Source: an uncultured virus (IMG/VR IMGVR_UViG_3300038321_000417) (taxonomy: Duplodnaviria > Heunggongvirae > Uroviricota > Caudoviricetes). Taken from it: 64,000 bases of DNA. Position 1 is the first letter of the stretch. Every line of letters starts with the position of its first letter. Made by a program: the position numbers and the translations under genes. Shown here piece by piece: positions 1 through 64,000 of this stretch. The stretch is taken from IMG/VR virus record IMGVR_UViG_3300038321_000417. The stretch is one strand, 5' to 3'. The notes below the pieces were generated by a model. It searched no databases. It worked only from the letters and a program-made list of their open reading frames with translations, and was not told the origin of the DNA.

Positions 1-362
1 TCGTCAGCTATCTCATTGTATACCTCTAAACAGCTGCTTATAAAGGCTTCAACAGGGGTCATCCCCTCGCTCTCTCCCCCTATTAATTGCCTGTAATCTT
101 CCATATTTATTAACTTTGATTCCTCAAACTTACCTTTGTTACGCTCCAAAGTGGAAAGTAACGAATCTTCTGAAATAACATAAATCTCTTTCCGTGCATT
201 TATTAATGAATAAAAAACTGAGTACTCGTTTTTAAATATGTTTTCTCTTACCTTTGTCTTTAGATAATTGTGACATAACTTTATGTTCTCTAGTAGTTGC
301 TTATCGTCTACCGAAATTTCTCTGTAAATTAACCCCCCAAAAATAGTCTTGTCAAACTCCAC
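1..362 (-). CDS. Hypothetical protein, 5' part (runs off window edge)
   Basis: Read manually: GTG at 362-360 after AGGTGGG, open frame (MEFDKTIFGGLIYREISVDDKQLLENIKLCHNYL...) to position 1; absent from ORF track because no stop in window. Confidence 0.7.
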   Translation of the reverse strand, partial: MEFDKTIFGGLIYREISVDDKQLLENIKLCHNYLKTKVRENIFKNEYSVFYSLINARKEIYVISEDSLLSTLERNKGKFEESKLINMEDYRQLIGGESEGMTPVEAFISSCLEVYNEIAD

Positions 363-391
363 CTAGCCCACCTGTCTTTCCCCTTGTCCTA

Positions 392-586
392 CTAACTCTT
401 AGTATAGAATACTGTCCAATCTGAGTAAGCAATTATCCTCAAGATGTTTCTTGCTTCAATCAGTGTTAGATTGTTAATAAACTCACCAATCTCAGGCATA
501 TTTCCAGATTCAACTTTCTTTATTAAAGTGTCTAATTTGACCCTTACTGCTGTAATTTCGTCATGTACTTCCTCACCACTTCCCAT
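392..586 (-). CDS. Small hypothetical protein
   Basis: 64-aa ORF, AAAGGG RBS-like sequence upstream, co-oriented. Confidence 0.6.
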   Translation of the reverse strand: MGSGEEVHDEITAVRVKLDTLIKKVESGNMPEIGEFINNLTLIEARNILRIIAYSDWTVFYTKS

Positions 587-648
587 TTTTTATACCCTTT
601 TCTTTAAGGATTAAGAGAGCCTTATCTTTTGTGTTGTGACCTTTTATC

Positions 649-900
649 TTATGCTGTAACTTTACTGTTAGTCTGATGTGCAAGTATGTTTTTTATCCTG
701 TCATACCAAGAAATTAATCTCGGTTCTGCCTCTACTTTTGTTCTTATACCGCAAACATCACACTTAAAATGCAAGTATTTACTGCCTTGTACTGTCTCTA
801 CTTCCATGTAATCGACACCATTTAATTGATGCCCACAAAGACAGCGAAACGGTATCTTTTGTATAGGTATTTCAGTCTTTCTCATAATAGTTGCGTTCAC
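649..900 (-). CDS. Small Zn-ribbon protein
   Basis: CLCG...CDVCG cysteine pairs. Confidence 0.6.
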   Translation of the reverse strand: MNATIMRKTEIPIQKIPFRCLCGHQLNGVDYMEVETVQGSKYLHFKCDVCGIRTKVEAEPRLISWYDRIKNILAHQTNSKVTA

Positions 901-972
901 TTATACCACCGTCTTTCGTCTCTTTGTATTTCTGTTTACTCTCATAAGTATCTTACTCTCTTATTTATGTTT

Positions 973-1224
973 CTATTTCCAGACAAAGCCCTTTTTCCTA
1001 CAATATGCTCTGTCAACAACAGACGTATTAACCGCTTCTACAGATATATCTTGTCTTCCAAGCTTTAAGTTTAACTTATGCGCAGCTCTATTTGCTGCTT
1101 CTAAGTCTTTAAAACAAATTGCGGTAGATAGCCCAACACTATCTAAGTCGGAAAAGTATGCGAATTTATCGCATATGCCTAAAAATACCCCTCTGCTTTT
1201 ATTAACGACTATGTAATTACTCAT
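973..1224 (-). CDS. Small hypothetical protein
   Basis: 83-aa ORF with GAGGT RBS. Confidence 0.6.
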   Translation of the reverse strand: MSNYIVVNKSRGVFLGICDKFAYFSDLDSVGLSTAICFKDLEAANRAAHKLNLKLGRQDISVEAVNTSVVDRAYCRKKGFVWK

Positions 1225-1331
1225 TTAATTGTACCTCTCACATGTCTACTGATCTTTGTTTAATTCTAATACTATCGTTTGTATACTCCCACACAAAAGT
1301 ATCTTTCTTCATTGTGAAAGTACTTGTAGAC

Positions 1332-1374
1332 AAAAAAGTGAATAGGAATCCATATAGAATCCCTATTCACTTTT
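1332..1374 (-). terminator. Rho-independent terminator after topoisomerase A subunit
   Basis: AAAAGTGAATAGG...CCTATTCACTTTT inverted repeat with A/T tails just after the stop. Confidence 0.8.
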
Positions 1375-1379
1375 AAACC

Positions 1380-3503
1380 TTATACCAACGCTAATGCCAC
1401 ATTAGTTGCCTCTCCTGACTTATAGTTTACAACACCAGTTAATTCCACAAGCTGCATATCTCTAATGTTGTCGATTTTTCCAGCAAATACAACAGTTTTA
1501 GCTGTCTTTGACTTGCGCAGTATATCTGTGAATTTAACCGTCGCCTGTTTTCCAAGTAATGATGTAACTTTTACATACACATTATCGCTGTCTGAATCTG
1601 CAAACTCTATTGAACCAATATAATTCCCATCTGCAAATCCTTTTTGTATGTACTTCTGCTTACGCTTATCAGTAGCAAACTCATTACTTGAAACAATGCA
1701 AACCCTGCCGTCATCATCACAAAACACATATGTTCTGTCCGGTTTCCATAACTTAATATCAATTATTTCAGCATCCTCTATCCCAAAATCCGATAGAATG
1801 AATACCCCTGTTTTCTTACCTGTAGTATACTCTATATTTTCCAAGTATACCTTATAAATTTCACCAGTTGAGGCGAACAACACTATAACATCATTTGCCT
1901 TGCAGTTTACGTTGTATACACAGTTAGACGGCATTTTTGCGTTCATACTATTCTTGTATATAAACAAATCTTCCGTGATGCCAATTTGAACATTTGACCT
2001 GTCAACTGGTTTTTCATAAATAACTGTAACAGGTGTCAAATCTTCGGGATACTCGTCATATATAACTGACTTTTGTCGATAGCCTTTTTTCTCAAACTTA
2101 ACCTGTAGCCCCGATAATTCATCAACAATGAAAGGTACTGGATCAAGTACAATTTCCTCAGCACGTTGAAGCTCTTTTGTTAGGTTTACTAACTGCTCTT
2201 TTTTCTGTTCGAGCGAAAACTTCCTTATGTCTTTTATTTTTAAGTCCAATAAGAATTCAAATATCTGCTGATTGAACGGTGTAACCCTTGCTTTTAAGTA
2301 GTTGTAAAGCACAATATCGTTGTCCTCATTCTTAACAAGTTTAACCCATTCATCAATATCAACTTTTGCCATAAAACTCATATATGCTTGTAAAAACATC
2401 AGCTTACTTTCCAAACCATCAACAAGTAACTTAAAGTGTTTACTTACAACTGCCTTACGCCATTTACACCACTCTATAAGTAAGTGTCTTACACCTATTT
2501 GTTTTAGGGAATTCCCGTCTATTACATTAATGTTTACCGGGTAATTCTTCTGTAAGTCTGATTTATTCAATATGTAATTAACTACAGCATCAGGTTCTCC
2601 GTTGAGTTTTATAACAAGTTTGAAACCTTTAATGCCTGATTCATCTTTAGCTTCAATAAACCGTGTTCTAAAATAATTGTCCCGTTTCGCCAACTTATAA
2701 AGCCCATCAATAACATTTTCAATTATAACTCCATAAGGTAACTCAGTAACAACCATTTCAAAATATCTACCTTTTTGTTCGATCGAATATGTAGCATATA
2801 GCGGAATTGATCCTTTACCTCTTGTCCATATTTCTTTCATGCTCTCCCATAGTGCTACAATACTCCCGCCAGTCGGAAAGTCAGGTCTCAAATCCATGTA
2901 ATTAAATTCTTTTCCTTGTATAACCGCCTTTGTAGCCTCAATTAAGTCAATCACATTAAAGGATGGAATTGATGTTGCAAACCCTACCGCAATACCCTCT
3001 GTGGGATTTGCTAAAACCGCAGGAAAATTGACAGGTAACGCCTTTGGTTCTGTGTTTTTGTTATCGTACGATGGTAACATTTCAACTGAGTCTAAAAATT
3101 CAAAATATTCCTTTGCGTATTCCTCTAGCATAGCTTCTGTATACCGAGGTGCTGCACTCGCAAAATTAGATGTTACTGAACCAAAGTTTCCTTTTCCATA
3201 AATCAATGGAAAGTTCCATGCACCATATTTGTCTGTCATTCTAGTCATAGTCTCATATATAGCCATGTCACCGTGAGGATGCAACTTCATAACTTCACCA
3301 ACAACGTTGGCACTTTTTGTCTTGTTATTGAACAACTTCTGCTTGTACATTGTATACAGAATTCTTCTCTGGGAGGGTTTTAGCCCATCCTGTAAGTCCG
3401 GTATAGCCCTGTCCAACAAGACCTTTACCGCATAAGGCATGTAATTGCCATAAATAACATCCCTTATATCTGTGTCTACAACTGTCTGTTTTGCTAAACT
3501 CAT
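1380..3503 (-). CDS. Type IIA topoisomerase subunit A (GyrA/ParC-like)
   Basis: RAIPDLQDGLKPSQRRIL, VVGEVMKLHPHGD and AAPRYTE (catalytic Tyr); ATG at 3503 with GGTGGGTG RBS; no canonical GyrA-box seen. Confidence 0.95.
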   Translation of the reverse strand: MSLAKQTVVDTDIRDVIYGNYMPYAVKVLLDRAIPDLQDGLKPSQRRILYTMYKQKLFNNKTKSANVVGEVMKLHPHGDMAIYETMTRMTDKYGAWNFPLIYGKGNFGSVTSNFASAAPRYTEAMLEEYAKEYFEFLDSVEMLPSYDNKNTEPKALPVNFPAVLANPTEGIAVGFATSIPSFNVIDLIEATKAVIQGKEFNYMDLRPDFPTGGSIVALWESMKEIWTRGKGSIPLYATYSIEQKGRYFEMVVTELPYGVIIENVIDGLYKLAKRDNYFRTRFIEAKDESGIKGFKLVIKLNGEPDAVVNYILNKSDLQKNYPVNINVIDGNSLKQIGVRHLLIEWCKWRKAVVSKHFKLLVDGLESKLMFLQAYMSFMAKVDIDEWVKLVKNEDNDIVLYNYLKARVTPFNQQIFEFLLDLKIKDIRKFSLEQKKEQLVNLTKELQRAEEIVLDPVPFIVDELSGLQVKFEKKGYRQKSVIYDEYPEDLTPVTVIYEKPVDRSNVQIGITEDLFIYKNSMNAKMPSNCVYNVNCKANDVIVLFASTGEIYKVYLENIEYTTGKKTGVFILSDFGIEDAEIIDIKLWKPDRTYVFCDDDGRVCIVSSNEFATDKRKQKYIQKGFADGNYIGSIEFADSDSDNVYVKVTSLLGKQATVKFTDILRKSKTAKTVVFAGKIDNIRDMQLVELTGVVNYKSGEATNVALALV

Positions 3504-3731
3504 TACTTCACCCACCTTAAATAAAACTTAATTATACCTTTATAATTAAAGTATCAATTAATTATCATGTTTAACCTTTAATATCCTTTACCTTAAAAAA
3601 CAAATTCTCACAATAAAAACTAGTAATCACTCTTTAATCTTGTAACAATAAGTTTCGTCACCTCAACACTTTCTGGAAATCCTTATATGTTAATTTAGAT
3701 AAAATAAAAGGAAATTTTCCTAACTGTTAAG

Positions 3732-5678
3732 TTAGGAAAATACCTCTGCCAAATTCATGTTTTTCATATAATCTACTATTAATGTTTTTCTTTCCTCTAA
3801 ATTGTCACCAAGTAAAGCATCAAATACCCAAGCTGTCATTTCCTCATACCGATCTTCGTCATACTCTACCCTTACAAGTCTTCTTGTATCTGGACACATT
3901 GTAGTCTGCCACATCATGTCTGGATTATTTTCACCAAGACCTTTAGACCTATTCACAGTATGCCGTACCTCTTTTTCATTTAAACTCTCTACAATGCTGT
4001 CCTTTTCTTCATTTGAATATGCAAACAAAGATTCCTTACTTGTTTCAATTTCAAATAAAGGTGATTCAGCAATGTAAACTCTACCTTGCCTTAATAATGT
4101 AGGATATAGTCTGTAGAAAAACGCCAAGATTAATGTCCTAATCTGGAAACCATCCTCGTCAGCGTCTGTACATATAACAAACTTTTCCCACTCCCGTATG
4201 TCACCAAATGATACCCTGCCTACTCCCCTTAATTCCACGTTCTCATTGATAATTTTTATTAAACGCAAGATTATGTCGTTTGAAAGTATTTGTGTAACAT
4301 CCGACTTCAAACAGTTCTTAATTTTACCTCTTACGGAAGTGATTGCTTGAAACTCACTGTCTCTTGCTTGTCTACAAGAACCCATAGCAGAATCTCCCTC
4401 AACTATGTAAAGCTCTCTATTATAATCACTTCTGCAATCAACAAACTTGTCAATAGGAGAATTATCAAATTCCTCAATTTTTTCCTGTGCCTTTTTAATT
4501 TGCTTTTTCAATTTTGCAGCTGTCTCTTGCGCTTTTTCATGTACGTCAATTACTTTTTTAAAGTAGTCTCGAATTTCTTTATTCTTTTGAAATATCTTAC
4601 CAATCTCAACACTAAGCACTTCTGTGAGAACCGTTTCTAGCCCTTTGTTTAAAACTGTTCTTTTTGCCTGTCCGTCATAGGATGTTGAAGTTGAGCGAGT
4701 GAATATAAATGCACTTAGATTACCCTCTAAATTGTAGATGTCTCTAAGATACAATCCTTTGTCCAGTGATTCGCTTAAACCTCTACCTACCCCTTGAAAT
4801 AAAGACTTTGAATGTATTCCCCCACGACTTCCTTTGTCAACTTCAACCATGTTGTGGAAGAACCTAACTTCACCACCATTTTGAACAAACGCAAAAGCTA
4901 TTTTATACTCGTACCTGTAAGCATCACTACCATCTCTTTTATCGGATGTTGTTCCGCTACCCTCTGTGAACAAGTAGTCTGAAATTACTTTTTCTTTGGT
5001 CTTGTCCTTTAACACTTCTTTGTAATCTTTTGAACCTATTACTTCGGTTTCACCTGTAACTTCATCTTTAAAGTTAAAAGTGACCCCCGATGCTAGTGCC
5101 ATCCCCTGTATTGTAGGTATAAACCAATTATCATCTATTTCTATTTCGTCGAAAACTTCTAAATCAGGTAGCCAACGTATCCTTGTGCCTGTTTCGGATG
5201 GATTATCTGAATTAGTTGTGCTAAGTTCTGTAACTGGATCGCCTTTTTTAAAACTTATCTTATATGTCTTTCCCCCACGTTTAGATTCTACTTCCATGTA
5301 TGTAGACGCAAACTGTACAACCGTAAGTCCTACTCCGTTTAACCCTACTGACATGTCATATTCTGTACCACTATACTTACCGCCTGCAAATAATTGTGTG
5401 AATATCAATTCCCAATTATATTTGCCCTCTTTTTCATTGTAATCCATTGGTACGCCTCTACCCCTGTCTATTACCTCTAATGAGTGATCTGCATACCTTG
5501 TTATGTCGATTACTTTACCAAAACCCATAGACGCTTCATCTAATGAGTTACCGACAACCTCAACTACAGTGTGTTTAACAGCATTAAGATCATGTGATTG
5601 CAACCATATGTCTGGCTTTAATCGTACCTTTTCTTTTTCCGACAATGACCGTATATTAGTCTCCGATAAATTACTCAA
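3732..5678 (-). CDS. Type IIA topoisomerase subunit B (GyrB/ParE-like)
   Basis: GHKL motifs EVVGNSLDE, DRGRG, GGKY, GLNGVG; TOPRIM VEGDSAMG and CTDADEDG; RSKGLGE. Confidence 0.95.
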   Translation of the reverse strand: MSNLSETNIRSLSEKEKVRLKPDIWLQSHDLNAVKHTVVEVVGNSLDEASMGFGKVIDITRYADHSLEVIDRGRGVPMDYNEKEGKYNWELIFTQLFAGGKYSGTEYDMSVGLNGVGLTVVQFASTYMEVESKRGGKTYKISFKKGDPVTELSTTNSDNPSETGTRIRWLPDLEVFDEIEIDDNWFIPTIQGMALASGVTFNFKDEVTGETEVIGSKDYKEVLKDKTKEKVISDYLFTEGSGTTSDKRDGSDAYRYEYKIAFAFVQNGGEVRFFHNMVEVDKGSRGGIHSKSLFQGVGRGLSESLDKGLYLRDIYNLEGNLSAFIFTRSTSTSYDGQAKRTVLNKGLETVLTEVLSVEIGKIFQKNKEIRDYFKKVIDVHEKAQETAAKLKKQIKKAQEKIEEFDNSPIDKFVDCRSDYNRELYIVEGDSAMGSCRQARDSEFQAITSVRGKIKNCLKSDVTQILSNDIILRLIKIINENVELRGVGRVSFGDIREWEKFVICTDADEDGFQIRTLILAFFYRLYPTLLRQGRVYIAESPLFEIETSKESLFAYSNEEKDSIVESLNEKEVRHTVNRSKGLGENNPDMMWQTTMCPDTRRLVRVEYDEDRYEEMTAWVFDALLGDNLEERKTLIVDYMKNMNLAEVFS

Positions 5679-5930
5679 AAAAAATCACCCCTCAAATTTT
5701 AAATATTTATGAAACTACCTTTTTTATCGTTACAGTACTAATTTTATACAAAGTAAATAAGAATTAAATTAAGTATAAGAATTTCAATTACCCTTGATAC
5801 CCTTTTGTACTTCTTATAACACGAAAATTGAAGTGTATTTATATCTTGAAAACGCATAACAACACTTCAATTCTCTATTATCTATGTCATGCTGTTCTTG
5901 AATGTCCTTAGAAAAACCAAATATCACTTC

Positions 5931-6470
5931 TTATGTAGCTTGATTGCTTTCTGCACTTCTATTCTTTAGACTTTTCTCAGGTATAACAAGTGACACAACT
6001 GTGTTAATCGCTAATAGTATAGTTGTAATCGCAGTAACATAATTAAGTATGTGTAAGTGATAAGCAAACCACATTATTTGTGTTATTAACATAGACCATT
6101 TCAAGTGTTTAGGTTGTTTAGCAATAAGCATACCTAAAGTATAGCCTACACTCGCCACACAAGGTAATACTGAATAAAAGCTATCGACAAAAGGGATGTT
6201 CACTATAAACGTAATAGAGATCAAAAATATAGTGTGCCATTTTGAATCCCATTTCTTCAGTACAAAAATGTTCCTAGTCAATGTAACTATGCTAGATATT
6301 GCCCCTGTGAATCCTTTTAACACCAAACAACTCACTATGTCTACTATCTTTTTCCAGGTCTGTATCTTTACCATACCCTCTTTGGTTTTTGAGTAAACCG
6401 ATATAGCAAACAATATTGAACCTACTGCACCTAATATGTTACCTAACACAACCACAGTACCACCGCCCAC
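5931..6470 (-). CDS. YgjV-family-like inner membrane protein
   Basis: Multi-TM pattern GNILGAVG..., KGFTGAIS..VTLTRN, LPCVASVGYT, MWFAYH resembling YgjV. Confidence 0.65.
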   Translation of the reverse strand: MGGGTVVVLGNILGAVGSILFAISVYSKTKEGMVKIQTWKKIVDIVSCLVLKGFTGAISSIVTLTRNIFVLKKWDSKWHTIFLISITFIVNIPFVDSFYSVLPCVASVGYTLGMLIAKQPKHLKWSMLITQIMWFAYHLHILNYVTAITTILLAINTVVSLVIPEKSLKNRSAESNQAT

Positions 6471-6485
6471 TTATCAACTTAAAAG

Positions 6486-6512
6486 AAAAAGCTGATACTC
6501 CCGTCAGCTTTT
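6486..6512 (-). terminator. Rho-independent terminator
   Basis: AAAAGCTGA...TCAGCTTTT hairpin downstream of the 6545 ORF. Confidence 0.7.
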
Positions 6513-6544
6513 CACTTTATATTATTTAATTTAAAGTCGATAGT

Positions 6545-7393
6545 TTATTCAGCACTAACTTTAATGTCTATGTTGAATTTACCGTCAATCATATCTAGCA
6601 CCGCAAGTACATACTCCAAGCACGAATCTTTATCGGAAGAAGTTATGTTGAATGAAACATTATCAAACTGACTAATTTTAGGTTTTCCAGTCGTACTATT
6701 TACTGGCGTAGCTCTTTTTTCCTCAATAGGCGTAATAGAGGCTGTATCTTTTTTAATGAAAGCTTCTTTTTGAGGTAAAACTTCTTTTTTAATGTCGGTT
6801 TTCCCCGCCGATCTAAGTCCCTTAAATGCTCCATACTCCGCTAACTTCGTTTGAACATCCTCGTTTTCAATGTCAATGTTCGCTCTCTTCGCCCACGATA
6901 CAATAGTGTTTGGCTGATACATGTATATAAGTCCTCTTTCTGTTTTACGCCTTGCCAAGGAAAGTAAATCAACTATCTGTTGCTTTTTTACTCCCCAGTG
7001 AGCCGCATAGAGATTTATATTTTGCCGTATCTCTTGATTGTAAATAAACTTAATTGTAGCAACTGGCAGGAAACGAAGTTCATTCCAATTTAAGAGATTT
7101 AAAACTTCCTTAATTTTTATCCCTCTGTCTGTTAAATGGGGTTTAAGTTTATACAATACTAACCCCAATTCCTCTGCTTGTAAATATTCTTTCATGTTAT
7201 ACACCTCAACTTTACTTGGTTTAGTATATTCTCTGAGTGCCTTACCGCTTAAATAACTAGACGGCGTTTTAAGGGTGTGTATATACCTATTAGTGCGCAT
7301 ACCCCTTACACCGCTTGCTGTCCTTTTCTTTTCCCTAACTTCCTGCTCAAATAATTTCCGTACAGTCAACTTTTCACCACCCCTTTTTAACAT
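6545..7393 (-). CDS. Hypothetical protein with basic N-terminus
   Basis: 282-aa ORF; N-terminal EKKRTASG...LKTPSSYLS resembles Firmicutes phage/prophage proteins (recollection only). Confidence 0.65.
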   Translation of the reverse strand: MLKRGGEKLTVRKLFEQEVREKKRTASGVRGMRTNRYIHTLKTPSSYLSGKALREYTKPSKVEVYNMKEYLQAEELGLVLYKLKPHLTDRGIKIKEVLNLLNWNELRFLPVATIKFIYNQEIRQNINLYAAHWGVKKQQIVDLLSLARRKTERGLIYMYQPNTIVSWAKRANIDIENEDVQTKLAEYGAFKGLRSAGKTDIKKEVLPQKEAFIKKDTASITPIEEKRATPVNSTTGKPKISQFDNVSFNITSSDKDSCLEYVLAVLDMIDGKFNIDIKVSAE

Positions 7394-7414
7394 ATTACCG
7401 CCTAAGTGTGAAAA

Positions 7415-8323
7415 TTACCACCTGTCGTATTTCACCCATCCAATTAAATATCTATTCAATAAATACGCAAGAAGCTCTGAAATTATTTCTTTTGCCTTAC
7501 ACACCGGACACTTCCTCTGTAATAAACTTATATACGTGTCGTGAGCGTATTTAATACATTCATGTAAACTTTCAATTTCTGTTAAGTTAACTACAGTTAC
7601 ACTTTCTTTACGATTCTCAAAATAACTCTGTACCTTTTGCATTATATTCTCTGTGTTACTTATCTCAATAATGTCGACAAAGCTATCCCATCCAGGATTA
7701 ACCCTATATTCAACTCTATATGCTTTAGTCCTATCTCTTGTAGCTTTTTTATACCTCTGGTCTTCTTCCTCAAATTGTGCTTCTAACTCTACAGGCGTGT
7801 CAAATTCACCAAACACTTCATTACTGTCCAGTGCTTTAAAAACATCGTTTTCACCAGTAGAGCATACACCGTTACTTGCACACTCTGTAGTCTCTTTTTT
7901 ATTATTTTTCCATATAGGGAAATAGTTATCTACAACGTGCATATGTAAATCCTCGTATACTTGTTGCGCCCGTTCCTTTGAACAGCCCCATATTATCATG
8001 TGTTGTTGCTGCATCTCAAACATACAATCTAGATATGCATCTATATTCGTTATCTCTACAACTTTAAATATTTCGGTCAACTTATCTTTACCTAAGTTTC
8101 CATCCAAATCTTTATATGCGTTCGTTAATATGTTAACTGCCCCATCTTTACTGTAAGCCTCATATATTTCAACATTAACAAGATCGCTTTTGTTATCCTT
8201 GTACTCTAATCTGTACAACCTAAGAGGCTGTCCCTTATAATATTCCTTTAATTTTTCATCTTCTTCCATGAACTTCATAAGCTTTTTCCAGTAGTACCCC
8301 TTGGATTTGTTGTTGTCACTCAT
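7415..8323 (-). CDS. Hypothetical protein with internal duplication
   Basis: GAGGT RBS; repeated YR(L/V)EY...VV(E/N)(I/L)T(N/E)I...L(D/H)(C/EC) module. Confidence 0.7.
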   Translation of the reverse strand: MSDNNKSKGYYWKKLMKFMEEDEKLKEYYKGQPLRLYRLEYKDNKSDLVNVEIYEAYSKDGAVNILTNAYKDLDGNLGKDKLTEIFKVVEITNIDAYLDCMFEMQQQHMIIWGCSKERAQQVYEDLHMHVVDNYFPIWKNNKKETTECASNGVCSTGENDVFKALDSNEVFGEFDTPVELEAQFEEEDQRYKKATRDRTKAYRVEYRVNPGWDSFVDIIEISNTENIMQKVQSYFENRKESVTVVNLTEIESLHECIKYAHDTYISLLQRKCPVCKAKEIISELLAYLLNRYLIGWVKYDRW

Positions 8324-8559
8324 AAATATGACCTCACTTCCACATTAAATTGATTCGAATAATTTCCTATATCCTTTGTAACTAATCTTGTGATCTGTAA
8401 CCCCACATACACACGTTATTAACAATGTGACCTTTTAACCCCTCATCTTGTGGCACTATTTCACCTATTTAGTTTACATAACTTACTCCCATTTGTTGAG
8501 ATTCAACGAAATAGCATTTTCGTTAAATGAGTTTCACTAATATTATACTTATATGGAAT

Positions 8560-8608
8560 AAAAAATCACCTTGTACTCTATTCCTTACATAGTACAAGGT
8601 GATTTTTT
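8560..8608 (-). terminator. Strong inverted repeat / terminator
   Basis: AAAAATCACCTTGTACT...AGTACAAGGTGATTTTT. Confidence 0.8.
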
Positions 8609-8665
8609 CCTGTCCAATTTATTTTTTTTTGCAATTTAATATTGAAGTATTTTTAAGTCAAGAAA

Positions 8666-8884
8666 TTATTGAAACAAATTCACCTGCAAGTGGACAGTGT
8701 TTGAATAGGCATACCAAACACCTTTTGTCTCTAAATCTTTCTGTAACTCTAAACGCCCAAGTCCGCTATCTTTAGCAAATTTATTGACCGCATGATCTAC
8801 TCTTTTTGCAAATATTCTGGTTATATACTTAAATCTACCATTAGTTATGTCGTACACATCATACATGTTATACGTGTCATTCAA
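8666..8884 (-). CDS. Small hypothetical protein
   Basis: 72-aa ORF followed by terminator; start uncertain. Confidence 0.55.
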   Translation of the reverse strand: MNDTYNMYDVYDITNGRFKYITRIFAKRVDHAVNKFAKDSGLGRLELQKDLETKGVWYAYSNTVHLQVNLFQ

Positions 8885-9006
8885 TAAGATGCTTTTATTT
8901 CAGCTCCTTTATATTTGTTGCATAAATCATTATTCAGGTTAACCCTTAGAGTTACAACTACTGATGTATTGTCTTTTCTAAATTCACACTTGTCCTGTTT
9001 TTAACT

Positions 9007-9654
9007 CTACTTATCTGTTTTCTTTTTAGGCTGATGCATTCTCCAACTTGTACTTCTCTTTTTTAAATCACGTCTCTGAATGTCAAATATGTAGCTTAAA
9101 AGTTTTTCCTGTTTCTTAAATTCAATAGCTATAAACCTCACACCAAATTCCTTTTTCCTCTTTGAAAGTTCAATCTTACGTACTACAATACCCTCATACT
9201 GTATGTCAATGTTATTTTCTAAATGTATATTCCCTTTTAACTTATCTCCTACCTCAAACTGCCTGTCCGTATGAAAACAAAATCCGCCACCGCTTATATC
9301 TGATGTTTTAAAATAATCCTTATCCGTGTCACTATTTTCAATATCGAATAGTATAGCCTCTTTTACCCTGTAAAACCCCCGTCTTTCCGCTTTCTGAGGT
9401 TTATCAGTGCATATTGCCTGTACGATTTTAATGTTATTTTCCTCATAGATAGATTTTACCTTTACCCTTTGTTCGTATAAACTTTTGTTCTCCATATACA
9501 ATAATAGGATTTCTTCCGATTGTTGTAGCTCGATTAATACCCCTTTCTCTGTCGGCATGTAAAAGTGGACACAGTCGCCGATTCTGTTAGTGACAACACT
9601 CTTACACTCATTGGTAAACGTTTTAACATCCACATTCTGTCCTACCTTTAACAT
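9007..9654 (-). CDS. PilZ-domain protein (YcgR/flagellar-brake-like)
   Basis: ERRGFYRV (RxxxR) and DISGGG (DxSxGG) c-di-GMP motifs, GVRF, IFDIQRRDLKK tail; ATG 9654 with GGAGAGG RBS. Confidence 0.9.
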   Translation of the reverse strand: MLKVGQNVDVKTFTNECKSVVTNRIGDCVHFYMPTEKGVLIELQQSEEILLLYMENKSLYEQRVKVKSIYEENNIKIVQAICTDKPQKAERRGFYRVKEAILFDIENSDTDKDYFKTSDISGGGFCFHTDRQFEVGDKLKGNIHLENNIDIQYEGIVVRKIELSKRKKEFGVRFIAIEFKKQEKLLSYIFDIQRRDLKKRSTSWRMHQPKKKTDK

Positions 9655-9788
9655 TGTCAGCATTCCTCTCCAAATAATAAATTTATTTCCCAAACTTTAC
9701 TTCTTTACTCTCTATGTCCTATAAAAACAATACGTAAGGAAATAATACTATCAATCCTTCGATTTTTTATTGCAATGTTAATGTATAC

Positions 9789-10568
9789 CTATATATGTTT
9801 ATCAATATATTCCGATTTATAAGGTACTGTTGTGTGTACTCCTATTCTACCTACAAAATGTTCTTTGATAAAATTCTGATACTCAACCACCAAGTCTAAT
9901 AATATACCCTCTTTTGGTGCATTAAATAATACTAATTTTTTAGAAATCGACATAATACCCCATTTGCTAGCAGGTCTGTAAACTGCTAAATCAGGAATAA
10001 TAGATTCCAATGATAAAGGTAACCCTCTATCCCTTTCAGATGCAAATAATTCAAGTAACTCTCCGAAAACTACCCTTGTCTTACCATTTACATTTAACTC
10101 AAAAGGCTTAACAAATTTACCTTTTATATCTTTATTTATTTTTGCAAAAAATATCTCAGCGTTAAGTGGAGATCTCTCATATCTACCGTACAATACTTCT
10201 GTTAAAAGCTCTTTTACTCTTGAAACTGTTTTATACTTAATTGTAATTGAATTCGTAATCTCTACTGCTCTTTTAAAAATAATAGAGTCTACTACTTCTT
10301 TTGCTGCAACTTCTATCATTTCTTTTTGTTCATCATTCATATCTGTGTTATTCTTAATACCTTTTGAAAACATATGGTACAAAAAATAATTCACATTGAA
10401 CGCCCAGTCAATATCTCTATCGTTAAACTCCAAGTTATACCTGTCATATAAAAATCTAACTATGCTTTCACTGTTTTTTAGTGTGAATAACGATCTTTTT
10501 CTTGTCAATAATTCCGATATCAAGGATAACACCATTGTAGTCTTTTCATATTCCGTAAACATTTCCAT
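9789..10568 (-). CDS. Hypothetical protein
   Basis: 259-aa ORF with GAGGT RBS, directly behind the DnaC-like gene. Confidence 0.7.
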   Translation of the reverse strand: MEMFTEYEKTTMVLSLISELLTRKRSLFTLKNSESIVRFLYDRYNLEFNDRDIDWAFNVNYFLYHMFSKGIKNNTDMNDEQKEMIEVAAKEVVDSIIFKRAVEITNSITIKYKTVSRVKELLTEVLYGRYERSPLNAEIFFAKINKDIKGKFVKPFELNVNGKTRVVFGELLELFASERDRGLPLSLESIIPDLAVYRPASKWGIMSISKKLVLFNAPKEGILLDLVVEYQNFIKEHFVGRIGVHTTVPYKSEYIDKHI

Positions 10569-10588
10569 AAGGTTACCTCTATATTCTG

Positions 10589-11386
10589 TTAAACTCTTTT
10601 TCTTTCATCTAAAAACCCTAAATGCTCATATATTGTGAATTGATTCATACCATAGTTTTCATCTTCCTTAAAAATAAATGCGCCGCCCGTTGATTTTTTA
10701 ACAACTGCGGATTTCCAGTATGAGATTAAATAAGTAGGTTTATTATGCAATACCCTTTGTGTGACTAAGCTCATTAATATTGTCAATGTTTTATTGTTGT
10801 ACACAGCAGGTAATTTTAAGACTAATATATCCCCTAGCAATAAATCATACCATGTTAAATTCAATGATTCACTCATGTAATCAAGTGATTCCTTGACTTC
10901 TGGCTTTATGTTTGGGGTATCGTTTGTTAATAGCCAAATTCCCCAAAGTACATCTAAGGAAATATAAGGTAATACAGATTTTCCATGTTCGTAAGATTCT
11001 TTTAGAAATGTGTAAGCCCACAGATCTAAGTCAAACTTCTGTGGAGCAAAAAAGAAACAATTCTCTTGTCTAATTTGACCGTTTCTTGTATTTAGTATTA
11101 ATGAGTCTAACTTGTCAAATAATCTATCTGCTGTTAAACCCCTTAGCATAGAATTAATAACGGTTCTTGAATATCTCTTATCCGCATAACAGTCAGGTAT
11201 CATCAATATTTGTTCTATTGTTTTAGGTGGCTCTTCAATTTTAACAACTTCTCGGGTTTCTTCGCTGATACCCTCTATTTTCACTAAAGATGCCCTGTTA
11301 ATTACTTTTCCATCTTTATTACATATAGGACAAGGTACAGGTCTCCCTTTTAAATACCTAAATCCACTATTACAAGTACAAGCCAT
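10589..11386 (-). CDS. Zn-ribbon + degenerate DnaC/IstB-like protein
   Basis: N-terminal CTC..CPIC; C-terminal LVTQRVLHNKPTYLIS resembles DnaC RxxxxKPTxxxS; no Walker A (FAPQKFD). Confidence 0.5.
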   Translation of the reverse strand: MACTCNSGFRYLKGRPVPCPICNKDGKVINRASLVKIEGISEETREVVKIEEPPKTIEQILMIPDCYADKRYSRTVINSMLRGLTADRLFDKLDSLILNTRNGQIRQENCFFFAPQKFDLDLWAYTFLKESYEHGKSVLPYISLDVLWGIWLLTNDTPNIKPEVKESLDYMSESLNLTWYDLLLGDILVLKLPAVYNNKTLTILMSLVTQRVLHNKPTYLISYWKSAVVKKSTGGAFIFKEDENYGMNQFTIYEHLGFLDERKRV

Positions 11387-11471
11387 GTTTTTATCTCTCC
11401 TGTCTCAAATTTTTCGACAATTACTTACTTGGGATGTCATTAAAAACAGACTTTGTTTAATATACAAAATA

Positions 11472-11507
11472 ACTTGCAAACATCCTTATTCAGATGGTCT
11501 GCAAGTC
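11472..11507 (-). terminator. Terminator after LRR gene pair
   Basis: Minus strand ACTTGCAG..CATC...GATG..TGCAAGT followed by TATTTT. Confidence 0.55.
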
Positions 11508-11622
11508 ATTCAAGTACATCAAAAATAAACTGAATATTATACTTAAATAAAACTTCCTCGTCAAACACTTCTAAAACACAGATTGTTAAAGTCTTCTTAA
11601 TTTTCATAGTTATATCATCTCC

Positions 11623-12663
11623 TTAGTTTAATTCTAATATAAACCTAACCGTGTACTCGACATTAAGTTCCTCTGAAAACATTCTGCCATGTTTGCCAAC
11701 AACTTTTATTTTTGCAGAAGAGTTCGGTTTTAATACCCCCATTCCCTGATATCCTATATCTTGTATTGTTCTCGCCCATATAGTATTAACTGTTGTCTGC
11801 CATTCCAGAACATCAACTGGCTGTAACCCTAATGCAATGTAAGTCTCTGAAAAAAAGCTATTAAGATTATTCCACTCTTCATCCGTATACCTCGACGTGT
11901 GTATATCCTCAAATTGATGGCTGCTTGTGGGCAATTCTGTAAACACGTCAATACCTACTTTAACAGGTGCGTATGTGTTATTAGTCAAAACAAGCGCACT
12001 ACTTAGGATAGTATCTCCTTCTATATTGTTTGGGTTTATTGTGAACGACAGTGTATAAGGTATCGTAATATTGATGACTGTTGGTTCAACGCTGCCATCT
12101 ACTAGAATCTTCGATGGTTCTCTAATGTACTCAACCGAATAGCCGTTATCCATTGCCCATTGTTCAGCATATGAATCTTTATATACTGTTATTGTTGTGA
12201 GATTAGGGTTGTTTAAAAACACATCCGCACCTATATTTATTAACGACCTTGGAAGTACTACTTCAGTTAACTTATTATTTTCAAAAGCATTATGCCCTAT
12301 ACGTGTAACTCCCTCTATTACATTTATCGACATTAGATTATTGTTAAGAAAACTATATGCGCCAATAGATTCCAGTGTAATAGGAAACACAACTAAGTTC
12401 AAATTTTTATTCGCAAAGGGTTTATACCCATACGTGTCGTCAATATACACTATTGGACACTCTTGATAATACGCAGGTATAACAATGTCCGTGTCAACCC
12501 CATTATATCCTCTTAGAAAGCCCGTTCCCCCTATGTTTACAATGTAGAAATCTTCCACAGGCGATTCTTCCGCATAAACAACACATATCCAAATGTTTAA
12601 ACATAAACTTAAAACAACTAAAATACTAATACTCAATTTCCTTTTGACTTTCACAGCTATCAT
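11623..12663 (-). CDS. Secreted BspA-type leucine-rich-repeat protein
   Basis: Signal peptide (VYA/EE), LxxIGxxAFxNNxL repeats, YKDSYAEQWA cap, beta-rich C-terminal domain. Confidence 0.85.
   Translation of the reverse strand: MIAVKVKRKLSISILVVLSLCLNIWICVVYAEESPVEDFYIVNIGGTGFLRGYNGVDTDIVIPAYYQECPIVYIDDTYGYKPFANKNLNLVVFPITLESIGAYSFLNNNLMSINVIEGVTRIGHNAFENNKLTEVVLPRSLINIGADVFLNNPNLTTITVYKDSYAEQWAMDNGYSVEYIREPSKILVDGSVEPTVINITIPYTLSFTINPNNIEGDTILSSALVLTNNTYAPVKVGIDVFTELPTSSHQFEDIHTSRYTDEEWNNLNSFFSETYIALGLQPVDVLEWQTTVNTIWARTIQDIGYQGMGVLKPNSSAKIKVVGKHGRMFSEELNVEYTVRFILELN
12155..12207. repeat. 53-bp exact repeat, copy 1 (copy 2 at 13213-13265)
   Basis: GCCCATTGTTCAGCATATGAATCTTTATATACTGTTATTGTTGTGAGATTAGG is identical in both LRR genes. 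Confidence 0.9.
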
Positions 12664-12683
12664 CCCTTTCTAAAAACACACAT

Positions 12684-13788
12684 TTATTCTAAACTTAGTA
12701 CAAAACAAACTGCATATGTAAAATCGATCTGTTCTGAAAATAATCTCCCGTGCTTACCGATAACTGTTAGAGAAGAAACTGAGTTCGGTTTTAATACCCC
12801 CAATCTACGATACCCTATATCTTGTACTGTTTTTGCCCATACAGGATTTAACTCTATCTTAGCCCAGTCCTCTTCCCTTATCGGCTGTAAAGCCAACGCA
12901 ATATTATGCTCTGAATCGAATCGGTTAAGCTCACTCCACTGTTGATCTGTAAATCTTGTAGGTAACACATCCATCAAAGACGTGTATCCGCCAGAAACTT
13001 CAAATTTGTTCACCAATACTTCTACCTGTGCATTTGTGTTGTTTGTTATTGTAAGTTCGCTACTTATTAGTGAATTCTCTAAATCATTCGGGTTTATTGT
13101 AAAAGCTAGTGTTGTAGGTACTGTCACTGATAAGATTGTCGGGTTAATTGTCCCATTTAAATTAAGTACACTAGGCTCTTTCACATACTTTACGCTATAT
13201 CCATTATCTTTAGCCCATTGTTCAGCATATGAATCTTTATATACTGTTATTGTTGTGAGATTAGGATTATTATAAAAAACGTTCGCTTGCATTAAGGTTA
13301 TAGACTTTGGAAGAATAATCTCGGTTAAGTTATTATTAGTAAAAGCGTACTCCCAAATTTCATTCACACCATCTTCTATTACTACGTTAGTCAAGTTATT
13401 TGAATCAAAAGCCCTGCCATGTATTTGTTTTATGTTTGAGGGTATAGTTATACTCGTGAGTAGGTTTTGAGCAAAATTTCTATTGACCAAGAGAGTGAAT
13501 GTTTCTGGAATAGTAACTGAAGTGATATTTTTGTTACGTAGCGGGTATACCCCTTGCACTGCATGTGTTCCGGTTATTGGAACGCCATTATAATAATCAG
13601 GCAGCACTATATCCCCCCCCAGTACCTGTGTATTCTCTTATTATATAGTATGTCGGGTTATCTATGCCGCAGCCATCAAGTTTATAATCTCCGTATTCTA
13701 TAAATGCGGCATTTGAAACCACCATACCAACCTGTAATAGTATAAAGACTATTAATACCCCAATAAATAATTTTTGTACGCACTTCAC
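12684..13788 (-). pseudogene. Second BspA-type LRR protein, split by frameshift at G8 tract
   Basis: ORF 13597-13788 (signal peptide) and ORF 12684-13607 join in frame if G8 (13613-13620) is G7, giving TGTGGDIVLPDYYNG, matching paralog GVDTDIVIPAYY. Confidence 0.8.
13213..13265. repeat. 53-bp exact repeat, copy 2
   Basis: Identical to 12155-12207. Confidence 0.9.
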
Positions 13789-14132
13789 AGCCCCTACCCC
13801 CTTTTTTAACGATACTGATACACTTCCTATTAACTTATTGTCTTTAATTAAAAAAGCGACTTAACAGTCGCTATAGCTTAAAAACTCCCAACTCAATTTT
13901 AAGTTTCAAATCAAATTTAATAGTAAGTTATTACATACACACATGTTTTCACAATTCTAATATACAATTCAAAATATCCTCGACATGTTGCCTCGTCTTA
14001 CACTTATAAATTTTTCAGTAGCAGTGTATATCATTTCAACTGTTCTACCTATGCAACCTAACAGGAATATTCAAGACATATAAGCTGTCACCCTCACTAC
14101 TCACATGTGTGTACGTCCGTTAAAAGAATTTT

Positions 14133-14249
14133 TTACTTAAATATAAAGTGTTCCAGAAATTTAATAATTGTCTCTCCCGTAAATAGTAATAAACCCAGTA
14201 AAGCGAATAAAATCAAACTGCCCATTACACTTTCTTTTATCTGTTGCAT
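14133..14249 (-). CDS. 38-aa single-TM small protein
   Basis: Read manually: MQQIKESVMGSLILFALLGLLLFTGETIIKFLEHFIFK, GGGGG RBS upstream. Confidence 0.55.
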   Translation of the reverse strand: MQQIKESVMGSLILFALLGLLLFTGETIIKFLEHFIFK

Positions 14250-14335
14250 CTCACAACCCCCAGTATAATTTTGATTACCTATTATACTGATGAAGTGCTT
14301 AACAACTGTAGTGTCACGAAATTTTAATACCCCTC

Positions 14336-14851
14336 TTAACTTAGCCCTATTTTTTCTCTATTTATCGGTTTTGTAACATGATATGTTTTTACAACGTCTA
14401 AGTAATCTATCAACACGTCAACAATAAATTCCCGATACTCTTTTAGGTCAAGCATTTCAGCAGGTGCAGAAACAATTAAGTACACAAATATATCTCTTGC
14501 CGCCTCTACTATAAAGTCAGCAAACACCCCGTATTGTTCTAAATCTATCTCTCTCGAAATAAAAGATACCAAACTCGTGTCTGAATTGTAAACCTTAGGT
14601 GAAAAAGATGGTTTTAGAAACAAGTTTATTATTGAATTAAATATGTTTTTCCTTATTTCCATGTTCATACCTAATTCCCTATCTTTTAAAACAGTAGAAG
14701 TATAATAAGTGTATTTTGCACAAAAAGAAAACACAATATTCTTAAAAAGTAACCCTAAATCCTCAATAGTTACTTTCTTACCTGTGCTGGTGCTTATTTT
14801 TTGAGCCATTGTTGAAAGATGTTTATACTTTCTTTTCATCATCCAGTCCAT
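14336..14851 (-). CDS. Hypothetical protein
   Basis: TAATG coupling to the helicase gene. Confidence 0.7.
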   Translation of the reverse strand: MDWMMKRKYKHLSTMAQKISTSTGKKVTIEDLGLLFKNIVFSFCAKYTYYTSTVLKDRELGMNMEIRKNIFNSIINLFLKPSFSPKVYNSDTSLVSFISREIDLEQYGVFADFIVEAARDIFVYLIVSAPAEMLDLKEYREFIVDVLIDYLDVVKTYHVTKPINREKIGLS

Positions 14852-16443
14852 TATGTCAACGCCTTTCTATATGTTCTTTCTTTTTCTTGCACTTGTCTGA
14901 TACACTCATTAAGAATACTCTCATCTAAATTTACAACCTTTTTAGCAGTATCATCCCTTTTTTTCATAATGCCCTTTACTTTTCTTGTTTCCTCTGATCT
15001 TTCTGTTAAGAGTACGTAAAACTCCTTTCCCTCTGGTTTCATTGATCTTAATATCCTACCCTCTATTTGTTTTAACTTCTGAGGATTTGTTTCAAGAGTG
15101 TACATTACACATATATCTCCGTTAACTAAGTCAATACCCCTCTTTAGGCTAGAAATTATAACATCTATTTCCCCATAATTAAACTCATTCTTAGTTTCGT
15201 TCCTTACGTTTGAATCAGTTTCCCCGTTAATAATTGCAACATTGTACCCTTGCCCCTCTAGCATGCCCTTTAAATGCTCATGTACTTGCTTGTAACGACA
15301 ATAGATTAATGTCTTTTTGTTTTTCATCCTTGTTTTCGCCAAGTCACTAATTGCCTTTAACTTAGGTACTGTTTCCTCAGATATCTCCATGTTTTTATCT
15401 ATGTACATAGGAGCATCTAAAACAAGCTGCCAAGTATGTTTCTGTCCTAACAAGAATTTTTGCTCTCTCGATTTCTCTACAAATATAACCTCTATTAAAT
15501 TCCCGTCTTCTACACTATACCCCGACAGCATTTTTCTTGAATACCCGTTGTACCTTAAAGACATTCGTGTCCTTGCCTTTTCTTCCATTCCAGCCTTACA
15601 ATCCAGTTTTTTAGGAATAAACTTTGTGTAGTCATAGGCATAGTACTCTTTTTCAAACGTTGTTCTTGCAGGTAGTAATTTTTTGTCTAGTAGATATAAC
15701 TGTGTGTACAAATCCATCAACTCTAATTCAATAGGTGTTGCATTAAGCTCAAACATATACTTTACTAATCCGCTAAAGACACTTAACTTAGACGCCAAGT
15801 CTGAACTATCCGATTTAAATACCGAAGATTCATCCACAAATAACACATTAAATACCTTGTTATAAATAACATATGTCGTGAAAGCACTTGCACCTAACAA
15901 CGAATGCGTACCTATAATAATGTCACACTCATCTATTTCTTTTAAAACATTTTCAACGTCTTTCTTCTGCCCTGTTGTTACTGCTGTTCTTAGTCCTGTT
16001 ATTCTTACAATTTCCTCTTGTAACTGATATACAGTATTTTTCTCCCCTAAGACCAAAACTTTACCTAATTTCTCACCCTCACATTTCCTCAACAAGTTTA
16101 TTATACCGCCCATTGCATGTGTCTTACCTAACCCGTAAGAGTCACCGATTAATGCTCTTTGTGCGTAATAGGCATAGGCTACATTTATTGTTTGATAGGG
16201 TCTTAACATACCTAACGGTGGCTCTTTACCAAACATTTCAAAGTAGCTTTTTTTATTCTCTATAAGAAGTTTGGCAGTCTTTTTATCTATGTTATACACC
16301 ATGTTTTCTAAAAAATCTAAACCAACTTTCGGATCAATTTTCTTTAAAGCAAGTAACTTCTTTACCTGAATATCTGTCAAGCTCCCTATATAATAGTATT
16401 CGTTTGTTTTTTCATCTTGCCAAACAGCAAGGGTTTTTGCCAT
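14851..16443 (-). CDS. SNF2-like superfamily 2 helicase/translocase
   Basis: LRPYQ, GDSYGLGKT, FVDES, LNATP, GIDL, QIEGRILR. Confidence 0.9.
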   Translation of the reverse strand: MAKTLAVWQDEKTNEYYYIGSLTDIQVKKLLALKKIDPKVGLDFLENMVYNIDKKTAKLLIENKKSYFEMFGKEPPLGMLRPYQTINVAYAYYAQRALIGDSYGLGKTHAMGGIINLLRKCEGEKLGKVLVLGEKNTVYQLQEEIVRITGLRTAVTTGQKKDVENVLKEIDECDIIIGTHSLLGASAFTTYVIYNKVFNVLFVDESSVFKSDSSDLASKLSVFSGLVKYMFELNATPIELELMDLYTQLYLLDKKLLPARTTFEKEYYAYDYTKFIPKKLDCKAGMEEKARTRMSLRYNGYSRKMLSGYSVEDGNLIEVIFVEKSREQKFLLGQKHTWQLVLDAPMYIDKNMEISEETVPKLKAISDLAKTRMKNKKTLIYCRYKQVHEHLKGMLEGQGYNVAIINGETDSNVRNETKNEFNYGEIDVIISSLKRGIDLVNGDICVMYTLETNPQKLKQIEGRILRSMKPEGKEFYVLLTERSEETRKVKGIMKKRDDTAKKVVNLDESILNECIRQVQEKERTYRKALT

Positions 16444-16444
16444 G

Positions 16445-18118
16445 TTATTTCCCTACCCTCATTTCTAAGAAATTATTGAAGTAGTCAGCACCAAAATCAT
16501 TTAATACTTCCTCAAAAACGCTTTGGTTGTAATCTGAAATCATCCATTTATCTTGAACCTTTTGTAATTTCATGCGACTACCTATATTATATGCTTTGTC
16601 GTTAGAAATTATGACTTCTCTTAACCGCACTTCACATGTCAGACTTGTAGCGTAAATCCATTCTTCTACTAAAGTATATTTCTTGTCAACTTCGGATACA
16701 GATTGTAACGTCTTACGAATTTTTTCCGTTTCAACTAAACTTTTATCTTTATCAATGAAAGATACTATGCCTGAGTCGCCAACCATAGCAGTTGACAAGT
16801 CCAATAAAAATTGCTCAATGTCTTTTTTCGTTTCAGTATTGTCTGCGCCAGAAATAAGTTCAAATTCTTCTAACAAGTATAAGTTTTCTTTTGTTTGAAA
16901 CAAAGATGGCTCTTTCTTTATTACTACCTTTAAAGGCTCAATGTCCACTAATACAAATCCACCTGTTCGCCATTTAATAGTTAGTATATCCTCTTGACCG
17001 TAAACTCCATACCCTATTTTTTTATCTTTAGATTTGTCTTTTACTTCTGATACGGTTGTGACCACTAGAGTGTCTCCATCTCTACTGTAAAACTCTTTTA
17101 TGGTCGATGTAGTTAATTTATATATGTCGTTAAACATAGAGTCTAGATATGGCTCATACCTACCCGATTCTGCCATTAACTTATATAATCCAATATAATT
17201 CCTCGTGTTTAATGCCTTGTAAAAACTCTCTACAAAATTAGACAAATTAATCTTTGTGTTATCCGTAAACAACTCTGTATTTCTTAATGCTGTTTTAATC
17301 TCTCCACCGCTATACTCTATAAGATATGCCGATTCTAGTGCTAAATCCAATGTCATTGGAGATAATGCAAATATATACCTAAACTTCAAGTAGGCAGCGC
17401 TATTATCAACTTGTTCAATATTCCTTTTAGAATAGTTTATACCTAATACCCCTCTTTCTACTTGTTTTACTTCATCTTGATATGAGTATATAGGTGTTTC
17501 GTCTGTGTACACTCCCCAAGCTTTATCGCTCCCCTTACCTGTTTTTAATAAAATATCAGACACATATCTTTCTAAACGTAAACGCTTTTTTAAACTCTCT
17601 GTTGGGTCGCCTTTTACAATGTCAGGTACTCCTGAATTAGCTTTTAAAACACTTGAAGCTGTATAAGTTACGTCTACAACATAATGCTCTGAATCCCTAT
17701 CTACTCCCACTATGTCAATTTCCTTTAGCTCATACACATACTTGCCGAAATAGTCCATGTAATGAAGTATATACTTTAATGTACCATCTGTAATAAAACT
17801 ATCCGTCACTTCGCCTTTAACTAATGCCATGTTTATTTTATTAACCCTGTCTGTTAGCTTCATTTCTTCGGAGCTTTTTGCAGGTTCTAAGTTATCGTAT
17901 ATGTAATACCCCTCTGTGTCCATTATCGTCTTTATTCTATCCCCTATATCCTCTATTCCTGCCGTAACCCAAGCGTTAGCGTCATTTGAAGCTAAATGTA
18001 CCCCCAACGGAACAGAATCTTTTAGAGCATCCTCTACACCCTTGTTAGAACACCCTGTAGATAATAACACAACTAAACCGAATATAGCTAAAAGTCCTTT
18101 TGTCTTCTTTATGTACAT
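16445..18118 (-). CDS. Large lipoprotein of the transfer cluster
   Basis: Lipobox LLSTGC after basic/hydrophobic N-terminus; repeated helix + beta-hairpin segments possibly NTF2-like. Confidence 0.75.
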   Translation of the reverse strand: MYIKKTKGLLAIFGLVVLLSTGCSNKGVEDALKDSVPLGVHLASNDANAWVTAGIEDIGDRIKTIMDTEGYYIYDNLEPAKSSEEMKLTDRVNKINMALVKGEVTDSFITDGTLKYILHYMDYFGKYVYELKEIDIVGVDRDSEHYVVDVTYTASSVLKANSGVPDIVKGDPTESLKKRLRLERYVSDILLKTGKGSDKAWGVYTDETPIYSYQDEVKQVERGVLGINYSKRNIEQVDNSAAYLKFRYIFALSPMTLDLALESAYLIEYSGGEIKTALRNTELFTDNTKINLSNFVESFYKALNTRNYIGLYKLMAESGRYEPYLDSMFNDIYKLTTSTIKEFYSRDGDTLVVTTVSEVKDKSKDKKIGYGVYGQEDILTIKWRTGGFVLVDIEPLKVVIKKEPSLFQTKENLYLLEEFELISGADNTETKKDIEQFLLDLSTAMVGDSGIVSFIDKDKSLVETEKIRKTLQSVSEVDKKYTLVEEWIYATSLTCEVRLREVIISNDKAYNIGSRMKLQKVQDKWMISDYNQSVFEEVLNDFGADYFNNFLEMRVGK

Positions 18119-18828
18119 AAATAATCCTCTCCCATCTTAACATTGTAATACCGTATTACTAAAAAGTCGTCTACTGCTTTGTTTATTTCCTTTAGGGTAT
18201 AAATTTGTAAAGCTTCTTTTAATTTTACCTCTCCACCATTTTTTGAAACCCAGTCCTCTATAGGTGTGTCAGCCCCTTTAATTATATTGACTTCTTGAGA
18301 TATATTGTTTGGTTCTGCTTTCTCTTTATATACTTCTTTTACAAGCTTAACATCAGGCATACCTTTATTTTCTTTTATTATGTTCTCTTTTTTATTGATG
18401 TCTGCAACAGGATCAACCGAAATCATTTTTACTGTCTTAATTGGCTGCCTGTGAATTTTCTCTTTAATAGGCTGTTCTACTACAGGTTTTACGTTAGTCT
18501 TCAGTTTATCAGGTATTCCAAATATGTTCTCGAACCCCTCAATGTCCTCAAAATCTTCATCTGAATCATCATCATATTCAATGTCCTCAAATTCCTCATT
18601 TATATTGTCGTCTCCATACTCTATGCCGTTAAAATTTGTGCAGGTAGTCTCGTAAGTTTCTTTAATGTCAAATTCCTTTACGTCCATGTCTTCCTCAACA
18701 ACACTGTTTACTTTCTCTGTATTACCTTTTTCCTCTTTATGTGAAATAGGACTATACTTTTTTAAAATATAGTCCCCGATAACTTTTTTAAATGTACTTA
18801 TAGGAATATCTATTATTTCCATTGGCAC
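18109..18828 (-). CDS. Acidic hypothetical protein, possible C-terminal wHTH
   Basis: EFEDIEYDDDSDEDFEDIE tract; compact C-terminal domain; overlaps neighbour. Confidence 0.65.
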   Translation of the reverse strand: MPMEIIDIPISTFKKVIGDYILKKYSPISHKEEKGNTEKVNSVVEEDMDVKEFDIKETYETTCTNFNGIEYGDDNINEEFEDIEYDDDSDEDFEDIEGFENIFGIPDKLKTNVKPVVEQPIKEKIHRQPIKTVKMISVDPVADINKKENIIKENKGMPDVKLVKEVYKEKAEPNNISQEVNIIKGADTPIEDWVSKNGGEVKLKEALQIYTLKEINKAVDDFLVIRYYNVKMGEDYLCT

Positions 18829-18838
18829 ACTTCCTTGT

Positions 18839-20959
18839 TTAATACTTATCAGGCATGTATTCGTAAACTCTACGTAAAGCAGGGCTAGATTCTATTTCAT
18901 ACCCTTTTGACATCCATAGCCTACGTATAAAGTCAAATACCTTTTTGTTGTTCTCGTTAGAATCGGTGATTACTCCTGATTTTATAAACATTGGTTCTTC
19001 TGAACCTATTGTCATAGCCATGTCACCTTTTCTACTCAAAACATAATCAAACTTATTTGTTGTTAAATCTAATGTTGACTTAATATGATCCGTGTTACCC
19101 ATTACTGATGCTCTGAAAGGTATTACTGACTTTATTGTTTTATTCAAAAATTGATGTTTAGCAACGTGAGGAATTAAAACTGTTCTAATACCTACGTTAG
19201 GCAGCTTCGTCACAAGTATTCTTAACAGCTTGTCGAACCTCTCTTTTTCTTCTTTACCCATAGTCTCTGCAACAGTGACAACTTCATCTATAAATACATA
19301 TATTATAGGTAATTTTACTTCTGGATGCCTGTTCCTTAAATCCCAAATACTTGTCTCCTTGTATTTACCTATTATGTCCTGTCTTCTTTTACCCTCTTGC
19401 TCTACCACCACTTCTAATATGCTGTTAAACTCTTTTGAATTCCCACAAAACGCTATATTATGAGGTATATTAAAATTTAAAAAGTCCGATGTTTTATCTT
19501 TAGGATCAAGTATTATGTATTGCAAATCCTCTGGTGAAGTAAACATACTTAATTGAGTTAGTATGTTTAAGCCTACCCATGTCTTTCCACTTCGAGGCAT
19601 ACCCGCTATTAAAAGTGATTCTAAGTTTTTCAAATCCCGATATATCGGTTCTCCCTCTCCATCTATCCCCAATATAACTGGAAACGTGTTATTCGGATCG
19701 GTGAAAAATTCTCTTCCCTTTGGTGTACCTAAAAAGTCCCCTAAACTAACAAAGAAGTTTTCATTTCCAAATACTTTAATGTCGTAAAAATCTCCCCAAA
19801 GTTCAACTACCGCATTAACGTTATCCTTTTTGTTTATTTTAAAATAAGGTTCGAGTTCTCTTGCAATAGCATCTGTCTTATTCAACCCTTTAATTCTACG
19901 CATCCTTGCCCTTATATACATTTTTGTCTTAAAAGCTTCTACAAGGTAAGTGTTTTCTGCCTCTTCCACTTCTTTTGTTGACACTGCATTTATCGCCTTT
20001 GTACAACTTGTGTCAATAAAATAAAACTCATCAGTACCCTCTCTAAGTGGTTCTTCAGTTTCAAAATCGGGGGTATATTTAGGTAAAATTTTTAAGTACT
20101 TATTAAGTAAATATTCCCTATCGTAAAACCTATTAGTGTCGATACTGTCTAATTCACTTTCTACATTATTGCTGTTTACTGTTGTGTCAAAATTCGGAGG
20201 CACATATAAATCGTTTAAGTCAGGCACACCATTAAGCTCGAAGTTATCGTCAAAAAACGACGTGTCAATTACTGAATCATCTAAGGAATCGAAATCTTCT
20301 CCGGAATCATCAAACCCCAAAGAGTCTATTTCATTTGCAAAGCTGTTGTTAACCGGTTTTTCCCCAGGATCATTAGCTATATTTGAGGGATTCTTATTAA
20401 CATAATCTGCTGTAAACCCAAATACCAGTAGTAAAAATCCTGCACTAATAAAGTTAAATATAAACCAACTCAATGTGCGAATAAAAAGTATTTTCTTTAC
20501 CCCAAAAATCATTAAAAGTATAAAAATTACTGCGGCTACAGTCTGACTTACTAAAATACGTGAGATATACTTACCCCATGTTTTAGAATCTGTATTTTTA
20601 CAAAACTCAAATAGTTTCTTAACGCCACTCCATACTACTTTGAATACCTCTTTTACAACTCTAAAAAACCTATCCTCTGGATTTTCAACAGGCTTTGTCT
20701 GTGCAAATTGATTGTTAAATATACTTGTCGAATTTTCCGCACCCAAGTCCATTCCACCTAATCCACCTGTATTTGAATTAGCTCCCAAACCTAAAAAGTT
20801 ATCTAAGTCCGCTTCACCAACTAAAAAGTCCTCAAAATTAATACTGTCGTCTTCCATGCCCTCTTCATATTGGGGTGGATTCTTTATTTTGTTATGCTTT
20901 AATTTAGCATTCTCTAAATCATATGATCCTATGTTTTTTTGTAACTTATTAAAGTCCAC
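18839..20959 (-). CDS. Membrane-anchored FtsK/SpoIIIE-family ATPase
   Basis: 2 TM segments, PVILGIDGEG, Walker A AGMPRSGKT, ILDPK, Walker B YVFIDE, RKGD. Confidence 0.85.
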   Translation of the reverse strand: MDFNKLQKNIGSYDLENAKLKHNKIKNPPQYEEGMEDDSINFEDFLVGEADLDNFLGLGANSNTGGLGGMDLGAENSTSIFNNQFAQTKPVENPEDRFFRVVKEVFKVVWSGVKKLFEFCKNTDSKTWGKYISRILVSQTVAAVIFILLMIFGVKKILFIRTLSWFIFNFISAGFLLLVFGFTADYVNKNPSNIANDPGEKPVNNSFANEIDSLGFDDSGEDFDSLDDSVIDTSFFDDNFELNGVPDLNDLYVPPNFDTTVNSNNVESELDSIDTNRFYDREYLLNKYLKILPKYTPDFETEEPLREGTDEFYFIDTSCTKAINAVSTKEVEEAENTYLVEAFKTKMYIRARMRRIKGLNKTDAIARELEPYFKINKKDNVNAVVELWGDFYDIKVFGNENFFVSLGDFLGTPKGREFFTDPNNTFPVILGIDGEGEPIYRDLKNLESLLIAGMPRSGKTWVGLNILTQLSMFTSPEDLQYIILDPKDKTSDFLNFNIPHNIAFCGNSKEFNSILEVVVEQEGKRRQDIIGKYKETSIWDLRNRHPEVKLPIIYVFIDEVVTVAETMGKEEKERFDKLLRILVTKLPNVGIRTVLIPHVAKHQFLNKTIKSVIPFRASVMGNTDHIKSTLDLTTNKFDYVLSRKGDMAMTIGSEEPMFIKSGVITDSNENNKKVFDFIRRLWMSKGYEIESSPALRRVYEYMPDKY

Positions 20960-20974
20960 AACTAATACCCCTTT

Positions 20975-23017
20975 CTATTTCTTGACTACGCCTGTTTTGA
21001 ATAGTTTTGAGTTGACAAGTTCGTCTGGTAAAAATACTTTTCCTACTGAAAAATCTCGACTATCTAAACACGTAACAAACGCATATCTATAGCTATCTGA
21101 ATCTGTTCCTGCTTTATTATCAAGTATAGTTGATGTTGCTATTTTATCTAACTCTGGTTTTAAATGAGGTACTGAGAGTCTCGCCATTAAATCTTGTCTT
21201 ACTGTTGCATCCCTTATCGCACCTATCATAAAGCTAGATATGTTTCCGAATATTTTTCTATGATCATCCCGATCAGAATATAGTAAACTTGCAACACTAT
21301 TAGTAACGATTATTATTATGTCACCTAATTTCCTACCGCCAGTAACGTTTGTTCCTAATATTGCCGCTGAACCTGTAAAATCTCCCCACCTTTGATATTC
21401 TTCCCAAAGTTTAAAATTATACTTACCTAACACGTACTTACAGTATATTGATCTTTGGTAAGATAAAATAGCAGCACTAAGTTGCATTATTTTCATCTGT
21501 ACAGGATCAATGGAATCCTCTGTGATATTCTTCATATTGAATGAAATAATTACTAGTTTTGCGTCATTTATTTCATCAAGCGATATAGCATCATTAAAAA
21601 AGTCGGCACGTAACCCATCTTCCGCTAAATAAGTGTTTAACTTTACACACATTTTACTACATACACGTTTAAAGTCCTCTGACGGAATATACTTCGCTAA
21701 TCCCTTAAATGCTCCAGTATGTATAGCATCTTCTAACACAGGTAGTATATCCTTTACCGAACAGTTTTTTGATCTTACCCATGTTTTAGGATTCTTCGAT
21801 ACCCCTTTTCTTCTGTACACTTCATTTATCGCTTCATCTAGTATGTCATCTGCCCAATATTCTTCTGCGAATAATTTATCCCCTATTATGCTTTTATAAA
21901 AGAATGTTATGTACTCTATAGATTGAGTTCTTAACCCTGAATCAATGTCATCATCTCCCACTAAATCAGGTATAGGAAAAGGATCAATGTATAACCCTTT
22001 TCTCATATTAATAACCTTTACCATGTCCGGATTATCCGCCCCTATCCAATCCGCTAAAGGTGTGTATTCATCACCCTCTATGTCATTTATAGTCCCGTAA
22101 TGCCCTGTGCTTAATAACATTATAACCATGTTTTTTACGGCATAGGATTTACCCCCACCTGCTTCTGCTGTAACCAGAATTGTCTCCAAGTCTGTTTCTG
22201 ATCTTTTAAACTGTTTAAATATACTTTTTCCAGAATAGATATCCGTAACTAAGTATATTCCCGTATCTCCTACTTTACCGTGACTTAAACCCATAGTCTT
22301 AGCATAAAGAATGTCAGTGTATAGATTTTTACTTACTACTATTTTTTTATCATCTTCCTGTTTATAATTAAAAGGCATTGATGTTTTGATGTAATCTCCT
22401 AAGTCTTTTCCTATTCTTTCATAACTAAACCCGTATGACTTTAGTTGTTTCTCTAATTCAGCCAAACAGTTTTCATAGTTTACCATTCCTACAGGAGAGA
22501 TGTCCTCTGTAACCACGTTAAGCACATAAGATAGTTTTATTATATCCCTGTCATACTTCTTTTCAGCTAAATAAAGCTCCCCTAAACTCTCCCTTAACCA
22601 CTCAACTTCCTCACTATCGTCATAAGTGCTACTTAGATTATACACGTTAGCAGATTCTTCAACGTCTTCCTCTCTATTTTTCCAAGCATTTAACCTAAGT
22701 TGCATTAGTCTGCTACCCCAGTCCATATCATGTTTTGTAAAACTAGCTACTGTGTTTATACGTATGTAATCTTCTGCAACATATTCTAATGAGCTTCGTA
22801 TAACGTCAATAAGCCCATTTCTTACTGTACGCCCAAACCCACCGATTGCGTAAAATACAGATATGCTGTTATTCCCTTGAATAAAATCTTTACCCAATGA
22901 ATAACAACCCCTGTCAACACCACTTTGCAATAATATCTTACCTCGTATTGAACAAGCCAAAAAGTAATCATACATTTGTAAGTTTTCTTTAAACTTCTTA
23001 AAAATATTAAGTCTCAT
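20975..23017 (-). CDS. VirB4/TraE-like ATPase
   Basis: Walker A AEAGGGKSYAVK, DIEGDEY, IDPF, Walker B LWEEY, GRKLG: VirB4-family motif order. Confidence 0.8.
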   Translation of the reverse strand: MRLNIFKKFKENLQMYDYFLACSIRGKILLQSGVDRGCYSLGKDFIQGNNSISVFYAIGGFGRTVRNGLIDVIRSSLEYVAEDYIRINTVASFTKHDMDWGSRLMQLRLNAWKNREEDVEESANVYNLSSTYDDSEEVEWLRESLGELYLAEKKYDRDIIKLSYVLNVVTEDISPVGMVNYENCLAELEKQLKSYGFSYERIGKDLGDYIKTSMPFNYKQEDDKKIVVSKNLYTDILYAKTMGLSHGKVGDTGIYLVTDIYSGKSIFKQFKRSETDLETILVTAEAGGGKSYAVKNMVIMLLSTGHYGTINDIEGDEYTPLADWIGADNPDMVKVINMRKGLYIDPFPIPDLVGDDDIDSGLRTQSIEYITFFYKSIIGDKLFAEEYWADDILDEAINEVYRRKGVSKNPKTWVRSKNCSVKDILPVLEDAIHTGAFKGLAKYIPSEDFKRVCSKMCVKLNTYLAEDGLRADFFNDAISLDEINDAKLVIISFNMKNITEDSIDPVQMKIMQLSAAILSYQRSIYCKYVLGKYNFKLWEEYQRWGDFTGSAAILGTNVTGGRKLGDIIIIVTNSVASLLYSDRDDHRKIFGNISSFMIGAIRDATVRQDLMARLSVPHLKPELDKIATSTILDNKAGTDSDSYRYAFVTCLDSRDFSVGKVFLPDELVNSKLFKTGVVKK

Positions 23018-24334
23018 TTACGATACCTGCCTAGCCCATTGTCTAAATATACTTGCCATCCTGTCCTTATATAAATTAAACTGTAATGATGGTCTTTTTC
23101 CACTATACCCCTCTATATAAGGTATGGTGTACTTGCCTATTTTATCTACACTCGATATAACCTTGTCTTGACTTAGATTAAATGTACTGACATCTTTAGA
23201 TGAACTAACTGCTGTTAGGTATAAGTTTTTCTTACCCTGTAAATCCAGTATTGGATTTGTAGCTTTAAATCTATCTAACACAATTATACTTGTCAATCCC
23301 CTATTTAGAAGGTTATCCCATACACCCGCATTTTGTTCGGTGATATTAACTATAGGTAACTTTTCGAGGTCTTTTAAGTCTGATAAATCCTCTACAGATT
23401 TAACTACTGCTGTAGAGTTACCTTTTTCTATCCTTGTTTCATCTAAACCGTATATGTGCTTTCCAATTACGAATAGGTAAGAACCATTTTTGTTTGAATC
23501 CGCTAGAAATAATCTAAAGTTAAATAACATACTCCCCAAGTAGTTGCAATGACTGTACTCTCTTACATACAATACTTTTGTTTTACATTCTTTTACTACA
23601 TACGTGGACGGAAATAAAAACAACTTAGCATTTTCTTTATATAGCTCATTGTCAAAATTAAGTCTTTCTACAGTGCCATTAAGGTCTTCAACTTCCTTTT
23701 CTAACAAAGCAGCTTTACCTCTTTCAATAATGCTTTCTTTGTTGGCTTCATTAAGATTATTAGATAACATCTTAATTAGAGTCCTTGCTCTATCCCCAGT
23801 ATGGGTCTCGTTATTAAGCCTAGTCAAATACTCTACTAATTCTGTAAATACATATCTAGCTTTCCTACAATTAATTTTGTCTGTAAGACTAAGCTCCAAT
23901 AAACCTAACTCCCCCTCACAAAATTTTAATATGTTATCAATAGCACTCTTGACGCTTTCAACTTGTGAAGCCGCCGATTCTAACGCCTTATCATAATTTA
24001 TGCTTGTTGTGCTCTCTGCCATGTCTTTTATAAATTCAATATCATTATCTATATCAATGTAATTACCTTTGTAAAGAGTGCATATCTTGAAACCTAACCT
24101 CTTTAAATCTGAATATTCTTCGTTATCAGTTACCAAATATATATTATTTACCTGTGAGATAACTTCCAGTAATGCGTAAACATCAATTTTTTCCTGTCCT
24201 GTAGAATCGGCAATATGACAAATTATGTCATCGATCTCTGTACCCTCTAAAAGTATATACTTAATCCTTGTAAAATCGTTAACGTTTATACAATTGTGAA
24301 TACTAACAGGATAATCTGTAACCAATAAATCCAT
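23018..24334 (-). CDS. Hypothetical protein with central coiled coil
   Basis: 438 aa, GGGGAG RBS, abuts VirB4-like gene. Confidence 0.75.
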   Translation of the reverse strand: MDLLVTDYPVSIHNCINVNDFTRIKYILLEGTEIDDIICHIADSTGQEKIDVYALLEVISQVNNIYLVTDNEEYSDLKRLGFKICTLYKGNYIDIDNDIEFIKDMAESTTSINYDKALESAASQVESVKSAIDNILKFCEGELGLLELSLTDKINCRKARYVFTELVEYLTRLNNETHTGDRARTLIKMLSNNLNEANKESIIERGKAALLEKEVEDLNGTVERLNFDNELYKENAKLFLFPSTYVVKECKTKVLYVREYSHCNYLGSMLFNFRLFLADSNKNGSYLFVIGKHIYGLDETRIEKGNSTAVVKSVEDLSDLKDLEKLPIVNITEQNAGVWDNLLNRGLTSIIVLDRFKATNPILDLQGKKNLYLTAVSSSKDVSTFNLSQDKVISSVDKIGKYTIPYIEGYSGKRPSLQFNLYKDRMASIFRQWARQVS

Positions 24335-24358
24335 ACTTATCTCCCCTTTATTTCTAGT

Positions 24359-26524
24359 TTATAAGTGCAACATCAGAATGTCACTAACTACTGCTATAAT
24401 CATATTAAGGATACCTTTTTCTGTTTTTAACAGTCCTGTTAATGTGTAGTCCCAATTAAACAGAGGTATGCCTTGCTGAATTATTTTTAAACTACTTAAA
24501 TCCAAAGTATCAGATTCAATTGTCTTCTTTAAAAACTTTTCAAACTCAAACTTATCCAATACCTTGTTAGGCAATACCTTTGAACGCCCTATAAACAAAT
24601 CTTTTGTGTTAAAAGATAGGCTTTCAAGTTCATATACAAGCTTGAAACAACCACCTGTTGTATTCTCCGTAACTATAATATTTTCTGATGCATAGGCTAA
24701 AGCGTCAGGCAATTTATTTAACACATGTACAGGAACGTCAATAAGTATAATATCATAATCTTGCGTACTCAATATCTTATGTATTATCTTGTTGTAATCA
24801 ATACAATCGGTATTTGTACGCTCAAAATTTGTTATTAAATCATACCTTTTTAAAACTTCAATTTTGCATTCACATACTGATGAACCTGCCAAGCTTGTTA
24901 AACCCTGATGGTTCAAGTCAGTAATACTATTTAATACATTTAATCTAAACCATGTGTCACTACCCCTTATGTCCATATCTACATACAATACCCTCTGATT
25001 TAGTATTGTACTAAATACATATCCTAACAATGCCGTAACAGTCGATACTCCTTGTCCCGCTCTACCAGTGATTGTGTATACTCTTCTTCCCCCTAATCTT
25101 TGCTTTTCAAATACTCTACTTAATTGCTTAAACCCCTTGATGTGAGCTTCTTCCTGAGTCTCTGTTTTAAGATTTATGTCAACCAAATTTTCATCAATTA
25201 AAACCTTTTCACAATCAGCATTTCTAGCTTTTAACCCCGATAAGTCAAACCCGTTTTTTGCATTTAAAGGGGGAAATAGCCTCGATTGCTTAGTGCGTTT
25301 TTTAGATTTTTTATATTTATCCATACTAAAATCCGCTTCACTTGGCTTTAACGGTACTTGGTCATTAATGTGTGAATTTTCATTAATGTTAAAAATTTTC
25401 CCTTTTTCTGGAATCCCTTTATCCTCTTCTGTAGACGTTTCTTCTACACGGTCTGAACCGTATGTAACCTCGGTTTGTTCGCTATCTTGATCATTTTCTG
25501 TAACTTCTTCAAATTTTTCAGGATTGATGCCCTCTGGTTTTTGGTATAAGCTATCAAAATCAAAATCGAACGCATCAATTTTAGGGTTATTTCCCAAAGT
25601 GTCAAATTGTAAATCTTCTAAATTGCCTGTGAATTCATCTTCTTCGCCAGTGTATTCTATTTCCTCTAAAGTATCCGATAATTCTTTCTGCTGTTTTTCT
25701 TCTTCTAAGCAATCCGATATTTCTGAAACTTCATCATACGTGTCTTGTTCTTCCTCTAAGAAGCTATCTTGGTTATAATCACAAGTATTTGTCTCAATGT
25801 CTTGTTCTGTAATTTCTTCTTTGAAGCTCAAATTATCTTCATGCTCAACATGTGTTATATTTTCATCTTCAATATCATCACTTAAATCCATGTCGATAGC
25901 AAATTGCTCAAAGTCAAATTCACCTTGATCTTCTTGTTCTTCTTCACTTTCTTTATTGTCTTGGTGTTCCTCGTATGTATTCGATTCTATAGCAATGTCC
26001 TCAGTGACTTCACTTTCCGTATCATCTTCCCCAACACTCTGTAATACCATTTCGGCAATTTTTTCACTATCTGTTTCGTCTGTTAATTTTTCTATAATGT
26101 CTCTACTGTCGCCGTCTTTATACTTCTTGACTAATACCCCTTTGTCTTCTGCTAACATTTCTTCCAATATCAGCACTGTCAATGTGTCAAAATAACAACA
26201 TATAAACCCATCCTCTTCTAGTGCAATATTGTTAATAGTGTCCGCTATGGACTTGTTGTTTGTTATTATGACAACATCAATTTCTTTATCAACTAACTTA
26301 TTATCGTAAAACTCTTTTAATTCTGTAACGTCATCTATTAAGTTTTGAAACACTACACTACTTATAAAAACCCGTTCCGCATATATCGGTCTGTCTTTGC
26401 AATAAGCTAACAACTCCGCTAAAGTTTCATATTTAGCAATTACAGATATTTGTCCACATGATTCTATGTTCGTGTCTAAGCTTCCCCCATGCTTAAACCC
26501 ACATGTTATAATCTTTTTAGCCAT
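24359..26524 (-). CDS. Receiver-like + acidic linker + degenerate ParA/MinD (CpaE/TadZ-like) protein
   Basis: ATG 26524 with AAGGAG; C-terminal ITGRAGQGVST, RVLYVDMD, YDIILIDVP; very acidic middle. Confidence 0.7.
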   Translation of the reverse strand: MAKKIITCGFKHGGSLDTNIESCGQISVIAKYETLAELLAYCKDRPIYAERVFISSVVFQNLIDDVTELKEFYDNKLVDKEIDVVIITNNKSIADTINNIALEEDGFICCYFDTLTVLILEEMLAEDKGVLVKKYKDGDSRDIIEKLTDETDSEKIAEMVLQSVGEDDTESEVTEDIAIESNTYEEHQDNKESEEEQEDQGEFDFEQFAIDMDLSDDIEDENITHVEHEDNLSFKEEITEQDIETNTCDYNQDSFLEEEQDTYDEVSEISDCLEEEKQQKELSDTLEEIEYTGEEDEFTGNLEDLQFDTLGNNPKIDAFDFDFDSLYQKPEGINPEKFEEVTENDQDSEQTEVTYGSDRVEETSTEEDKGIPEKGKIFNINENSHINDQVPLKPSEADFSMDKYKKSKKRTKQSRLFPPLNAKNGFDLSGLKARNADCEKVLIDENLVDINLKTETQEEAHIKGFKQLSRVFEKQRLGGRRVYTITGRAGQGVSTVTALLGYVFSTILNQRVLYVDMDIRGSDTWFRLNVLNSITDLNHQGLTSLAGSSVCECKIEVLKRYDLITNFERTNTDCIDYNKIIHKILSTQDYDIILIDVPVHVLNKLPDALAYASENIIVTENTTGGCFKLVYELESLSFNTKDLFIGRSKVLPNKVLDKFEFEKFLKKTIESDTLDLSSLKIIQQGIPLFNWDYTLTGLLKTEKGILNMIIAVVSDILMLHL

Positions 26525-27503
26525 GTCGATTGCTCCTTTTCTTTGCTTTATGTGTGGTTTCTTCTTGTCCAAAAGGATGACTAATCATCCGCTTATTTGT
26601 TCCCTCGTAAACCTCTAATACCCTTACCATTTCTGCTGCATCTTCTATGTTAACGTTCTCTGACGACAACGCCTTTTCTAAATTACTCTGTATACCAAAT
26701 AACCCATATATAATATTCTCAATATCTTCACTGTCAACGAACGAATATGATCTGTACTTTGCTAATGTAAACATATTTGCCACGTAAATAGCATCATGCA
26801 CTATGCTTCTTAATGCCTTATACGCTGGATTACTTATAAAGAAATAATAGTCATATGTGTCGTAAGCCTTATACTCCATGTTATACTCAGCTATACTTGA
26901 AACCATTAACTTTAGTATCTCTATGTCGCACTTTGATGATTTATCCAATAACTTCTCCCATCTCGTGTCGACCGATATTGTATCCATTATGTTAATGTGC
27001 TTAACTTCCATAAACTTTCTGTCAGCTTCTTTTAAAGCATCTGCAACCTTTAGCTCATGTAAGTTTATTTCGGATTTTGAATTGTACCCTATTATCGCTT
27101 CATTTGTCAATTTAATACCAACCATGCAGTCTCCGCTTTCTAAAAACCATACAGGTACGTTATTGACAACTTCTTTTGTGTATATTGATAGTATTGAGTC
27201 TATATCCTTATTTTTATTTTCTTGCAACGTTTTATATATTTTCTTTAAATATTTTTCTTGAAACACTAAAACCCTCATAAGTTTTAGTATTATTAATGTG
27301 TATAAAACTATTCCTAAAAAGCCCCTTAATACGTTATTCCCAACTTCATTAAACATATTAAACTTAATAAGAAGTATAACCCCAAATATATACACAACCC
27401 CAAAGACTATCCCCGTAAGTGTTCTGCCTACTGTCATGTAGCCTTTTTTCTTCAATCCCTGCGCTATATTAATAGGTACTTTTAATTCCTCATAATGCTT
27501 CAT
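26517..27503 (-). CDS. Two-TM membrane protein of the transfer cluster (PrgI/TcpE-like position)
   Basis: LKVPINI start, two TM helices, cytoplasmic C-terminal domain. Confidence 0.6.
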   Translation of the reverse strand: MKHYEELKVPINIAQGLKKKGYMTVGRTLTGIVFGVVYIFGVILLIKFNMFNEVGNNVLRGFLGIVLYTLIILKLMRVLVFQEKYLKKIYKTLQENKNKDIDSILSIYTKEVVNNVPVWFLESGDCMVGIKLTNEAIIGYNSKSEINLHELKVADALKEADRKFMEVKHINIMDTISVDTRWEKLLDKSSKCDIEILKLMVSSIAEYNMEYKAYDTYDYYFFISNPAYKALRSIVHDAIYVANMFTLAKYRSYSFVDSEDIENIIYGLFGIQSNLEKALSSENVNIEDAAEMVRVLEVYEGTNKRMISHPFGQEETTHKAKKRSNRHG

Positions 27504-27506
27504 AAA

Positions 27507-27950
27507 TCAATACCCTTGTATCTTCTGTATTTTACCATTCACATCTGTCAATATGAATACACTATAATCTTTTACAAGATTATCTACTGTAGAAGCCACT
27601 AATCTAATATTGTAACTGACAACACCAGCCGCAAAATCTACATTATACCCTGTTTCCCTTGCCTCTGCCGTTACGTATACAGCTTGTCTTTTTTTATCAT
27701 CCTCTAATAGTCTCTCTGTAACACTGTCCTCAAATTCATGTTTTTCAATTATCTTGTTTAACTCAGAAGTCTTACCGTAAGTGTATAAATCACATATCAA
27801 CCTAGCTATGTTATCACAGTTATGTTTTGCCTTTACCAATACCGTGTATTCTTTACACACTTCCGGTGCTTCTTCCTTTTCTTTTTCTTTACACCCTGTA
27901 TAAATAATCATTGATAGGAGTAACATAATAAGTATTATCTTCTTTCTCAC
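27507..27950 (-). CDS. Lipoprotein
   Basis: Lipobox IIYTGC; GTGA overlap with upstream gene. Confidence 0.75.
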   Translation of the reverse strand: MRKKIILIMLLLSMIIYTGCKEKEKEEAPEVCKEYTVLVKAKHNCDNIARLICDLYTYGKTSELNKIIEKHEFEDSVTERLLEDDKKRQAVYVTAEARETGYNVDFAAGVVSYNIRLVASTVDNLVKDYSVFILTDVNGKIQKIQGY

Positions 27951-28357
27951 AGTATTACCCCCCGTTCTGTTTTTCTTACGGATAATATATTAGCGTCCTT
28001 ATCAAAGAACACTTCCACTAAATAAACAACGCTGTCTGAATTATCTAAATAGACTAGTACCCCTTTCTTGTTCCCGTCATCTAGCATAAACACACCTTTT
28101 TCTATTACTTCACAGTTTTCTAAGCTACTTTTTGATAAGTTGTATATGTTCCCCTTGTTGGATTTAAGACTTCCACCCTCAATAAGTACATCTATCATTT
28201 TAGAAAACCCTTGCTCACATATTCCTACTTCCAACATAAAGTTAGCAACAACCGTGCTCTGTCTTTTATACTCAAAATCAGTTGAACCAGTTAGCGCTAC
28301 CATAACAAAGCACACTAACACCAAAACGAATTTATTTACCCTACCGTATTTACTCAT
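27947..28357 (-). CDS. Secreted/membrane-anchored small protein
   Basis: N-terminal hydrophobic segment; GGGGAG RBS. Confidence 0.7.
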   Translation of the reverse strand: MSKYGRVNKFVLVLVCFVMVALTGSTDFEYKRQSTVVANFMLEVGICEQGFSKMIDVLIEGGSLKSNKGNIYNLSKSSLENCEVIEKGVFMLDDGNKKGVLVYLDNSDSVVYLVEVFFDKDANILSVRKTERGVIL

Positions 28358-28358
28358 G

Positions 28359-30278
28359 TTATCTCTCCCCTAACGTTGGGTTATACTCATAATGCCATCT
28401 TTCAGCCGCATAATTATGAAACCCGAAAGCTTTGCAATTTGTTAGTAACCATTCCCTGTATGTTTCATCCGCTGTTTCTTCTAAATCTATAACTCTACCT
28501 GTGTGATGTGGAGAATTCCCAGGTGTTGCTACCATCGCCTTAAACTGTATAACTACCGTGTCTTTAGCATATTCCTCTGCCTCTTTAACTTCTATAAGTT
28601 TCTGTATATCTTTTTCATCAGTTGTCCAATTATCTTTATTTAAAACCTCTAATTCGTTAGCCCAGTATACTAATAATTCATTAGCTTCATCCATATCCCT
28701 AAATGCAGAAATAACTTTTACCTTTATGTCACTATCTATGCTGTTTTTTTCTTTATACCTTTCCCAGGCTTCGTGCATTTCATTTAGTGCAGGTATAACC
28801 CTTATATCTATAAGCAGATCACTATATTTCAAGTCGTCACTAACAAATTTTGTTGGTACGTTAGCTAAATACCCCCTGTTTAATATATGTCTTGAAGCGA
28901 AATACCTTTTATTAGAGTCAATCTTGCTAAACGTATATGTTTTTCCTTTAAAGCTAACAGTGTCAGTAATTTCAAAATTTCCACCATCAAAACAGAACAT
29001 TGCGAATGTTCTTCCATCTACTGTTTGATTCCAATACTTAACGTCAAACCCTACTCCCGTTTCCTCTAAGATCACGGTGCTGTCTAATACTGCTTTTGCT
29101 ATGTGAATATTATTCTTCCTACAATAATCTAGTGCCAGTAAATATCCCTCTTCTTTTGTAACATCTGCATAATACATGTTGAATCGGTTCATTATACTTT
29201 GTATTCTATAATCCCCACATGCTATTACCCCTATACCATAGGCATAATCTATGAATGTCGATGACGTAGTTGTATAATTTTTATATAAGTATCGGAAATC
29301 GTCTAATATATTACTCTCTGGATATAATTCGTCTATGTAATCGATTAAGGATCGTCTAAGTACCTCTCCATTCGTTAATTGTAATGACGTTTTCATTTCA
29401 GGTAGCACCCCGTTTCCTGTTACTTCTCCTAATATCAGTTTCCTCACTGAATCATGAAAGCTATCACTAGCATAAGGCGATAATTTTTTAAATGAGGTTA
29501 CGGCATTAAGACTATAACATATAAAGTCCACTAAAGATTGTTTGTATTTATCCTCTACCCGACAATAGTATGCCTCGCAACCCAACACTTGTATTATCTC
29601 TTTATACTGATCCGCCGTAAATGCTATCCCTGTTTTTCTTTGAAAATCTTTTATGTTATCTTTAAACCTATTTTCTGTCGCACCGAATTCAGACTTTGCA
29701 AAAGCATAAGCTATTGAATACACCGCATCAGGTGTATATTTTGGATTAGGTCTCTTAAAGTCTACTTTTGCTGTGCTGTATTTAGAATTAAATGATTTGT
29801 AGCCCCATCTACCCTCATCTTTAATCTGATATAACCCTTTAGCCCCACTGACACTATCAGGTACAGTTGTTAAACTATCTAATAACGCATTTTTTACCTC
29901 AAATGTCATTTTACCTGCTGTTTCAACACAAGGTATGCCCAGTAAAAACTCTTTCGACAAATATTTATACTCGGGTAAGCTCTTTATGGTGCTGTCATTC
30001 AATACTTCGTCTATGAGTCTCTCTAACTGTATTAAAGGGTTATCCATTAAAGAAGCGAATTGGTAGGTGCTTAAATCTAGTATTTTTTGACTACTTGAAG
30101 TAAACTTCAATTCTTCCATGTCTTCTAATACATAAGTAATCGCAGGTGTATTCTGGTTTATAAACGAAATAAAAATGTTCACTGCAACTGCAACTACAAG
30201 TATTATAAACAGAATTAAAATCCCGATAAACGCTATAAACCTACCTTTATTTTTAATTTGCCTCTTTAATGCCCCCAC
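28359..30278 (-). CDS. Membrane-anchored bifunctional peptidoglycan hydrolase (SLT-like + M15/VanY-like peptidase)
   Basis: TM anchor; CVETAG...SVSGAKGLYQI; C-terminal SAFR, ATPGNSPHHTGRVIDL, ERWHYEY. Confidence 0.85.
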   Translation of the reverse strand: MGALKRQIKNKGRFIAFIGILILFIILVVAVAVNIFISFINQNTPAITYVLEDMEELKFTSSSQKILDLSTYQFASLMDNPLIQLERLIDEVLNDSTIKSLPEYKYLSKEFLLGIPCVETAGKMTFEVKNALLDSLTTVPDSVSGAKGLYQIKDEGRWGYKSFNSKYSTAKVDFKRPNPKYTPDAVYSIAYAFAKSEFGATENRFKDNIKDFQRKTGIAFTADQYKEIIQVLGCEAYYCRVEDKYKQSLVDFICYSLNAVTSFKKLSPYASDSFHDSVRKLILGEVTGNGVLPEMKTSLQLTNGEVLRRSLIDYIDELYPESNILDDFRYLYKNYTTTSSTFIDYAYGIGVIACGDYRIQSIMNRFNMYYADVTKEEGYLLALDYCRKNNIHIAKAVLDSTVILEETGVGFDVKYWNQTVDGRTFAMFCFDGGNFEITDTVSFKGKTYTFSKIDSNKRYFASRHILNRGYLANVPTKFVSDDLKYSDLLIDIRVIPALNEMHEAWERYKEKNSIDSDIKVKVISAFRDMDEANELLVYWANELEVLNKDNWTTDEKDIQKLIEVKEAEEYAKDTVVIQFKAMVATPGNSPHHTGRVIDLEETADETYREWLLTNCKAFGFHNYAAERWHYEYNPTLGER

Positions 30279-30292
30279 AACTGCACCGCCAT

Positions 30293-33200
30293 TTAACTGT
30301 CACTTTTAACAGTTTCATCTTTTTTCTCTATTTTATCTATCTTGTTCGCTAATGCAGACCTGTGCTTGCTTTTCTTAATGCTTGTCATTTTACGGGTTTG
30401 GGTTTTTGTCTGCATTTGTGCTATGGAATCATCCATATTATCTAAGTAATCGCCATAAGTATCTTCTACTTCTTTTTCCTTATTCTTTAATTTTTTAAGT
30501 ACCGCTTTTTCACGCCTCGTTTGTCTACTACCCGATTCACTCCCCTCATAACTATCTTTAACAAGCCAATCTTTAGTCTTATTTCTTATTTGTTGACCTA
30601 TCTTATCGGCATATGTCATAGCCATCATACCTGTGCTTACAACAACCACCTTTGCCTCTTTAAATAGTTTTACAATAGTGCGGAATAAAACCACTACATA
30701 CAAGCTATTTATTAGAATAAACCATAGAAATACTGCTATAGGGCTATTTAATACAACAGTCCCTGAATTCCCTATAATGTTTGAATAAGCATCACTCACA
30801 AGTAATGAATTTAAAAATGCTTGTGCGATAGAAGCTATAAAGTATGTTATAATAGGCGTAAACAATCCTTTTTGTACTGCCTTTAGCATAGTGTCAATAT
30901 TCTTTACCGAACTTAATCCATAGTATAGTATCAAAATGTATGCCATTACGAATACAAGTATTATGTAAATATATCTTAAAGTGGACACTATCCATATTGC
31001 AAGTATGTCACAAAGAAATAAAAATACCCCCGATAACCATGATGAGTTGTCTATTATTCTCTCATACACCAAGCTGTCTCCAAATAGTGTCTCTCCCGTA
31101 CTTGTGACAAGCATCATTTTCATTATTGTGTCATAATTAAACCCTCTTAAATCATAAGTTTTAGGATACAGGTCAGCATTGTCTCGAAATACAAACGATC
31201 TAGAGAATTCATTGTTAAAGTTAAATGTTGCCTGTAGTGCCGCCATTGATAACAAAGATTCATCCGAAAATCCGTAATTATTAATTAAGCCTCTAAAGTC
31301 AATGTATGTCTTTTCAAGCACTTTCAATATCTTTGTCTCAACTAATGTCAAAGACATATTCTCATACCCCTGCTCTATTTGCTGTGCTTCACTAAACACC
31401 ATAGGTCTGTAGCTTTCATATTCTGTATAATCAAAGGAATTAATAAGTTTATACTTACTGTTTATTGCCAACACGTAATCATTTTTCCCGTAATCCGATC
31501 TCTCTATGGCAGATGCCCAAACCGAAAAGTAAGACCAGTAATCTATGTCCTCTAATGGTGCTGTCTTATCGTTTATCTTACGTAATGCTAACGTGTTGTA
31601 GGCTTTCATATTAGGTAAAAGATTCTTAAACAGGTTTTCCATATCTAAAAAGTCTTTTATTCTATCATACCCTCTACTGTTTCTGCTTGTAACCTTAAAA
31701 ATATCATCCTCGATTAAGAGTCTTGAAAATCCAGAATTTATTTCTGAGCTACCCTCTAACGTTGTAGTAGGTGTATCAAACATGTAATCTCTTAACACAT
31801 TATAGAAATAATAATAAACCCCCTCTGTATTTATTAGAAACTGCTCGTTATAGTTCCTGTGATTATCAATCACCACATTCTTTGTGTCAAGTCCCATTAA
31901 ATCCATATCTGTAGAAGTGAATTTTTCTTGTTCTGGCATGCCTAAACCCTTATTTAACAAGAACGAGTCGTAATGCACAGGCTTTGCTTTGCTAAACTTA
32001 GGAAAGTAATAATATTTCCCCTCTTGTTCTAGCTTTTCTCTTTCTTTTGCAATATCGAAATATGTGTAAATAACCTCTCCATCTTGATCTATAACTTGCT
32101 TAACTCTAGTGTTTAAAGGAATGTCATAAAGGTTATAGGCTTCATTTGATGTACGTGCTACATCATACAACGATCTATACAAATAATAGCTTGTACTGTC
32201 TGGATAAAACTCCTGCTGCAAAAATCCTGACGAAATCCACTTGAATATATTCAAATTAACCTGGCTTCCACCACCAAGGTTCATTGAGTAAAGATTTTCA
32301 TAAGGGTTAATTTTCTTCTCTGCGTTCCATTTTAAAAGTACCCCTCGATTACCCTTTGCACTCCTTATAGATTGGATAGAGTTAACAACACTTATGTTAT
32401 TATTTTGGTTCTCAATATCAAGCAAATATTGTTGGTGTTGTGTTAAAGCCCACATTCCAAGCTTATTACTGAATATTCCCTCTGATACTTGATTGCTTGT
32501 CTCAACTGCAAAGTCTATAAGGTACGGCGGTATTATTAAAACCAATGAAACTATTAACAAAAACACCGCCAATTCCTTGAATGTCTTAGCCCCTATTATG
32601 AAGAATATTACCCCTACTATCAAAAATGCTATGAAAAATATAATGTACCATATTAAGTAATTGTTTATCATTCCCGATATAAAAGGTGTCTGCTTTAATG
32701 TTGGTGTTGTAACAAAATTATTTAATCCACTATACCCTGTCTGTACCCTATATCCAGATGATGTGATGTCCGCTTTGTCTGCATTTGCTAACTTATAATG
32801 AGTGTCAATTATCCACTTGTTAGCTGTTGAATTTAATTGTTTCACCCTATATGTAGCATCATCAGGATCAAGTAAACCTCTTATATTTTTCAGTAAGTCC
32901 TCTTTCTGCTTTTCGTCGCTTTCTTCCAAGTATCTCTCTGTCATTAATTCGGCTATCAATGAATTGTATTCTGCCATTCCTATAAGTTCGTCAACCAATT
33001 CACTGTTAAAACCTCTCCAATCTTGATACCCCTCTGTGTGCCCAAAATATAGCTTTAAGTATGTGTAATAAATTGTCACAATAAAATTATCTCCTAGAGT
33101 GTTAATATCTCCATCTGCGATTGTAAACTCTCTAAACAAATCTCTTTCATTTAGGGTGTACATGTTATACATGTATTCATTCATTATCCTTCTTATCACA

Positions 33201-34711
33201 ATATTTAGCATGTTCTGACCTAAGATATTTTTAGCCTTGTCCCATAAACCTTTACCCTCTGTACTTGAAGTGCTTATGTCTAACGCACCTTTTAACAGGT
33301 TAATTCCAAACTCTGTAGAGTCCACGCTAGTATTTAACATTTTAATGTCTTTATCGCTTTCTGGTAAGGAGATTACATTTAATATGTCAGTGGATTTAAA
33401 CTTTAATACCCCTTTATTCATTGCACTTATTTTAGCGTTTATCTTTTCACCTAATTCGGACTTTATGTTAAATAATCCAAGTATTCCTGTGGCACGATAC
33501 TCGGATGTCTCTACTGCTGAATTGTCTAAATATATACTTAATTCTATATCTGATTGATCCTCTTTGTGTTCTTCTTCAAGCTCCGTTAATATCTTTTTTG
33601 CCTCTTCTCTGCCTGCTTGTAAGGTTTCCTCAGATATTGTCAAGCCGCCTAATGCTGAAATAACCCTTTGCTTATATGAAGTGTAATTATTATAGGCTAT
33701 AACGTTAAAATTCTTTGTAGTAAGTTTGTTCTTAAATAACATGCTTAAAGACGGTAGACCAAAATCTCTCTCGAAGTCCTTTAATAAAAATCCAGAGGTT
33801 TGTGTTATTCCTGACTGTCCAATAGCTGTATCCTCTACTCTATCTGCTAAAAACCCCAGGTTATCTTTATTTTCATTTTCTGTAAAATATAAGTAACTCC
33901 TGTACTCTTGTTTAACTGTACTTCCCTTAAATTGTGCAGCCCTATCCCAATTTAATACCCTCTCTATGTTCATTACTGAATTCGGATGCCCTACATTGAA
34001 AGCATAGTTAGCAAGCGTGTAGTCATTGATAAATAGAAATTTATCTCCATTTTCCGATATTATGTAGGGATTTAATACTGCGGGTATGACTACTCTGTTA
34101 TCTTCTAATAGAATATTCCCAAATGCGTCTAAACATATAGGTGTATCTAAAATTCCCTCGTATGTGATTGAGGATAATACCCCTTTGCCTTTTGCTAATG
34201 AAATAAGTAATCCTATATTTGAAATGTCATTATTTGAATTAAATACTGTAAGTTCTTTATTTCCTGTATTAAGTACAATCTCAACATTGTCCTCTAATAA
34301 AGTGCCAAATGTAGCCACTATACCGCTACCCTTTTGTACTAAATATTTCCTCTCTCCTGCAATTTGAAATTGTAGCACCTTTTTGAATAACTTGTCTAAG
34401 CTATCTTTATAGTCCGGTTGACCAAAGTATAAGTATTCACTCTTTTCACCTGTGAATATACGATACCCTTGTTTGTCGCCAGAAGCAAAAGGCTCTAAAT
34501 AATTGCTTAAAAAGAACCCCCATACAAATAACTCCTGATCATCTATGCTGTTTATGTCCCCCAATCCTCTGTTCCCTCTATATAGGTCAAACATTGCATA
34601 TTCTGTAGATACCTGTGCATTTACATGTATCGGCGGAATGAATACTACCCCCATTGCCACTGCTATAAGTATAACACATAACCCTCTTTTAACTCTCTGT
34701 AACTTTCGCAT
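30293..34711 (-). CDS. Very large polytopic membrane protein (VirB6-like candidate)
   Basis: Signal peptide, large extracytoplasmic domains, two TM clusters, basic tail. Confidence 0.75.
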   Translation of the reverse strand: MRKLQRVKRGLCVILIAVAMGVVFIPPIHVNAQVSTEYAMFDLYRGNRGLGDINSIDDQELFVWGFFLSNYLEPFASGDKQGYRIFTGEKSEYLYFGQPDYKDSLDKLFKKVLQFQIAGERKYLVQKGSGIVATFGTLLEDNVEIVLNTGNKELTVFNSNNDISNIGLLISLAKGKGVLSSITYEGILDTPICLDAFGNILLEDNRVVIPAVLNPYIISENGDKFLFINDYTLANYAFNVGHPNSVMNIERVLNWDRAAQFKGSTVKQEYRSYLYFTENENKDNLGFLADRVEDTAIGQSGITQTSGFLLKDFERDFGLPSLSMLFKNKLTTKNFNVIAYNNYTSYKQRVISALGGLTISEETLQAGREEAKKILTELEEEHKEDQSDIELSIYLDNSAVETSEYRATGILGLFNIKSELGEKINAKISAMNKGVLKFKSTDILNVISLPESDKDIKMLNTSVDSTEFGINLLKGALDISTSSTEGKGLWDKAKNILGQNMLNIVIRRIMNEYMYNMYTLNERDLFREFTIADGDINTLGDNFIVTIYYTYLKLYFGHTEGYQDWRGFNSELVDELIGMAEYNSLIAELMTERYLEESDEKQKEDLLKNIRGLLDPDDATYRVKQLNSTANKWIIDTHYKLANADKADITSSGYRVQTGYSGLNNFVTTPTLKQTPFISGMINNYLIWYIIFFIAFLIVGVIFFIIGAKTFKELAVFLLIVSLVLIIPPYLIDFAVETSNQVSEGIFSNKLGMWALTQHQQYLLDIENQNNNISVVNSIQSIRSAKGNRGVLLKWNAEKKINPYENLYSMNLGGGSQVNLNIFKWISSGFLQQEFYPDSTSYYLYRSLYDVARTSNEAYNLYDIPLNTRVKQVIDQDGEVIYTYFDIAKEREKLEQEGKYYYFPKFSKAKPVHYDSFLLNKGLGMPEQEKFTSTDMDLMGLDTKNVVIDNHRNYNEQFLINTEGVYYYFYNVLRDYMFDTPTTTLEGSSEINSGFSRLLIEDDIFKVTSRNSRGYDRIKDFLDMENLFKNLLPNMKAYNTLALRKINDKTAPLEDIDYWSYFSVWASAIERSDYGKNDYVLAINSKYKLINSFDYTEYESYRPMVFSEAQQIEQGYENMSLTLVETKILKVLEKTYIDFRGLINNYGFSDESLLSMAALQATFNFNNEFSRSFVFRDNADLYPKTYDLRGFNYDTIMKMMLVTSTGETLFGDSLVYERIIDNSSWLSGVFLFLCDILAIWIVSTLRYIYIILVFVMAYILILYYGLSSVKNIDTMLKAVQKGLFTPIITYFIASIAQAFLNSLLVSDAYSNIIGNSGTVVLNSPIAVFLWFILINSLYVVVLFRTIVKLFKEAKVVVVSTGMMAMTYADKIGQQIRNKTKDWLVKDSYEGSESGSRQTRREKAVLKKLKNKEKEVEDTYGDYLDNMDDSIAQMQTKTQTRKMTSIKKSKHRSALANKIDKIEKKDETVKSDS

Positions 34712-34716
34712 TTCTT

Positions 34717-36774
34717 CTAGCCCCCAACTATGTTAAAATATAAAGTAATCAAATTTTCTACAACTAATTTGTATAATCCCCCTGTTACACATAACATACC
34801 AATGATCGAACCTAAAATAATTATTGTTAATACCTTTTTACCTGTCTTGTTTTGTTTTTTATTTCCAGTAATATCTCCAATACTATTATAGTCCATTTTA
34901 ATGTTCTTAAAGCTTATTATAGGAAGTAACTCTACCCCCATTATTCCACCACTCCTGTCAAACGTGTACGCTATGAATAATATGGATATATACAGGAATA
35001 TGAACGCTCCCAATACTATTAAACTAACTCTTAACCCTTTTAACTTATTGTTAATATTTATTCTCTCAAGTTCTGAACGGATACCCTCTATTTTTGTTAA
35101 CTGTCCATCTGTAAGTTCAAATGTATTTACTGTGTATTCTCCTGATAGTATCTTGCCTATCGACACTACGTCTACTTTATACTTCTCACTTATTTCAGCA
35201 GATATGTTTGAGTTTAAATACTCCCGTAATCCACTTTCTCCATAACAGTCCTTATTTAATACTATGCAGTTGCCTACTCCCGTTTTGTTCTTTATGTTTA
35301 TTATGCTGTTTCCGTCTGGATCGGTAGAGGTATAATACCCTAACTTTGTAGAATCTATATCTGCTAATTCGGCATTGTCGTACTTTATTAGTGAATTATC
35401 TGTAAGATTAATATCTCCTAAATTAATTAATCTTCCTGTGTGGTACAGCTCATCATTATATGTGATACATTCCATAAGAGTACTAGAGATTATTTCAGGT
35501 TGAGTATTCCCCACTAACTTAAATGTCTTATAGTTACCATAATGCTGTGAATTAAAGCTCTTTGTGTCACCACTGTCTGTTACGTGTATTTCTTCTGTAA
35601 ATAGGTTTATTAACCCTACGTCCTCGTATGAAATTGGGTAATACCCCTCACTGTTCTTTATTGAGCCGCTTACTTGCTTAAATGGGTATTCAACTCTTAT
35701 GTACTCTTTTTCACTTCTTTGTATATACTTAGGTCTACTTGTTTCACCCTCTGTGTTTTTGAAAACTCCTGCAAATTCTTCATTTACATTTAATCTGTTG
35801 CCTGTGAAATTGATTGCTCTCGATGTGCTACCGTCTATTAGCTTTATTACTTCTCCTGTAGTTAAACTGGAATTTAACATTGTCCTTATATTGTTCTTTA
35901 ATAGCACTCCTGTACCGAATGTATCATACACTAAAGTCTTGTTGTCTTGACACTTTAGGTCTTTTATGGTAACACTTATATCTGAAAATAAATTAAAAAT
36001 ATGCTGCGCTAAACACTCCGCACCTTGCGTTATTAATGCAGAAGTTGCTGTGTCTATAACATAGTACGTGTCTGATCGGGATTCAACTCTGTAGAAAGGC
36101 TTGTATAGGCTTGCTCCAATTAACTCTTTTTCAACTCTATTTAATGTCTTGTATTTTTCTGTCTGAAATAATTGCAAACCTGATGGGTACATTGATTTAT
36201 CGAATTGGGATAGGTCTATTTTAAAGGTCTTTTCATAGGTCAAATAATCCATTATTCTAGTGCTCAGGATTGTCGGTAAACCTTTATAACTTAGAAATGT
36301 GACAACATTATTGTTGAAACTGATAGTGGATTTATCTCTGTTTAGATTGTATAGACTTCTTGTTGTGTCACAAAGTTGCTTGAATGTATCTATTTCATAG
36401 TTAACTATTTCTGAAAAATCTGCACTGTTCAAATGTTTAATTCTTGTTAATGAATTGCTGTATGTATACTCCGTTCCAGTACCTACCAAATATGGGGGTA
36501 TAGATACACCTTTATGATAACCACTTGCCTCTCCCGTAATTGTGACTAATCGATCTAAAGTGAAATATTCTTTTAAATAATCATCATAAGGAAATTCAGC
36601 ATTATTTTCTAAAGTAGTGATTTTTTCATACTGTAACTTAGATACTTCCTTTTCTGTAACTATACTTAACTCATAAGTGTCTATTTTCTTTTCTGCAACA
36701 TAAGAATTAAACCCTGTAACCGCTACACCAAACACTATAAAACATACTATTACACTAAATATAAACTTCTTCAC
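34717..36774 (-). CDS. Secreted protein with C-terminal TM pair
   Basis: Signal peptide; C-terminal hydrophobic helices. Confidence 0.75.
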   Translation of the reverse strand: MKKFIFSVIVCFIVFGVAVTGFNSYVAEKKIDTYELSIVTEKEVSKLQYEKITTLENNAEFPYDDYLKEYFTLDRLVTITGEASGYHKGVSIPPYLVGTGTEYTYSNSLTRIKHLNSADFSEIVNYEIDTFKQLCDTTRSLYNLNRDKSTISFNNNVVTFLSYKGLPTILSTRIMDYLTYEKTFKIDLSQFDKSMYPSGLQLFQTEKYKTLNRVEKELIGASLYKPFYRVESRSDTYYVIDTATSALITQGAECLAQHIFNLFSDISVTIKDLKCQDNKTLVYDTFGTGVLLKNNIRTMLNSSLTTGEVIKLIDGSTSRAINFTGNRLNVNEEFAGVFKNTEGETSRPKYIQRSEKEYIRVEYPFKQVSGSIKNSEGYYPISYEDVGLINLFTEEIHVTDSGDTKSFNSQHYGNYKTFKLVGNTQPEIISSTLMECITYNDELYHTGRLINLGDINLTDNSLIKYDNAELADIDSTKLGYYTSTDPDGNSIINIKNKTGVGNCIVLNKDCYGESGLREYLNSNISAEISEKYKVDVVSIGKILSGEYTVNTFELTDGQLTKIEGIRSELERININNKLKGLRVSLIVLGAFIFLYISILFIAYTFDRSGGIMGVELLPIISFKNIKMDYNSIGDITGNKKQNKTGKKVLTIIILGSIIGMLCVTGGLYKLVVENLITLYFNIVGG

Positions 36775-36796
36775 TCTAAGTCCCCCTATAATTTAA

Positions 36797-36832
36797 AAAA
36801 GTCTTTACCTACTGTTAGCAGGTAAAGACTTT
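36797..36832 (-). terminator. Rho-independent terminator
   Basis: AAAGTCTTTACCT...AGGTAAAGACTTT. Confidence 0.8.
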
Positions 36833-36846
36833 ATATTTAATACGTA

Positions 36847-37680
36847 TTAACCTATTCCTATTAGTCCAAAAAGACCCTCTAACAAGGAAGATACTGCTGT
36901 TATTGTAAAGGACATTAATTCTCCAGATACTAACAAGAGTATACATATCACGAAAAACACCACAAATACAATTCTGTTTTTTAAGTAATCTACTACTGCT
37001 GCCACTTTAGAGCTACCCTCTCTGTTTCCATATGAGCTAACCGATTCTAATGATCTTTTAACTGCGTTAAATGCTTCTACCGATACCCATATTGGTTTTT
37101 TACGTTTCCCAGTGGAATCCCCTGTCGCCGATCCCTGTAATGGTGGAAATGTAATAAAAGCTAAGTCTAAAGCCAACACTATTCCAAACCCTATTAAAGA
37201 CCCGTATGTGATTATCGCAACTATTATTGCAACTATAGGCTCAACCCCCGACATAACACGCCTTGCACCCACAAAGTCTGCGGATGATCCGGTTAATAAA
37301 TACCTTACCACAGTAGCGTTATCGGGAAAAGCTTCAATTATAGCTGAATTTAAGTCCCACATTTCATTTGTTGTAAGGGATTCCTGCGGAGAATTTTCTG
37401 CCCTTTTTAACGCATGTAAAGTTCTCTCGATATAAGGTCTTGTATCTTTTGCAAGAATGTTTTGAGAGCTAAAATCCATGTGTATAGTGGCATACCCTTG
37501 ATAATCTACAAATAGTCCACCTGTCCCTAGTTTCCCATCTACCTCTGACGGTACATATATTGCATCTGCCGGAAGTCTGTCAAATGCAACAGGATTTGCT
37601 GCAAATATAGGTATGCTCAAACATAGAAGAAATAATATTGTGAATATTAATACGTAATACGGTTTAACTTTTCTATTCAT
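36847..37680 (-). CDS. Pilin-like membrane protein (paralog A)
   Basis: Signal peptide (IFA/A), two TM, motif D-x2-F-x3-P...WVSxEA...YLKNR. Confidence 0.65.
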   Translation of the reverse strand: MNRKVKPYYVLIFTILFLLCLSIPIFAANPVAFDRLPADAIYVPSEVDGKLGTGGLFVDYQGYATIHMDFSSQNILAKDTRPYIERTLHALKRAENSPQESLTTNEMWDLNSAIIEAFPDNATVVRYLLTGSSADFVGARRVMSGVEPIVAIIVAIITYGSLIGFGIVLALDLAFITFPPLQGSATGDSTGKRKKPIWVSVEAFNAVKRSLESVSSYGNREGSSKVAAVVDYLKNRIVFVVFFVICILLLVSGELMSFTITAVSSLLEGLFGLIGIG

Positions 37681-37699
37681 GTTACATCTCTGCCTTTCA

Positions 37700-38320
37700 C
37701 TAATGAAATATATAACTAACGTTATGTACTAAGCCAACAAGCAATAACATAACATTCAGTGTCCTGATAAAAAATGTGGAATGATTTTTAACTGTCTTAT
37801 TTCCCATTAAAAAATTTCCCTGTACAGTAACCGTTTCCCCTGTCACAAACCCGCCCTCTTTACCAAATAACCTAAATTTTACATTAGGTATGATATGTAT
37901 TCCGTCTTTTGTCATTGAATCTAGAAGTAGGTGAGAGAACAGTCCGATTAAAAAACCTATAATACCCCATAAATAAATTACTTCATTTATACCCTTGTCT
38001 TCAAGATTTAATAATGATGTGAGTAATACTATAAAAGGTAATGGGGTTACCGTAATACAGTGGGTTTGCCACGATCTATGCGTAAAACCAAACCAGTTGA
38101 ATACCCAACTGATAGCCTTTTTTATTATGTTTTTTCTTCCCCTGTAGGTTTTATAGTCTAAATCCAAATCAGGGGCTATTGCTCCCATCCTAGAAGTGAT
38201 AACAACTATTCCCAACGCTATTAAGTAATTAAGGTCTGTTTCTCCAACTAAGCTATATATTGCCGGTGTTGCTACTACACCTAAAGCTATTGCGTTTGGA
38301 ATGTGTTCTTTCATCGTCAC
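37700..38320 (-). CDS. Membrane-bound metal-dependent hydrolase (YdjM-like)
   Basis: H...APDLD...HRSWQTH...SHLLLD motifs with TM helices. Confidence 0.85.
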   Translation of the reverse strand: MTMKEHIPNAIALGVVATPAIYSLVGETDLNYLIALGIVVITSRMGAIAPDLDLDYKTYRGRKNIIKKAISWVFNWFGFTHRSWQTHCITVTPLPFIVLLTSLLNLEDKGINEVIYLWGIIGFLIGLFSHLLLDSMTKDGIHIIPNVKFRLFGKEGGFVTGETVTVQGNFLMGNKTVKNHSTFFIRTLNVMLLLVGLVHNVSYIFH

Positions 38321-38341
38321 TGTTATCTCTCCTTACCTTTG

Positions 38342-38644
38342 TTACTCTAATACAATTGCCTCGTCAAAATACTTTATCTGGTAATCATCAATCTCTGCCA
38401 CTTTTTCAGCTATCGCACTTGATGTTCTTGCTCTTAAAGTAAACGCGTTCTTTTCAGTGTCATATAGTGGTGTAATTGACACTATTCCATGTATGACAGC
38501 CCTCTCACCATTTTTTAAATCTTCTTCAAGTGAGTTTAAGTATTCTGATATGCAACGATCAACCATATTCTTTGATAGCCCAAGCTTATCTGCTATCTGT
38601 GAACACCTAAATTTGTGTGTCTTTGAATATATCTGTTTTACCAT
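38342..38644 (-). CDS. HU/IHF-like DNA-binding protein
   Basis: IADKLGLSK..V...L..L...LKNGERAVIHGIVSI resembles the HU core. Confidence 0.7.
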   Translation of the reverse strand: MVKQIYSKTHKFRCSQIADKLGLSKNMVDRCISEYLNSLEEDLKNGERAVIHGIVSITPLYDTEKNAFTLRARTSSAIAEKVAEIDDYQIKYFDEAIVLE

Positions 38645-38645
38645 T

Positions 38646-38942
38646 TTAAAAGTCTCCTATCTCAATCATTATCGGTCTTACCATAAACTTTGTCTGGTCT
38701 ATTTGATTTATATTGTAATACTTTGAAAGCTCTGATCGTAAGGTTAAAAAGTCATTTACCCTATCTTGTCTAATGTCTATTACCACAGCAGTAACATTAT
38801 CTATGAATGCTCCTTTTAACACTTCCATTGACTGTTTTCTTAAAACTTTTAACAAGTAAGATCGGTTAAGACTTTCCTGTAATAGCTTATTTGCTAGTTT
38901 TTTTGATTGCTTTTTTTCTATTATAGCCTTAAAAACTTCCAT
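38646..38942 (-). CDS. Hypothetical protein
   Basis: GAGGT RBS, in operon. Confidence 0.7.
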   Translation of the reverse strand: MEVFKAIIEKKQSKKLANKLLQESLNRSYLLKVLRKQSMEVLKGAFIDNVTAVVIDIRQDRVNDFLTLRSELSKYYNINQIDQTKFMVRPIMIEIGDF

Positions 38943-38954
38943 AATAACCTCTTG

Positions 38955-39671
38955 TTAAAACATGCTGCTTAGGTTTATGTTTGAAACCCAGTTAAACAGC
39001 ATAAAACCTAATTTGTAAAATAATTGTGAAGTAAGTATAAGAGGCACGAACACAATAAGAATTAATTCAAATGCACGTTTTTTGAAATATGTAGCCATCT
39101 TATTTTTTGTTGCGGGGGTTGTGGCACTACCAAATCCAGTATTATTAGTTGCAGGTGAACACTCACGTATAGTATCTAATGCTGATTCCGATACCCATTG
39201 TTTACCTAAAACTGAATTTGAAGTTGTTTGTTGATTGTCATACGGTGCTTGTTGTCCAAAACCACCATAAGGTGATCCGCCTCTATACCCCCCAAAACCA
39301 CCAAAACCACCAACTGTAGACGTACCTCTATTGCCTACATGAGGTGCAAGATATTGTCTTGTAAAAGGTAGAGTTAAATACACGATGTCTACACAAGTTA
39401 ATACCCCTGCTGCTAACCACACAATAAGTAAAATTGCGCCTTTTGCCTTTGCTACCCAACCAGAAACTTTGCCAAATTTAGATTGTGCAAAAGCATAATC
39501 AGGTGCGCTGGAAGTTACTATATCATCCAATGCGTCTAAAGCTTCTTCATTTTTCTGTTGTGTTACAGCGTCTTTCAAATCAACGCCATCACTCGATGCA
39601 AACGCAAATGTCACACCCATTGCAAAAATTAATGATATAATTGCTAAAACGGAAAGAATTCGCTTAACCAT
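38955..39671 (-). CDS. Pilin-like membrane protein (paralog B, Gly-rich loop)
   Basis: Signal peptide (AFA/S), two TM, D-x2-Y-x3-P...WVSxSA...YFKKR, GGFGGFGGY loop. Confidence 0.65.
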   Translation of the reverse strand: MVKRILSVLAIISLIFAMGVTFAFASSDGVDLKDAVTQQKNEEALDALDDIVTSSAPDYAFAQSKFGKVSGWVAKAKGAILLIVWLAAGVLTCVDIVYLTLPFTRQYLAPHVGNRGTSTVGGFGGFGGYRGGSPYGGFGQQAPYDNQQTTSNSVLGKQWVSESALDTIRECSPATNNTGFGSATTPATKNKMATYFKKRAFELILIVFVPLILTSQLFYKLGFMLFNWVSNINLSSMF

Positions 39672-39738
39672 GTTTACCCACTCCCAATTAAATAGTGTGA
39701 GAAGCTTACCAACCTCTCAAGTATTCTAATTTATTGTC

Positions 39739-41016
39739 CTAAATTTTAAAATCCGTGTTTACTTCTATACCATTAAATATTTCTAATATGTCGCCAGGTT
39801 CTGCCTCACGTGATAAATCAATTAAATTAGATTCCTGTTTCTTGTGTCTCTTAAAGTAATTTTGATTTGCAATATAGTCTTCAGCTAGTTTATCCGCCTT
39901 ATCTGTTTGTATTTCCTCTTCTCTTGTGTCTACTCCAATCCCCATCATTTTCATACCGAACATTAACAGTTTTATTTCATCTGAAACGTTTTCTCTTTGC
40001 ATTTCAACTAAGTTACTAAATAGAGTAAAAAACTCCTGTAGTGATACCCCTTTGAATACTGTCGTGTACTCTTTTAACTCATCCCTCGTAAACAAATCAT
40101 TCTTGCCTACATTATTAACTATGTAAAGCCCGTTTTTACAATATTCTAAAAAACTGTTCATGTACAAGGAATGGTCGTTTATTTCCGATACCCATCTGAT
40201 ATAAGGTTGAATTTTTTTGTCACGAACGTAAGAAACTACTTTTAAGAAGTCGCTTGTACTGATTATTTCTAAGCAATCCTTTACTGCCTGTTCGCTTACG
40301 TTTCCCTGTTCCTTTACAACCTTATCTAAAAAATTCAGCGCATCCCTTATAATTTGATCAGACTTCTTAGCAATTAAAAAAAGTCCATCTTTTTCATAAG
40401 GTATGTCTTTTATGTCACATATATCCTTTAACCTTTTACACAACTCCTTAATGTTGGGCTTCGTTACAGTGTAAATCTCTTGACACCTATTTTGTATCGT
40501 ATCTAATACTAACTTTCTATCAGTAGTACAAAATATAAATATTAGATGTGGTGGTGGTTCTTCTATTAGCTTTAAGAACCTTGTTTGTGCGTTAGCTTTT
40601 ACAATGTGAAATTCATCCAGAATATATATTTTATACTTAGTAAAGTCCGGAATTAAAGCGTTTTCAAGTAAATTATCTATTGCCTTTTTATTGTCATCAA
40701 TTGATGAGTCAACCTCATATATTCCACTAGGGGCTACCCCTGTTTCTATGTATTCATCAATGCTCCTACAAGTGTCACATACTCCACACGCCCCATCTTC
40801 TGTGACATGTTCACATAAGTATTCTTTTGTCATCATCCTTGCAAATGTTGTTTTTCCACACCCCGTAATACCCTCTATCATTACTACTTGCGGTAATGTT
40901 TTTTTACGTACACTGTTATAAAAAGAACGTACCATTGCAGCATTACCTATGTAATCGGACACTCTCTTAGGTCTAAATTCCCTTGTTAACGGTAAATTAT
41001 CATGTTCTTCGTACAA
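39739..41016 (-). CDS. dnaX: DNA polymerase III gamma/tau-like clamp-loader subunit
   Basis: FRPKRVSDYIGN, GITGCGKTT, C..ACGVCDTC, ILDEFH, LKLIEEPP, TIQNRC; TTG 41016 with GAGGTGG. Confidence 0.9.
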   Translation of the reverse strand: MYEEHDNLPLTREFRPKRVSDYIGNAAMVRSFYNSVRKKTLPQVVMIEGITGCGKTTFARMMTKEYLCEHVTEDGACGVCDTCRSIDEYIETGVAPSGIYEVDSSIDDNKKAIDNLLENALIPDFTKYKIYILDEFHIVKANAQTRFLKLIEEPPPHLIFIFCTTDRKLVLDTIQNRCQEIYTVTKPNIKELCKRLKDICDIKDIPYEKDGLFLIAKKSDQIIRDALNFLDKVVKEQGNVSEQAVKDCLEIISTSDFLKVVSYVRDKKIQPYIRWVSEINDHSLYMNSFLEYCKNGLYIVNNVGKNDLFTRDELKEYTTVFKGVSLQEFFTLFSNLVEMQRENVSDEIKLLMFGMKMMGIGVDTREEEIQTDKADKLAEDYIANQNYFKRHKKQESNLIDLSREAEPGDILEIFNGIEVNTDFKI

Positions 41017-41050
41017 AGTAACCACCTCAACCTTTAAAAAATTAATAAGA

Positions 41051-41079
41051 AAGGACAAGGTCTTATGAACCCTGTCCTT
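41051..41079 (-). terminator. Rho-independent terminator
   Basis: Minus strand AAGGACAGGG...CCTTGTCCTT then TCTTATT. Confidence 0.75.
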
Positions 41080-41118
41080 ACTTTATTTAAAGTTATGCAC
41101 TTTATGTCGTCTTGCAGA

Positions 41119-41850
41119 TTACTTTGATGCTGAAAACTTCGAGTTGTAGTAGCTTCTGAAACCTGCGGCAATGTTTTTGAGATTGTCTGCGTCTTTGGTT
41201 TTGGAAGAAGTTGAACCAACCCTGCCAAGTCCTGCGCCACGTCTCTTTTCGTATAAGCTGTTGAATTTTTCCTTATACTCAGGTAGACAAACCCACGCTT
41301 CACCCTCTTTTTTGTCAATGAGTTTCATTTGATGTTTGATTGCAACGTCTGTCATTGAGCTTAGAAGAGGTGTAATTCCGGTTTTCTGGTTTGAACGGAA
41401 CTGCAACTTTTTGTCTCCAATTATAAGGGAAACTTCCGGTCTTGAACCAAGTAAGCCGATTTCTGTTCTGGTAAGAATAACAACTTCACCTGCTTTAACA
41501 GGTCTGGCAACTACTTGACCCTCTATAATTTCCTCAACTTCAAAGTCGATTTCACTAGAGGATACTTCATAGCCAACAATTGTTGCTTCCATTGTCTTTT
41601 CTCCGCCAATGACGGTTTTCTGTGGGAACTTGTTTGCTCCAAGAGGAATAGCGTTAAGTTTATCAGACCAAATGCCCTCTAATGATTTTTGTTCTTCTGT
41701 CAAGTTTGCCCTGATTGTCTTACCTTGTCTTGCCATTCTTTCAGCTAACGACATTTTTTTAGCAGAAACAGCCTCTTCAACTTTTTCTGCGCTCTGCTCG
41801 ATTACCTCTTCTGCTACTGGTTGCATAGGTGTTTTAACTTTTACTGCCAT
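41119..41850 (-). CDS. Hypothetical protein, monocistronic, probably abundant
   Basis: ATG 41850 with GAGGT RBS; own promoter and terminator. Confidence 0.75.
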   Translation of the reverse strand: MAVKVKTPMQPVAEEVIEQSAEKVEEAVSAKKMSLAERMARQGKTIRANLTEEQKSLEGIWSDKLNAIPLGANKFPQKTVIGGEKTMEATIVGYEVSSSEIDFEVEEIIEGQVVARPVKAGEVVILTRTEIGLLGSRPEVSLIIGDKKLQFRSNQKTGITPLLSSMTDVAIKHQMKLIDKKEGEAWVCLPEYKEKFNSLYEKRRGAGLGRVGSTSSKTKDADNLKNIAAGFRSYYNSKFSASK

Positions 41851-41979
41851 GTTTTTTAACCTCACTCTCACAAATTTTTTATTTAGAACGGATAGGATAA
41901 TCCCACCGAATCTATTCTTATTATCTGCACCATTTCAAGGTTCGTTAGGGTGCTATAACTTTCCTAACCTCTAAGTATA

Positions 41980-42008
41980 ATTCTACTCTCTTTTTCAAAA
42001 TATGTCAA
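41980..42008 (-). promoter_or_regulatory. Sigma-A-type promoter
   Basis: TTGACA (42008-42003), 17 bp, TAGAAT (41985-41980), A-tract upstream. Confidence 0.75.
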
Positions 42009-42026
42009 GCTTTTTTTAAAAATATT

Positions 42027-42473
42027 TTAATTATTTTTTGCGAAATTAATATAAAACTCCCCTAAAACATCTGACAAAAATATTTGTATATTTAATTTAT
42101 CCCTAACAGCCGCCCGATCGTAAGATTCTCTGTCGACTTCTATGTCTAAAATAAAACTCTCTGTACCTAACACCACATTGCCAGATAAATAGTAATGTAT
42201 TTGTTTTCCTTTCAAATAAACTTCTCTTTTTGTAACTAAAAACTCAACTTCCCGAAAGTCCTCAATATCAGGTGGCTCACTTAACCTGATACCCCTTTGG
42301 GTACTTTGGATTGTACTCTTAATTTGATTGTCCTTATTTTCATTGGAAGTTATTTGTTGAGTCTGACTGCCTCGCACATCCTCTGTCTCTGGTTTGTACG
42401 CTACTTTAACTATAACTAGACTTATTATTACAATAACAACGAATATCGCTAAAGTAATCCATTTTATTTTCAT
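42027..42473 (-). CDS. Single-TM membrane protein
   Basis: MKIKWITLAIFVVIVIISLVIVK; GGTGGT RBS. Confidence 0.7.
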   Translation of the reverse strand: MKIKWITLAIFVVIVIISLVIVKVAYKPETEDVRGSQTQQITSNENKDNQIKSTIQSTQRGIRLSEPPDIEDFREVEFLVTKREVYLKGKQIHYYLSGNVVLGTESFILDIEVDRESYDRAAVRDKLNIQIFLSDVLGEFYINFAKNN

Positions 42474-42547
42474 GTTACCACCCCACGGATTTGTAAAAGG
42501 CACTATCCTTACTCCGATAGTGCCTTTTACGTTTGTTAAGTCACATA

Positions 42548-43402
42548 TTAGACCGCAAGTGAAGATGTTTCAGTGTTATAATTGAATACCACTTCGCCAT
42601 TACGAATAACTTTTATAAAGTCACCCTCAATGACATAACCATCTTTGCCGTCTTTTGAAGCTCTGTAAGTCTTCTTAATTAGACTAGGTACTTTCGACAA
42701 AACCTTAACGCCAAGCAACTTGTGAACAGCAATTCTCTTGTAAAGAACATCAACAATTGTCTCTTCCTCATAAAGAGATTTTAATTGGTTAAGCTCTCTG
42801 TCAATTTCCATTTCAATTCCAAAATGAATTTCACCTTGTTGTTCCAACTCACTTTTACGTGCAAGCCATGTACTAGCAAAGTTAATTGCATTTTGCGGTG
42901 CTACAATGAAAACAACTTTATTATTTTCAAGTGCTGCCAAGTCCTTACCGGAGTCATCAACCACATAGCTGATTTCTCTTTTAGGATTGTTTAGTTCTGC
43001 CATAATCCCATTAAGTACAACAACATTGGTCTCTGCCGCTTCTGTGTACATTTTTGCAATTATGAAGTTTTCAATAAAATCACATACCTGGTCTATAACG
43101 TTCTTTTCCCAAACGTTAAATATACGCTTTTCCTTTTTCCCTTTGCAGGTTAAAGTGAGTGTAAGAGAATCTACTTTACCGTTACTGTCCTCATAATACC
43201 GGTATGTATACAGGCGAATATCTCCCAACACATACAAAGAAAATAGGTAATCCTCAAAGTCCTCAATAACAGTACGATTCTCATAATCAATGACTTTCTT
43301 TTCTTTCATGTCCTGCCTCTTATCCTTTGCGGCAAGCATGAAAACTTGAATGTTTTTGTCTAACATAGATGTGGTTATGATTTCATTACTCAAGTTTCTC
43401 AC
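42548..43402 (-). CDS. Hypothetical protein
   Basis: 284 aa, GTGA overlap, AAAGGA RBS. Confidence 0.75.
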   Translation of the reverse strand: MRNLSNEIITTSMLDKNIQVFMLAAKDKRQDMKEKKVIDYENRTVIEDFEDYLFSLYVLGDIRLYTYRYYEDSNGKVDSLTLTLTCKGKKEKRIFNVWEKNVIDQVCDFIENFIIAKMYTEAAETNVVVLNGIMAELNNPKREISYVVDDSGKDLAALENNKVVFIVAPQNAINFASTWLARKSELEQQGEIHFGIEMEIDRELNQLKSLYEEETIVDVLYKRIAVHKLLGVKVLSKVPSLIKKTYRASKDGKDGYVIEGDFIKVIRNGEVVFNYNTETSSLAV

Positions 43403-44076
43403 TCCTTTATCAATTTAACTAATGTTAATGTATTACTTAGCTCAAAAAGGAACAGTGTCCCGTTTCGAGAAGTTGTTAATAATGGTTTGTTATCGTATTT
43501 GCCAAATAGGTTAAACCCATTTAAATCCTGTACCCTTGACTTCCCTTTTAAAGATATACACTTTATGTAGTTTTCAGTTTCTACCACTGCAAAATTTCCA
43601 AGTATAACTGCTTTTAATAAGTGTAAGTCTCTTAAATCTATACTGTATAAATCAAATTTAAAAATAAACTTTTCAAGTCTTACTGCATCACAATCCTGTT
43701 CGTAATATGGCGCTAAAGGAATAGCCCTTAAAATAGGTGTCTTTATGTTCATGTTTTCAGCGTAATCCTTAACCAATTTTCCGTTTGCTAGAAATAATAA
43801 CTTTTTGTCCCTCATTTCAACAGGTGGTTCATCTTTATAATCAATATGTATAATATAAGCCCCCTTTTCTGTCAGAATCATGTTAGGATGAACCGCAATA
43901 AATAGCTTGTCCTTTGATACTTTTAATTGATACAAAATATTGTATTCTACTGTATCTCCTAATGTTTCTTTAGCTTTTTCCCTGTCATCAGAATTATTGG
44001 ATAAGTCTAAATTTGCTATTTTAGGTAGTATATCTAACGAATATGGTTTGTCGCTACCCTCTATTAAAAATTTCAA
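43399..44076 (-). CDS. Hypothetical protein
   Basis: 225 aa, AAGGAGG RBS, overlapping neighbours. Confidence 0.75.
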   Translation of the reverse strand: MKFLIEGSDKPYSLDILPKIANLDLSNNSDDREKAKETLGDTVEYNILYQLKVSKDKLFIAVHPNMILTEKGAYIIHIDYKDEPPVEMRDKKLLFLANGKLVKDYAENMNIKTPILRAIPLAPYYEQDCDAVRLEKFIFKFDLYSIDLRDLHLLKAVILGNFAVVETENYIKCISLKGKSRVQDLNGFNLFGKYDNKPLLTTSRNGTLFLFELSNTLTLVKLIKE

Positions 44077-45023
44077 CTCTTATCCTCCTTTTTATCTATC
44101 TTTTTTATATATGTCGATATTTTATTTGACATGGTCTGTAATACATTAGCCATTGTATCTGCTACCCTGTCTTCAAATATAACAGGCTTTCCAAACGCTT
44201 TTAACTCAAAGTCTGGAAAATCTACCGATGTGTCAAACTCTGATGTGTCTATTGCCACATCCTTTTTAATACCCTCTTTTTTACCACTTTTTTCAGTCTT
44301 ATGCTTTTCAAGCACGTTTATTGTGTCAAAGAAACTCCCTATTTCCTCAGATTCATCCCCCTCTGGTTCTTCTTCCTCAATTATTATGTCACCGAATTCT
44401 TCGTATTCTTCATCTTCCTCTACCAATAAGTCACTATCTTCTATTTCAAGTTCGTCATATTCTTCTTCATATTCTACTACAACGTCACTATCGCCGATAA
44501 CCTGTTCATCTTCTCCATCACTTATGTCGGCGAATTCATTGAAATCTTTTGACTTATTAAATAAACTATCAAACTCACTTTCATCATAGGTTTCATCCTC
44601 AGAATCTATGTCTTCCTCATATTCATTTTCGTCAAAAGAATCTGCACTCTCGTTATTCTTACCCTTATTGTTTGTACTAAAGAAACTGTCCAACTCGTCA
44701 CTATCGTATTCTTCGGTATATTCGCCATAATCGTCTGTTTCTTCTTCCTCTTCCTCTGTTTCACTGTTTACTTCATATAAGTCTTCTATAAAAAATGGAT
44801 CTATGTCGTCCTCGTCATCTTCCTCATACTCTACTTCGCCACCTGCTATTTTATAATACTCAACATATTTGAATAAGTCAGATAAATATTCAAGGGTACA
44901 TAGACACTGATCTTTATCGCTGTAAAAACTTTCTTCTAAAAAATCAAGTATCTTTGATATATCCTCTATGTATCCACTATAATTTATAAGTTTATCCCTC
45001 ACTATTTCAAACATATAAACCAC
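44073..45023 (-). CDS. Extremely acidic low-complexity protein
   Basis: Long E/D/Y/F-rich tract with repeated EYDxxE(L/F)DSxF units. Confidence 0.75.
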   Translation of the reverse strand: MVYMFEIVRDKLINYSGYIEDISKILDFLEESFYSDKDQCLCTLEYLSDLFKYVEYYKIAGGEVEYEEDDEDDIDPFFIEDLYEVNSETEEEEEETDDYGEYTEEYDSDELDSFFSTNNKGKNNESADSFDENEYEEDIDSEDETYDESEFDSLFNKSKDFNEFADISDGEDEQVIGDSDVVVEYEEEYDELEIEDSDLLVEEDEEYEEFGDIIIEEEEPEGDESEEIGSFFDTINVLEKHKTEKSGKKEGIKKDVAIDTSEFDTSVDFPDFELKAFGKPVIFEDRVADTMANVLQTMSNKISTYIKKIDKKEDKS

Positions 45024-45098
45024 TCTCGCCTACCTCTATTAAAAAATTGTCCTTATTTTTTCTTTATTATCCCACCCATACTAACTTTTTGTGACAGA

Positions 45099-45123
45099 AA
45101 AATACCCTATGTTTATAGGGTAT
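45099..45123 (-). terminator. Rho-independent terminator
   Basis: ATACCCTAT-GTTT-ATAGGGTAT with A tail. Confidence 0.65.
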
Positions 45124-45175
45124 CTAAAATAAAATTAAAAGAGAAATTTATGTAAATGGAGAATCTCAAAAATAC

Positions 45176-47002
45176 TTAAACCACTTTTGTGTATATCGCC
45201 TGTATGCCTAACGGTTTATACGACCTAAACAGTGTTGCCTTTCCAGATTCCATCACTTCTGGTGTTATTGTTAACGTGAAGCCTGAAATGTTTCCAGAGT
45301 CCTTACGCTTCTTAACAGCAGGTCTTGACACCTCAAACCTATCTTTCAATTCTTGTAACATGTGATTTAAGGCTCTTTGCAAGTTCGTCTTTGCTTCAAC
45401 TAGTGTCTTACACTGCCTAATGCTAATGCCCGCTTCTTTTGCAATGTGCCCGTAAATTGACATGTCCTCTGTCTTTAACAATTCCAGGTAATTTTCAAGT
45501 ATGCTAATGTTTTTTGAAAGCAATGTGTTAGCTTGTACTGATCTCCATGTTAAGCCGTATACTTTATCTACAATGGAGCTATTTTTAGTAAATGCCGTTC
45601 TCTCAAATGTTCCGTCTACTTTTCTGTAATCTATGACGACACAATTTTCTCTTGCTAAAGCATTAACAAATTCCAGCTTGTCCTCAATCTGTTTAAACTC
45701 TTTAGTGTAGTCCACTAAATCAGTAGTCATATTCACTCCCCTACCCGACATTAAGTCATCTGCAACACTTTCTGTTAATACTGTTGCTATAACTCTGTAT
45801 GCCTTTGTATCCAGAATGATTGCAGATTCCTCTGTTGATCCAAAATACTCATTTAGTTTCTTGCCTATGATTGTAGGTATTATGCGCTTGTCATTAACAG
45901 AATTTATAAATCCTTGCATAACTCCCACTTGTTCTGGATATTCTTTTCCTAGTACTTCAACCAGCTTTAGTTGTGTGTCAAGGGCATTTTCTTCTTCATC
46001 AAGTAACAAATTAACAAGCACATACCTTGCACCCGAAATTCTTTTTGTGACTACTGATGCCTTACTGTTTTGAGATACCTCTCTTGGATTTAATATTGAA
46101 AACTCTAAAATTTTAGTAATGTTTACTGCACGTACTCCTTGATCGTCAGCAGGTAAATCAATCTCAGGAAGTTTAATGTAACCTCTGTGGTAGATCCGCT
46201 TCTCTTTTATGTAAGATTCAGCAACCCTGTCAACTCTATCTTTGTCGTTAAATAATCCCATTAAAATGTCTTTGTTTACAGTCATACGTGCTACACGTAC
46301 CGAACAATCCCTTTTAAGGTATACAAAGTTAACTAAATATTTTTCAGCAATAGCCTGGTAAAGTCTTGCTACACTTAAAAATGTTTTATAAGGACATATC
46401 GCTGTAAATAGCATGTTCTCTACACCACCATTATCAATTTCCAAAGTGTACTCTATCTGATTAAATCTAAATGTGTACCTTGTTGTAGGATCGGCATTTA
46501 CCCTGTTTCCTTTGTAATCTACTGACGGATTTAGTTTGTCTGCGGGGTAAGTGTAGTTTATTAATTTTTCTTGCAAATCTTTTCTTGCTTTAACGGTGTC
46601 AAACTCTTTCAAACTTTTACCCCTTATCACACAACTAGTAAAGCCTTTTACTGTTCTTTCTTCAATGTAGCATTGTACTGCTGAAAGCATGTAGCAACAG
46701 GCTAAAAACTTAAAACCTGTGTTGTTGCACATGTTTAAGGGTATTGTTATGCCCAGGTTCTTTTGTAACTTCATAGCAAATAAAATTCCTAGCCCCAGAT
46801 ACATAGGATAGTTTGGCTTTACCCGAAACGCCGCTTTTGGGTTAGGGTAAAACACTACGTCCAAATATTCTTTTTCTGATAAGAAATCCGATACCGGCAA
46901 ATGTAAGCAATCAAAGAATTCTGTAGGAACACGATGCCTTATACTATCTACAATCATTTTGTCTACCTTTAGGTTTATGTCTGAAAATTTAAACACTCTC
47001 AA
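45176..47002 (-). CDS. Protein with two WYL_2/DUF2693-like SH3-barrel modules
   Basis: VNFVYLKRDCSVRVARMT and VVIDYRKVDGTFERTAFT, each followed later by VRAVNI / FRSYK closing strand. Confidence 0.55.
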   Translation of the reverse strand: MRVFKFSDINLKVDKMIVDSIRHRVPTEFFDCLHLPVSDFLSEKEYLDVVFYPNPKAAFRVKPNYPMYLGLGILFAMKLQKNLGITIPLNMCNNTGFKFLACCYMLSAVQCYIEERTVKGFTSCVIRGKSLKEFDTVKARKDLQEKLINYTYPADKLNPSVDYKGNRVNADPTTRYTFRFNQIEYTLEIDNGGVENMLFTAICPYKTFLSVARLYQAIAEKYLVNFVYLKRDCSVRVARMTVNKDILMGLFNDKDRVDRVAESYIKEKRIYHRGYIKLPEIDLPADDQGVRAVNITKILEFSILNPREVSQNSKASVVTKRISGARYVLVNLLLDEEENALDTQLKLVEVLGKEYPEQVGVMQGFINSVNDKRIIPTIIGKKLNEYFGSTEESAIILDTKAYRVIATVLTESVADDLMSGRGVNMTTDLVDYTKEFKQIEDKLEFVNALARENCVVIDYRKVDGTFERTAFTKNSSIVDKVYGLTWRSVQANTLLSKNISILENYLELLKTEDMSIYGHIAKEAGISIRQCKTLVEAKTNLQRALNHMLQELKDRFEVSRPAVKKRKDSGNISGFTLTITPEVMESGKATLFRSYKPLGIQAIYTKVV

Positions 47003-47058
47003 TCACCGCCATTTCTTTTTTATGTTTTTTATAAATGTTAGTCGCTATTTTAAATTAC

Positions 47059-47105
47059 AAAAATAGTGCGAAAGTCCCTCTATGTGAACCAACGCACTAT
47101 TTTTT
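47059..47105 (-). terminator. Rho-independent terminator
   Basis: AAAAATAGTGCG...CGCACTATTTTT. Confidence 0.75.
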
Positions 47106-47120
47106 ATGCTAAAATTTCGG

Positions 47121-50100
47121 TTAGTAATCGCTTGTTGTTGTGTCTGATATGATGAACCTGCGGTAAAAGCCTGTATCATCCACAGTCATTCCTATTCCAA
47201 AAGGTTTTCCCATTATAGTGAATGTTTGTGCAGGTACTATGTCGTAATAAAACTCTGCTCTGTATCCCTCTCTAAACTGGTCTGTGAACTCCCCTGTATC
47301 AGGTCCAATATCGAAAGGCAATATTCCTGATGCAAAAGGTTTAGTTAAAGTAACTGTTGTCACATATCTAACAATTTCAAGCGTACCTGTTGTCTGTTCA
47401 TTATACCAGTTACCCTCTCCGCTATTCTTCTGTAGGGCATTTAACAGCCTACTATTACTGCCTGATAGCTCCATTTGATCTAATGTTGTAGCAGGTAAAG
47501 CAGGTGATGTTGTTACGTCGTTAATGTAGCCTACATCATATACCTTAGTTGTAGGTGCAGATTTAGTTTTTTCAATCACAGCATTAAACTTAAACTGAGA
47601 TGCAAAGTTATTTATCATTTGACCCTCTAGTTTAAATTTTAAAGTGGTAGGTATTGCTGACATGAATGAGTTTACAAATGCCTGATGCATGGATAATGAG
47701 GTGTCGGTAGGATTACCCCACGCTGAACTGTATGCCGCTTTTACTCTTAAAAAGTACGAAGTTAATGTGAATGTTTTAGGAGTAATACTCTCAAGTGAAA
47801 AAGCACTTCCAGATGGTAACACACCATCATACCCCGATATTCTCCCATTTAAGGCTTTTGCTTTAGCGTCCCTTGCATAAGGTGCATTAAGTACTAAATT
47901 TTCGTTATGTATAGCAGTAGTACTGATAGAATGTACAGTAACAGGTGTTAACACTCTCCTGACTTCCCCCACAACATAAGCTGTACCCTCTGATCCTGAT
48001 GTAGTGTAATACTTCATAGGTACTTCGGGATAAAAGTATATAGGTGTAGGTGAAGTTATCCTATAAGTTGTGGTACTTCCACTTTTACTTGAATCGTACA
48101 CAGGTGTGTTAATAACTGACTTTGTTGTAGGCACAAACGTCTTCACAGCCAAATTAATATTCTGTCTAGGTAATGTTGGCACTGAAAATGATGTGTACAG
48201 ATTGAATACATTGGAAAATAGTCCTCTATCAAAAATTCGTTTCCATCTTATTTTATTGTCTTGCGTCACTAAGTCAATGTAACTTGTAGTAGAGCCTGAT
48301 GGTTTACGAACATTAACAGGTCTATTATTGCAAGGAAACAGGTTTAATGGAAAAGAAGCTCCAGAACCTTTCCAACTTGCTAGTGTAGGTAAATCCCCAT
48401 ATCCACTCCTTGAAAAGAGTAACGTAGTATCTATGCCTGACATTGTTAAGTCTGTAAAACTTGTACTCGACTTAAATTTTTCTGTGTTTAAGGCATTATG
48501 TATTAATTCAGGCATGCTCTCTGTTGACCGTACCCCATACTCTTCATAATTGTCGAATAGATTATTGTAAGTATCTTTAAACGTATATGTATGAGTATAA
48601 TCTCTTATTTCTAAAAAGTCTAAATCATCTATACAATCCCAACGCTTGTCAGTTCCCGCATACGGAGTGGATGTAGGCAAATCCCCATACCTGTCAGAAC
48701 CAGACGGTGAACATGTCTCAACGTACTCTCCCTGGTCTACCCAACCGTACTTGTCAGGGATGCGACTACATGTGAATACCTCGTATTCGGCAAGCGTCTC
48801 ACTAAGATCCTTAACATGTACATAGCTCCTGTAAATGCTGTCTGGTGGGGGTCCTGTGATTCTAGAACAGGTGATAGTCCCGATACTTTTTTTCTCAGTT
48901 AAATGTTCCGCTTCAATTACTTCCCATGCCTGTAACTCATACTCTCTCCACGTGTAATCATCAGAATTAGTTATATAACTATGTGAATCACCTTTTGATG
49001 AATCCCACGATACCCCATTGTATGACTTAGGTAAATTCATGGAAGTTGTGTCAGTTGTCTCACTTATAGATGCTGTTCTTGAACCTGATGTAGGTGAGTA
49101 CGAATTTTTGCTAACCGTAAACGTATTAAAATTACCGCCAGTTAATTGAGGATAATACCTTGTAAGCATATTTTCTTCTATTGTATAATCCCCTGACACT
49201 ATAGGTGTGCTCGGCATATCTTGTTGATATGAAACGACTATAGTTCCAACATTATTCCTGTAATTATTCACTTCTGACATGCTCTCAAACGTAAATATAT
49301 GTTTGCCATTTTGATTTACCCAGTAAGGTCTAGATGATGTATGAAAGAAATCTCTATCTCCTGTATCCGATATGTAATTCTCATAAGTCGACACTGTTAC
49401 TTCTGAACCGTTTGGAGATTCAGCTATTATTGCAACAGGTGAATACCCTGTTCTGTAACTATACCCTTTTATTGCTCCAACAACGCTGTTACTTCCTGAT
49501 TCATGTGTATCAGAGATTACCGATTGTTTTAATACATGCTCTATACCACCAAAGTTATACAATGTCGATTTTGTTACAGAGCCTATACTTGCAATCGGTT
49601 CTCTTTGTTTAGTACCGTCTAGTAAATTATATTCAGCAACAACTTTCATTGTTAAGTCCATAACATCCATTGTCTCAAATTCAAATTCTATTACTAGAGG
49701 ATTGTCGCTATTTAAAGCATGTGCGCCTGACCACAAATTGAATATATGCGATAAATTCTCATTTATATTCGCCCCATATAAAGGCGCATAAACTTCATCT
49801 GCTGTAGTGGGATTGTAAAATCTAAACCTCATAGAGGTCAAACTCAAGTGAAATTCTCCCATCCATGTAGGTGAAGATGCGGATTTTACCCTTACTTTTA
49901 GTGTCTTTGTAAAGGACATATTGTCAGAAGAATTTATGAACGGTGAACCTAAATAATAGGGGATACATAATGCCCCTTTTAAAGTCCTGTTTTCTAGCTT
50001 GAAATGATTCCTTGTTAACGCTGTAGACGCTCCTATTTCTTCCTGTTTGTCACTAGGTAATGATCTAAAGGCGGTCATGTCAACAAACATTGGTTCTGCT

Positions 50101-51497
50101 ACCCCATATTTAACATCATCATCTAGCAAATAAAATCCTGCTGTTAATGCATCAGTATAAGTTATTTCCTGCCTCGATGTAAAGCTTCTGCCATTCTTAA
50201 CGTCCATAGCAATAAGCAAGGTTGTTAGCTCTCTTAAATCGGCTGGAAAACCCTCTACATTATAATTATAATTGAAATATCCCACATTTGCTAAAGGATA
50301 GTTTACTAACGCATACATTCCTGCTATGTCACCGAATGTTTTAATTGTTGCACCCGAGTCGTAGTCTTTTATTCTTACAGAAGTGTTTAAAGGTATTTCT
50401 GTCTTACTTTTTACTTCTTGGTAGCCTACTCCTAGAGCTTGTTCGTAATCTGTTTGTAGATGGAGTTTTTCTGTATTGTGAGTGTAAGGATCAGTGTAAG
50501 ATACAAATAAAGTGTCCATTGCCCCATCAGGATAAGACGGTGTTAAATACTTACCCAATATTGCTTTTTTAATATAGTTCGCACCTAACCAATTGTTGAG
50601 TACAGCATTGTTCCACCTAACATCAGTTCCATCTGTGTATGCAGAATTATGAAGTCCATTGTATTTCTTTAAAGCTTCTACATACTGTCCACCTGACGAA
50701 AATTCATCTTTCGCTGAGTAACTGCCCCATTCATCCATGTCTGTGTACGCCGTGGCTATATATTGCCCCTCTCCTACCTTTATGAATGGCTTTATCCCTA
50801 CTTGAAAGAATATGTAAACATTTTCTCCATTGTTCACCGCATTTAATTTATTTAATGCTTCCAACGCAGTGTATGTCATGCTCTCAGGCTTTAATGTACC
50901 ATTACTATTATATATCTGATAATCTGGTGAGTATGTTTTATTCTGCTGTGATGCGGGTAACGCTGGAATTGTGTAACCTGCGTAAACTGTCTTTATCTTA
51001 TCTAATCCATACTGTCCACTTGCAATTCCTCTGTACCATCCTGGAAATCCATTTGCAGCTACACCCTCATTTGGTACTAACTTTGCAAGTCTATCGCAGT
51101 TAGCAAATGATGTACCAGTCGAGGATGATGGCGTAAATAGTTTTACTGTACCTATTCCACTTGAATTGTTTTCGTATACGGATATGTAAGATAGGGATTC
51201 GTAATCCCATACTTTCAGATACTCCTGTATTAACTTTTCTTTCGTACTATTCTCGATATCTAAATACGGTGCTTCGATTCTAAGACAATTCTTCATGTCG
51301 TCTTCTGTAACAGCATATACCCTTGTTGCGTTCGTTCTTAAAGGATCAATTACCGCCCATGTACCCTCTGAAATTAACCTTGATGAATACCCTGTGCCAC
51401 TTAAATCTGTTTCTGTAGCACTTACTGTCAGCATGAGCGAACATATAATTAAGCCAATTAGTGTAAGTACCAGTTTAAACCTTGACTTGTTCAACAA
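47121..51497 (-). CDS. Giant secreted/surface protein
   Basis: Signal peptide (VSA/T), S/T/Y/G-rich beta-type composition, 1458 aa; AGGAG RBS. Confidence 0.8.
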   Translation of the reverse strand: MLNKSRFKLVLTLIGLIICSLMLTVSATETDLSGTGYSSRLISEGTWAVIDPLRTNATRVYAVTEDDMKNCLRIEAPYLDIENSTKEKLIQEYLKVWDYESLSYISVYENNSSGIGTVKLFTPSSSTGTSFANCDRLAKLVPNEGVAANGFPGWYRGIASGQYGLDKIKTVYAGYTIPALPASQQNKTYSPDYQIYNSNGTLKPESMTYTALEALNKLNAVNNGENVYIFFQVGIKPFIKVGEGQYIATAYTDMDEWGSYSAKDEFSSGGQYVEALKKYNGLHNSAYTDGTDVRWNNAVLNNWLGANYIKKAILGKYLTPSYPDGAMDTLFVSYTDPYTHNTEKLHLQTDYEQALGVGYQEVKSKTEIPLNTSVRIKDYDSGATIKTFGDIAGMYALVNYPLANVGYFNYNYNVEGFPADLRELTTLLIAMDVKNGRSFTSRQEITYTDALTAGFYLLDDDVKYGVAEPMFVDMTAFRSLPSDKQEEIGASTALTRNHFKLENRTLKGALCIPYYLGSPFINSSDNMSFTKTLKVRVKSASSPTWMGEFHLSLTSMRFRFYNPTTADEVYAPLYGANINENLSHIFNLWSGAHALNSDNPLVIEFEFETMDVMDLTMKVVAEYNLLDGTKQREPIASIGSVTKSTLYNFGGIEHVLKQSVISDTHESGSNSVVGAIKGYSYRTGYSPVAIIAESPNGSEVTVSTYENYISDTGDRDFFHTSSRPYWVNQNGKHIFTFESMSEVNNYRNNVGTIVVSYQQDMPSTPIVSGDYTIEENMLTRYYPQLTGGNFNTFTVSKNSYSPTSGSRTASISETTDTTSMNLPKSYNGVSWDSSKGDSHSYITNSDDYTWREYELQAWEVIEAEHLTEKKSIGTITCSRITGPPPDSIYRSYVHVKDLSETLAEYEVFTCSRIPDKYGWVDQGEYVETCSPSGSDRYGDLPTSTPYAGTDKRWDCIDDLDFLEIRDYTHTYTFKDTYNNLFDNYEEYGVRSTESMPELIHNALNTEKFKSSTSFTDLTMSGIDTTLLFSRSGYGDLPTLASWKGSGASFPLNLFPCNNRPVNVRKPSGSTTSYIDLVTQDNKIRWKRIFDRGLFSNVFNLYTSFSVPTLPRQNINLAVKTFVPTTKSVINTPVYDSSKSGSTTTYRITSPTPIYFYPEVPMKYYTTSGSEGTAYVVGEVRRVLTPVTVHSISTTAIHNENLVLNAPYARDAKAKALNGRISGYDGVLPSGSAFSLESITPKTFTLTSYFLRVKAAYSSAWGNPTDTSLSMHQAFVNSFMSAIPTTLKFKLEGQMINNFASQFKFNAVIEKTKSAPTTKVYDVGYINDVTTSPALPATTLDQMELSGSNSRLLNALQKNSGEGNWYNEQTTGTLEIVRYVTTVTLTKPFASGILPFDIGPDTGEFTDQFREGYRAEFYYDIVPAQTFTIMGKPFGIGMTVDDTGFYRRFIISDTTTSDY

Positions 51498-51531
51498 AAA
51501 TCACTCCTAACTCTAAATTTTCCATTAGTAA

Positions 51532-53079
51532 CTATTCTACTATTAAGGGTATTTTGTTAGCCTCACAATAAGTCACATATGCAAAAACTCCCGCTGACGA
51601 AAATTCAATCTTTAAGTCCTCATTGATAAACTTATGCCAATTCTCCCTTTTTGCTTCAAATGTGTCTCCTGTAATACCTAATAATGTCATGTGATTGCCT
51701 AATCGTATCTCGTATGATTCTAAGAATTCAAACTTAAACCCTAAACTTTCCTCAAACCATAACTTTTTACGTGTCATGTCCCAATCTTCATTGTACATTT
51801 CTACAAGTTCACCGATAAGCATTGAGCCACTTTCTACACCACTATTGTGTGAACCTATATCTTTGTTTACTTCTTGATACGCTACAGGGTTATATTCTCC
51901 TGCATTAAAGTTTAAACCAGACGTGTCTTTCTGTCTTTTATATACAGGTAATCTCTGTGACGGTCTGTATGCTCTTGCAAGTGTAGCTATTGCTTCTGCT
52001 CTTGTAAGCTGTTTGTTCCAACCAGATGATCCGTCAGGCATACCACACATGATACCCTGATAATTTAACCCATTAACTACCCTAATTGTCTGCTCTGTAA
52101 GTGGTTCTGTACCTGCTACTACCCTTTGGAATGGGGGATAGTAATAAGGTAAGGATACCCCAAATTCCTGTATAAGTCTTCCTACTTCAGGAGAATCCCA
52201 TTGACACTCACTTGACGGTTTAAATGTTGATGGTGTATCGTTAAAGTATTTAACTTTTGCCATCATGTTTCCTATCTCTGGTGTTATTTCTTTAACCACT
52301 GCTTTAGCCACCAAACTCGCTATTTCCCCTCTGTAACAAGGTTGTTCCATATCTTCTATTGAGTATGTTCCGAATGGAATACCATCTACTGTGTACGCAT
52401 AGGAAAACCACCACCTATTTTGCATACCTTTAAACCTGTCATTGCACCTAAACTTATCATAATCAGGTCTTTTTGACATAAAGTATTCCACTTCATCTGC
52501 CGTCATTCCCCGAATCCCTTGCAATCTCCCAATCATAGCCCAAAACTCTGCCCTTGTAACTATGTTAGTTCCTGCAAATACTAAACCCTCTGAACCCATT
52601 CCGTTTATGATACCCTTTGATGTCATTAATGCTAAATCTTTTATATACCATTCTGTCCCTGTTATGTCTGAAAACCTATAAGGCATTAGCTCAACTATCT
52701 TTGCAATTTCCTCGTCAGTATAAAGTTCGGCTTTCTTAGTCCTGTCAATTCCCATAGCCTCTACTTTTGCATAAAACTGCTCTTGTGTCAATCTTTCTTC
52801 TTCATGTATTGTATTCTCATATGCAGGTGTATTAGTTGCCATTAAGATGTGTAACTCTTTTTCTGGTTCTAAGTTAATCACAAACACATCCGGTGTCTTA
52901 TTGATTACTTTGTTTACGTACGCAACAATAGAAGTCTTTTCTCTGCCAAACCTGTCAAAATAACTGTCCCCGTCTCTTAGACTGTTAAGCGTAAAACCCG
53001 GTAATGAGTTCGCCAATATCATTACCGCCACAATCCCACCGTTTATTACTTTCGTACATATATTACCTTTAAATGCCAT
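51532..53079 (-). CDS. S-layer homology (SLH) domain protein
   Basis: FSDITGTEWY...KGIING...VTRAEF and GIMCGMPDG...LTRAEAIATL; ATG 53079 with GGGAGG. Confidence 0.85.
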   Translation of the reverse strand: MAFKGNICTKVINGGIVAVMILANSLPGFTLNSLRDGDSYFDRFGREKTSIVAYVNKVINKTPDVFVINLEPEKELHILMATNTPAYENTIHEEERLTQEQFYAKVEAMGIDRTKKAELYTDEEIAKIVELMPYRFSDITGTEWYIKDLALMTSKGIINGMGSEGLVFAGTNIVTRAEFWAMIGRLQGIRGMTADEVEYFMSKRPDYDKFRCNDRFKGMQNRWWFSYAYTVDGIPFGTYSIEDMEQPCYRGEIASLVAKAVVKEITPEIGNMMAKVKYFNDTPSTFKPSSECQWDSPEVGRLIQEFGVSLPYYYPPFQRVVAGTEPLTEQTIRVVNGLNYQGIMCGMPDGSSGWNKQLTRAEAIATLARAYRPSQRLPVYKRQKDTSGLNFNAGEYNPVAYQEVNKDIGSHNSGVESGSMLIGELVEMYNEDWDMTRKKLWFEESLGFKFEFLESYEIRLGNHMTLLGITGDTFEAKRENWHKFINEDLKIEFSSAGVFAYVTYCEANKIPLIVE

Positions 53080-53153
53080 GTTGAAAACCTCCCGATTCTT
53101 CAATATACCCTTTATAAGATTATGTACCTAAATTTTAAGTAAACGGTGAAATA

Positions 53154-53182
53154 AAAAATAAGATGTATCTATATACATCTTA
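53154..53182 (-). terminator. Rho-independent terminator
   Basis: AATAAGATGTAT...ATACATCTTATT. Confidence 0.7.
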
Positions 53183-53216
53183 TTCATGTTAATATATGCA
53201 GTTATTTACTTTAACT

Positions 53217-53927
53217 TTAAACTTCCATTTCGCTGCCGTCATCTAAAATAGCAACTCTACGTCTCCCGATTTTTTGCCCGTAATCATTTATTTCAGCCAC
53301 TTCTTTCAATTCCATTATGCTTGTCCTTTTGTAAAAACCTGATTCGGAAATACCCAACAAATAGTACCCCTCTTTATTCTTACATAATGCACTGCCATTT
53401 TTAAAAGGTTCACCGTAAACAGCCTCGTGATCAAATCTACCGTTATATGTCAAATACCAAGCTTTTAAATCGGAATCAAGTCCCGTCACAACTTTACTCT
53501 CGTTATCAAGTTCGAATCTCTGGGCTTCTTTTACCGCTATTAGCATGGTGTTGTCATCTGGAAACTCCAACCATGTAAAAATGTTAATCGGTGGCTTGTC
53601 TTTAAATTTACAAGTGTAGAGGCTCAACAGCATTCCTTTTGGAATATCTTTGTGAATGTTTAACTCCACAGTATCTGGATGAAGTTCACTTATCCGATTT
53701 ATGAAAATCCCCTCAATTTCAAGACACATATCCCAGACAGTACTCCCGCCCTGTTTCTTTGTTTTTTTAACTCTCTCGAGAAATTCAAAGTCACCCTCTC
53801 TTTTTGCTTGTTCAATTAAATCCTTTTCCGCTTCTCTCGTTTTCTTAAGAAATTCAGAGTCGCTGTTCGACTTTTTAAATTGCCTGACAAAGTCTCTATT
53901 AGACTTTTTCTTCGCCAATATCTCCAA
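53217..53927 (-). CDS. Hypothetical protein, paralog family (WG-repeat-like FxNGxAL motif)
   Basis: PFKNGSALCK; C-terminal EVAEINDYGQKIG shared with neighbour. Confidence 0.7.
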   Translation of the reverse strand: MEILAKKKSNRDFVRQFKKSNSDSEFLKKTREAEKDLIEQAKREGDFEFLERVKKTKKQGGSTVWDMCLEIEGIFINRISELHPDTVELNIHKDIPKGMLLSLYTCKFKDKPPINIFTWLEFPDDNTMLIAVKEAQRFELDNESKVVTGLDSDLKAWYLTYNGRFDHEAVYGEPFKNGSALCKNKEGYYLLGISESGFYKRTSIMELKEVAEINDYGQKIGRRRVAILDDGSEMEV

Positions 53928-54053
53928 CCCCTCTCTTTTTACTAACTTTTTTTAATACTTCGACTACTACTTACGTTTAAATTGACTTTCAGTGTCTAAT
54001 TACTCACTATTACCTCTTTGGATTTATGTGCTTGAATTTTAAATAAAAAGTAA

Positions 54054-54100
54054 AAAAATAAGAGATAATCATATACCTCTTATAGTGTTGATTATCTCTT
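54054..54100 (-). terminator. Rho-independent terminator
   Basis: AAGAGATAATCA...TGATTATCTCTT. Confidence 0.65.
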
Positions 54101-54320
54101 TAATGTATACAACAAAAACACCGCTTTGTTGCTATTATTTAAGTTTTAGAAGATATGTGCAATTCTCTTTTAGCCATTCTTCAACTTCTAAATCAGTAAG
54201 ATACCACGTGTCTGTGAACCAAAAACCAAATTGTAAAACAAAAAAAAAAAAATCGGGAAGTGTTTAATAACTAATTATGAATTTAATATATTCGATTTAT
54301 GCCGATTGAATCGTTTAAAG

Positions 54321-55157
54321 TCATGCTCTCATAACTTGATTGAATGGAATATCTATTCCTCTTGTTTTGAAGTAAGGATTGCCGTCAACATCATATCTGA
54401 TTTTTGCGTGACTTTTCTTACCGTTGTTCCAGCTAAAAATAACCTTGTCCTCTGTACCGTGAAGTATGCAATAAATATTTACTGATGTATTGTTTGAAAC
54501 TACATATGAGCCAATTACTTTCATAGTGTTATCTTCCTTTCCACCATCATAAAATTCTATAGTTTCCCCTCTGCTTGTGGTCAAGAGTTTAATCTTTCCA
54601 ATCTTCCTACCATTACTATCAAGTTTATCAACTTCTTCAATCTTCACAATAGTCGCTAAAAGCTCCAGTTTATCAGAAACTACAAATGTACTCCCCTGAG
54701 CCTTGACTAGTGCCATTCCGTTTCTAAACTTAGAAACATAGTCACACTTCCGTACGCTCTGGTCTTTAATACCTATTAAATAGTACAGATTAGATTCAAC
54801 TCCCCGTACCCACAAAGTATCATTGTGAGTCTCATACCCTGCCATTTGAAGAGAGTGAATTTGTCTACGATCTTTGTTAAACCAACAAACATGATATTCC
54901 GCAGGTTTTGTTTCAAAATTACACTTAACTATGGATAGTAAGTTCTTAACGTTTAAACGTTCAATTACCTCAACACTTGTACAATCGGGATTTTGCTTTT
55001 TTATATGGTTAACTATTCCCTTATGTATCTCAGCCAAATGTGATCCAGTTTGATTAAGATCGTTCTGTACATTCTTAACAAACTGTGATTCCTCACGTTT
55101 AAACTTCGAGTTTAATATCGCTTTGTCTAGACTTCTAAAAAATGTTCTAATACCCAT
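54321..55157 (-). CDS. Paralog of 53217 gene, apparently fused to a downstream small gene
   Basis: KFRNGMALVK, EEVDKLDSNGRKIG; internal GGAAAGGAAG + ATG at 54524. Confidence 0.7.
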   Translation of the reverse strand: MGIRTFFRSLDKAILNSKFKREESQFVKNVQNDLNQTGSHLAEIHKGIVNHIKKQNPDCTSVEVIERLNVKNLLSIVKCNFETKPAEYHVCWFNKDRRQIHSLQMAGYETHNDTLWVRGVESNLYYLIGIKDQSVRKCDYVSKFRNGMALVKAQGSTFVVSDKLELLATIVKIEEVDKLDSNGRKIGKIKLLTTSRGETIEFYDGGKEDNTMKVIGSYVVSNNTSVNIYCILHGTEDKVIFSWNNGKKSHAKIRYDVDGNPYFKTRGIDIPFNQVMRA

Positions 55158-55187
55158 CTCTTTATTCTCCTTTATGAAAGTATTGTT

Positions 55188-55292
55188 TTAAAATTCTTTT
55201 ACTTCACCATTACATGTCGTCAACAATTTTACTGTTCCTATTTTTAGTCCGTAATCATTGACCTTGTCTACTTCTTCAACCTTTACTATTTC
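55188..55292 (-). pseudogene. 3' remnant of third paralog
   Basis: Translates EIVKVEEVDKVNDYGLKIGTVKLLTTCNGEVKEF*, no start, in-frame TAA upstream. Confidence 0.8.
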
Positions 55293-55532
55293 TTATAGCA
55301 CTTCTATGCATCTTTCAACACAGCTCTGTTAACTTTCCTTATCACGTTCCGTGTTTTCCTGTCCTACATTACTTCACAACCGCTTTTTATTTACTCCAAT
55401 TATACTGAAACGAAATTATCACTTCTTTTATATATTAAGTGTTTATTTTTATGCCGGTAGGAATATTTAATCCCTGTAACATAATTCTGTATATGCCTTT
55501 AATACTTTCATTCAGCCTACTTTGATTATTGT

Positions 55533-55739
55533 TTAAGCCAATTTTGTTATAAAATAAGTATCTCTTACGGATCGTCCCGAGTAACATTTGAATAAATTCC
55601 ACACATCATAGCTATCAAGTTCAAGCTCTTTTAATATGTAATACACTCCTTTAAAAATAAATATTTTATAAATAAGTAAATTTATTTTTAAATTAGTTCC
55701 ATTACCCAATTTCTTGTATATTGCAAACTGTTCTTTCAT
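55533..55739 (-). CDS. Small hypothetical protein; C-terminus resembles tail of 61817 gene
   Basis: ILKELELDSYDVW...GR...DTYFI vs LLKELGLKEYNPY...GQ...DDFYWI. Confidence 0.45.
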   Translation of the reverse strand: MKEQFAIYKKLGNGTNLKINLLIYKIFIFKGVYYILKELELDSYDVWNLFKCYSGRSVRDTYFITKLA

Positions 55740-55752
55740 GGTCGATTCCGCT

Positions 55753-55995
55753 TTACATCATGTTCATGTTAAACCCATTCATCTCCACAAGTTGATTACC
55801 GCATTTCTTACAGATAAAGTCCCACTCACTTCGTTTAGTATGCTCTGTACGCTTATTGCAGTATGTGCATAGCTTTATGACAATTGATTGATTCGATATT
55901 TCCGATACCTTTAAGTTACCGCAAACCGTACATATTTGATTTCCTGATTTTAGTCTGTAAAACTTATTTTCGGATTTACACTTTTTACACGTCAT
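55753..55995 (-). CDS. Cys-rich double Zn-ribbon protein
   Basis: CKKC, CTVC, CTYC, CKKC; AAGGGGG RBS. Confidence 0.7.
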   Translation of the reverse strand: MTCKKCKSENKFYRLKSGNQICTVCGNLKVSEISNQSIVIKLCTYCNKRTEHTKRSEWDFICKKCGNQLVEMNGFNMNMM

Positions 55996-56013
55996 GTTAA
56001 TACCCCCTTTCTA

Positions 56014-56433
56014 CTAATCTCTGTCCTCTACCTCTATGTCTAACATTAACTCGGTTAATCCCTTTAATGCATCTGTGATTTGTACAGAATATTTGAGGCT
56101 AAAATCGTTTTCCATGTACTCCTTTTCGGCGTCTATTGCTTCTACCATGTAGACTAATATTTCTTTTTCTCTTTCATTTAATTTTTTGTGACTGTAAATG
56201 TGTTTATTGATAATTTTATTTGCATTTTCGTAAAACGGTTCTAGTCGATTAAAAGTCTCTATGTAACTTATTTCCATCAAGCAATCACACATGTCAAGAA
56301 AAAATTTGTCTCCAATCCCCTCGGCTTTTCTATTGAGTAATTCTCTTTCATCCTCGGTATATCCGCATCCTGACAATAGTAACGTAAAAATTAAACTAAT
56401 TATTAGAATTCTTTTCATTTCTTTGTGTACCAC
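56014..56433 (-). CDS. Lipoprotein
   Basis: Lipobox LLSGC. Confidence 0.75.
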   Translation of the reverse strand: MVHKEMKRILIISLIFTLLLSGCGYTEDERELLNRKAEGIGDKFFLDMCDCLMEISYIETFNRLEPFYENANKIINKHIYSHKKLNEREKEILVYMVEAIDAEKEYMENDFSLKYSVQITDALKGLTELMLDIEVEDRD

Positions 56434-56442
56434 CTCTCTTTA

Positions 56443-57369
56443 TTAGTCTGATACCCCCTTGCCTGAGGTTAGTTCGTTATACATAGCCACATTCATTGCC
56501 TTTATCAAGAATTTTACAAACGAAGTGATGTCGCCATATCTATTGTTAGCCATTGCAAAACACTTATGATATTCTGGAACATCTGAATTAATGCCTTTAC
56601 TTATACTTAGCCCCTCAAACTTATTAAGTCCGCTTTTAATAAGATAGTACCTGTGTAAAAGTCTTGCTATTCTCCCGTTTCCATCCCAAAAAGGGCTTAT
56701 GTATAATGCTAAATAATGAAGTAGGCATCCTCTTATAACTATTGTTTCAATATCGTTTACTTTAATGTTAAATAGCCCTATGTATTCTTTCATTACTTCA
56801 TCAATCTTACTTGCTTTGACCCTGTTATAACTTTCTTTATCCTGTGAATTTTTTAATGCTGAATCATTTGTCCGGTATTCTCCACAATAATCTAAATGCT
56901 CTTTATCAGTCAAGCACCTAGTTAATTCTTTTGCAATAAGCGATAAGTCGTACTTCGATAACTTCCACAAATTTTTGGTTGTATTCAATATTCTATATAC
57001 GTTAAACACCATTAACTCGGATTCATTATTAAATACAATTGTGTCTTGCTTTATCTTTTCTAACATTCTATTATAAGTGATGACTGCATAGTCTATTTGT
57101 GCTGAACAAACTGCTTCTGTTAATGTATACTTGACGCCACTTCTTTTGTCTTCTACCTCTTTGTATAGCTTTTTAAATAACTGTAAATCCCACTTCAAAG
57201 CTTTTTCATATATCCAGAATGTTTTATTCAATGTCCAAAAATAATATTTTAAAGATTCTTTTTTTCTCAATGATATGTATTCTTTTAATTCATCAGGTTT
57301 TAATTTTATATTTAACGTCTGATAGTCTGGATATTTATCACTCTTTATATATTTTTTAGTATCTATCAA
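56443..57369 (-). CDS. Fic-domain protein with His-to-Ser in catalytic motif
   Basis: GEYRTND, ISPFWDGNGRIARL; start uncertain. Confidence 0.85.
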   Translation of the reverse strand: MIDTKKYIKSDKYPDYQTLNIKLKPDELKEYISLRKKESLKYYFWTLNKTFWIYEKALKWDLQLFKKLYKEVEDKRSGVKYTLTEAVCSAQIDYAVITYNRMLEKIKQDTIVFNNESELMVFNVYRILNTTKNLWKLSKYDLSLIAKELTRCLTDKEHLDYCGEYRTNDSALKNSQDKESYNRVKASKIDEVMKEYIGLFNIKVNDIETIVIRGCLLHYLALYISPFWDGNGRIARLLHRYYLIKSGLNKFEGLSISKGINSDVPEYHKCFAMANNRYGDITSFVKFLIKAMNVAMYNELTSGKGVSD

Positions 57370-57504
57370 TGTTTTTTCAGGTATTTCATAAGCATATACA
57401 TATGTACCTAAATCTTCATTAAAGACTTTAACCAGTTCTCCTTTAGGTGCTTTTTGTTCTTCTTTGGATAGTACCTACTTATCAGGTCACGTATCAAAAT
57501 TGTT

Positions 57505-57690
57505 GAATTATACCCCTCTCTTCTCACCGTTAACATAAAGTTATAAAAAATTATATAAAATATATAAAAATCTATAAAATTATTGCTTCCTTTTTCAGCG
57601 TGTCCGATTTTGTGACCAAGTCACTACTTTCGTTTGTTTAACACTCCAAAGGCTTAAATTCCCTGTAACGGACAGGTACATAAATAAATT
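57505..57690 (-). ncRNA. Putative TnpB omegaRNA (right-end scaffold plus flanking guide)
   Basis: GTACCTGTCCGTTACAGGGAATTTAAGCCTTTGGAGTGT...GGACACGCTGAAAAAGGAA with nested stems between tnpB stop and right end; boundaries approximate. Confidence 0.6.
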
Positions 57691-57703
57691 GCCTTTATGA
57701 TGG

Positions 57704-58841
57704 CTAACTTATTTTATACTTAGCAAGATTTAATGAAGCATTAAAGTCTCTATCAATCTTTAATCCACAGCTATCACAAACATAAACTCTTTCAGATAAA
57801 CTTAAATTTATTTTCTTGTTCCCACAACAACTACATAGTTTAGATGAAGGATACCACCTGTCGGCTTTAATAAATTCCACTCCGTAAAACTTACACTTGT
57901 ATTCAAGGTAAGTGACAAACTTGTTTAAGCCCTGTTTAGCTATTTTTTCAGACAAGTGCTTATTCTTCATCATGCCTCGTATATTTAAGTCTTCTACCAC
58001 TACACGATACGGTTTGGTTTTTACTATATCGTATGTAGCTTGGTGTATATGTGTGTTTCTTATGTTTTTAAGCTTTCTATGTAGTAGTTTTATTTGTTTT
58101 TCAAGCTTTATAATGTTTTTAGATTTATCCCATTTGCAATCGCCCCCCTTTATTCTTGTTTTGTTCATGTTTCCTACTTACTTGCCTTTGTAGATGTTTT
58201 AATCTTTTTTCTAATGTCTTTACTCTGGGTGAATTGTTTATGTTTTTAACCTCTACCCCATCACTTCTCACAGCTAACTTTTTTATGCCCAAATCTACCC
58301 CTACTGTCGCACCCCCTAAATTAGGTTTATGTTCCTCAACCTCAAAAGAGTAGCTTAGATACCAGTACTTCCCGTCAAAACTTACTCTTGGGTTATTGGC
58401 TGGAAATACTATGTTATTAGGTCTGATTCTTACAAACTCTTTTATCCCTGTTAGTTTTATGTGTTCGCTGTCTACCTGACGAAAGTTATCAGTCCTCTGG
58501 TAAAAAGACTCTGTACACTTACCTTTTTTCTTAAACTTAGGAAAACCTATGTTCCCACGTTTAAAAAAGTTTTTATACGCAGTATCTAAGTCCTTTATTG
58601 CCTGTTTTGTGACAGCTTCAGGAACATCCAATAACCAAGCATACCGTTCAGTCTCGTATTTAAGACTTTTAACAAAGTCAATTAAATTTTGAGTAGTTAA
58701 ACTCTCGTTATATTCCCTGTAATACTCAATTTTTAATCCTAACGCATAATTGTATACGAATCTTGCTGCTCCTGCAAATTGTTTAAACTTTGTCTCTTGA
58801 TCAGGTGTAGGAAATAGTCTTATTTTTTCAGATACCATCAT
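57704..58841 (-). pseudogene. tnpB: TnpB RNA-guided nuclease, frameshifted at G6 tract
   Basis: GVDLG, VVEDL, SSKLCSCCG...CDSCG, DRDFNASLN; removing one G at 58143-58148 joins the two ORFs. Confidence 0.9.
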
Positions 58842-59455
58842 AACTCCCCAACTCCCTCAGATAACGCTTTTATTATCTCTCTTGTTTTTCTTACTCTTTT
58901 CCCTTGTAGCCTACAACTAAATACAGTTATTATTTGTATTAAATCTTCAACTAACTCCTGCTGTTCAGTCTTTTCTGTATTGTCTATTATTTCTATTTCT
59001 GTCCCGAACTTAGCACAAATAAATTCAATAATTTCAAAACCAAACCTCAATAATCTATCCTTGTATAGTATTACAACCTTATCCACTTCACCCGAAGTTA
59101 TACTATCAAGGAGTTTTTTGAACCCTGGCTTAGTATAGTTTATACCAGAACCTATGTCTGTTATCAAACTAAATTGATACCCCTTTGCTAACATATATGT
59201 TTTAACATTTTCTATTTGCCGTTCCAAGTCATCCTTTTGTTTGTGAGAAGAAACCCTACAGTACCCTATGATTACTCTCGGTACTTTAAAAACAGGCTCA
59301 TTCAGATACTTCCTTAACTGACTGTCTGAATAATACCTTGTCCCACCGTCTGTCACTTTAGCCGGTTTTAATTTTCCACTAGAGTCCCAGTTTCTTAATG
59401 TTTGTACTGAAACCCCTATTTTTTTAGCAAACTTGCCAATACTATATAATTCCAC
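58838..59455 (-). CDS. tnpA: IS607 TnpA serine recombinase
   Basis: MerR-type HTH (SIGKFAKKIGVSVQTLRNWD), GYCRVSSHKQKDDLERQ, DRLLRFG. Confidence 0.95.
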   Translation of the reverse strand: MELYSIGKFAKKIGVSVQTLRNWDSSGKLKPAKVTDGGTRYYSDSQLRKYLNEPVFKVPRVIIGYCRVSSHKQKDDLERQIENVKTYMLAKGYQFSLITDIGSGINYTKPGFKKLLDSITSGEVDKVVILYKDRLLRFGFEIIEFICAKFGTEIEIIDNTEKTEQQELVEDLIQIITVFSCRLQGKRVRKTREIIKALSEGVGEL

Positions 59456-59568
59456 AGTTATATAATCCCACCTCTAACATAATTATAGCATAATTATAGC
59501 ATAAATAGCTATAAAAATCAACATCTTTTTATAGATATTATAATATTATTTTACATTTGATCCTACTG

Positions 59569-59850
59569 TTAAATAACCCCTGCGTAAAGCGTTCTCTTTG
59601 TCCGCTTCATAGCAAATTCTTCCATCACTCCTGTGATAAACTCTATCGCTTCTTTTTCTTCATTAGTGTATTCAATAGGTAAAACTGTATCATGATCTAT
59701 TACATGTTCTAATTGTGTTCTTATCGGTACAAATCTGCCAAGAATGTTAATAACATAATTATCATCTGCTTTAAATTCTTTTTTTCGTGTGATTAACGCT
59801 TTTATTGTTTTATATGAATAAAACATTTGTTTATATGCGTATGTTTCCAT
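59569..59850 (-). CDS. Hypothetical protein
   Basis: GGAGG RBS; stop a few bases from the IS left end. Confidence 0.7.
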   Translation of the reverse strand: METYAYKQMFYSYKTIKALITRKKEFKADDNYVINILGRFVPIRTQLEHVIDHDTVLPIEYTNEEKEAIEFITGVMEEFAMKRTKRTLYAGVI

Positions 59851-59867
59851 CAGTTAAAGTCCTCCAA

Positions 59868-60689
59868 TTAATCAATGCATGTCTGCTCCATTTTAGCTAT
59901 TCTTGCTTGCGTAAATTCATCTTTACTTAATTTGTAACGTTTTAAAACGCCCGGAGCTGTTAATGGATTACGTATGTAGGTATCCGAATAGCTTAATAAG
60001 AAAGTCAATGAATGTGGTCTATCGTAAACAGAATACTCTTTACACTGTATGAATATAAACTCTGAATTCTCGTTCAATATTTCTTCCGATAGTAATAAAC
60101 TAGCACAATTGTCTCTGTATTTACCTAAAACCTCACATATAGTCGATTCCATGTTTTCGTACGAATCATCATACCTAAAATACCCCTGGAATCTGCATAT
60201 AAAAGGTCTTATGTCATAGATAGAACATTGACCAACTTCATTTAAAAACAAACAAGGGCTGTCTTCATGGGTTGTTTTGCACTTACCTGTAGCTTTGAGA
60301 TAGCGGTTAAACACGTCAATGCCGCCCTCTTCCATGTTTTCTTCGTACTCCGCCGTCTCTTTATTGTGTTCTCTGAATTTTTCCCACTTTACTTTTGCTT
60401 TACTTGTCAACTCTTGCCATTTATTTAGCCCGTAACGTTTTGTGTATTCATAAGCAATATAGTCAAACTCGGTACTCGATATTGCAAAATAATGATTACA
60501 ACAAGTGTTACAGGATTCCCTACACAAGTTGCACTTACCGTTTGCTTTTCCCTCTAAGATGATAGCGTCCAGCTTTTTATAATAGTTAATTAAACCCGCT
60601 ATTAAACTGTCTGGATTTATGTCGGGATGGCACCTCTTATATTTCTTTCCAGAACCACAAAAACAAAGATCGTTCCTGCCTAATGTCAT
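59868..60689 (-). CDS. SEC-C motif + YkgJ-type CxxCxxCC cysteine-cluster protein
   Basis: GRNDLCFCGSGKKYKRCH; CRESCNTCC; CLFL...CSIYDIRPFICR. Confidence 0.9.
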   Translation of the reverse strand: MTLGRNDLCFCGSGKKYKRCHPDINPDSLIAGLINYYKKLDAIILEGKANGKCNLCRESCNTCCNHYFAISSTEFDYIAYEYTKRYGLNKWQELTSKAKVKWEKFREHNKETAEYEENMEEGGIDVFNRYLKATGKCKTTHEDSPCLFLNEVGQCSIYDIRPFICRFQGYFRYDDSYENMESTICEVLGKYRDNCASLLLSEEILNENSEFIFIQCKEYSVYDRPHSLTFLLSYSDTYIRNPLTAPGVLKRYKLSKDEFTQARIAKMEQTCID

Positions 60690-60714
60690 AAAGTGATACT
60701 CCTTTACTCATGTA

Positions 60715-60945
60715 CTATTTTGGAAGATAACCTGTTAGGGATTGCTTACATCTATAAATGTAAGCATTTTTGCTTTCTGCTCTAATGTATCTTTTGACCG
60801 ATTCGTTTTGTTTTAGCTCTTCAAGTTCATTCAAGAATGGTTCTGCAAGCTCATCAAGTTCTTTTTTAATTTCGGAAATCCCTTTAATGTCATACATAAT
60901 CGCCTTGTCTATTAATCGCTCGACTTGTTTGATTAATTTTTCCAT
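60715..60945 (-). CDS. Small helical hypothetical protein
   Basis: GAGGGAG RBS. Confidence 0.65.
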   Translation of the reverse strand: MEKLIKQVERLIDKAIMYDIKGISEIKKELDELAEPFLNELEELKQNESVKRYIRAESKNAYIYRCKQSLTGYLPK

Positions 60946-61042
60946 AAAATCACTCCCTCACAGTAGACTTATTGCGTTCCGGAGTCCTTTCTGCTGTCAT
61001 GACAAGGCGTCTAACAAGCCAGCAATAACCAGTTCTAGGCGC

Positions 61043-61228
61043 TTACTTCCTGTTATCAGTTACTATAGCCATGTATTTACACTTAGGACAAAAAGCATTT
61101 CCTGTTTCTTCATCTATATTACAGGTCTTTATAATATCTTGATCTGTTGTGCAAAAACCACAGTTTATACATTCTAATTCAAATTGTTCACTTTCATTTT
61201 TCATTTTAGTGCATCCGCCCCTTTTCAA
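61043..61228 (-). CDS. Small Zn-ribbon protein
   Basis: CINC...CPKC. Confidence 0.6.
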   Translation of the reverse strand: MKRGGCTKMKNESEQFELECINCGFCTTDQDIIKTCNIDEETGNAFCPKCKYMAIVTDNRK

Positions 61229-61279
61229 ATTACTTTATTTTTATATAATAATGTAGTGTCGGAATCTACGATATAATGT

Positions 61280-61540
61280 CTAAATTTTTGTCTCTAAATC
61301 TGTTAAAAACTTAGGCAAGCCTTTTCTCACAATCTCGACCGATGCCCTTTGTATAACTTTGTCTATAATTTCATCTTTTTTAGCGTAAATGTACTCTTTG
61401 ATAGCTTTCTCTACGCCAGTTTTAACACCATAGTTTGCGTCAGAATATTCACCTGAGTACTTTGTTACAATACGCTTTGCAATCTCCAATTCTACTAATT
61501 CAGTTATACGCTTTTCATTAATTTCAATTTCTAACTTCAT
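61280..61540 (-). CDS. Small hypothetical protein
   Basis: GAGGTGG RBS. Confidence 0.7.
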   Translation of the reverse strand: MKLEIEINEKRITELVELEIAKRIVTKYSGEYSDANYGVKTGVEKAIKEYIYAKKDEIIDKVIQRASVEIVRKGLPKFLTDLETKI

Positions 61541-61589
61541 TGTCTGCCCACCTCACTTTTTAATATAAAAACTTGTTATTCACAGTTAC

Positions 61590-61751
61590 CTATCGCCTAT
61601 CGCCCACTTCTTCAAGCACCCCTAATATTTCAGCCACCAACATTCCTGTCGCCAATACCGTCACAGATTGTAACACTAAACTTAACATACAAGCTATTAT
61701 CCTTGTTGCCGACTTAACAAACGAGATATACAAGTGCCACTTACTGTTCAT
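61590..61751 (-). CDS. 53-aa small membrane protein
   Basis: Read manually: MNSKWHLYISFVKSATRIIACMLSLVLQSVTVLATGMLVAEILGVLEEVGDRR; AAAGGG RBS; resembles a small phage membrane-protein family (recollection). Confidence 0.7.
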   Translation of the reverse strand: MNSKWHLYISFVKSATRIIACMLSLVLQSVTVLATGMLVAEILGVLEEVGDRR

Positions 61752-61816
61752 TTTTTTCACCCTTTCTGCTTTACAATAACCAACTTGTCACCTAAATCAG
61801 TTATTGTGCCTGTATT

Positions 61817-62140
61817 TTAGTCTCTCAGCTTTATGTCTTTATACTCAACAATATCCCCTTTAAACCTAATCCAGTAAAAATCATCCCATTGCTGTCCTCT
61901 TGTTTTTATACAAATTAAGTACGGATTGTACTCTTTAAGCCCTAATTCCTTAAGTAATTCATCACAGTTGGCTCTTGTACGGGGAAAACACCTGTCCTCG
62001 AAAAACTTCATTAGCGTAAACATATCTTTCCTGTCTTGAGGCATAGGTACATCCAAGAAGTGATCAGTATATACATCTTGAATAACAAGATTTTTACGAC
62101 TATTCGCAATAACATGAGCAACTTTACGATCTTTACACAT
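61817..62140 (-). CDS. HipA N-terminal (HipS-like) domain protein
   Basis: FFEDRCFPRTR...LLKELGL.EYNP...DDFYWI; real start probably further upstream. Confidence 0.5.
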   Translation of the reverse strand: MCKDRKVAHVIANSRKNLVIQDVYTDHFLDVPMPQDRKDMFTLMKFFEDRCFPRTRANCDELLKELGLKEYNPYLICIKTRGQQWDDFYWIRFKGDIVEYKDIKLRD

Positions 62141-62218
62141 ATAGTCGAATTCTATAATCGTTGTAACGTTCAGTAACTTATCTACTTTTTTATTTTGACC
62201 TATGAAATCCCAGCCCTC

Positions 62219-62614
62219 TTACACTCTGTCTAATGTGTTCGCTGTTGTAAATATATTTCTCATTCTAAACTCAAATGGAGATTCAGCTAGTAATACTAGT
62301 CTTAACTCATTTTGAGCGTCTAACGCAAAATAAGGATATGTTAAGAAATATTTCTCTTTAAATACCCACTCAGGTATCCCCACTTCATAGTCAGAACATA
62401 TTTTTTGTACTGCTCCGGATATAAAAGCGTAATCTCTTTCCGCTATGTTTTCAAATTGTTCCGGCTCTTCTCTAACCAGTTCAAATCTCTCTTTTGTTGT
62501 TCTGCTCTCAGAATAGAAATGATCTAAAAAGTCCCCAAAGTATATCCACATATTTACTTTAGGGTTAGTATTTTTTGCTGTAAGTTCAATTACTTCCTTT
62601 ATTGTGTACCGCAT
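62219..62614 (-). CDS. Hypothetical protein, putative partner of a nucleotidyltransferase-type TA module
   Basis: FGDFLDHFY...EEP...IPEWV...ESPFEFRMRNIF pattern. Confidence 0.6.
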   Translation of the reverse strand: MRYTIKEVIELTAKNTNPKVNMWIYFGDFLDHFYSESRTTKERFELVREEPEQFENIAERDYAFISGAVQKICSDYEVGIPEWVFKEKYFLTYPYFALDAQNELRLVLLAESPFEFRMRNIFTTANTLDRV

Positions 62615-62615
62615 T

Positions 62616-62732
62616 TCATTCTCCCAGTAACTCCATTAACATGTAAAATGTCTTAGGTAAAATTCTGTTCCTAGCCAATACAACAAATGTTCTTGCAACT
62701 CTTAGGTTAGTAAGCGTGTCATAATCTTTCAT
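62616..62732 (-). pseudogene. 38-aa ORF, possible deletion remnant
   Basis: Read manually: MKDYDTLTNLRVARTFVVLARNRILPKTFYMLMELLGE; ATGA-coupled upstream, abuts the 62219 gene. Confidence 0.4.
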
Positions 62733-62944
62733 TCAATCCACTCCCTTTTTCTTTCTGCGTCACGCACAGTATTGTAGAGTAAAATCGACCTTACCATTAC
62801 AACTACTGTAACTAACAGTATCACAGATAAGAATACACTCCGTACCGTTACGGTATTTAAAAGCGTAATTATTCCTATGAATATTGCTAAATACCTACAA
62901 AGTAATGCTTTTTCAATTACGGTCTTATTTTTCATCATATTCAC
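62729..62944 (-). CDS. Small two-TM protein
   Basis: Two hydrophobic helices; GAGGCGG RBS. Confidence 0.65.
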   Translation of the reverse strand: MNMMKNKTVIEKALLCRYLAIFIGIITLLNTVTVRSVFLSVILLVTVVVMVRSILLYNTVRDAERKREWIE

Positions 62945-62996
62945 CGCCTCAATGTCTTCATTTTATTTTTTCCCTCTCTAAGTGACATGTAGGGTA

Positions 62997-63206
62997 TTAT
63001 TTCTCCCTGTGTTTTATATGCCAAATTAAGTTCAACACAAGCATACATACTAAGGTTAGAGTGTACGCAATAATCTCATAGTCAACACTTCTTATCAATG
63101 CTACTACTAATAAAGTAAGCACTAAAAATGATACCCTGTCTAACCCCTTGATATAATTCAACTTTATTTTTTTCGTGTAGTATAACTCTTTAAGCTTTTG
63201 CTTCAC
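62997..63206 (-). CDS. Small two-TM protein
   Basis: Two helices with YEIIAY loop. Confidence 0.65.
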   Translation of the reverse strand: MKQKLKELYYTKKIKLNYIKGLDRVSFLVLTLLVVALIRSVDYEIIAYTLTLVCMLVLNLIWHIKHREK

Positions 63207-63403
63207 TCCGCATCAACCTTTTCCCCAATTTTCTTTTTCTGTTCTTTACAGTACAATAAGTCCATTACAATTACCGCCAATAAACATATGCTGTACGCTA
63301 ATATTTCATAAAATGAACCGTTTAGCACCCCTATAGCTATTCTTGTGGCAATGAAAAAGTAAATTAAGCCAATCCAATAACCAAATCCTAATTTTTTCTT
63401 CAT
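63203..63403 (-). CDS. Small two-TM protein
   Basis: Two helices with YEILAY loop; AAGGGG RBS. Confidence 0.65.
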   Translation of the reverse strand: MKKKLGFGYWIGLIYFFIATRIAIGVLNGSFYEILAYSICLLAVIVMDLLYCKEQKKKIGEKVDAE

Positions 63404-63518
63404 TTAAAATATCCCCTTTTTCAATTTATACATCTATACTCAACCTGCGGCTAACAAGTTAGCAAGCAATACCGCCACTAACTAAAAAAGCCCCATAATA
63501 CTATATGTGGCGTAATAC

Positions 63519-63935
63519 TTAAATTAGTTCGCCTGTGATTTCTTTTCTATATACAACTTTCTGTCCCACATCCCCCTTAGTTACGTATAGTCGTATATTA
63601 TTTAGATTGTTCGACTTTAACTTGTTTACATAATCAGTATAAAGCATAACCCTAGGAACACACATTAAGTCTATAACAATTTTAACACCATTAAGTTTTG
63701 TTACGCACACCGTGTGATAGTAATATTTTTCAGATACAGCCACAGGTAAGTTAAAAGTAGCTATGTTTCCGACTAGTGTCTTTGCAAAAAACGTCACTAA
63801 ATACCCCCTACTTATTGTCCTCACTACACGTTCAGCCATTTCAGAACAGTCTTCATTTGGATGCATAATGTTCATACCCTGTACTTTTTTAATAACACTT
63901 AAATATTTATCATTTACACTTTCTTTTCTTTTCAT
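63519..63935 (-). CDS. Hypothetical protein
   Basis: 138-aa ORF, followed by hairpin at ~63484-63512. Confidence 0.65.
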   Translation of the reverse strand: MKRKESVNDKYLSVIKKVQGMNIMHPNEDCSEMAERVVRTISRGYLVTFFAKTLVGNIATFNLPVAVSEKYYYHTVCVTKLNGVKIVIDLMCVPRVMLYTDYVNKLKSNNLNNIRLYVTKGDVGQKVVYRKEITGELI

Positions 63936-64000
63936 TTTTGATCACTTAGGTTAAACCATATAGAAACGGTCTTACATCAATATACTTTGAAGCGTCATCT

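Follow-up and report, generated by a model that had tools for sequence, protein, structure and literature searches.

The window, the whole 64-kb stretch of DNA analysed here, is read almost entirely from one strand. When all open reading frames (ORFs) of at least 100 amino acids are listed, it holds 65 (49 on the minus and 16 on the plus strand); a greedy non-overlapping choice places 48 of 49 on the minus strand, and at a minimum of 50 amino acids the non-overlapping count is 61 of 65. The coding fraction is 0.87-0.92, the GC content is 32-37% and all 16 of the 4-kb bins have a negative GC skew (−0.12 to −0.30), which bears out the uniform strand bias described in an earlier note on this DNA. 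No Pfam family was found at E ≤ 0.001 for 28 of the 50 ORFs scanned. Scans for tRNA genes and against Pfam, NCBIfam and Rfam revealed no housekeeping genes in the window: it contains 0 tRNA genes and no rRNA or ribosomal-protein genes, and its sole Rfam match is an RNA associated with an insertion sequence. The absence of dnaA, dnaN, recF, recR and ybaB reported earlier holds for the window (Pfam, NCBIfam), and the rRNA or ribosomal-protein operons that the earlier note had regarded as a sign of a chromosome were not found within it. The same is true of capsid, tail and other phage structural genes, as the matches to structural PHROG categories are domain cross-hits only: the VanY domain matches a tape-measure family, and the AAA domain of the DnaX-like protein a family of small terminases.

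A type IV secretion module, which had been overlooked, occupies about 16.4-38.3 kb and is what identifies the element. Among its components are two ATPases, one of the FtsK coupling type and one with a VirB4 fold, as well as a wall hydrolase with a VanY domain and a polytopic membrane protein of 1472 aa; the genes given here all lie on the minus strand. We compared them with pXO16, a 349.6-kb circular conjugative plasmid from a finished genome of Bacillus thuringiensis serovar israelensis, with a complete circular metagenomic relative of 179,785 bp (G003), and with 54 related loci of at least 20 kb. The FtsK/SpoIIIE-type coupling or translocase ATPase (18839-20959; 706 aa, two N-terminal transmembrane (TM) segments; Pfam FtsK_SpoIIIE, 3.1e-11) is 33% identical to the FtsK/SpoIIIE protein of pXO16 and is kept in 53 of the 54 loci, at a distance of about 3.2 kb on the downstream side of the VirB4-like gene. 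The VirB4-like ATPase itself (20975-23017; 680 aa, Walker A at residue 284) shares 31.7% identity with a pXO16 protein across 94% of its length. Its profile had VirB4 (4ag5, E 0.0022) as top match in the PDB, and the ten best PDB matches of its AlphaFold model (pLDDT 68.6) in Foldseek were all VirB4 or TrwK, including 4ag5_A with an E-value of 9.8e-12 and a TM-score of 0.72 on the target. At the level of the predicted model, the VirB4 fold is confirmed.

Upstream, the VirB4-like gene is adjoined by the gene of a 438-aa protein (23018-24334) with homologues in 13 of 87 loci and no family match in Pfam or in a rescan at E ≤ 1. Further upstream lie, in turn, a protein of 737 aa that ends in a ParA/MinD-type ATPase domain (24359-26572; Pfam AAA_31 1.6e-4, below the cut-off), whose closest ESM Atlas clusters bear AAA_31/CbiA, and a 328-aa component with two N-terminal TM segments (26517-27503), which has homologues in pXO16 (5.3e-18) and G003, is kept in 32 of the 54 loci and, as a model (pLDDT 64.9), had no PDB match at E ≤ 0.001. 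Two small proteins of 147 and 136 aa (27507-28357) carry N-terminal hydrophobic leaders, one with a following Cys, and have no homologue in the related loci. The membrane-anchored wall hydrolase (28359-30278; 639 aa) ends in a VanY/M15 peptidase domain (residues 515-634, Pfam VanY 1.7e-8). The 1472-aa protein (30293-34711) has an N-terminal signal or TM segment and six more TM segments. Over residues 537-1396 it is 24.8% identical to an 1834-aa protein of pXO16 (E 1.5e-59), and a giant protein of this type occurs on the same strand upstream of the VirB4-like gene in 49 of the 54 loci. By role, it may be a VirB6-like component of the channel. A 685-aa membrane protein with three predicted TM segments (34717-36774) matched nothing in Pfam, NCBIfam or PHROGs. 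The conserved 277-aa backbone protein with five predicted TM segments (36847-37680) has tblastn matches at 225.7 kb on pXO16 and in G003; phmmer, run against the pXO16 tip region together with 60-105 kb of G003, gave E-values of 1e-13 and 5.4e-10, respectively. A YdjM-family membrane-bound metal-dependent hydrolase (37700-38320; 206 aa, Pfam YdjM 9.6e-13) sits at the corresponding position in pXO16, G003 and a B. velezensis plasmid. At the other end of the module lie a protein of 239 aa and a putative lipoprotein of 557 aa (16445-18828), the latter with a leader ending in Cys and with homologues in 18 of the 54 loci. We saw no canonical relaxase.

The module is flanked by minus-strand genes for DNA handling, several of which had been named before. 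The DnaX-like clamp-loader ATPase (39739-41058; Pfam DNA_pol3_delta2 4.9e-27) is present as claimed; at 439 aa it is short and gamma-like, with Walker A at residue 63, and its dnaX_nterm score (TIGR02397) of 208.9 bits lies below the cut-off of 250. It is 32.7% identical to a pXO16 'AAA family ATPase' and 32% identical to its G003 counterpart. Between it and the secretion genes are a 238-aa protein with three predicted TM segments (38955-39671), conserved by position (phmmer 8.4e-5 to pXO16 h254 and 4.9e-7 to G003), and the HU-like DNA-binding protein of the earlier note (38342-38644; 100 aa, Pfam Bac_DNA_binding 25.7 bits, cut-off 22.4), with positional homologues in pXO16 (7e-6) and G003 (7.5e-7). 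The SNF2-family helicase (14851-16443; 530 aa, Pfam Helicase_C and SNF2-rel_dom) was likewise confirmed; it is 32.6% identical to a pXO16 'DEAD/DEAH box helicase' and is kept as a same-strand neighbour in 48 of the 54 loci. The supposed DnaC-like gene was not recovered: 50 ORFs gave no DnaC/IstB-type match in Pfam, NCBIfam or PHROGs, and neither did a rescan at E ≤ 1 of 22 ORFs (19 without a Pfam family and three with one weak or no useful match). Apart from the DnaX-like protein, Walker A motifs were found only in a 282-aa orphan (6545-7393) and the two secretion ATPases.

The type IIA topoisomerase pair consists of a subunit B-like protein (3732-5678; 648 aa, four Pfam domains) and a subunit A-like protein (1380-3515; 711 aa, Pfam DNA_topoisoIV 4.8e-98). 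Described earlier as divergent, the pair is divergent in sequence, but its genes are co-oriented on the minus strand and not divergently transcribed. The NCBIfam equivalog scores were 360 against a cut-off of 882 for gyrB, 306 against 900 for parE_Gpos and 310 against 877 for gyrA. Subunit B is 30% identical to a pXO16 'toprim domain-containing protein' in colinear position, and subunit A is 27% identical to the pXO16 'DNA gyrase subunit A'. Subunit A bears the catalytic-tyrosine motif, AAPRYTE at residue 121; the GyrA-box pattern is absent from it, and its last 256 aa gave no DNA_gyraseA_C match at E ≤ 1. In a tree of the B subunits the window clade stands apart from GyrB and groups with 'toprim-domain' proteins of Clostridia and phages (99/96), not with pXO16 and G003, whose own position is made uncertain by long branches. 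This grouping suggests that the topoisomerase pair may have been replaced rather than inherited.

The remaining recognisable genes, also on the minus strand, concern the cell surface and mobile DNA. A surface module (47121-53103) encodes a 1458-aa secreted protein, with no family or Atlas match, and a 523-aa SLH-domain protein (51532-53103; Pfam SLH 8.4e-9), both with signal-like N-termini; it may act as an adhesin. A strain-variable cassette (11571-13943) with two BspA-type leucine-rich-repeat (LRR) proteins (11623-12663 and 12684-13607; Pfam LRR_5) is absent from L012 and L013, two contigs with 98.5% identity. A PilZ gene (Pfam) lies at 9007-9693. The IS607-type insertion sequence (57587-59455) consists of TnpA (58838-59455; NCBIfam transpos_IS607, 226 bits), for which a search returned near-identical copies only, a TnpB split into two ORFs (58125-58841 and 57704-58168), both matching guided_TnpB, and a RAGATH-18 RNA (57587-57652; Rfam RF03064, 70.4 bits).

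Comparison with the whole of pXO16 by tblastn gave matches for 11 of the 62 window proteins, ten of them strictly colinear over 44 kb and one elsewhere on the plasmid. With two positional homologues added by phmmer, 12 of the 62 belong to the colinear block, although identities are low (25-33% by tblastn; 27-39% for the twelve genes). The block opens with the DnaX-like gene and runs through the secretion module to SNF2 and the topoisomerase pair. Its order, in a single orientation and identical in the pXO16 annotation, is DnaX-like protein, small membrane protein, HU-like protein, YdjM, 5-TM protein, giant polytopic protein, wall hydrolase, 2-TM protein, VirB4-fold ATPase, FtsK-type ATPase, SNF2 and topoisomerase subunits B and A. 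The best plasmid matches of the VirB4-like and DnaX-like proteins were ten B. thuringiensis plasmids of about 350 kb (31.7% and 32.7% identity over 94% and 87% of the query, respectively), on which the two counterparts keep their order about 19 kb apart. In G003, 11 window proteins have matches and the backbone order is kept, except for one weak match (w34717, E 1.7e-5). A profile scan of metagenome contigs confirmed 139 relatives, some of up to 410 kb.

The earlier proposal of a giant extrachromosomal element is supported by the colinear homology to pXO16 and by the circular 179.8-kb relative. Near-identical contigs of 155,359, 155,736, 156,231 and 157,424 bp, which break at different places, support it further; from these sizes and break points we infer a circle of about 155 kb, of which the 64 kb of the window are about 41%. 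When L012 and L013 are mapped on the window, one contig is found to start at about 2238, inside the gene of topoisomerase subunit A, and another at about 51653, and the window spans both points. Sets of relatives of near-equal size (126-132 kb; 185-191 kb) have the marker gene at very different positions. An integrative conjugative element (ICE) or other chromosomal island with no free replicon is very improbable. FtsK-type coupling proteins and VirB4 ATPases do occur in Bacillota ICEs, and three of the seven IMG/VR relatives with a shown end class are labelled 'provirus' (two 'direct terminal repeats', two 'linear'). However, were the element a piece of a longer chromosome, it would be a coincidence that each of the four assemblies ends after about 156 kb with differing breaks, one of which cuts a single-copy gene. 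Moreover, complete relatives close on themselves: G003 has a 55-bp terminal overlap, and both G003 and G004 carry direct terminal repeats. Finished genomes show pXO16 and the B. velezensis relative as circular plasmids, the sole recombinase in the window is that of the IS607 element, and genes for a helicase, primase, polymerase, ligase and partition proteins belong to the family itself.

A jumbo phage or phage-plasmid with structural genes beyond the window, an alternative raised in the earlier note, appears very improbable. The one-strand layout, the replication genes and the size would suit a virus, and 91 kb of the element lie outside the window. IMG/VR holds eight relatives as viral contigs, PHROG families give good scores for the topoisomerase subunits and for the DnaX-like protein, the best phage-database matches of subunit B (38-40% identity) include Bacillus and Geobacillus phages, and the tree of this subunit has phage PK-3 in the sister group. 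The layout of pXO16, too, 'suggested a phage-like nature' in excerpts of PMC6199540. Against this, conjugation of pXO16 has been shown while plaques were never obtained, according to excerpts of reviews (PMC6199540), and an excerpt of a 2026 preprint states that geNomad and VirSorter2 routinely assign conjugative megaplasmids of gut Bacillota to viruses by mistake (PMC12934698). Beyond the cross-hits, no family for head, packaging, connector, tail or lysis functions is seen in the window; 0 of 171 ORFs (at least 90 aa) of circular G003 fall into head, connector, tail or lysis categories, with one Phage_lysozyme2 near-miss at 28.1 against the Pfam cut-off of 28.2 bits. TerL_ATPase (PF03354), the sole terminase family tried, was found in 0 of 5 relatives, three of which have a completeness rating of 90% or more, and the pXO16 annotation tables contain no capsid, terminase, portal or tail product names. 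A VirB4-type ATPase, an FtsK-type ATPase and a wall hydrolase are conjugation equipment. An ordinary chromosomal region with gyrase and dnaX as host housekeeping copies is close to refuted: strong gene-strand bias and GC skew are known on Clostridia chromosomes too, but all four proteins score far below their NCBIfam equivalog cut-offs, subunit B is separate from GyrB, the 64 kb carry no tRNA, rRNA, ribosomal or metabolic gene, more than half of the scanned ORFs lack a Pfam family, and among 231 stretches of the species genomes that fit a pattern only two have a VirB4-like relative, both on short contigs of metagenome-assembled genomes (one Oscillospiraceae, one Clostridia).

A Clostridia host is plausible: the only two species-genome matches come from an Oscillospiraceae and a Clostridia genome, and the topoisomerase B subunit groups with Clostridia proteins. 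The PilZ and SLH genes, previously taken to indicate a flagellated, S-layer-bearing host, are both present but say little about the host. Because the pXO16 annotation includes an SLH-domain gene of its own, the SLH protein is, by analogy, more likely surface or mating equipment of the plasmid. Overall, we consider it likely that the window is part of a circular, self-transmissible plasmid of about 155 kb of the pXO16 family, probably from an anaerobic, Clostridia-like Bacillota host in a fermenter community; both its extrachromosomal state and its host are what we infer.

In such a plasmid, the FtsK-type ATPase would be the coupling protein and the VirB4-like ATPase would power a Gram-positive-type secretion channel formed by the giant polytopic protein and small membrane proteins. 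The VanY-domain enzyme would breach the peptidoglycan, and the SLH-anchored and LRR surface proteins might keep mating partners joined. Replication would use plasmid-encoded parts, of which the clamp loader is seen in the window; the genes for a DnaB-like helicase, a primase, a family-A polymerase and an NAD ligase come further downstream in relatives, past the part that corresponds to the window. Since the sign of the GC skew is constant around complete relatives (17 of 17 bins in G003, 34 of 34 in pXO16), replication is probably unidirectional and co-directional with all transcription. As gyrase-type C-terminal repeats are not detectable, the plasmid's own type IIA topoisomerase would most likely relax supercoils and decatenate daughter circles rather than introduce negative supercoils.

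G003 has 198 of 201 ORFs on one strand and encodes a family-A polymerase, DnaB-like helicase, primase and ligase as well as ParM-like, ParB-like and ArdC-like proteins and LPXTG adhesins. The slot of the VanY/M15 wall hydrolase is taken by a CHAP-domain protein in G003, whereas the B. velezensis locus has C40 and glucosaminidase genes; the latter also carries an 'AAA family ATPase' in a slot similar to that of the 737-aa protein. This 215.7-kb circular plasmid, from a finished genome, is a second cultured relative with the same gene order. For pXO16, with which pBTHD789-1 is equated, excerpts of PMC6199540 describe coding sequences in one orientation throughout. Its tip locus, the counterpart of the conserved block in the window and reported as required for conjugation, is described in an excerpt of PMC9673590 as 25 kb with 16 coding sequences, two ATPases and one hydrolase, for which that text gives relaxase and oriT as not identified; a canonical relaxase is without trace in the window, as in pXO16. 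Supposedly unique, the pXO16 plasmid type proves to have numerous relatives among anaerobic bacteria of the gut and of fermenters.

The window has a GC content of 32-37% (about 34%) and a negative GC skew in all sixteen of its 4-kb bins. Among its open reading frames (ORFs) of at least 100 amino acids, 49 of 65 are on the minus strand and the other 16 on the plus strand; with a greedy non-overlapping choice, the minus strand carries 48 of 49 ORFs at this length and 61 of 65 at a minimum of 50 amino acids, and the coding share is 87-92%. No tRNA gene was found in the window, the sole Rfam match at gathering score was a RAGATH-18 RNA beside an insertion sequence, and 28 of the 50 ORFs scanned had no Pfam family at E ≤ 0.001. 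Megablast searches of positions 1-25000 against phages and plasmids returned zero matches, and a scan of IMG/VR with the DnaX-like protein alone gave no pattern match. The earlier note had read the region as an extrachromosomal element with its own replication and topology genes, and most of the genes it named were recovered on the minus strand with Pfam, and for the first three also with NCBIfam. These are the type IIA topoisomerase subunits B (3732-5678) and A (1380-3515), a DnaX-like protein of 439 amino acids (39739-41058), an HU-like protein (38342-38644), an SNF2 helicase (14851-16443), a PilZ protein (9007-9693) and an SLH protein (51532-53103). The DnaC-like gene of the same note was absent from every library searched over the window ORFs (Pfam, NCBIfam, PHROGs). 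It may correspond to an orphan of 282 amino acids (6545-7393, minus strand) whose Walker A motif lies at residue 192 and which belongs to no recognised family. The minus strand also encodes a Fic-domain protein (56443-57369, Pfam E 9e-9), a gene that pXO16 possesses as well, and a 273-amino acid protein (59868-60689) combining an N-terminal SEC-C motif with a CxxCxxCC metal-binding domain (Pfam).

Overlooked at first reading was a cluster of membrane proteins, lipoproteins and ATPases at about 16.4-38.3 kb, which is conjugation equipment. Its genes on the minus strand include an FtsK/SpoIIIE-type ATPase with two N-terminal transmembrane segments (18839-20959, Pfam E 3.1e-11), a VirB4-like P-loop protein of 680 amino acids with a faint NCBIfam VirB4 signal (20975-23017), a ParA/MinD-like ATPase supported by a weak Pfam match and ESM Atlas clusters (24359-26572), a membrane-anchored wall hydrolase with a VanY domain in Pfam (28359-30278) and a giant protein of 1472 amino acids with seven predicted hydrophobic segments (30293-34711). 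None of the Tcp or other type IV secretion families of NCBIfam reached its cut-off, the best being NF045975 VirB4_plasma with 22 bits against 590. A family profile of 15 members searched against PDB sequences found Thermoanaerobacter VirB4 as the best match of the VirB4-like protein (E 0.0022). Its AlphaFold model has a mean pLDDT of 68.6 and exceeds 80 across most of residues 280-630, and in a Foldseek search against the PDB the best ten rows were all VirB4/TrwK chains, among them 4ag5_A (E 9.8e-12, TM 0.72 on the target). The predicted structure thus confirms the VirB4 fold of this protein. For the protein with two transmembrane segments (2-TM protein, 328 amino acids, 26517-27503), the model (pLDDT 64.9) had no Foldseek PDB match at E ≤ 0.001. 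Weak rows (E 0.04-0.2) led to the N-terminal part of TrwK/VirB4, and the best VIA-align hit (Z 7.8) was confined to a helical hairpin. Two matches of a 139-amino acid lipoprotein were discarded as too weak, namely a TrsH/TraH-like one (24.8 bits against a cut-off of 150) and a Pfam 'T4 neck protein' (E 4e-4, below cut-off).

In the machine that we propose, the FtsK-type ATPase would couple DNA to a channel powered by the VirB4-like ATPase and built from the giant protein and small membrane proteins, while the VanY-domain hydrolase would open the cell wall. No homologue of this hydrolase was detected in pXO16 or related loci by tblastn, phmmer or locus comparison. A membrane-bound, metal-dependent hydrolase of the YdjM family occupies an identical slot in all four elements compared, that is in the window (37700-38320, minus strand), pXO16 (L003, 4000-4707), the Bacillus velezensis US1 plasmid (L118, 2617-3495) and G003, a complete circular relative from IMG/VR (74722-75432).

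In a tblastn search of 72,556 plasmids, 22 records matched the VirB4-like protein, and 21 of these came from Bacillus. Ten B. thuringiensis plasmids of about 350 kb ranked first (31.7% identity across 94% of the query length, E 6e-88), and the same ten gave the best matches of the DnaX-like protein (32.7% identity), with the two genes about 19 kb apart and in the order seen in the window. One of these plasmid sequences, pBTHD789-1 (NC_018516.1), is equated with pXO16 in the accessible part of PMC6199540. Eleven of 62 window proteins matched pXO16 by tblastn, and ten of these are strictly colinear with order and orientation kept: DnaX-like at 229.8 kb of pXO16, YdjM at 226.4, a protein with five transmembrane segments at 225.7, the giant protein at 221.6, the 2-TM protein at 214.5, VirB4-like at 210.7, FtsK-type at 205.2 (33% identity), SNF2 at 202.4, and the topoisomerase subunits B and A at 188.0 and 185.5 kb. 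A phmmer search of the pXO16 region added a 238-amino acid membrane protein and the HU-like protein in the expected slots, which brings the colinear set to 12, and the order is also borne out by the pXO16 annotation. In pXO16 the topoisomerase pair is followed downstream by genes for a DnaB-like helicase, for a CHC2 primase and for an NAD ligase; a DNA polymerase gene comes further along, and the ParM/StbA gene lies elsewhere, at 312.8 kb. One strand holds 342 of the 347 pXO16 ORFs of at least 100 amino acids. Judged by its sequence, the window element belongs to the pXO16 kind.

A word-indexed search of 5.8 billion proteins returned only 16 clusters of VirB4-like relatives, 15 of which went into the family profile. 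With this profile, 139 relatives were confirmed in metagenome contigs (80 were kept), the largest contigs being 410, 388 and 360 kb long, and eight were found in IMG/VR. Only two turned up in 185,579 species genomes (one genome per species), both on short contigs, from an Oscillospiraceae and a Clostridia metagenome-assembled genome. Against 1.84 billion representative proteins, the profile matched 431, 286 and 151 clusters at E ≤ 1e-3, 1e-10 and 1e-30, respectively, the last figure referring to clusters at 50% identity. Same-strand neighbours were counted in 54 loci of at least 20 kb, excluding near-identical copies of the window. The FtsK-type ATPase was present in 53 (median offset +3.2 kb from the VirB4-like gene), the giant protein in 49 (-7.3 kb), the SNF2 helicase in 48 (+7.2 kb) and the 2-TM protein in 32. 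The 55 loci tabulated have GC contents of 29-46.5%, and the coding strand is G-rich in every one of them.

Two relatives were compared at full length beside pXO16. The 215.7-kb plasmid of B. velezensis US1 (NZ_CP076292.1) belongs to a finished genome and agrees with the window in the order of the backbone and in having a single orientation. G003 measures 179,785 bp at 35.7% GC and has a 55-bp terminal overlap, which indicates a closed assembly; 198 of its 201 ORFs, and all 162 of at least 100 amino acids, lie on one strand. Eleven window proteins match G003 in backbone order with one exception, a weak match (E 1.7e-5) of the 685-amino acid membrane protein at 34717-36774, which is out of order. 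Identity to the window's VirB4-like protein is 26.5% for the B. velezensis plasmid and 33% for G003. The hydrolase of the locus differs between the three, with C40 and glucosaminidase domains in the B. velezensis plasmid, CHAP in G003 and VanY in the window, and in place of the window's SLH protein there are LPXTG adhesins in G003. Family searches assigned to G003 a family-A polymerase that includes a proofreading domain, a DnaB-like helicase, primase parts, an NAD ligase, RNase H, a 5'-3' exonuclease, UvrD, RecJ-like and SbcD-like proteins, as well as ParM-like, ParB-like and ArdC-like anti-restriction proteins and adhesins of the antigen I/II LPXTG type. By analogy, the part of the element beyond the window probably encodes a DnaB-like helicase, primase, NAD ligase, family-A polymerase, HD-domain, ParM-like and ParB-like proteins. 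In the open-access literature we found no published link between pXO16 and relatives outside the B. cereus group.

The topoisomerase pair and the DnaX-like protein score far below the NCBIfam equivalog cut-offs (gyrB 360.5 against 882.4, parE_Gpos 306.4 against 899.95, gyrA 310.4 against 877, parC_Gpos 232.5 against 813.25; TIGR02397, dnaX_nterm, 208.9 bits against 250, the 439 amino acids being below tau length), and they are therefore not housekeeping orthologues. Supercoiling by gyrase needs the C-terminal beta-pinwheel repeats of GyrA with the GyrA box. The A subunit of the window contains AAPRYTE at residue 121, which we take to be the catalytic-tyrosine motif, but no match to what we assume to be the GyrA-box pattern, and DNA_gyraseA_C gave no match at E ≤ 1 in its last 256 amino acids. 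Patterns for GyrB motifs mostly failed to match, which we ascribe to the patterns themselves and give no weight. With the catalytic tyrosine present and the C-terminal repeats and GyrA box not recognised, the pair would be expected to relax and decatenate DNA and not to introduce negative supercoils. Its domain layout is that of phage and plasmid type IIA topoisomerases, and PHROG 543/551/28877-type scores reach 397-455 bits for the B and 370 bits for the A subunit.

Relatives of the B subunit fall into one cluster at 99% identity (on seven contigs), three at 64-65%, two at 44-45% and, at 43% or less, Clostridia proteins described as 'toprim domain-containing', including those of pRUMAL01, Vescimonas and Monoglobus (38-39%). 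This Clostridia group also occurs on large clostridial replicons, for example pRUMAL01 of Ruminococcus albus, beside a replication initiation gene. On this 420-kb plasmid (L002, positions 18750-21959 and 34046-36235) the B subunit gene directly follows the initiation gene, and the A subunit gene lies 12 kb from it behind IS66 and TnpB insertions. In a tree of 21 sequences, with all rows kept, the B subunit clade of the window is sister to the Clostridia group including Bacillus phage PK-3 (support 99/96) and apart from Listeria GyrB, on a long branch of 1.06 changes per column. The pXO16 and G003 sequences, both flagged as long branches, fall outside the grouping of window and Clostridia with uncertain placement. 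Tree and colinearity together suggest that the pair keeps its position across the family, whereas its sequence may either have diverged very quickly or have been replaced by a copy from a host or a phage.

The sign of the GC skew never changes along G003 (17 of 17 bins) or pXO16 (34 of 34 bins). Skew of constant sign together with uniform gene direction fits replication in one direction, the direction in which transcription also runs, but transcription or coding bias might by themselves yield such a skew. A one-way layout of this kind would generate positive supercoils ahead of forks and polymerases as well as large catenated circles, and this load would give the plasmid a reason to carry its own type IIA enzyme.

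The element is shared with three metagenome contigs at 98.2-98.8% nucleotide identity, two of which measure 156,231 and 155,736 bp. A contig of 155,359 bp carries the exact TnpA of the window and one of 157,424 bp a 99%-identical topoisomerase B subunit. When the near-identical contigs L012 and L013 were mapped, base 1 of one fell at about window position 51653 and that of the other at about 2238, within the topoisomerase A gene, and the window spans both break points. Four assemblies of near-equal size that are cut at different places point to a circle of about 155 kb. If the element were instead part of a longer linear or integrated molecule, each assembly would have to stop by chance after about 156 kb; in favour of such a molecule, three of the seven IMG/VR relatives with an end class shown are labelled 'provirus', the remaining ones being two with 'direct terminal repeats' and two 'linear'. 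The only recombinase detected in the window with NCBIfam was an IS607 serine transposase. Besides the circle of about 155 kb, two further size classes recur among the relatives, eight contigs of 126-132 kb (L064, L066-L069, L071, L084, L093) and six of 185-191 kb (L024, L052, L065, L073, L074, L076). In both sets the marker gene is found at scattered positions and in both orientations, so that they look like recurrent circular elements from many samples, some with human-gut titles.

There is limited evidence for a phage: the relatives are placed in IMG/VR, a G003 protein comes near the cut-off for Phage_lysozyme2, and the common gene orientation of pXO16 'suggested' something phage-like, even though plaques were not obtained (accessible part of PMC6199540). 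Gut megaplasmids are, however, consistently called viral by geNomad and VirSorter2 according to the available text of a 2026 preprint (PMC12934698). In the PHROG scan of G003, 35 of 171 ORFs of at least 90 amino acids matched at E ≤ 1e-6, and none of the 171 fell into the head-and-packaging, connector, tail or lysis categories. G003 is a plasmid with a phage-like replication set and not a virus. The phage-plasmid that the earlier note had allowed for finds no footing in the absence of terminase, portal, capsid and tail genes from the window (PHROGs), of structural genes from the G003 ORFs and of TerL_ATPase (PF03354, the one terminase family tried) from all five relatives searched.

Relaxase families were not detected in the window with Pfam or NCBIfam, including a rescan at E ≤ 1. 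The three full-length relatives have a conserved HD-domain protein (pXO16 74750-75697, B. velezensis plasmid L118 32523-33410, G003 130588-131565), which has no homologue in the window. A MOBH-like HD relaxase has been proposed for the gut megaplasmids called Hodors (accessible part of PMC12934698), and it may be speculated, by analogy, that the HD-domain protein is a candidate relaxase. The adjacent SNF2 helicase gene would be the other, equally speculative, candidate for DNA processing.

Cell contact could be mediated by the SLH-anchored protein, its 1458-amino acid neighbour, which had no usable ESM Atlas match, and strain-variable LRR proteins. Positions 11571-13943 comprise two BspA-type LRR genes that are missing from the 98.5%-identical contigs L012 and L013, where about 200-300 bp stand instead, and thus represent a strain-variable surface-protein cassette. 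S-layer proteins reportedly play a role in pXO16 transfer, and pXO16 has aggregation proteins (PMC9673590, as far as the accessible part goes); the surface set of the window would parallel both.

The IS607-type element (57587-59455, minus strand; NCBIfam, Rfam) consists of TnpA (58838-59455), a TnpB split over two ORFs that overlap (58125-58841 and 57704-58168) and, just 3' of TnpB, the RAGATH-18 RNA (RF03064, 70.4 bits, 57587-57652), all on the minus strand. TnpA failed as a pointer to the host: copies at 99-100% identity lie on other contigs of 2-95 kb with no host assigned, and the named relatives in Romboutsia, Clostridiisalibacter and Enterococcus share only 67-70% identity with it. Only four sequencing runs, all from one fermentation-metagenome study, contained at least half of the sampled window words, and one of these may be the source of the record. 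The run search gave 13 rows from six studies and no RNA run, and the runs with small shares (soil, sludge, landfill, other fermentation) carry no habitat meaning. The habitat assignment, fermenter or gut, relies on record titles and the runs of this one study.

According to the parts of a 2022 review that were available (PMC9673590), the conjugative system of pXO16 is 'rather unique', only copies of pXO16 itself were found among 1,168 plasmids, and its natural range is apparently confined to one serovar, israelensis. Our data show that its backbone also exists in a distant, probably clostridial, host and suggest that a supposed singleton plasmid type is widespread in anaerobic Bacillota; the family matters more than this copy. 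For the element itself, of which 41% was read and whose proteins have low identities to characterised ones, we infer the extrachromosomal state, the host, the replication direction and every activity. The breadth of the family opens the relaxase, oriT and one-way genome of pXO16 to comparison and experiment, as the giant protein, the 2-TM protein, the YdjM hydrolase and the SNF2 helicase are kept beside the two ATPases, and the HD-domain protein is kept in full-length members. Comparison could also locate a conserved non-coding oriT. More generally, the family indicates that Clostridia of guts and fermenters contain very large mobile plasmids, which standard pipelines classify as phages. We are evenly divided over the widest reading of these observations, namely that giant conjugative plasmids of the pXO16 type (about 126 to more than 400 kb, 29-46% GC) form a large family, so far without a name, in anaerobic Bacillota of guts, fermenters and digesters. 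Its members would jointly have a replisome that is phage-like and probably unidirectional, a type IIA topoisomerase of their own and a secretion system without a canonical relaxase, in which the HD-domain protein or SNF2 possibly processes the DNA. Such a family would have been missed by cell-centred surveys, as it lies outside genome bins, and by plasmid surveys, as it is filed under viruses.

By description, the module resembles the Tcp system of pCW3 from Clostridium perfringens, which likewise has two ATPases, a coupling one of the FtsK type and one of the VirB4 type, together with a polytopic membrane protein and a peptidoglycan hydrolase. The window differs from Tcp and the other Gram-positive type IV systems compared in that no relaxase was found in it. 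Hodors are the same sort of object, very large conjugative plasmids of Bacillota that escape notice because tools for calling viruses take them for phages. The available text of the preprint describing them (PMC12934698), in which pXO16 goes unmentioned, reports sizes of 211-389 kb, 44.6-47.1% GC, Rep_3 and several sortases in human-gut Bacillota, along with VirB4, a coupling protein and a VirB6 that is difficult to recognise; their surface proteins are giant, and they have no relaxase in common. The window element, in contrast, has about 155 kb and 34% GC; Rep_3 was found neither in 50 window ORFs (from 41% of the element) nor in the five relatives searched, and sortases neither in the window nor in these five. 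By size, GC content and the sortase searches, it is not a Hodor.

The closest known system is pXO16, the only member of its family for which conjugative transfer has been demonstrated, according to the accessible parts of two reviews (PMC9673590, PMC6199540). Its tip locus comprises 25 kb and 16 coding sequences with two ATPases and a wall hydrolase, and neither relaxase nor oriT had been identified, as stated in the available part of the former. The window element is under half the size of pXO16 (about 155 against 350 kb), its proteins are only 25-33% identical by tblastn, and for 50 of 62 no counterpart could be detected within the colinear block of pXO16. The wall hydrolase has a VanY domain in the window and is TipB in pXO16, the surface module is based on SLH and LRR proteins as opposed to isopeptide/VaFE surface proteins and a sortase, the topoisomerase B subunits belong to different clades, and the probable host is an anaerobe as opposed to a Bacillus. 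In spite of these differences, no canonical relaxase has been found in either, by Pfam and a low-threshold rescan for the window and according to the accessible part of the review (PMC9673590) for pXO16. Both carry an SLH-domain protein and a Fic protein, and they have in common a single gene orientation and a GC skew of one sign.

Follow-up and report, generated by a model that had tools for sequence, protein, structure and literature searches.

The window, a 64,000-nt stretch of DNA with ~34% GC, is only part of a ~155-kb element. We identified 17 ORFs of 98-1472 aa, all on the minus strand, that span positions 16445-39671 (Table 1). Gaps between neighbours range from -56 to +72 nt, and the coding share is 99%. 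The first-pass annotation had recognized the co-orientation and tight packing of these genes, and its count of about 16 is corrected here. The cluster lies between a clamp loader gene, whose product also matches NCBIfam dnaX_nterm (1.2e-61, under the cut-off), and an SNF2 helicase gene, beyond which a terminator-like hairpin was identified at 13872-13855. Upstream of the cluster there are genes for surface proteins. Comparison with a 98.5%-identical copy revealed 171 synonymous and 84 other codon differences and no frame breaks; the cluster is under purifying selection.

Table 1. Genes of the cluster and of its two flanks, by position in the window
Position	Strand	Product	Features and matches
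14851..16443	-	SNF2-family helicase, 530 aa (downstream flank)	Pfam Helicase_C 9.2e-17, SNF2-rel_dom 2.7e-9
16445..18118	-	Probable lipoprotein, 557 aa	N-terminus ...LLSTGC; 24/88 sources
18109..18828	-	Acidic protein, 239 aa, element-specific	54 D+E; 3/88 sources
18839..20959	-	FtsK/SpoIIIE-type ATPase, 706 aa	Two membrane helices, one motor domain; Pfam FtsK_SpoIIIE 3.1e-11
20975..23017	-	VirB4-like ATPase, 680 aa	Family profile vs PDB 4AG5 VirB4
23018..24334	-	Core cytoplasmic protein, 438 aa	N-terminal alpha/beta domain, coiled coil, MinD/ParA-fold C-terminus
24359..26572	-	Protein with ParA/MinD-like C-terminal domain, 737 aa	Pfam AAA_31 1.6e-4
26517..27503	-	Core membrane protein, 328 aa	Two-helix hairpin and alpha/beta domain
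27507..27950	-	Probable lipoprotein, 147 aa	Cys after N-terminal hydrophobic stretch
27947..28357	-	136-aa protein	N-terminal hydrophobic helix; only in near-identical copies
28359..30278	-	Membrane-anchored cell-wall hydrolase, 639 aa	C-terminal VanY/LAS metallopeptidase; Pfam VanY 1.7e-8
30293..34711	-	Polytopic membrane protein, 1472 aa	~8 hydrophobic helices
34717..36774	-	Variable accessory protein, 685 aa	N-terminal signal/anchor, large outside domain, two C-terminal helices
36847..37680	-	Membrane protein, 277 aa ('pilin-like' paralogue B)	Matches two pXO16 paralogues (4720-5598, 5718-6527)
37700..38320	-	YdjM-family membrane metal-dependent hydrolase, 206 aa	Pfam YdjM 9.6e-13
38342..38644	-	HU/IHF-like DNA-binding protein, 100 aa	Pfam Bac_DNA_binding 1.3e-5
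38646..38942	-	98-aa ORF	Without detected relatives
38955..39671	-	Membrane protein, 238 aa ('pilin-like' paralogue A)	Signal peptide, two hydrophobic helices, Gly-rich loop
39739..41058	-	DnaX-like clamp-loader ATPase, 439 aa (upstream flank)	Pfam DNA_pol3_delta2 4.9e-27

The VirB4-like protein has a Walker A motif (AEAGGGKS at 284) and the invariant residues G289, K290, D312 and E540. Searched alone it is matched weakly (NCBIfam VirB4_plasma, 2.6e-5), and it has no Pfam match at E<=0.01. A profile of 64 family sequences matches VirB4 in the PDB (4AG5) at E 1.9e-23, followed by the next entry at 2.8e-5 and HerA at 0.011. Across the 64 members, Pfam identifies DUF87 in 43, AAA_10 in 21 and P-loop_TraG in 18. 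Both Walker A and Walker B motifs are present in the FtsK-like protein, whose family profile matches FtsK/EccC in the PDB at 1e-16 to 1e-18. The hhalign comparison pairs it with TcpA of plasmid pCW3 (probability 98%, E 2.8e-14) and with TcpB (95%). By analogy, we propose that it is a TcpA-like coupling protein or DNA pump.

Two proteins combine N-terminal alpha/beta domains with a ParA/MinD fold, an arrangement that we take to be reminiscent of TadZ/CpaE. In the 737-aa protein, which has 157 acidic residues and probably starts at an ATG 16 codons into the ORF, a long acidic linker separates the two parts. Its family profile matches MinD (4.4e-8), and relatives are present in 63 of the 88 sources scanned by iterated profiles. 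The P-loop lysine is missing, as GRAGQGVS replaces GxxGxGK[ST] (the family consensus is GSGVT). The proteins that occupy this slot in relatives G001 and G003 and in plasmid pXO16 (306 aa) seem on visual inspection to retain the N-terminal part, and are missed by the 737-aa profile (E 0.077-2.6). The 438-aa core protein, found in 82/88 sources, is identified here as a MinD/ParA-like fold without a P-loop. Also new is a weak resemblance of the 328-aa core protein (69/88 sources) to the VirB4 N-terminal domain.

The zinc-ligand motifs of the hydrolase (SxHxxGxAxD and ExxH) are intact, and an N-terminal membrane helix precedes the VanY domain. The nearest Atlas clusters are of the SLT+VanY type (0.81-0.84, a lead only), and the N-terminal part is possibly SLT-like. 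Its sequence is limited to near-identical copies (2/88 sources) and is not homologous to the hydrolase of pXO16. The same slot holds NlpC/P60 (a weak match) in pXO16, CHAP in G003, and C40 plus glucosaminidase in a Bacillus velezensis plasmid. The slot swaps catalytic domains between relatives, which is likewise new. The 1472-aa protein was found in 52 of the 57 metagenome loci with full flanks. It has no similarity to TcpH of pCW3 (hhalign probability 1%), and we propose a channel or scaffold role as a VirB6/TcpH analogue by architecture only.

The 238-aa and 277-aa proteins are true paralogues, and both have two hydrophobic helices as well as a signal peptide. Their profiles retrieve each other, and relatives have 3-5 copies of the family. 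The iterated profile of the 238-aa protein finds pXO16 2189-2953 at 2e-62, as well as G001-G003. Membership of the 685-aa protein in this family found no support (E 0.096, negative score); a positional homologue is absent from pXO16, G001 and G003, and its relatives sit elsewhere on other elements. Counterparts of the HU-like protein were identified in pXO16 (Bac_DNA_binding, 5.6e-4), the B. velezensis plasmid and G001-G003. Pfam YdjM matches the pXO16 counterpart of the 206-aa protein (9.3e-14) and TcpI of pCW3 (3.5e-27), and hhalign relates the 206-aa protein to TcpI with a probability of 50% (E 1.7e-4). In 3/3 IMG/VR relatives, a YdjM-like gene lies upstream of the VirB4-like gene, at a distance of 13-15 kb. 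The 147-aa protein has a weak NCBIfam TrsH/TraH match (1.4e-3) and occurs only in near-identical copies. No relative (0/88 sources) and no family match was found for the 98-aa ORF; a 92-aa CDS occupies the equivalent position in pXO16, and CDSs of 200 and 207 aa occupy the slot of the 136-aa protein.

Most parts named in the first-pass annotation are borne out. Pfam, NCBIfam or family profiles support the VirB4-, FtsK- and ParA-like proteins, and Pfam the YdjM- and HU-like domains. The membrane-anchored peptidoglycan hydrolase, the large polytopic protein and the relatedness of the 'pilin-like' pair were likewise confirmed. For the lipoproteins, lipobox-like N-termini are present at 16445 and 27507, whereas the strict lipobox pattern gave no match.

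BLASTP of the cluster and its flanks against pXO16 (NC_018516; also pBTHD789-1), a giant plasmid of Bacillus thuringiensis sv. israelensis, gave ten pairs in one order with 20-36% identity over local alignments. Iterated profiles added further pairs, including that of the 438-aa protein. Pairs include the VirB4-like proteins (32% identity, 94% of length aligned), the FtsK-like proteins (33%), the 1472-aa protein and a 1834-aa protein (25% over 977 residues, 4e-61) and, in equivalent positions, the clamp loader and an AAA ATPase (33%) and the SNF2 helicase and a DEAD/DEAH helicase (33%). The cluster runs collinear to the plasmid's conjugation locus, tip (transfer of israelensis plasmid). According to two reviews, this locus comprises 25 kb and 16 CDS and was delimited experimentally in 2018 (PMC9673590, PMC6199540). 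It is defined by loss of conjugation, and two ATPases and a cell-wall hydrolase were shown to matter for transfer (PMC9673590).

The shared order begins with the clamp loader, a signal-peptide/two-helix paralogue, a small ORF, the HU-like and YdjM proteins and one or more further paralogues. It continues with the giant polytopic protein, the membrane hydrolase, two small envelope proteins and the hairpin protein, and ends with the slot protein, a 438/412-aa protein, the VirB4-like and FtsK-like ATPases and the SNF2 helicase. Both loci are ~23-25 kb with all genes on one strand, and neither has a recognisable relaxase. They differ in the hydrolase domain (VanY rather than NlpC/P60), and in the slot protein, which has a full ParA-like C-terminal domain only in the window. 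Where pXO16 has three 'pilin-like' paralogues, the window has two and the 685-aa accessory protein, and only in pXO16 do four additional small CDSs separate the VirB4-like gene from the FtsK-like one. The window's host is probably an anaerobic Clostridia-type bacterium (relatives occur in Oscillospiraceae and Clostridia MAGs), unlike the Bacillus host of pXO16. Function is demonstrated for pXO16 alone. Judged by sequence, the cluster and the tip locus are distantly related gene for gene, and the machine is of a known, if little understood, type. The earlier suggestion of an undescribed class therefore fails, and of its supposed extra parts the HU-like, YdjM and pilin-like proteins are common to pXO16.

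We counted 421 representative VirB4-like proteins in the family, and 114 loci in metagenomes. Gene order and strand are the same in 57/57 loci with full flanks, so that the lack of conserved order among homologues, named in the first-pass annotation as a refutation, was not encountered. The FtsK-like gene was found in 56 of these loci and the SNF2 helicase in 54; clamp loader counterparts also occur in G002, G003 and the B. velezensis plasmid. Conserved order on pXO16 (10 ORF homologues, flanks included) and in the metagenome loci, together with the excess of synonymous differences and intact frames in the near-identical copy, indicates that the genes cluster beyond chance. In a FastTree phylogeny of 86 VirB4-like proteins, a 39-member clade (support 100, SH-like only) unites the window with pXO16. 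The relative G003 is plasmid-like, a complete circle of 179,785 bp with 36% GC and 178/178 ORFs on one strand, and encodes ParB-like and ParM-like proteins and replisome genes.

The Tcp locus of Clostridium perfringens pCW3 (NC_010937), which we take to be an MPF_FA-type Gram-positive T4SS, resembles the window in its FtsK-type coupling ATPase, VirB4-class ATPase and peptidoglycan hydrolase. Large polytopic TcpH adjoins TcpI, and the window likewise has polytopic and YdjM proteins; as TcpI is itself a YdjM protein, this part is not foreign to known Gram-positive sets, contrary to the first-pass annotation. However, gene order is unlike, and no similarity was detectable between the window and TcpC, TcpD, TcpE, TcpG, TcpH or the relaxase TcpM, nor between its channel proteins and VirB6. 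TcpF matches Pfam AAA_10 at 5.9e-78, where the window's VirB4-like protein has no match at E<=0.01, and hhalign of these two proteins alone gives a probability of just 11%. From its annotation, the Tcp locus lacks the ParA-fold pair, HU-like protein and paralogous two-helix proteins of the window.

Plasmids of B. velezensis (215 kb, NZ_CP076292) and B. subtilis (~143 kb, NZ_CP032858) share with the window a block of hairpin, ParA-like AAA ATPase, unknown, VirB4-like and FtsK-like genes; in the former, clamp loader and YdjM genes and one for a giant protein (2023 aa) are present as well. Their VirB4-like proteins belong to the other half of the tree, their FtsK-like proteins are ~1,100 aa long, C40 plus glucosaminidase or M23 domains make up their hydrolases, and iterated profiles did not detect the 438-aa family. 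The 'Hodor' conjugative megaplasmids of the human gut, compared by description only from a preprint (PMC12934698), are likewise Bacillota plasmids of very large size that have escaped notice or been classed as viral. In them, VirB6 is difficult to recognise, a classical relaxase is lacking, and surface-protein modules are large. They differ from the window in that they are described as having Rep_3, VirD4, sortases, a MOBH-like HD relaxase and a VirB4 that is easily recognised, and their GC content is 45-47%. In G003, Rep_3 is absent, the ATPase is of the FtsK rather than the VirD4 type, and replisome genes are encoded on the element itself.

The cluster very probably serves DNA transfer, as the mating-pore module of a giant plasmid-like element that has its genes on one strand and lives in an anaerobic Bacillota host; its layout is orthologous to that of tip. 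The highly divergent, T4SS-type conjugation-like machine first proposed is upheld, and standard profiles barely detect it. We infer its functional roles, and transfer itself, from pXO16 genetics and Gram-positive T4SS. The VanY-type hydrolase would open peptidoglycan locally, and the 1472-aa, 328-aa, YdjM-like and paralogous 238/277-aa proteins would form the envelope channel. The VirB4-like ATPase may power assembly or transport, and the single-motor FtsK/TcpA-like membrane ATPase would act as coupling protein, feeding DNA into the channel. The HU-like protein may bend or mark DNA; the 737-aa and 438-aa proteins, without a working P-loop, would be positioning or assembly scaffolds, not motors. 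Given that identity to pXO16 is low (20-36%), function may have diverged.

A relaxase, Rep and oriT were found neither in the window nor in G003, where 0/126 ORFs match a MOB relaxase family at E<=1e-5. This speaks against the transfer reading, as it leaves the DNA-processing step without an assigned enzyme, like in pXO16; a relaxase could lie on the element outside the window. It is conceivable, if improbable, that transfer needs neither relaxase nor specific oriT, and that an FtsK-like pump with replisome, SNF2 and HU-like proteins exports any loadable DNA. In every relative the transfer genes are flanked by replication genes (clamp loader, SNF2 helicase, topoisomerase II). Reviews state that no relaxase or oriT has been identified in pXO16, which mobilises plasmids lacking mob/oriT and moves chromosomal stretches of <=791 kb without integration (PMC9673590, PMC6199540). 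However, the second source describes transfer of single-stranded DNA and likens the mechanism, a distant relation of T4SS, to that of pCW3. Such transfer would ordinarily entail a nickase. Pfam could miss a very divergent relaxase, and an HD-domain protein common to G003 and pXO16 (31% identity, 1e-33) is a candidate; for other gut megaplasmids, the preprint proposes MOBH-like relaxases of the HD type (PMC12934698).

A giant phage or phage-plasmid, with FtsK/HerA-type ATPases that package or eject DNA, is very improbable. The one-strand genes and many paralogues of pXO16 made its authors suspect a phage-like nature, yet the reviews report conjugation and no plaques (PMC6199540; PMC9673590 for the latter also). 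IMG/VR records three relatives as viral (two 'provirus', one with terminal repeats), and topoisomerase II, clamp loader and helicase have PHROG matches. However, the 55-bp terminal repeat of G003 is the assembly overlap of its circle, and the VirB4-like protein has 0 matches among 50,697 phage records. At the thresholds used, head, packaging, connector or lysis families match 0/53 window ORFs and 0/128 G003 ORFs (tail families also 0/128 in G003), and the single tail-category match is that of the hydrolase VanY domain to a tape-measure family.

Equally improbable is that the cluster secretes proteins or assembles surface structures instead of transferring DNA, as a type VII-like or Tad-like system with an FtsK/EssC-like ATPase and a TadZ/CpaE-like positioning protein at its centre. 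In favour of this are equally good matches of the FtsK-like profile to EccC (1e-18) and FtsK (9e-17), an NCBIfam EssC/EccCb match (1.2e-7), the upstream surface-protein genes and the architecture reminiscent of TadZ/CpaE. Against it, the ATPase has one motor domain where EssC/EccC have two or three, WXG100, EssA, EssB, EsaA, Tad pilus ATPase, secretin and prepilin peptidase were not found at the Pfam/NCBIfam thresholds used, a VirB4-type ATPase is a T4SS hallmark, and the pXO16 orthologues lie within a locus defined by conjugation loss (PMC9673590).

A DNA-transfer module of the tip type is thus the reading that we prefer. MOB-suite typing in PLSDB classifies 22/22 plasmids with a relative as non-mobilizable, experimentally conjugative pXO16 included. 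In fermenter and gut metagenomes, relatives of this machine are a common find on plasmid-like elements of very large size. If transfer does proceed without a relaxase, the tip-type machine would be a general DNA donor, rather than a classical nick-and-transfer T4SS.

We identified a compact cluster of 17 ORFs (98 to 1472 aa) in which neighbouring genes are spaced by -56 to +72 nt and coding sequence makes up 99% of the span. The 64-kb window has a G+C content of ~34% and a monotonic GC skew, and its minus strand carries every substantial ORF except one. No tRNAs were identified within the window, and a repeat search of it revealed no iteron-like or oriT-like arrays. A promoter scan of the window was uninformative (77 observed versus 83.8 expected). 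Curated profile libraries recognise little of the cluster. Its Pfam matches are FtsK_SpoIIIE (3.1e-11), VanY (1.7e-8), YdjM (9.6e-13), HU (1.3e-5) and, weakly, the ParA-type AAA_31 (1.6e-4), and 9 of the 17 ORFs remain without a match in Pfam, PHROGs and NCBIfam under the thresholds applied.

A tblastn search of 72,556 plasmids with the 680-aa VirB4-like protein returned 22 records; the ten of them that contain most of the query are the ~350-kb plasmid of Bacillus thuringiensis sv. israelensis. This plasmid is represented by NC_018516 (pBTHD789-1), equated with pXO16 in the review PMC6199540. The pXO16 protein shares 31.7% identity with the VirB4-like protein at 94% coverage (E 1e-83 by tblastn, 5e-94 by blastp). 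The annotated gene order of pXO16 (AAA ATPase, 254 aa, 92 aa, 157 aa, metal-dependent hydrolase, 292 aa, 269 aa, 1834 aa, 710 aa, 200 aa, 207 aa, 445 aa, 306 aa, 412 aa, 645 aa, four small CDSs, FtsK/SpoIIIE protein, 422 aa, SpoVG and DEAD/DEAH helicase) is also the layout of the window's minus strand, and ten window ORFs pair by BLASTP with pXO16 CDSs in the same order. These include the clamp loader (33%), the 238-aa, HU-like and YdjM proteins, the 277-aa protein (matching two pXO16 paralogues), the 1472-aa protein (25% over 977 residues of alignment to the 1834-aa CDS), the 328-aa protein (paired with the 445-aa CDS), the FtsK-like protein (33% identity, 3.7e-49) and the SNF2 helicase (33%). 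Iterated profiles pair the 438-aa protein with the 412-aa CDS. On pXO16 the 412-aa, 306-aa and 445-aa CDSs occupy 210899-212137, 212155-213075 and 213259-214596, respectively. An entire envelope set (giant polytopic, YdjM and HU-like proteins, two-helix paralogues, hairpin protein and 412/438-aa protein) is collinear with pXO16. The first-pass annotation was correct on nearly every item of its gene inventory, and the divergent conjugation machine that it proposed is upheld by collinear homology with the DNA-transfer (tip) locus of pXO16. Its suggestion of an undescribed class has to be given up: judged by homology and gene order, the cluster is a distant member of the pXO16 tip type.

The 2022 review PMC9673590 describes tip as a 25-kb locus of 16 CDSs, delimited by bioinformatics and experiments, that includes two ATPases and the cell-wall hydrolase TipB required for efficient transfer. 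The same review reports relaxase and oriT as not identified for pXO16 tip, terms the transfer system rather unique, and describes a screen of 1,168 B. cereus-group plasmids that found tip solely as copies of itself. According to PMC6199540, pXO16 moves DNA in single-stranded form and, as for pCW3, its mechanism is a distant relative of T4SS; one orientation is common to all its CDSs, and a phage-like nature was suspected. Our search of the accessible literature found no earlier description of pXO16 relatives outside Bacillus.

Curated VirB4 profiles (Pfam AAA_10 / CagE_TrbE_VirB and the NCBIfam VirB4 models) fail to recognise the window's VirB4-like protein. It matches no Pfam family at E<=0.01 (DUF87 at 0.029) and scores 22 bits against the mycoplasma VirB4 model of NCBIfam (VirB4_plasma), for which the cut-off is 590. 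A profile built from 64 family members, however, matches the C-terminal domain of Thermoanaerobacter VirB4 (PDB 4AG5) at E 1.9e-23, with an alignment that spans chain residues 3-355 of 392; the next PDB matches are a coupling protein (2.8e-5), TrwK/VirB4 (5e-4) and HerA (0.011). The VirB4 assignment depends on family depth, because a profile with only 16 close members reaches E 0.0054 against the same structure. Pfam matches among the 64 members are all weak (DUF87 in 43, AAA_10 in 21, P-loop_TraG in 18 and FtsK_SpoIIIE in 15), with 2.1e-7 as the best for AAA_10. Walker A of the window protein lies at 284, and E540 is invariant. The 706-aa FtsK-like protein combines two membrane helices with a single motor domain, and its family profile matches EccC (1e-18) and FtsK (9e-17) in the PDB. 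Its gene is downstream of the VirB4-like gene, an order found in 56 of 57 loci.

In the hydrolase slot, the window encodes a membrane-anchored VanY protein with intact zinc-ligand motifs. Relatives have NlpC/P60 (pXO16, a weak match), CHAP (G003, an IMG/VR relative) or C40 plus glucosaminidase (B. velezensis) at this position, and the window and pXO16 proteins differ in catalytic domain and show no sequence similarity. Going by these domain matches, the slot is conserved and its predicted catalytic domain has been swapped. The N-terminal part of the 639-aa window hydrolase is putatively SLT-like, which is only a lead, as the protein-cluster atlas gives it at scores below 0.9 only; a search of PDB sequences with this part found nothing.

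The gene between the hairpin protein and the 438/412-aa protein encodes, in the window, a 737-aa protein with a ParA/MinD-like C-terminal domain (MinD at 4.4e-8 by profile). Its Walker A is without the lysine (GRAGQGVS; the family consensus is GSGVT). By eye, the proteins at this position in pXO16 and in the IMG/VR relatives G001 and G003 appear to have a similar N-terminal domain, but a profile fails to detect them (E 0.077 to 2.6), and their ATPase-like part is degenerate or lost. TadZ/CpaE-type proteins combine an N-terminal receiver-like domain with an atypical ParA/MinD-type domain. The predicted model of the 438-aa protein (mean pLDDT 64, with 75-92 in the C-terminal part) comprises a beta-alpha domain at the N-terminus, a coiled coil that is predicted poorly and a C-terminal domain. 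Foldseek returned no match at E<=0.001 for the 438-aa or 328-aa models, and no TadZ/CpaE entry is among the matches listed for the former. The family profiles of these two proteins have no matches to PDB sequences, the protein-cluster atlas has no usable match for the 438-aa protein, and no relation between the 438-aa and 737-aa families is detectable with hhalign. The 238-aa and 277-aa proteins are paralogues from a family present at 3-5 copies per element, for which "pilin-like" is a description of topology only. The 685-aa protein was considered as a third such paralogue, and the comparison failed to show it.

The Tcp conjugation locus of the Clostridium perfringens plasmid pCW3 (NC_010937), which we take to be an MPF_FA Gram-positive T4SS, was compared with the window families by hhalign for 15 chosen pairs. 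The FtsK-like protein resembles TcpA (probability 98.2%, E 2.8e-14). In addition, TcpI, which adjoins TcpH, is a YdjM protein by Pfam (3.5e-27); YdjM had been regarded as foreign to known conjugation gene sets, and this view fails. In contrast, probabilities are 0.1-2.3% to TcpH (VirB6-like), TcpC (VirB8-like) and TcpD/TcpE, values that come from single-sequence templates and are compatible with remote homology, and 11% for the VirB4-like protein to TcpF as a single sequence. Also unlike pCW3, neither a TcpM-type or other relaxase family (53 ORFs) nor an oriT was found in the window, which is part of its element.

A word-indexed search with the VirB4-like protein identified 16 relatives, and an exhaustive profile search of 1.84 billion representatives identified 421 at E<=1e-3 and 149 at E<=1e-30. 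Two relatives (one from an Oscillospiraceae MAG, the other from a Clostridia MAG) are among 286 pattern matches in a species-genome collection. A metagenome collection contributed 114 among 475 pattern matches (80 kept), on contigs that, by their records, reach 410 kb and carry fermentation, human-gut and other labels; two of these contigs (155-156 kb each) hold a 98%-identical copy of the window's module. In all three IMG/VR relatives the YdjM gene lies 13-15 kb upstream of the VirB4-like gene. Where the full ±10-kb flank is available (57 loci), tblastn homologues keep their strand and order without exception (FtsK-like in 56, SNF2 in 54, 1472-aa in 52, 328-aa in 37 and 438-aa in 13). After profile iteration across 88 sources, most of which end short of the module's upstream part, the counts are 82 for the 438-aa, 69 for the 328-aa and 63 for the ParA-like protein. 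The hydrolase and the 136-aa, 147-aa and 239-aa proteins were found in these 88 sources in near-identical copies only. Starting at 45176 and ending with the A subunit of topoisomerase II, 13 window ORFs are collinear with G003. Comparison of 12 ORFs with the locus of a 98.5%-identical copy (L004) gave 171 synonymous and 84 non-synonymous codon differences and 0 frame breaks.

A midpoint-rooted FastTree phylogeny of 86 VirB4-like proteins, for which SH-like values are the only support measure, clusters the window with four relatives of 57-60% identity. A 39-row clade with SH-like support of 100 unites the window group with pXO16, the IMG/VR records and the Oscillospiraceae MAG, and the B. velezensis and B. 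subtilis plasmid types fall in the other half. The conserved core comprises the VirB4-like, FtsK-like, giant polytopic, 328-aa hairpin and 438-aa MinD-fold proteins. YdjM, the HU-like protein and the two-helix paralogues also belong to it in the few sources that extend far enough upstream; for the upstream half, the comparison covered just the window, pXO16, the plasmid of B. velezensis and three records from IMG/VR. The hydrolase domain, small lipoproteins and the 685-aa protein are swappable.

Although the window is filed as a virus, PHROG head-and-packaging and connector families are absent among its 53 ORFs, and the VirB4-like protein has no match in 50,697 phage records. The complete circular relative G003, a contig of 179,785 bp with an exact 55-bp overlap between its two ends, has 178 of 178 selected ORFs on a single strand. 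PHROG families for head/packaging, connectors, tail and lysis find no match at E<=1e-5 among its 128 ORFs of >=120 aa; the PHROG matches of G003 are replication and partition proteins. In Pfam, its 126 ORFs include genes for replication (family A DNA polymerase, DnaB, primase, ligase and UvrD), a ParM-like actin, AgI/II-type LPXTG adhesins, a signal peptidase and an HD protein, with no Rep and no relaxase family among them. Therefore, from the lack of virion genes in the window and the gene content of G003, we interpret this family as one of giant plasmids that encode a replisome of their own and are in some cases filed as viruses.

Coordinates of the cluster and of further features of the element and its relatives
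Record	Coordinates	Strand	Feature	Observation
Window	1380-5678		Phage-type topoisomerase II A and B subunits	PHROG 551/543; Pfam DNA_topoisoIV 4.8e-98; collinear with G003
Window	9007-9693		PilZ-domain protein	c-di-GMP-binding type
Window	11570-13784		Two paralogous BspA-type leucine-rich-repeat genes	195 bp instead in the 98.5%-identical contig behind L004
Window	16445-39671	minus	Tip-type cluster	
Window	41034-53927		Secreted/surface protein block	Upstream of clamp loader; 1458-aa signal-peptide protein, SLH-domain protein, 316-aa protein with 110 acidic residues
Window	56443-57369		Fic-domain protein	
Window	57704-59455		IS607-type unit	
Window	58125-58841 and 57704-58168		TnpB-like gene of the IS607-type unit	Two overlapping ORFs; probably frameshifted
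Window	58838-59455		MerR-HTH serine recombinase	Adjoins TnpB-like gene
G003 (L104)	7588-8565		HD-domain protein	31% identity to pXO16 protein, E 1e-33
pXO16 (NC_018516)	74825-75685		HD-domain protein	
B. subtilis 143-kb plasmid (L097)	28025-29527		ParB N-terminal-domain protein	More distant variant; directly after 1,127-aa FtsK-like gene; M23 peptidase after VirB4-like gene of this plasmid

The topoisomerase II subunits belong to the element's own replication gene set. The leucine-rich-repeat genes mark a place where copies of the element differ by a recent insertion or deletion. The surface block may be the counterpart of the pXO16 aggregation region, and the adhesins of G003 stand in its place.

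The HD-domain protein common to G003 and pXO16 recurs on further Bacillota plasmids of 200-350 kb (Virgibacillus, Latilactobacillus). The generic HD family is the sole Pfam match of the G003 protein, and its gene is outside the window. An HD-type MOBH-like relaxase is proposed for the unrelated "Hodor" gut megaplasmids in a preprint (PMC12934698). The HD protein may be considered a candidate for the DNA-processing enzyme that is missing from the family. We consider it improbable that the tip type is a widespread, distinct Gram-positive branch of DNA transfer without classical relaxase and oriT. In such a branch, a membrane-anchored FtsK-type pump, a VirB4-type ATPase (its membrane-binding N-terminal module partly split into the hairpin protein) and a nucleotide-dead MinD/ParA-fold scaffold pair would form a general DNA donor wired into the element's replisome. 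A relaxase-free general donor would explain how pXO16 moves plasmids without mob/oriT as well as chromosomal DNA.

Relative to what is known of pXO16, the new features are the YdjM protein shared with pCW3, the predicted hydrolase swap, the 737-aa protein without the P-loop lysine, the fold of the 438-aa protein and the paralogy of the 238-aa and 277-aa proteins. The window's module, a metagenomic sequence, adds comparative information on the tip transfer system, and the comparison of core and swappable parts singles out a small set of genes as knockout targets in pXO16, which is experimentally tractable. The tip module, which the earlier screen of B. cereus-group plasmids met only as pXO16 copies, occurs on numerous very large elements with a one-strand layout in fermenter, rumen-type and gut metagenomes. 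All 22 plasmids with a VirB4-like relative are typed as non-mobilizable by MOB-suite (PLSDB labels), including the experimentally conjugative pXO16. Plasmid-typing tools miss the tip-type class and, because they label it non-mobilizable, gene flow by tip-type elements is probably under-counted.

What the first reader, a model, noticed from the sequence alone, without database searches (positions are those of the whole stretch)
18839..23017. FtsK-type translocase beside VirB4, no VirD4 or relaxase visible
Seen: the ATPase next to VirB4 has FtsK/SpoIIIE motifs and two TM helices, and no HUH/MOB relaxase is recognisable in 64 kb. Known: pCW3 TcpA and Tn916 Orf21 are FtsK-like coupling proteins; Streptomyces TraB moves dsDNA without a relaxase. 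Inference: transfer could be TcpA-like with a distant relaxase, relaxase-independent dsDNA transfer, or protein secretion.
Basis: partly seen in the sequence, partly recalled or inferred. Interest (0 to 1): 0.7.

Follow-up and report, generated by a model that had tools for sequence, protein, structure and literature searches.

The report
Diverged copy of pXO16's tip locus
These two motor genes belong to a distant relative of the "tip" DNA-transfer gene cluster of pXO16, the giant Bacillus thuringiensis plasmid, so the machine is a known but poorly understood type whose DNA-cutting enzyme has still not been identified.

Summary
ORF 18839-20959(-) is a two-TM-anchored FtsK alpha-beta motor without a gamma domain. 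ORF 20975-23017(-) has a VirB4 fold, though Pfam misses it. No relaxase or VirD4 family appears in 52 scanned ORFs.

It is not a new system. Window 14.3-38.3 kb is colinear, at 20-33% protein identity, with the tip conjugation region of B. thuringiensis pXO16. It is also colinear with eight 26-268 kb metagenomic contigs that IMG/VR files as viruses.

In a 16-row tree the FtsK-like protein sits in a 100/99-supported clade with pXO16 and six of those contigs. That clade is apart from TcpA/TcpB, Tn916 Orf21, TraB, pELF2 TraD and cellular FtsK.

Six relaxase families and the VirD4 family each gave 0 of 5 matches in pXO16 and four related elements. This matches the literature, which says relaxase and oriT of pXO16 are unidentified. 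One complete relative shows no virion genes.

This scan found the same system before on three other genomes.

Verdict: new member of a known kind, moderate-to-low interest. The open point is DNA processing. A ParB_N-HNH nuclease found in 8 of 9 related elements is a speculative lead.

The parts
18839..20959 (-). FtsK-like DNA-translocase / coupling ATPase, 706 aa. Low-complexity N-terminus, 2 TM helices (142-160, 166-184), acidic linker (18 D/E against 2 K/R in residues 186-265), FtsK alpha+beta motor (about 270-690), no gamma domain.
   Evidence: 33% identical to the pXO16 protein over residues 394-682.
20975..23017 (-). VirB4-like ATPase, 680 aa, no TM helix, with a P-loop around the invariant G289-K290-S291.
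   Evidence: 32% identical over 649 aligned residues to the pXO16 ORF at L002 14351-16387, E 2e-93. The family has 151 representatives at E <= 1e-30.
23018..24334 (-). Conserved soluble 438-aa protein always found directly upstream of the VirB4-like gene. It looks like a degenerate ParA/CpaE-type fold (my reading of the alignment, not a scored match).
   Evidence: An iterated profile finds it in 10 loci including pXO16. Alignment A3. No Pfam hit.
24359..26572 (-). 737-aa protein with a C-terminal ParA/MinD/CpaE-like domain whose Walker A lacks the lysine. Probably a non-catalytic assembly or positioning factor (inferred).
   Evidence: Pfam AAA_31 at 1.6e-4 and CBP_BcsQ at 2.3e-3, both under their cut-offs. 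NCBIfam MinD at 2.4e-4. Motif check.
26517..27503 (-). Conserved 2-TM membrane protein, 328 aa.
   Evidence: Found in 4 of 4 complete relatives and in pXO16. TM scan.
27507..28357 (-). Two small ORFs of 147 aa and 136 aa, the second with an N-terminal TM helix. No relatives found among the fetched loci.
28359..30278 (-). Membrane-anchored cell-wall hydrolase, 639 aa: N-terminal TM helix plus a C-terminal VanY-type D-Ala-D-Ala carboxypeptidase domain. It fills the same slot as a CHAP-domain protein in G004 and a weakly NlpC/P60-like protein in pXO16.
   Evidence: The equivalence rests on position only; there is no sequence similarity between the three.
30293..34711 (-). Giant multi-TM envelope protein, 1472 aa, with 5 predicted hydrophobic segments. 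Candidate channel or surface component.
   Evidence: 25% identity over 977 residues to the 1834-aa pXO16 protein, E 6e-61. Present in all relatives. Only a weak profile hit to the Tn916-type Orf15 membrane protein, E 2.6e-4 on a cut copy and 0.1 on the whole protein.
34717..36774 (-). 685-aa membrane protein with an N-terminal and two C-terminal hydrophobic segments.
36847..37680 (-). 4-TM membrane protein, 277 aa, belonging to a paralogous family present in all relatives.
37700..38320 (-). YdjM-family membrane hydrolase, conserved at this position in 4 of 4 complete relatives. The family profile also matches the gene directly downstream of tcpH in pCW3.
   Evidence: Pfam YdjM at 9.6e-13. (profile against pCW3 36482-36976, E 6.7e-7).
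18109..18828 (-). Acidic 239-aa protein, translationally coupled to its neighbours. Lineage-specific.
16445..18118 (-). 557-aa predicted lipoprotein: hydrophobic leader ending in a cysteine, which I read as a lipobox. A possible NTF2-like, VirB8/TcpC-like scaffold, as a lead only.
   Evidence: sequence. (Atlas features, score 0.88-0.91, below a reliable level). No relatives found in the fetched loci.
14851..16443 (-). SNF2-family helicase, 530 aa, conserved one to three genes downstream of the FtsK-like gene in 9 of the 10 relatives whose fetched DNA reaches that far.
   Evidence: It was not found in L011 within the stretch fetched.
1380..5678 (-). Context: two-subunit type II topoisomerase (GyrB-like 3732-5678, GyrA-like 1380-3515), downstream of the transfer genes as in pXO16 and G004.
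39739..41058 (-). Context: clamp-loader (DNA pol III delta'-like) gene upstream of the locus, conserved in 4 of 4 complete relatives.

Best explanation
Window 14.3-38.3 kb is the transfer (conjugation) locus of a giant plasmid-like element of the pXO16 family, in which almost every gene lies on one strand. The host is probably a member of the Clostridia. The locus is orthologous to the tip locus of B. thuringiensis pXO16.

Proposed working (inferred from homology and anatomy, not shown here):
- The FtsK-like protein forms a membrane-anchored ring on the cytoplasmic face. It acts as the coupling and DNA-pumping ATPase, in the place of VirD4.
- The VirB4-like ATPase energises a channel built from the giant multi-TM protein and the small TM proteins.
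- The membrane-anchored VanY-type hydrolase opens the peptidoglycan.
- Two degenerate ParA-like proteins help assemble or position the machine.

Per the literature on pXO16, the DNA leaves as a single strand. The nicking enzyme and oriT are unknown for the whole family and are not of any catalogued relaxase type.
For: Shown here:
1. Nine window ORFs match pXO16 ORFs in the same order: 4-TM protein, giant protein, 2-TM protein, VirB4-like, FtsK-like, SNF2 helicase, a weakly matching 265-aa ORF (E 6e-4), GyrB-like and GyrA-like. Identity is 20-33% and E runs down to 2e-93. The same order is found in eight IMG/VR contigs.
2. Fold matches are VirB4 for one ATPase and FtsK alpha-beta for the other.
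3. In the tree, the window, pXO16 and six relatives form one clade with 100/99 support.
4. Fourteen genes from 37680 down to 14336 are packed with gaps of 72 bp or less, or overlap. Eight of them have predicted TM segments above a marginal hydropathy score.
5. A peptidoglycan hydrolase occupies the same slot in the window, in G004 and in pXO16.
6. No virion genes were found in one complete relative: Pfam on 150 of its 183 ORFs and PHROGs on 116 ORFs gave no head, tail or packaging family. It does carry ParM-like and ParB-like partition genes, an ArdC-like gene and LPXTG adhesins.

From the literature:
- The 25-kb tip locus of 16 CDS is involved in pXO16 conjugation. It encodes two ATPases and a cell-wall hydrolase. 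Relaxase and oriT are unidentified (PMC9673590, section 16 read whole).
Against: - No experiment exists on this element, and the window's own replicon is incomplete. The longest contig recorded for the identical VirB4-like protein is 87,661 bases and no genome is held. A relaxase or VirD4 outside the window therefore cannot be excluded for this element itself.
- Identity to pXO16 is low (20-33%).
- Several slots are filled by proteins with no detectable similarity to their positional counterparts: the hydrolase and the 239-, 557- and 737-aa ORFs.
- I could not read the primary paper on tip (Makart 2018, not held). Which pXO16 CDS belong to tip, and the ssDNA evidence, are second-hand from reviews.
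- The best structural match of the motor is a double-stranded-DNA pump, which sits uneasily with ssDNA transfer.
- IMG/VR files the relatives as viruses, with CheckV completeness up to 100%.
Confidence: 0.8

Rival explanations
1. The machinery is the same, but transfer is relaxase-independent. The FtsK-like ring pumps double-stranded DNA, as Streptomyces TraB does, or takes up DNA without a sequence-specific nick.
For: - All ten best fold matches are FtsK motors, including dsDNA-bound states.
- Six relaxase families (PF03432, PF03389, PF01076, PF02486, PF08751, TIGR03760) each gave 0 of 5 in pXO16 plus four related elements.
- PLSDB's MOB-suite typing calls pXO16 non-mobilizable.
- pXO16 is reported to mobilise plasmids lacking oriT and mob, and to move chromosomal markers (PMC9673590 passages; PMC6199540 passages).
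Against: - The FEMS review states that ssDNA transfer was shown for pXO16, and that an intact single-strand origin seems crucial for mobilised plasmids.
- A VirB4-like ATPase and about ten membrane proteins accompany the motor. pSN22, by contrast, carries traB with only small neighbours.
- The window's domain has no significant similarity to TraB: E 0.66 and a long, unplaced branch in the tree.
- There is no C-terminal DNA-recognition domain: the Ftsk_gamma family is absent in 8 of 8 family members, and the model ends in two short helices.
Confidence: 0.13
2. It is a protein-secretion system, either T7SS-like (EssC-type ATPase) or an effector-translocating T4SS, and not a DNA-transfer system.
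For: The family profile scores well against EssC/EccC chains (4nh0 96.7 bits summed over three stretches; YukB; EccC5). NCBIfam gives weak EccCb and EssC hits at 1.2e-7.
Against: - There is one ATPase domain, not EssC's several. A single FtsK domain alone scores 80.8 bits, and the fold ranks FtsK well above EccC.
- No WXG100 or FHA family is found in the window.
- The locus is orthologous to one reported as needed for plasmid transfer.
- It is linked in every relative to helicase, topoisomerase and replication genes.
Confidence: 0.03
3. The element is a jumbo phage, and the two ATPases serve genome packaging, ejection or superinfection functions.
For: - IMG/VR holds eight relatives as viral contigs, some with 'direct terminal repeats' and CheckV completeness of 100%.
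- The replication genes are phage-like: PolA, DnaB-like helicase, primase pieces, clamp loader and type II topoisomerase all match PHROGs.
- The coding is all on one strand. The FEMS review notes that a phage-like nature was suggested for pXO16.
Against: - No capsid, portal, terminase or tail family was found in G004 by Pfam (150 of 183 ORFs, E <= 1e-4) or PHROGs (116 ORFs, E <= 1e-5), nor in the window.
- The 'terminal repeat' of G004 is a 55-base end overlap, as an assembler leaves on a circular molecule.
- tblastn of the VirB4-like protein finds nothing in 50,697 GenBank phage records.
- No plaques were ever obtained for pXO16.
- Very diverged virion proteins could still escape these libraries.
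Confidence: 0.04

Closest known systems
tip (transfer of israelensis plasmid) locus of pXO16 / pBTHD789-1 (NC_018516.1), Bacillus thuringiensis sv. israelensis
   Same: - Same genes in the same order: 4-TM protein, giant membrane protein, hydrolase slot, 2-TM protein, conserved 410-440-aa protein, VirB4-like ATPase, FtsK-like ATPase, SNF2 helicase, then type II topoisomerase.
- The same one-strand coding: 408 of 421 ORFs in pXO16 and 57 of 58 in the window.
- The same lack of a known relaxase or VirD4.
   Different: - Only 20-33% protein identity.
- The hydrolase domain differs: VanY here, weakly NlpC/P60-like there.
- VirB4-like and FtsK-like genes are adjacent here (15 bp apart), whereas pXO16 has four small to medium ORFs between them.
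- The genes between FtsK-like and the helicase are unrelated. pXO16 has a SpoVG homologue there.
- The host is probably Clostridia rather than Bacillus. The only matches in species-representative genomes were an Oscillospiraceae MAG and a Clostridia MAG.
Tcp conjugation locus of Clostridium perfringens pCW3 (TcpA, TcpB, TcpF, TcpH, TcpM)
   Same: A Gram-positive transfer system that uses an FtsK-family protein instead of VirD4, together with a VirB4-type ATPase and wall hydrolases. A YdjM-family gene sits next to the membrane components in both. The tip-family profile detects TcpA at E 5.7e-11, and TcpA is the second-best fold class.
   Different: - The clades are separate, each with 100/99 support.
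- The window's domain scores 1.8 bits against TcpA.
- No TcpM-like relaxase is present. The best phmmer E among window ORFs is 0.027, not significant.
- No other Tcp protein matches a window ORF at blastp E < 0.2.
- The tip locus is about twice as long and includes a 1472-aa protein and ParA-like proteins.
Tn916 / ICE-type Gram-positive systems (Orf21 FtsK-like, Orf16 VirB4-like, MobT relaxase)
   Same: An FtsK-like plus VirB4-like ATPase pair. The tip profiles detect Orf21 at 4.4e-10 and Orf16 at 1e-5.
   Different: Orf21 lies on a long branch outside the tip clade, and its place is unresolved (39/49 support). Rep_trans (MobT) gave 0 of 5 in the relatives.
Streptomyces TraB (pSN22)
   Same: An FtsK-family motor on a plasmid that is typed non-mobilizable and has no relaxase.
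   Different: No significant similarity to the window's domain (E 0.66). TraB systems lack a VirB4-type ATPase. In pSN22, traB has only small neighbours.
pELF2 TraC/TraD of Enterococcus faecium linear plasmids (PMC13492992, passages read)
   Same: Another recently described Gram-positive system with an FtsK-type ATPase, a second ATPase and no nickase homologue. The tip profile detects TraD at 1.2e-10.
   Different: TraD has no TM helices and lies outside the tip clade. According to that paper, TraC has no sequence homology to VirB4, whereas the protein here has a VirB4 fold.
Cellular FtsK / SpoIIIE
   Same: This is the best structural match, covering both the alpha and beta domains, and the best non-family sequence match at 40-44 bits.
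   Different: There is no gamma domain, and 2 TM helices instead of the usual four or more (the latter recalled, not tested). The Walker A variant is G-[KM]-P-R-[SG]-G-K-[ST] rather than G-x-T-G-S-G-K-S. The gene sits in a mobile-element context.
'Hodor' gut megaplasmids of Bacillota (bioRxiv 10.64898/2026.02.21.707213; passages and section 7 read)
   Same: Very large gut Bacillota plasmids in which conjugation genes are hard to recognise and a canonical relaxase is missing.
   Different: Hodors have Rep_3, VirD4 and a MOBH-like HD nuclease. Here TIGR03760 gave 0 of 5, VirD4 gave 0 of 5, and no Rep_3 hit was found in G004. The paper does not mention pXO16 (0 occurrences).

Membership tests
pXO16 tip-type conjugation locus | An FtsK/SpoIIIE-type ATPase orthologous to the pXO16 one | tested here: met
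   33% identity over residues 394-682, tblastn E 3e-43. One clade with 100/99 support.
pXO16 tip-type conjugation locus | A second, VirB4-like ATPase orthologous to the pXO16 one | tested here: met
   32% identity over 649 aligned residues, E 2e-93. VirB4 fold.
pXO16 tip-type conjugation locus | A cell-wall hydrolase inside the locus (TipB in pXO16) | tested here: inconclusive
   A TM-anchored VanY-domain protein sits in the same slot. It has no sequence similarity to the pXO16 slot protein, which is weakly NlpC/P60-like at E 7e-4. I could not confirm which pXO16 CDS is TipB, because the primary papers are not held.
pXO16 tip-type conjugation locus | Colinear set of membrane proteins (giant protein, 2-TM protein, 4-TM protein) | tested here: met
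pXO16 tip-type conjugation locus | The locus is required for conjugative transfer | not testable with these tools
   Known for pXO16 only, and only from the reviews.
Canonical T4SS conjugation (VirD4 coupling protein plus MOB relaxase) | A VirD4/TraG-type coupling protein | tested here: not met
   No T4SS-DNA_transf, TraG-D_C or TrwB family in 52 window ORFs. PF02534 gave 0 of 5 in the relatives. No TrwB chain appears among the PDB sequence hits of the FtsK-like profile.
Canonical T4SS conjugation (VirD4 coupling protein plus MOB relaxase) | A relaxase of a catalogued MOB family | tested here: not met
   None in the window. Six families each gave 0 of 5 in the relatives. None in G004's 150 scanned ORFs. 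The window's own replicon beyond 64 kb is untested.
TcpA-type coupling proteins (pCW3) | Groups with TcpA in a tree or by best similarity | tested here: not met
Streptomyces TraB-type dsDNA transfer | A motor with a C-terminal DNA-recognition (wHTH) domain that acts without a VirB4-type partner | tested here: not met
   No gamma or wHTH family. The model ends shortly after the ATPase domain. A VirB4-like gene is adjacent. That TraB has a wHTH domain binding clt repeats is recalled, not from a call.
Type VII secretion EssC/EccC | Several tandem FtsK-like ATPase domains, with WXG100 substrates nearby | tested here: not met
   One ATPase domain. No WXG100 family.
Cell-division FtsK/SpoIIIE | A gamma domain that reads KOPS/SRS sequences | tested here: not met
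   Ftsk_gamma is absent in 8 of 8 family members at E <= 0.1.
VirB4 ATPases | VirB4 C-terminal ATPase fold with an intact P-loop | tested here: met
   Foldseek's top ten are all VirB4, with TM 0.72 against 4ag5. G289, K290, S291 and the W-E-E stretch at 538-540 are invariant in 15 sequences. Reading W-E-E as the Walker B equivalent is my inference.

The most novel reading that the evidence does not exclude
The pXO16/tip family as a whole processes its DNA for transfer without any catalogued relaxase. Two routes are possible.

1. A family-core ParB_N-HNH nuclease does the cutting. It is present in 4 of 4 complete and 4 of 5 partial related elements, and lies outside this window. It could act together with the SNF2 helicase that follows the FtsK-like gene in the window and 9 of 10 relatives (not found in L011's fetched stretch).
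2. The gamma-less FtsK alpha-beta motor takes up DNA non-specifically. That would explain why pXO16 can move plasmids lacking oriT, and chromosomal markers.

Either would be a new way of starting conjugation. It would be shared by a diverse set of very large elements in anaerobic Bacillota that databases currently file as viruses.
Probability: 0.2. Interest if true: 0.75.

Novelty: new member of a known kind. Interest (0 to 1): 0.35.

Why it matters
The tip system of pXO16 is one of the few conjugation machines whose DNA-processing step is unknown. Until now it has rested on a single plasmid of the Bacillus cereus group.

This window, together with the relatives fetched here, shows the same gene set at 20-36% identity in very large elements of other Bacillota. 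That gives a comparative set in which invariant genes and residues can be separated from lineage-specific filling.

Three practical points follow:
- The core list narrows the search for the missing nickase and oriT.
- At least eight such elements are filed as viruses in IMG/VR, although no virion genes are detectable in the one annotated in full.
- Standard plasmid typing calls pXO16 non-mobilizable, so this kind of element is under-counted as a route of gene transfer.

The finding itself is not new. The same reading was reached three times before in this scan, on other genomes.

Tried and rejected
- Whole genome of the window: none is held, so MOBscan-like screening of the window's own replicon was impossible.
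- Megablast of the 4.2-kb stretch against plasmids gave no match. tblastn of the VirB4-like protein against GenBank phages gave no match.
- phmmer of the VirB4-like protein against PDB sequences gave nothing at E <= 1. Only the family profile and the fold gave an answer.
- pCW3 Tcp proteins against window ORFs: nothing but the YdjM-like gene, and the TcpM-like search was negative ([empty output from a faulty pipe], 41).
- Iterated profile searches from the window's 737-, 639-, 557-, 239-, 171-, 147- and 136-aa ORFs found no relatives among the fetched loci. The genes between FtsK-like and the helicase are lineage-specific in every relative.
- The Atlas search with the 557-aa ORF gave only unnamed clusters and one NTF2-like row at 0.88, which is a lead only.
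- I checked the 239-aa ORF for an HD-nuclease motif, after reading that Hodor megaplasmids use a short MOBH-like HD nuclease. None is present. TIGR03760 gave 0 of 5 in the relatives.
- The repeat search in five intergenic stretches for an oriT-like structure gave only short, uninterpretable inverted repeats. There are no tRNA genes.
- Deep relations between the FtsK-family clades are unresolved (39/49 support, long branches for TraB and Orf21). No statement about the origin of the tip clade is made.
- Complex prediction, the look-up of sequencing runs and read laying were not used. No claim of direct binding or of expression is made.

Full report
**1. The observation**

The first carries Pfam FtsK_SpoIIIE (E 3.1e-11) and matches the PHROG 'FtsK/SpoIIIE-like' family (4.4e-26). 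A hydropathy scan gives two TM segments at 142-160 and 166-184.

Alignment with seven relatives shows a common plan:
- a short conserved N-terminal motif;
- a low-complexity stretch rich in G, Q, N and F;
- two TM helices;
- an acidic linker;
- a conserved block of about 430 residues that ends 25-70 residues before the C-terminus.

The AlphaFold2 model has a mean pLDDT of 62.5, with the N-terminal 260 residues disordered and the motor part mostly 70-90. Its best PDB matches are FtsK motor domains over about 415 columns, so both the alpha and beta domains are covered (E 2.4e-20, TM 0.76). TcpA appears from rank 17 (TM 0.60) and EccC from rank 24. No member of the family has the Ftsk_gamma family (0 of 8).

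The second ORF is invisible to Pfam. It gives only a sub-threshold NCBIfam hit to a mycoplasma ICE VirB4 (2.6e-5). A 15-sequence family profile finds Thermoanaerobacter VirB4 (4ag5) first in PDB, at E 0.0022. The model's ten best fold matches are all VirB4 chains (E 1e-11, TM 0.72). So 'VirB4' is right, but by fold rather than by an obvious motif match.

None of the 52 ORFs scanned has a relaxase or coupling-protein family at E <= 0.01. These were 51 of the 52 minus-strand ORFs of 90 aa or more, plus one plus-strand ORF.

**2. What it is**

tblastn of the FtsK-like protein against 72,556 plasmids gave, as its ten best records, the roughly 350-kb plasmid of B. thuringiensis sv. israelensis (33% identity, E 3e-43). 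This is pXO16, also called pBTHD789-1.

The neighbourhood there runs FtsK-like, hypothetical, SpoVG, helicase, then a toprim protein and GyrA. Nine window ORFs match pXO16 ORFs in the same order:
- 4-TM protein (36847-37680)
- giant protein (30293-34711, E 6e-61)
- 2-TM protein (26517-27503)
- VirB4-like (E 2e-93)
- FtsK-like
- SNF2 helicase (14851-16443, E 1e-63)
- a weakly matching 265-aa ORF (10589-11386, E 6e-4)
- GyrB-like
- GyrA-like

An iterated profile adds the 438-aa ORF just upstream of the VirB4-like gene. It is present at that position in ten loci, including pXO16.

The region of pXO16 concerned is the one the literature calls tip. [quoted passage not shown] An earlier review says pXO16 was shown to transfer single-stranded DNA by a mechanism distantly related to T4SS, as in pCW3. 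It also says the one-directional coding had suggested a phage-like nature, though no plaques were obtained (PMC6199540, passages). I could not read the primary paper.

**3. The wider family**

- The VirB4-like family has 16 members in the 90%-identity protein collection. One is identical to the window's protein, seen on 3 contigs of which the longest is 87,661 bases; four are 57-60% identical; the rest are 29-36%.
- It has 151 representatives at E <= 1e-30 among 1.84 billion proteins.
- Species-representative genomes gave only two loci, an Oscillospiraceae MAG and a Clostridia MAG.
- IMG/VR gave eight contigs of 26-268 kb. All have the giant protein upstream of the VirB4-like gene, and seven have the FtsK-like gene downstream within the fetched stretch.

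I fetched three of these contigs whole, and pXO16 as well. One-strand coding is the rule: 182 of 183 ORFs in G004, 222 of 228 in G001, 224 of 240 in G003, 408 of 421 in pXO16, and 57 of 58 in the window.

G004 is 179,785 bp and closes on a 55-base overlap. Pfam on 150 of its 183 ORFs, and PHROGs on the 116 without a Pfam hit, gave no relaxase, VirD4, capsid, portal, terminase or tail family. What it does have is:
- PolA, a DnaB-like helicase, primase pieces, NAD ligase, clamp loader, type II topoisomerase, UvrD and SbcCD-like genes;
- ParM-like and ParB-like partition genes;
- an ArdC-like protein;
- LPXTG adhesins of the antigen I/II type;
- a CHAP-domain protein in the hydrolase slot.

Eight boundary-spanning ORFs and the ORFs under 105 aa were left out of these scans.

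Families present in all four complete elements are listed below.
- In the window: clamp loader, the 4-TM paralogues, YdjM, giant protein, 2-TM protein, VirB4-like, FtsK-like, SNF2, GyrB-like and GyrA-like.
- Outside the window: the DnaB-like helicase, the ligase, a ParB_N-HNH nuclease and a 312-aa unknown.

**4. Relaxase and VirD4**

Six-frame HMM searches covered five records per family: pXO16, G001, G002 and G003 in every search, with G004 or G005 (the others) as the fifth. Each family gave 0 of 5:
- PF03432
- PF02534, the VirD4 family
- PF03389
- PF01076
- PF02486
- PF08751
- TIGR03760

Each search rang in control genomes. PLSDB's MOB-suite typing lists pXO16 as non-mobilizable. For the window's own element it stays untested.

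**5. Placement of the motor**

The window's ATPase domain gave these phmmer scores:

| Target | Score or E-value |
|---|---|
| tip family | 140-196 bits |
| three cellular FtsK proteins | 40-44 bits |
| pELF2 TraD | 21 bits |
| Tn916-type Orf21 | 18 bits |
| TcpB | 10 bits |
| TcpA | 1.8 bits |
| TraB | not significant (E 0.66) |

An IQ-TREE tree was built from 16 rows and 345 columns. PcfC and pELF2 TraC were left out because no Walker A motif was found to anchor the cut. It gives these clades:
- window, pXO16 and six relatives, 100/99 support;
- TcpA with TcpB, 100/99;
- cellular FtsK, 91/92.

The deep forks are open (39/49), and TraB and Orf21 sit on long branches. The tip proteins are therefore a clade of their own, not members of the TcpA clade. 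The tree cannot say where that clade comes from. They share a Walker A variant, G-[KM]-P-R-[SG]-G-K-[ST], against G-x-T-G-S-G-K-S in FtsK, TcpA and TraD.

**6. Mechanism**

Shown:
- homology and gene order;
- the two folds;
- predicted membrane segments in most neighbouring proteins;
- a wall-hydrolase domain in the locus;
- tight packing of 14 genes.

Inferred:
- the FtsK-like ring is the substrate-pumping coupling ATPase;
- the VirB4-like ATPase energises the channel;
- the giant protein and small TM proteins form the channel;
- the two ParA-like proteins with degenerate P-loops assemble or position it;
- the 557-aa lipoprotein may be a VirB8/TcpC-like scaffold (weak lead).

Taken from the literature: the locus serves conjugation, and the DNA travels as a single strand.

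Unknown: the nickase and oriT.

The ParB_N-HNH nuclease is in 4 of 4 complete relatives and in 4 of 5 further records. The one miss is a 26-kb fragment. It is a candidate, but it could equally serve partition or replication, and it is not in the window.

**7. Novelty**

The system is published for pXO16, and this scan reached the same reading on three other genomes. I had reached it before looking those notes up.

Full-text searches for pXO16, 'tip locus' and related terms found only the two reviews dealing with it. A search for related megaplasmid work found the 'Hodor' preprint. It describes a different class, with Rep_3, VirD4 and a MOBH-like nuclease, and does not mention pXO16. I therefore found no paper describing the Clostridia/IMG-VR relatives, but subscription journals are not covered.

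Verdict: real, correctly observed, a new and very diverged member of a known kind. Interest 0.35.

Noticed in passing
window 57587-59455 (-): An IS607-like insertion. It has a MerR-HTH serine recombinase (58838-59455), a TnpB-like gene split into two overlapping ORFs (58125-58841 and 57704-58168), and a RAGATH-18 RNA just downstream (57587-57652, 70.4 bits).
   Followed up: partly
window 37700-38320 (-); L022 (pCW3) 36482-36976: A YdjM-family membrane hydrolase sits at the head of the transfer locus in the window and in 4 of 4 complete relatives. The family profile also matches the gene directly after tcpH in pCW3 (E 6.7e-7). This may be a shared accessory part of FtsK-type Gram-positive transfer systems.
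   Followed up: partly
outside the window: G004 118072-119640; pXO16 record 143205-145073; G001 207063-208823; G003 161929-163962: A 520-680-aa ParB_N + HNH nuclease is conserved in all four complete elements and in 4 of 5 partial ones. No role is known. It is a speculative candidate for the missing DNA-processing enzyme.
   Followed up: partly
window 28359-30278; L017 3470-5320 (G004); L002 6954-9086 (pXO16): The hydrolase slot of the locus carries a different catalytic domain in each lineage: VanY, CHAP, and weakly NlpC/P60. This would be expected if the domain is swapped to suit the host's cell wall.
   Followed up: partly
IMG/VR records behind L005-L012 (G001-G008): These elements are filed as viruses, some as 'provirus' or 'direct terminal repeats' with CheckV completeness of 100%. 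Yet G004 shows no virion gene, and its 'repeat' is a 55-base assembly overlap. Whether G003 and G005 ('provirus') are really integrated was not examined.
   Followed up: partly
A2 alignment columns 40-200; window 20570-20959 (N-terminus of the FtsK-like protein): The cytoplasmic N-terminus of the tip-family motors starts with a conserved N-P-P...G..D motif. It is followed by a G/Q/N/F-rich low-complexity tract that is very long in L011 and L012 (repeated G-F-G-Q-Q-G units). Function unknown.
   Followed up: no
window 41119-53103 (-): A run of unannotated genes upstream of the locus: 250, 158, 284, 225, 316, 608 and 1458 aa, and a 523-aa protein with an SLH domain. Only the 608-aa ORF has a relative in G004. 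This may be a surface module comparable to the adhesin genes of G004 and the aggregation region described for pXO16.
   Followed up: no
window 9007-9693, 11623-13607, 56443-57369 (-): Cargo-like genes: a PilZ/YcgR-type c-di-GMP receptor, two BspA-type leucine-rich-repeat proteins, and a Fic-domain protein.
   Followed up: no
whole window: 57 of 58 selected ORFs lie on the minus strand. GC skew of the plus strand is negative in every 2-kb bin, from -0.07 to -0.34. The same one-strand layout holds in pXO16 and three relatives.
   Followed up: yes
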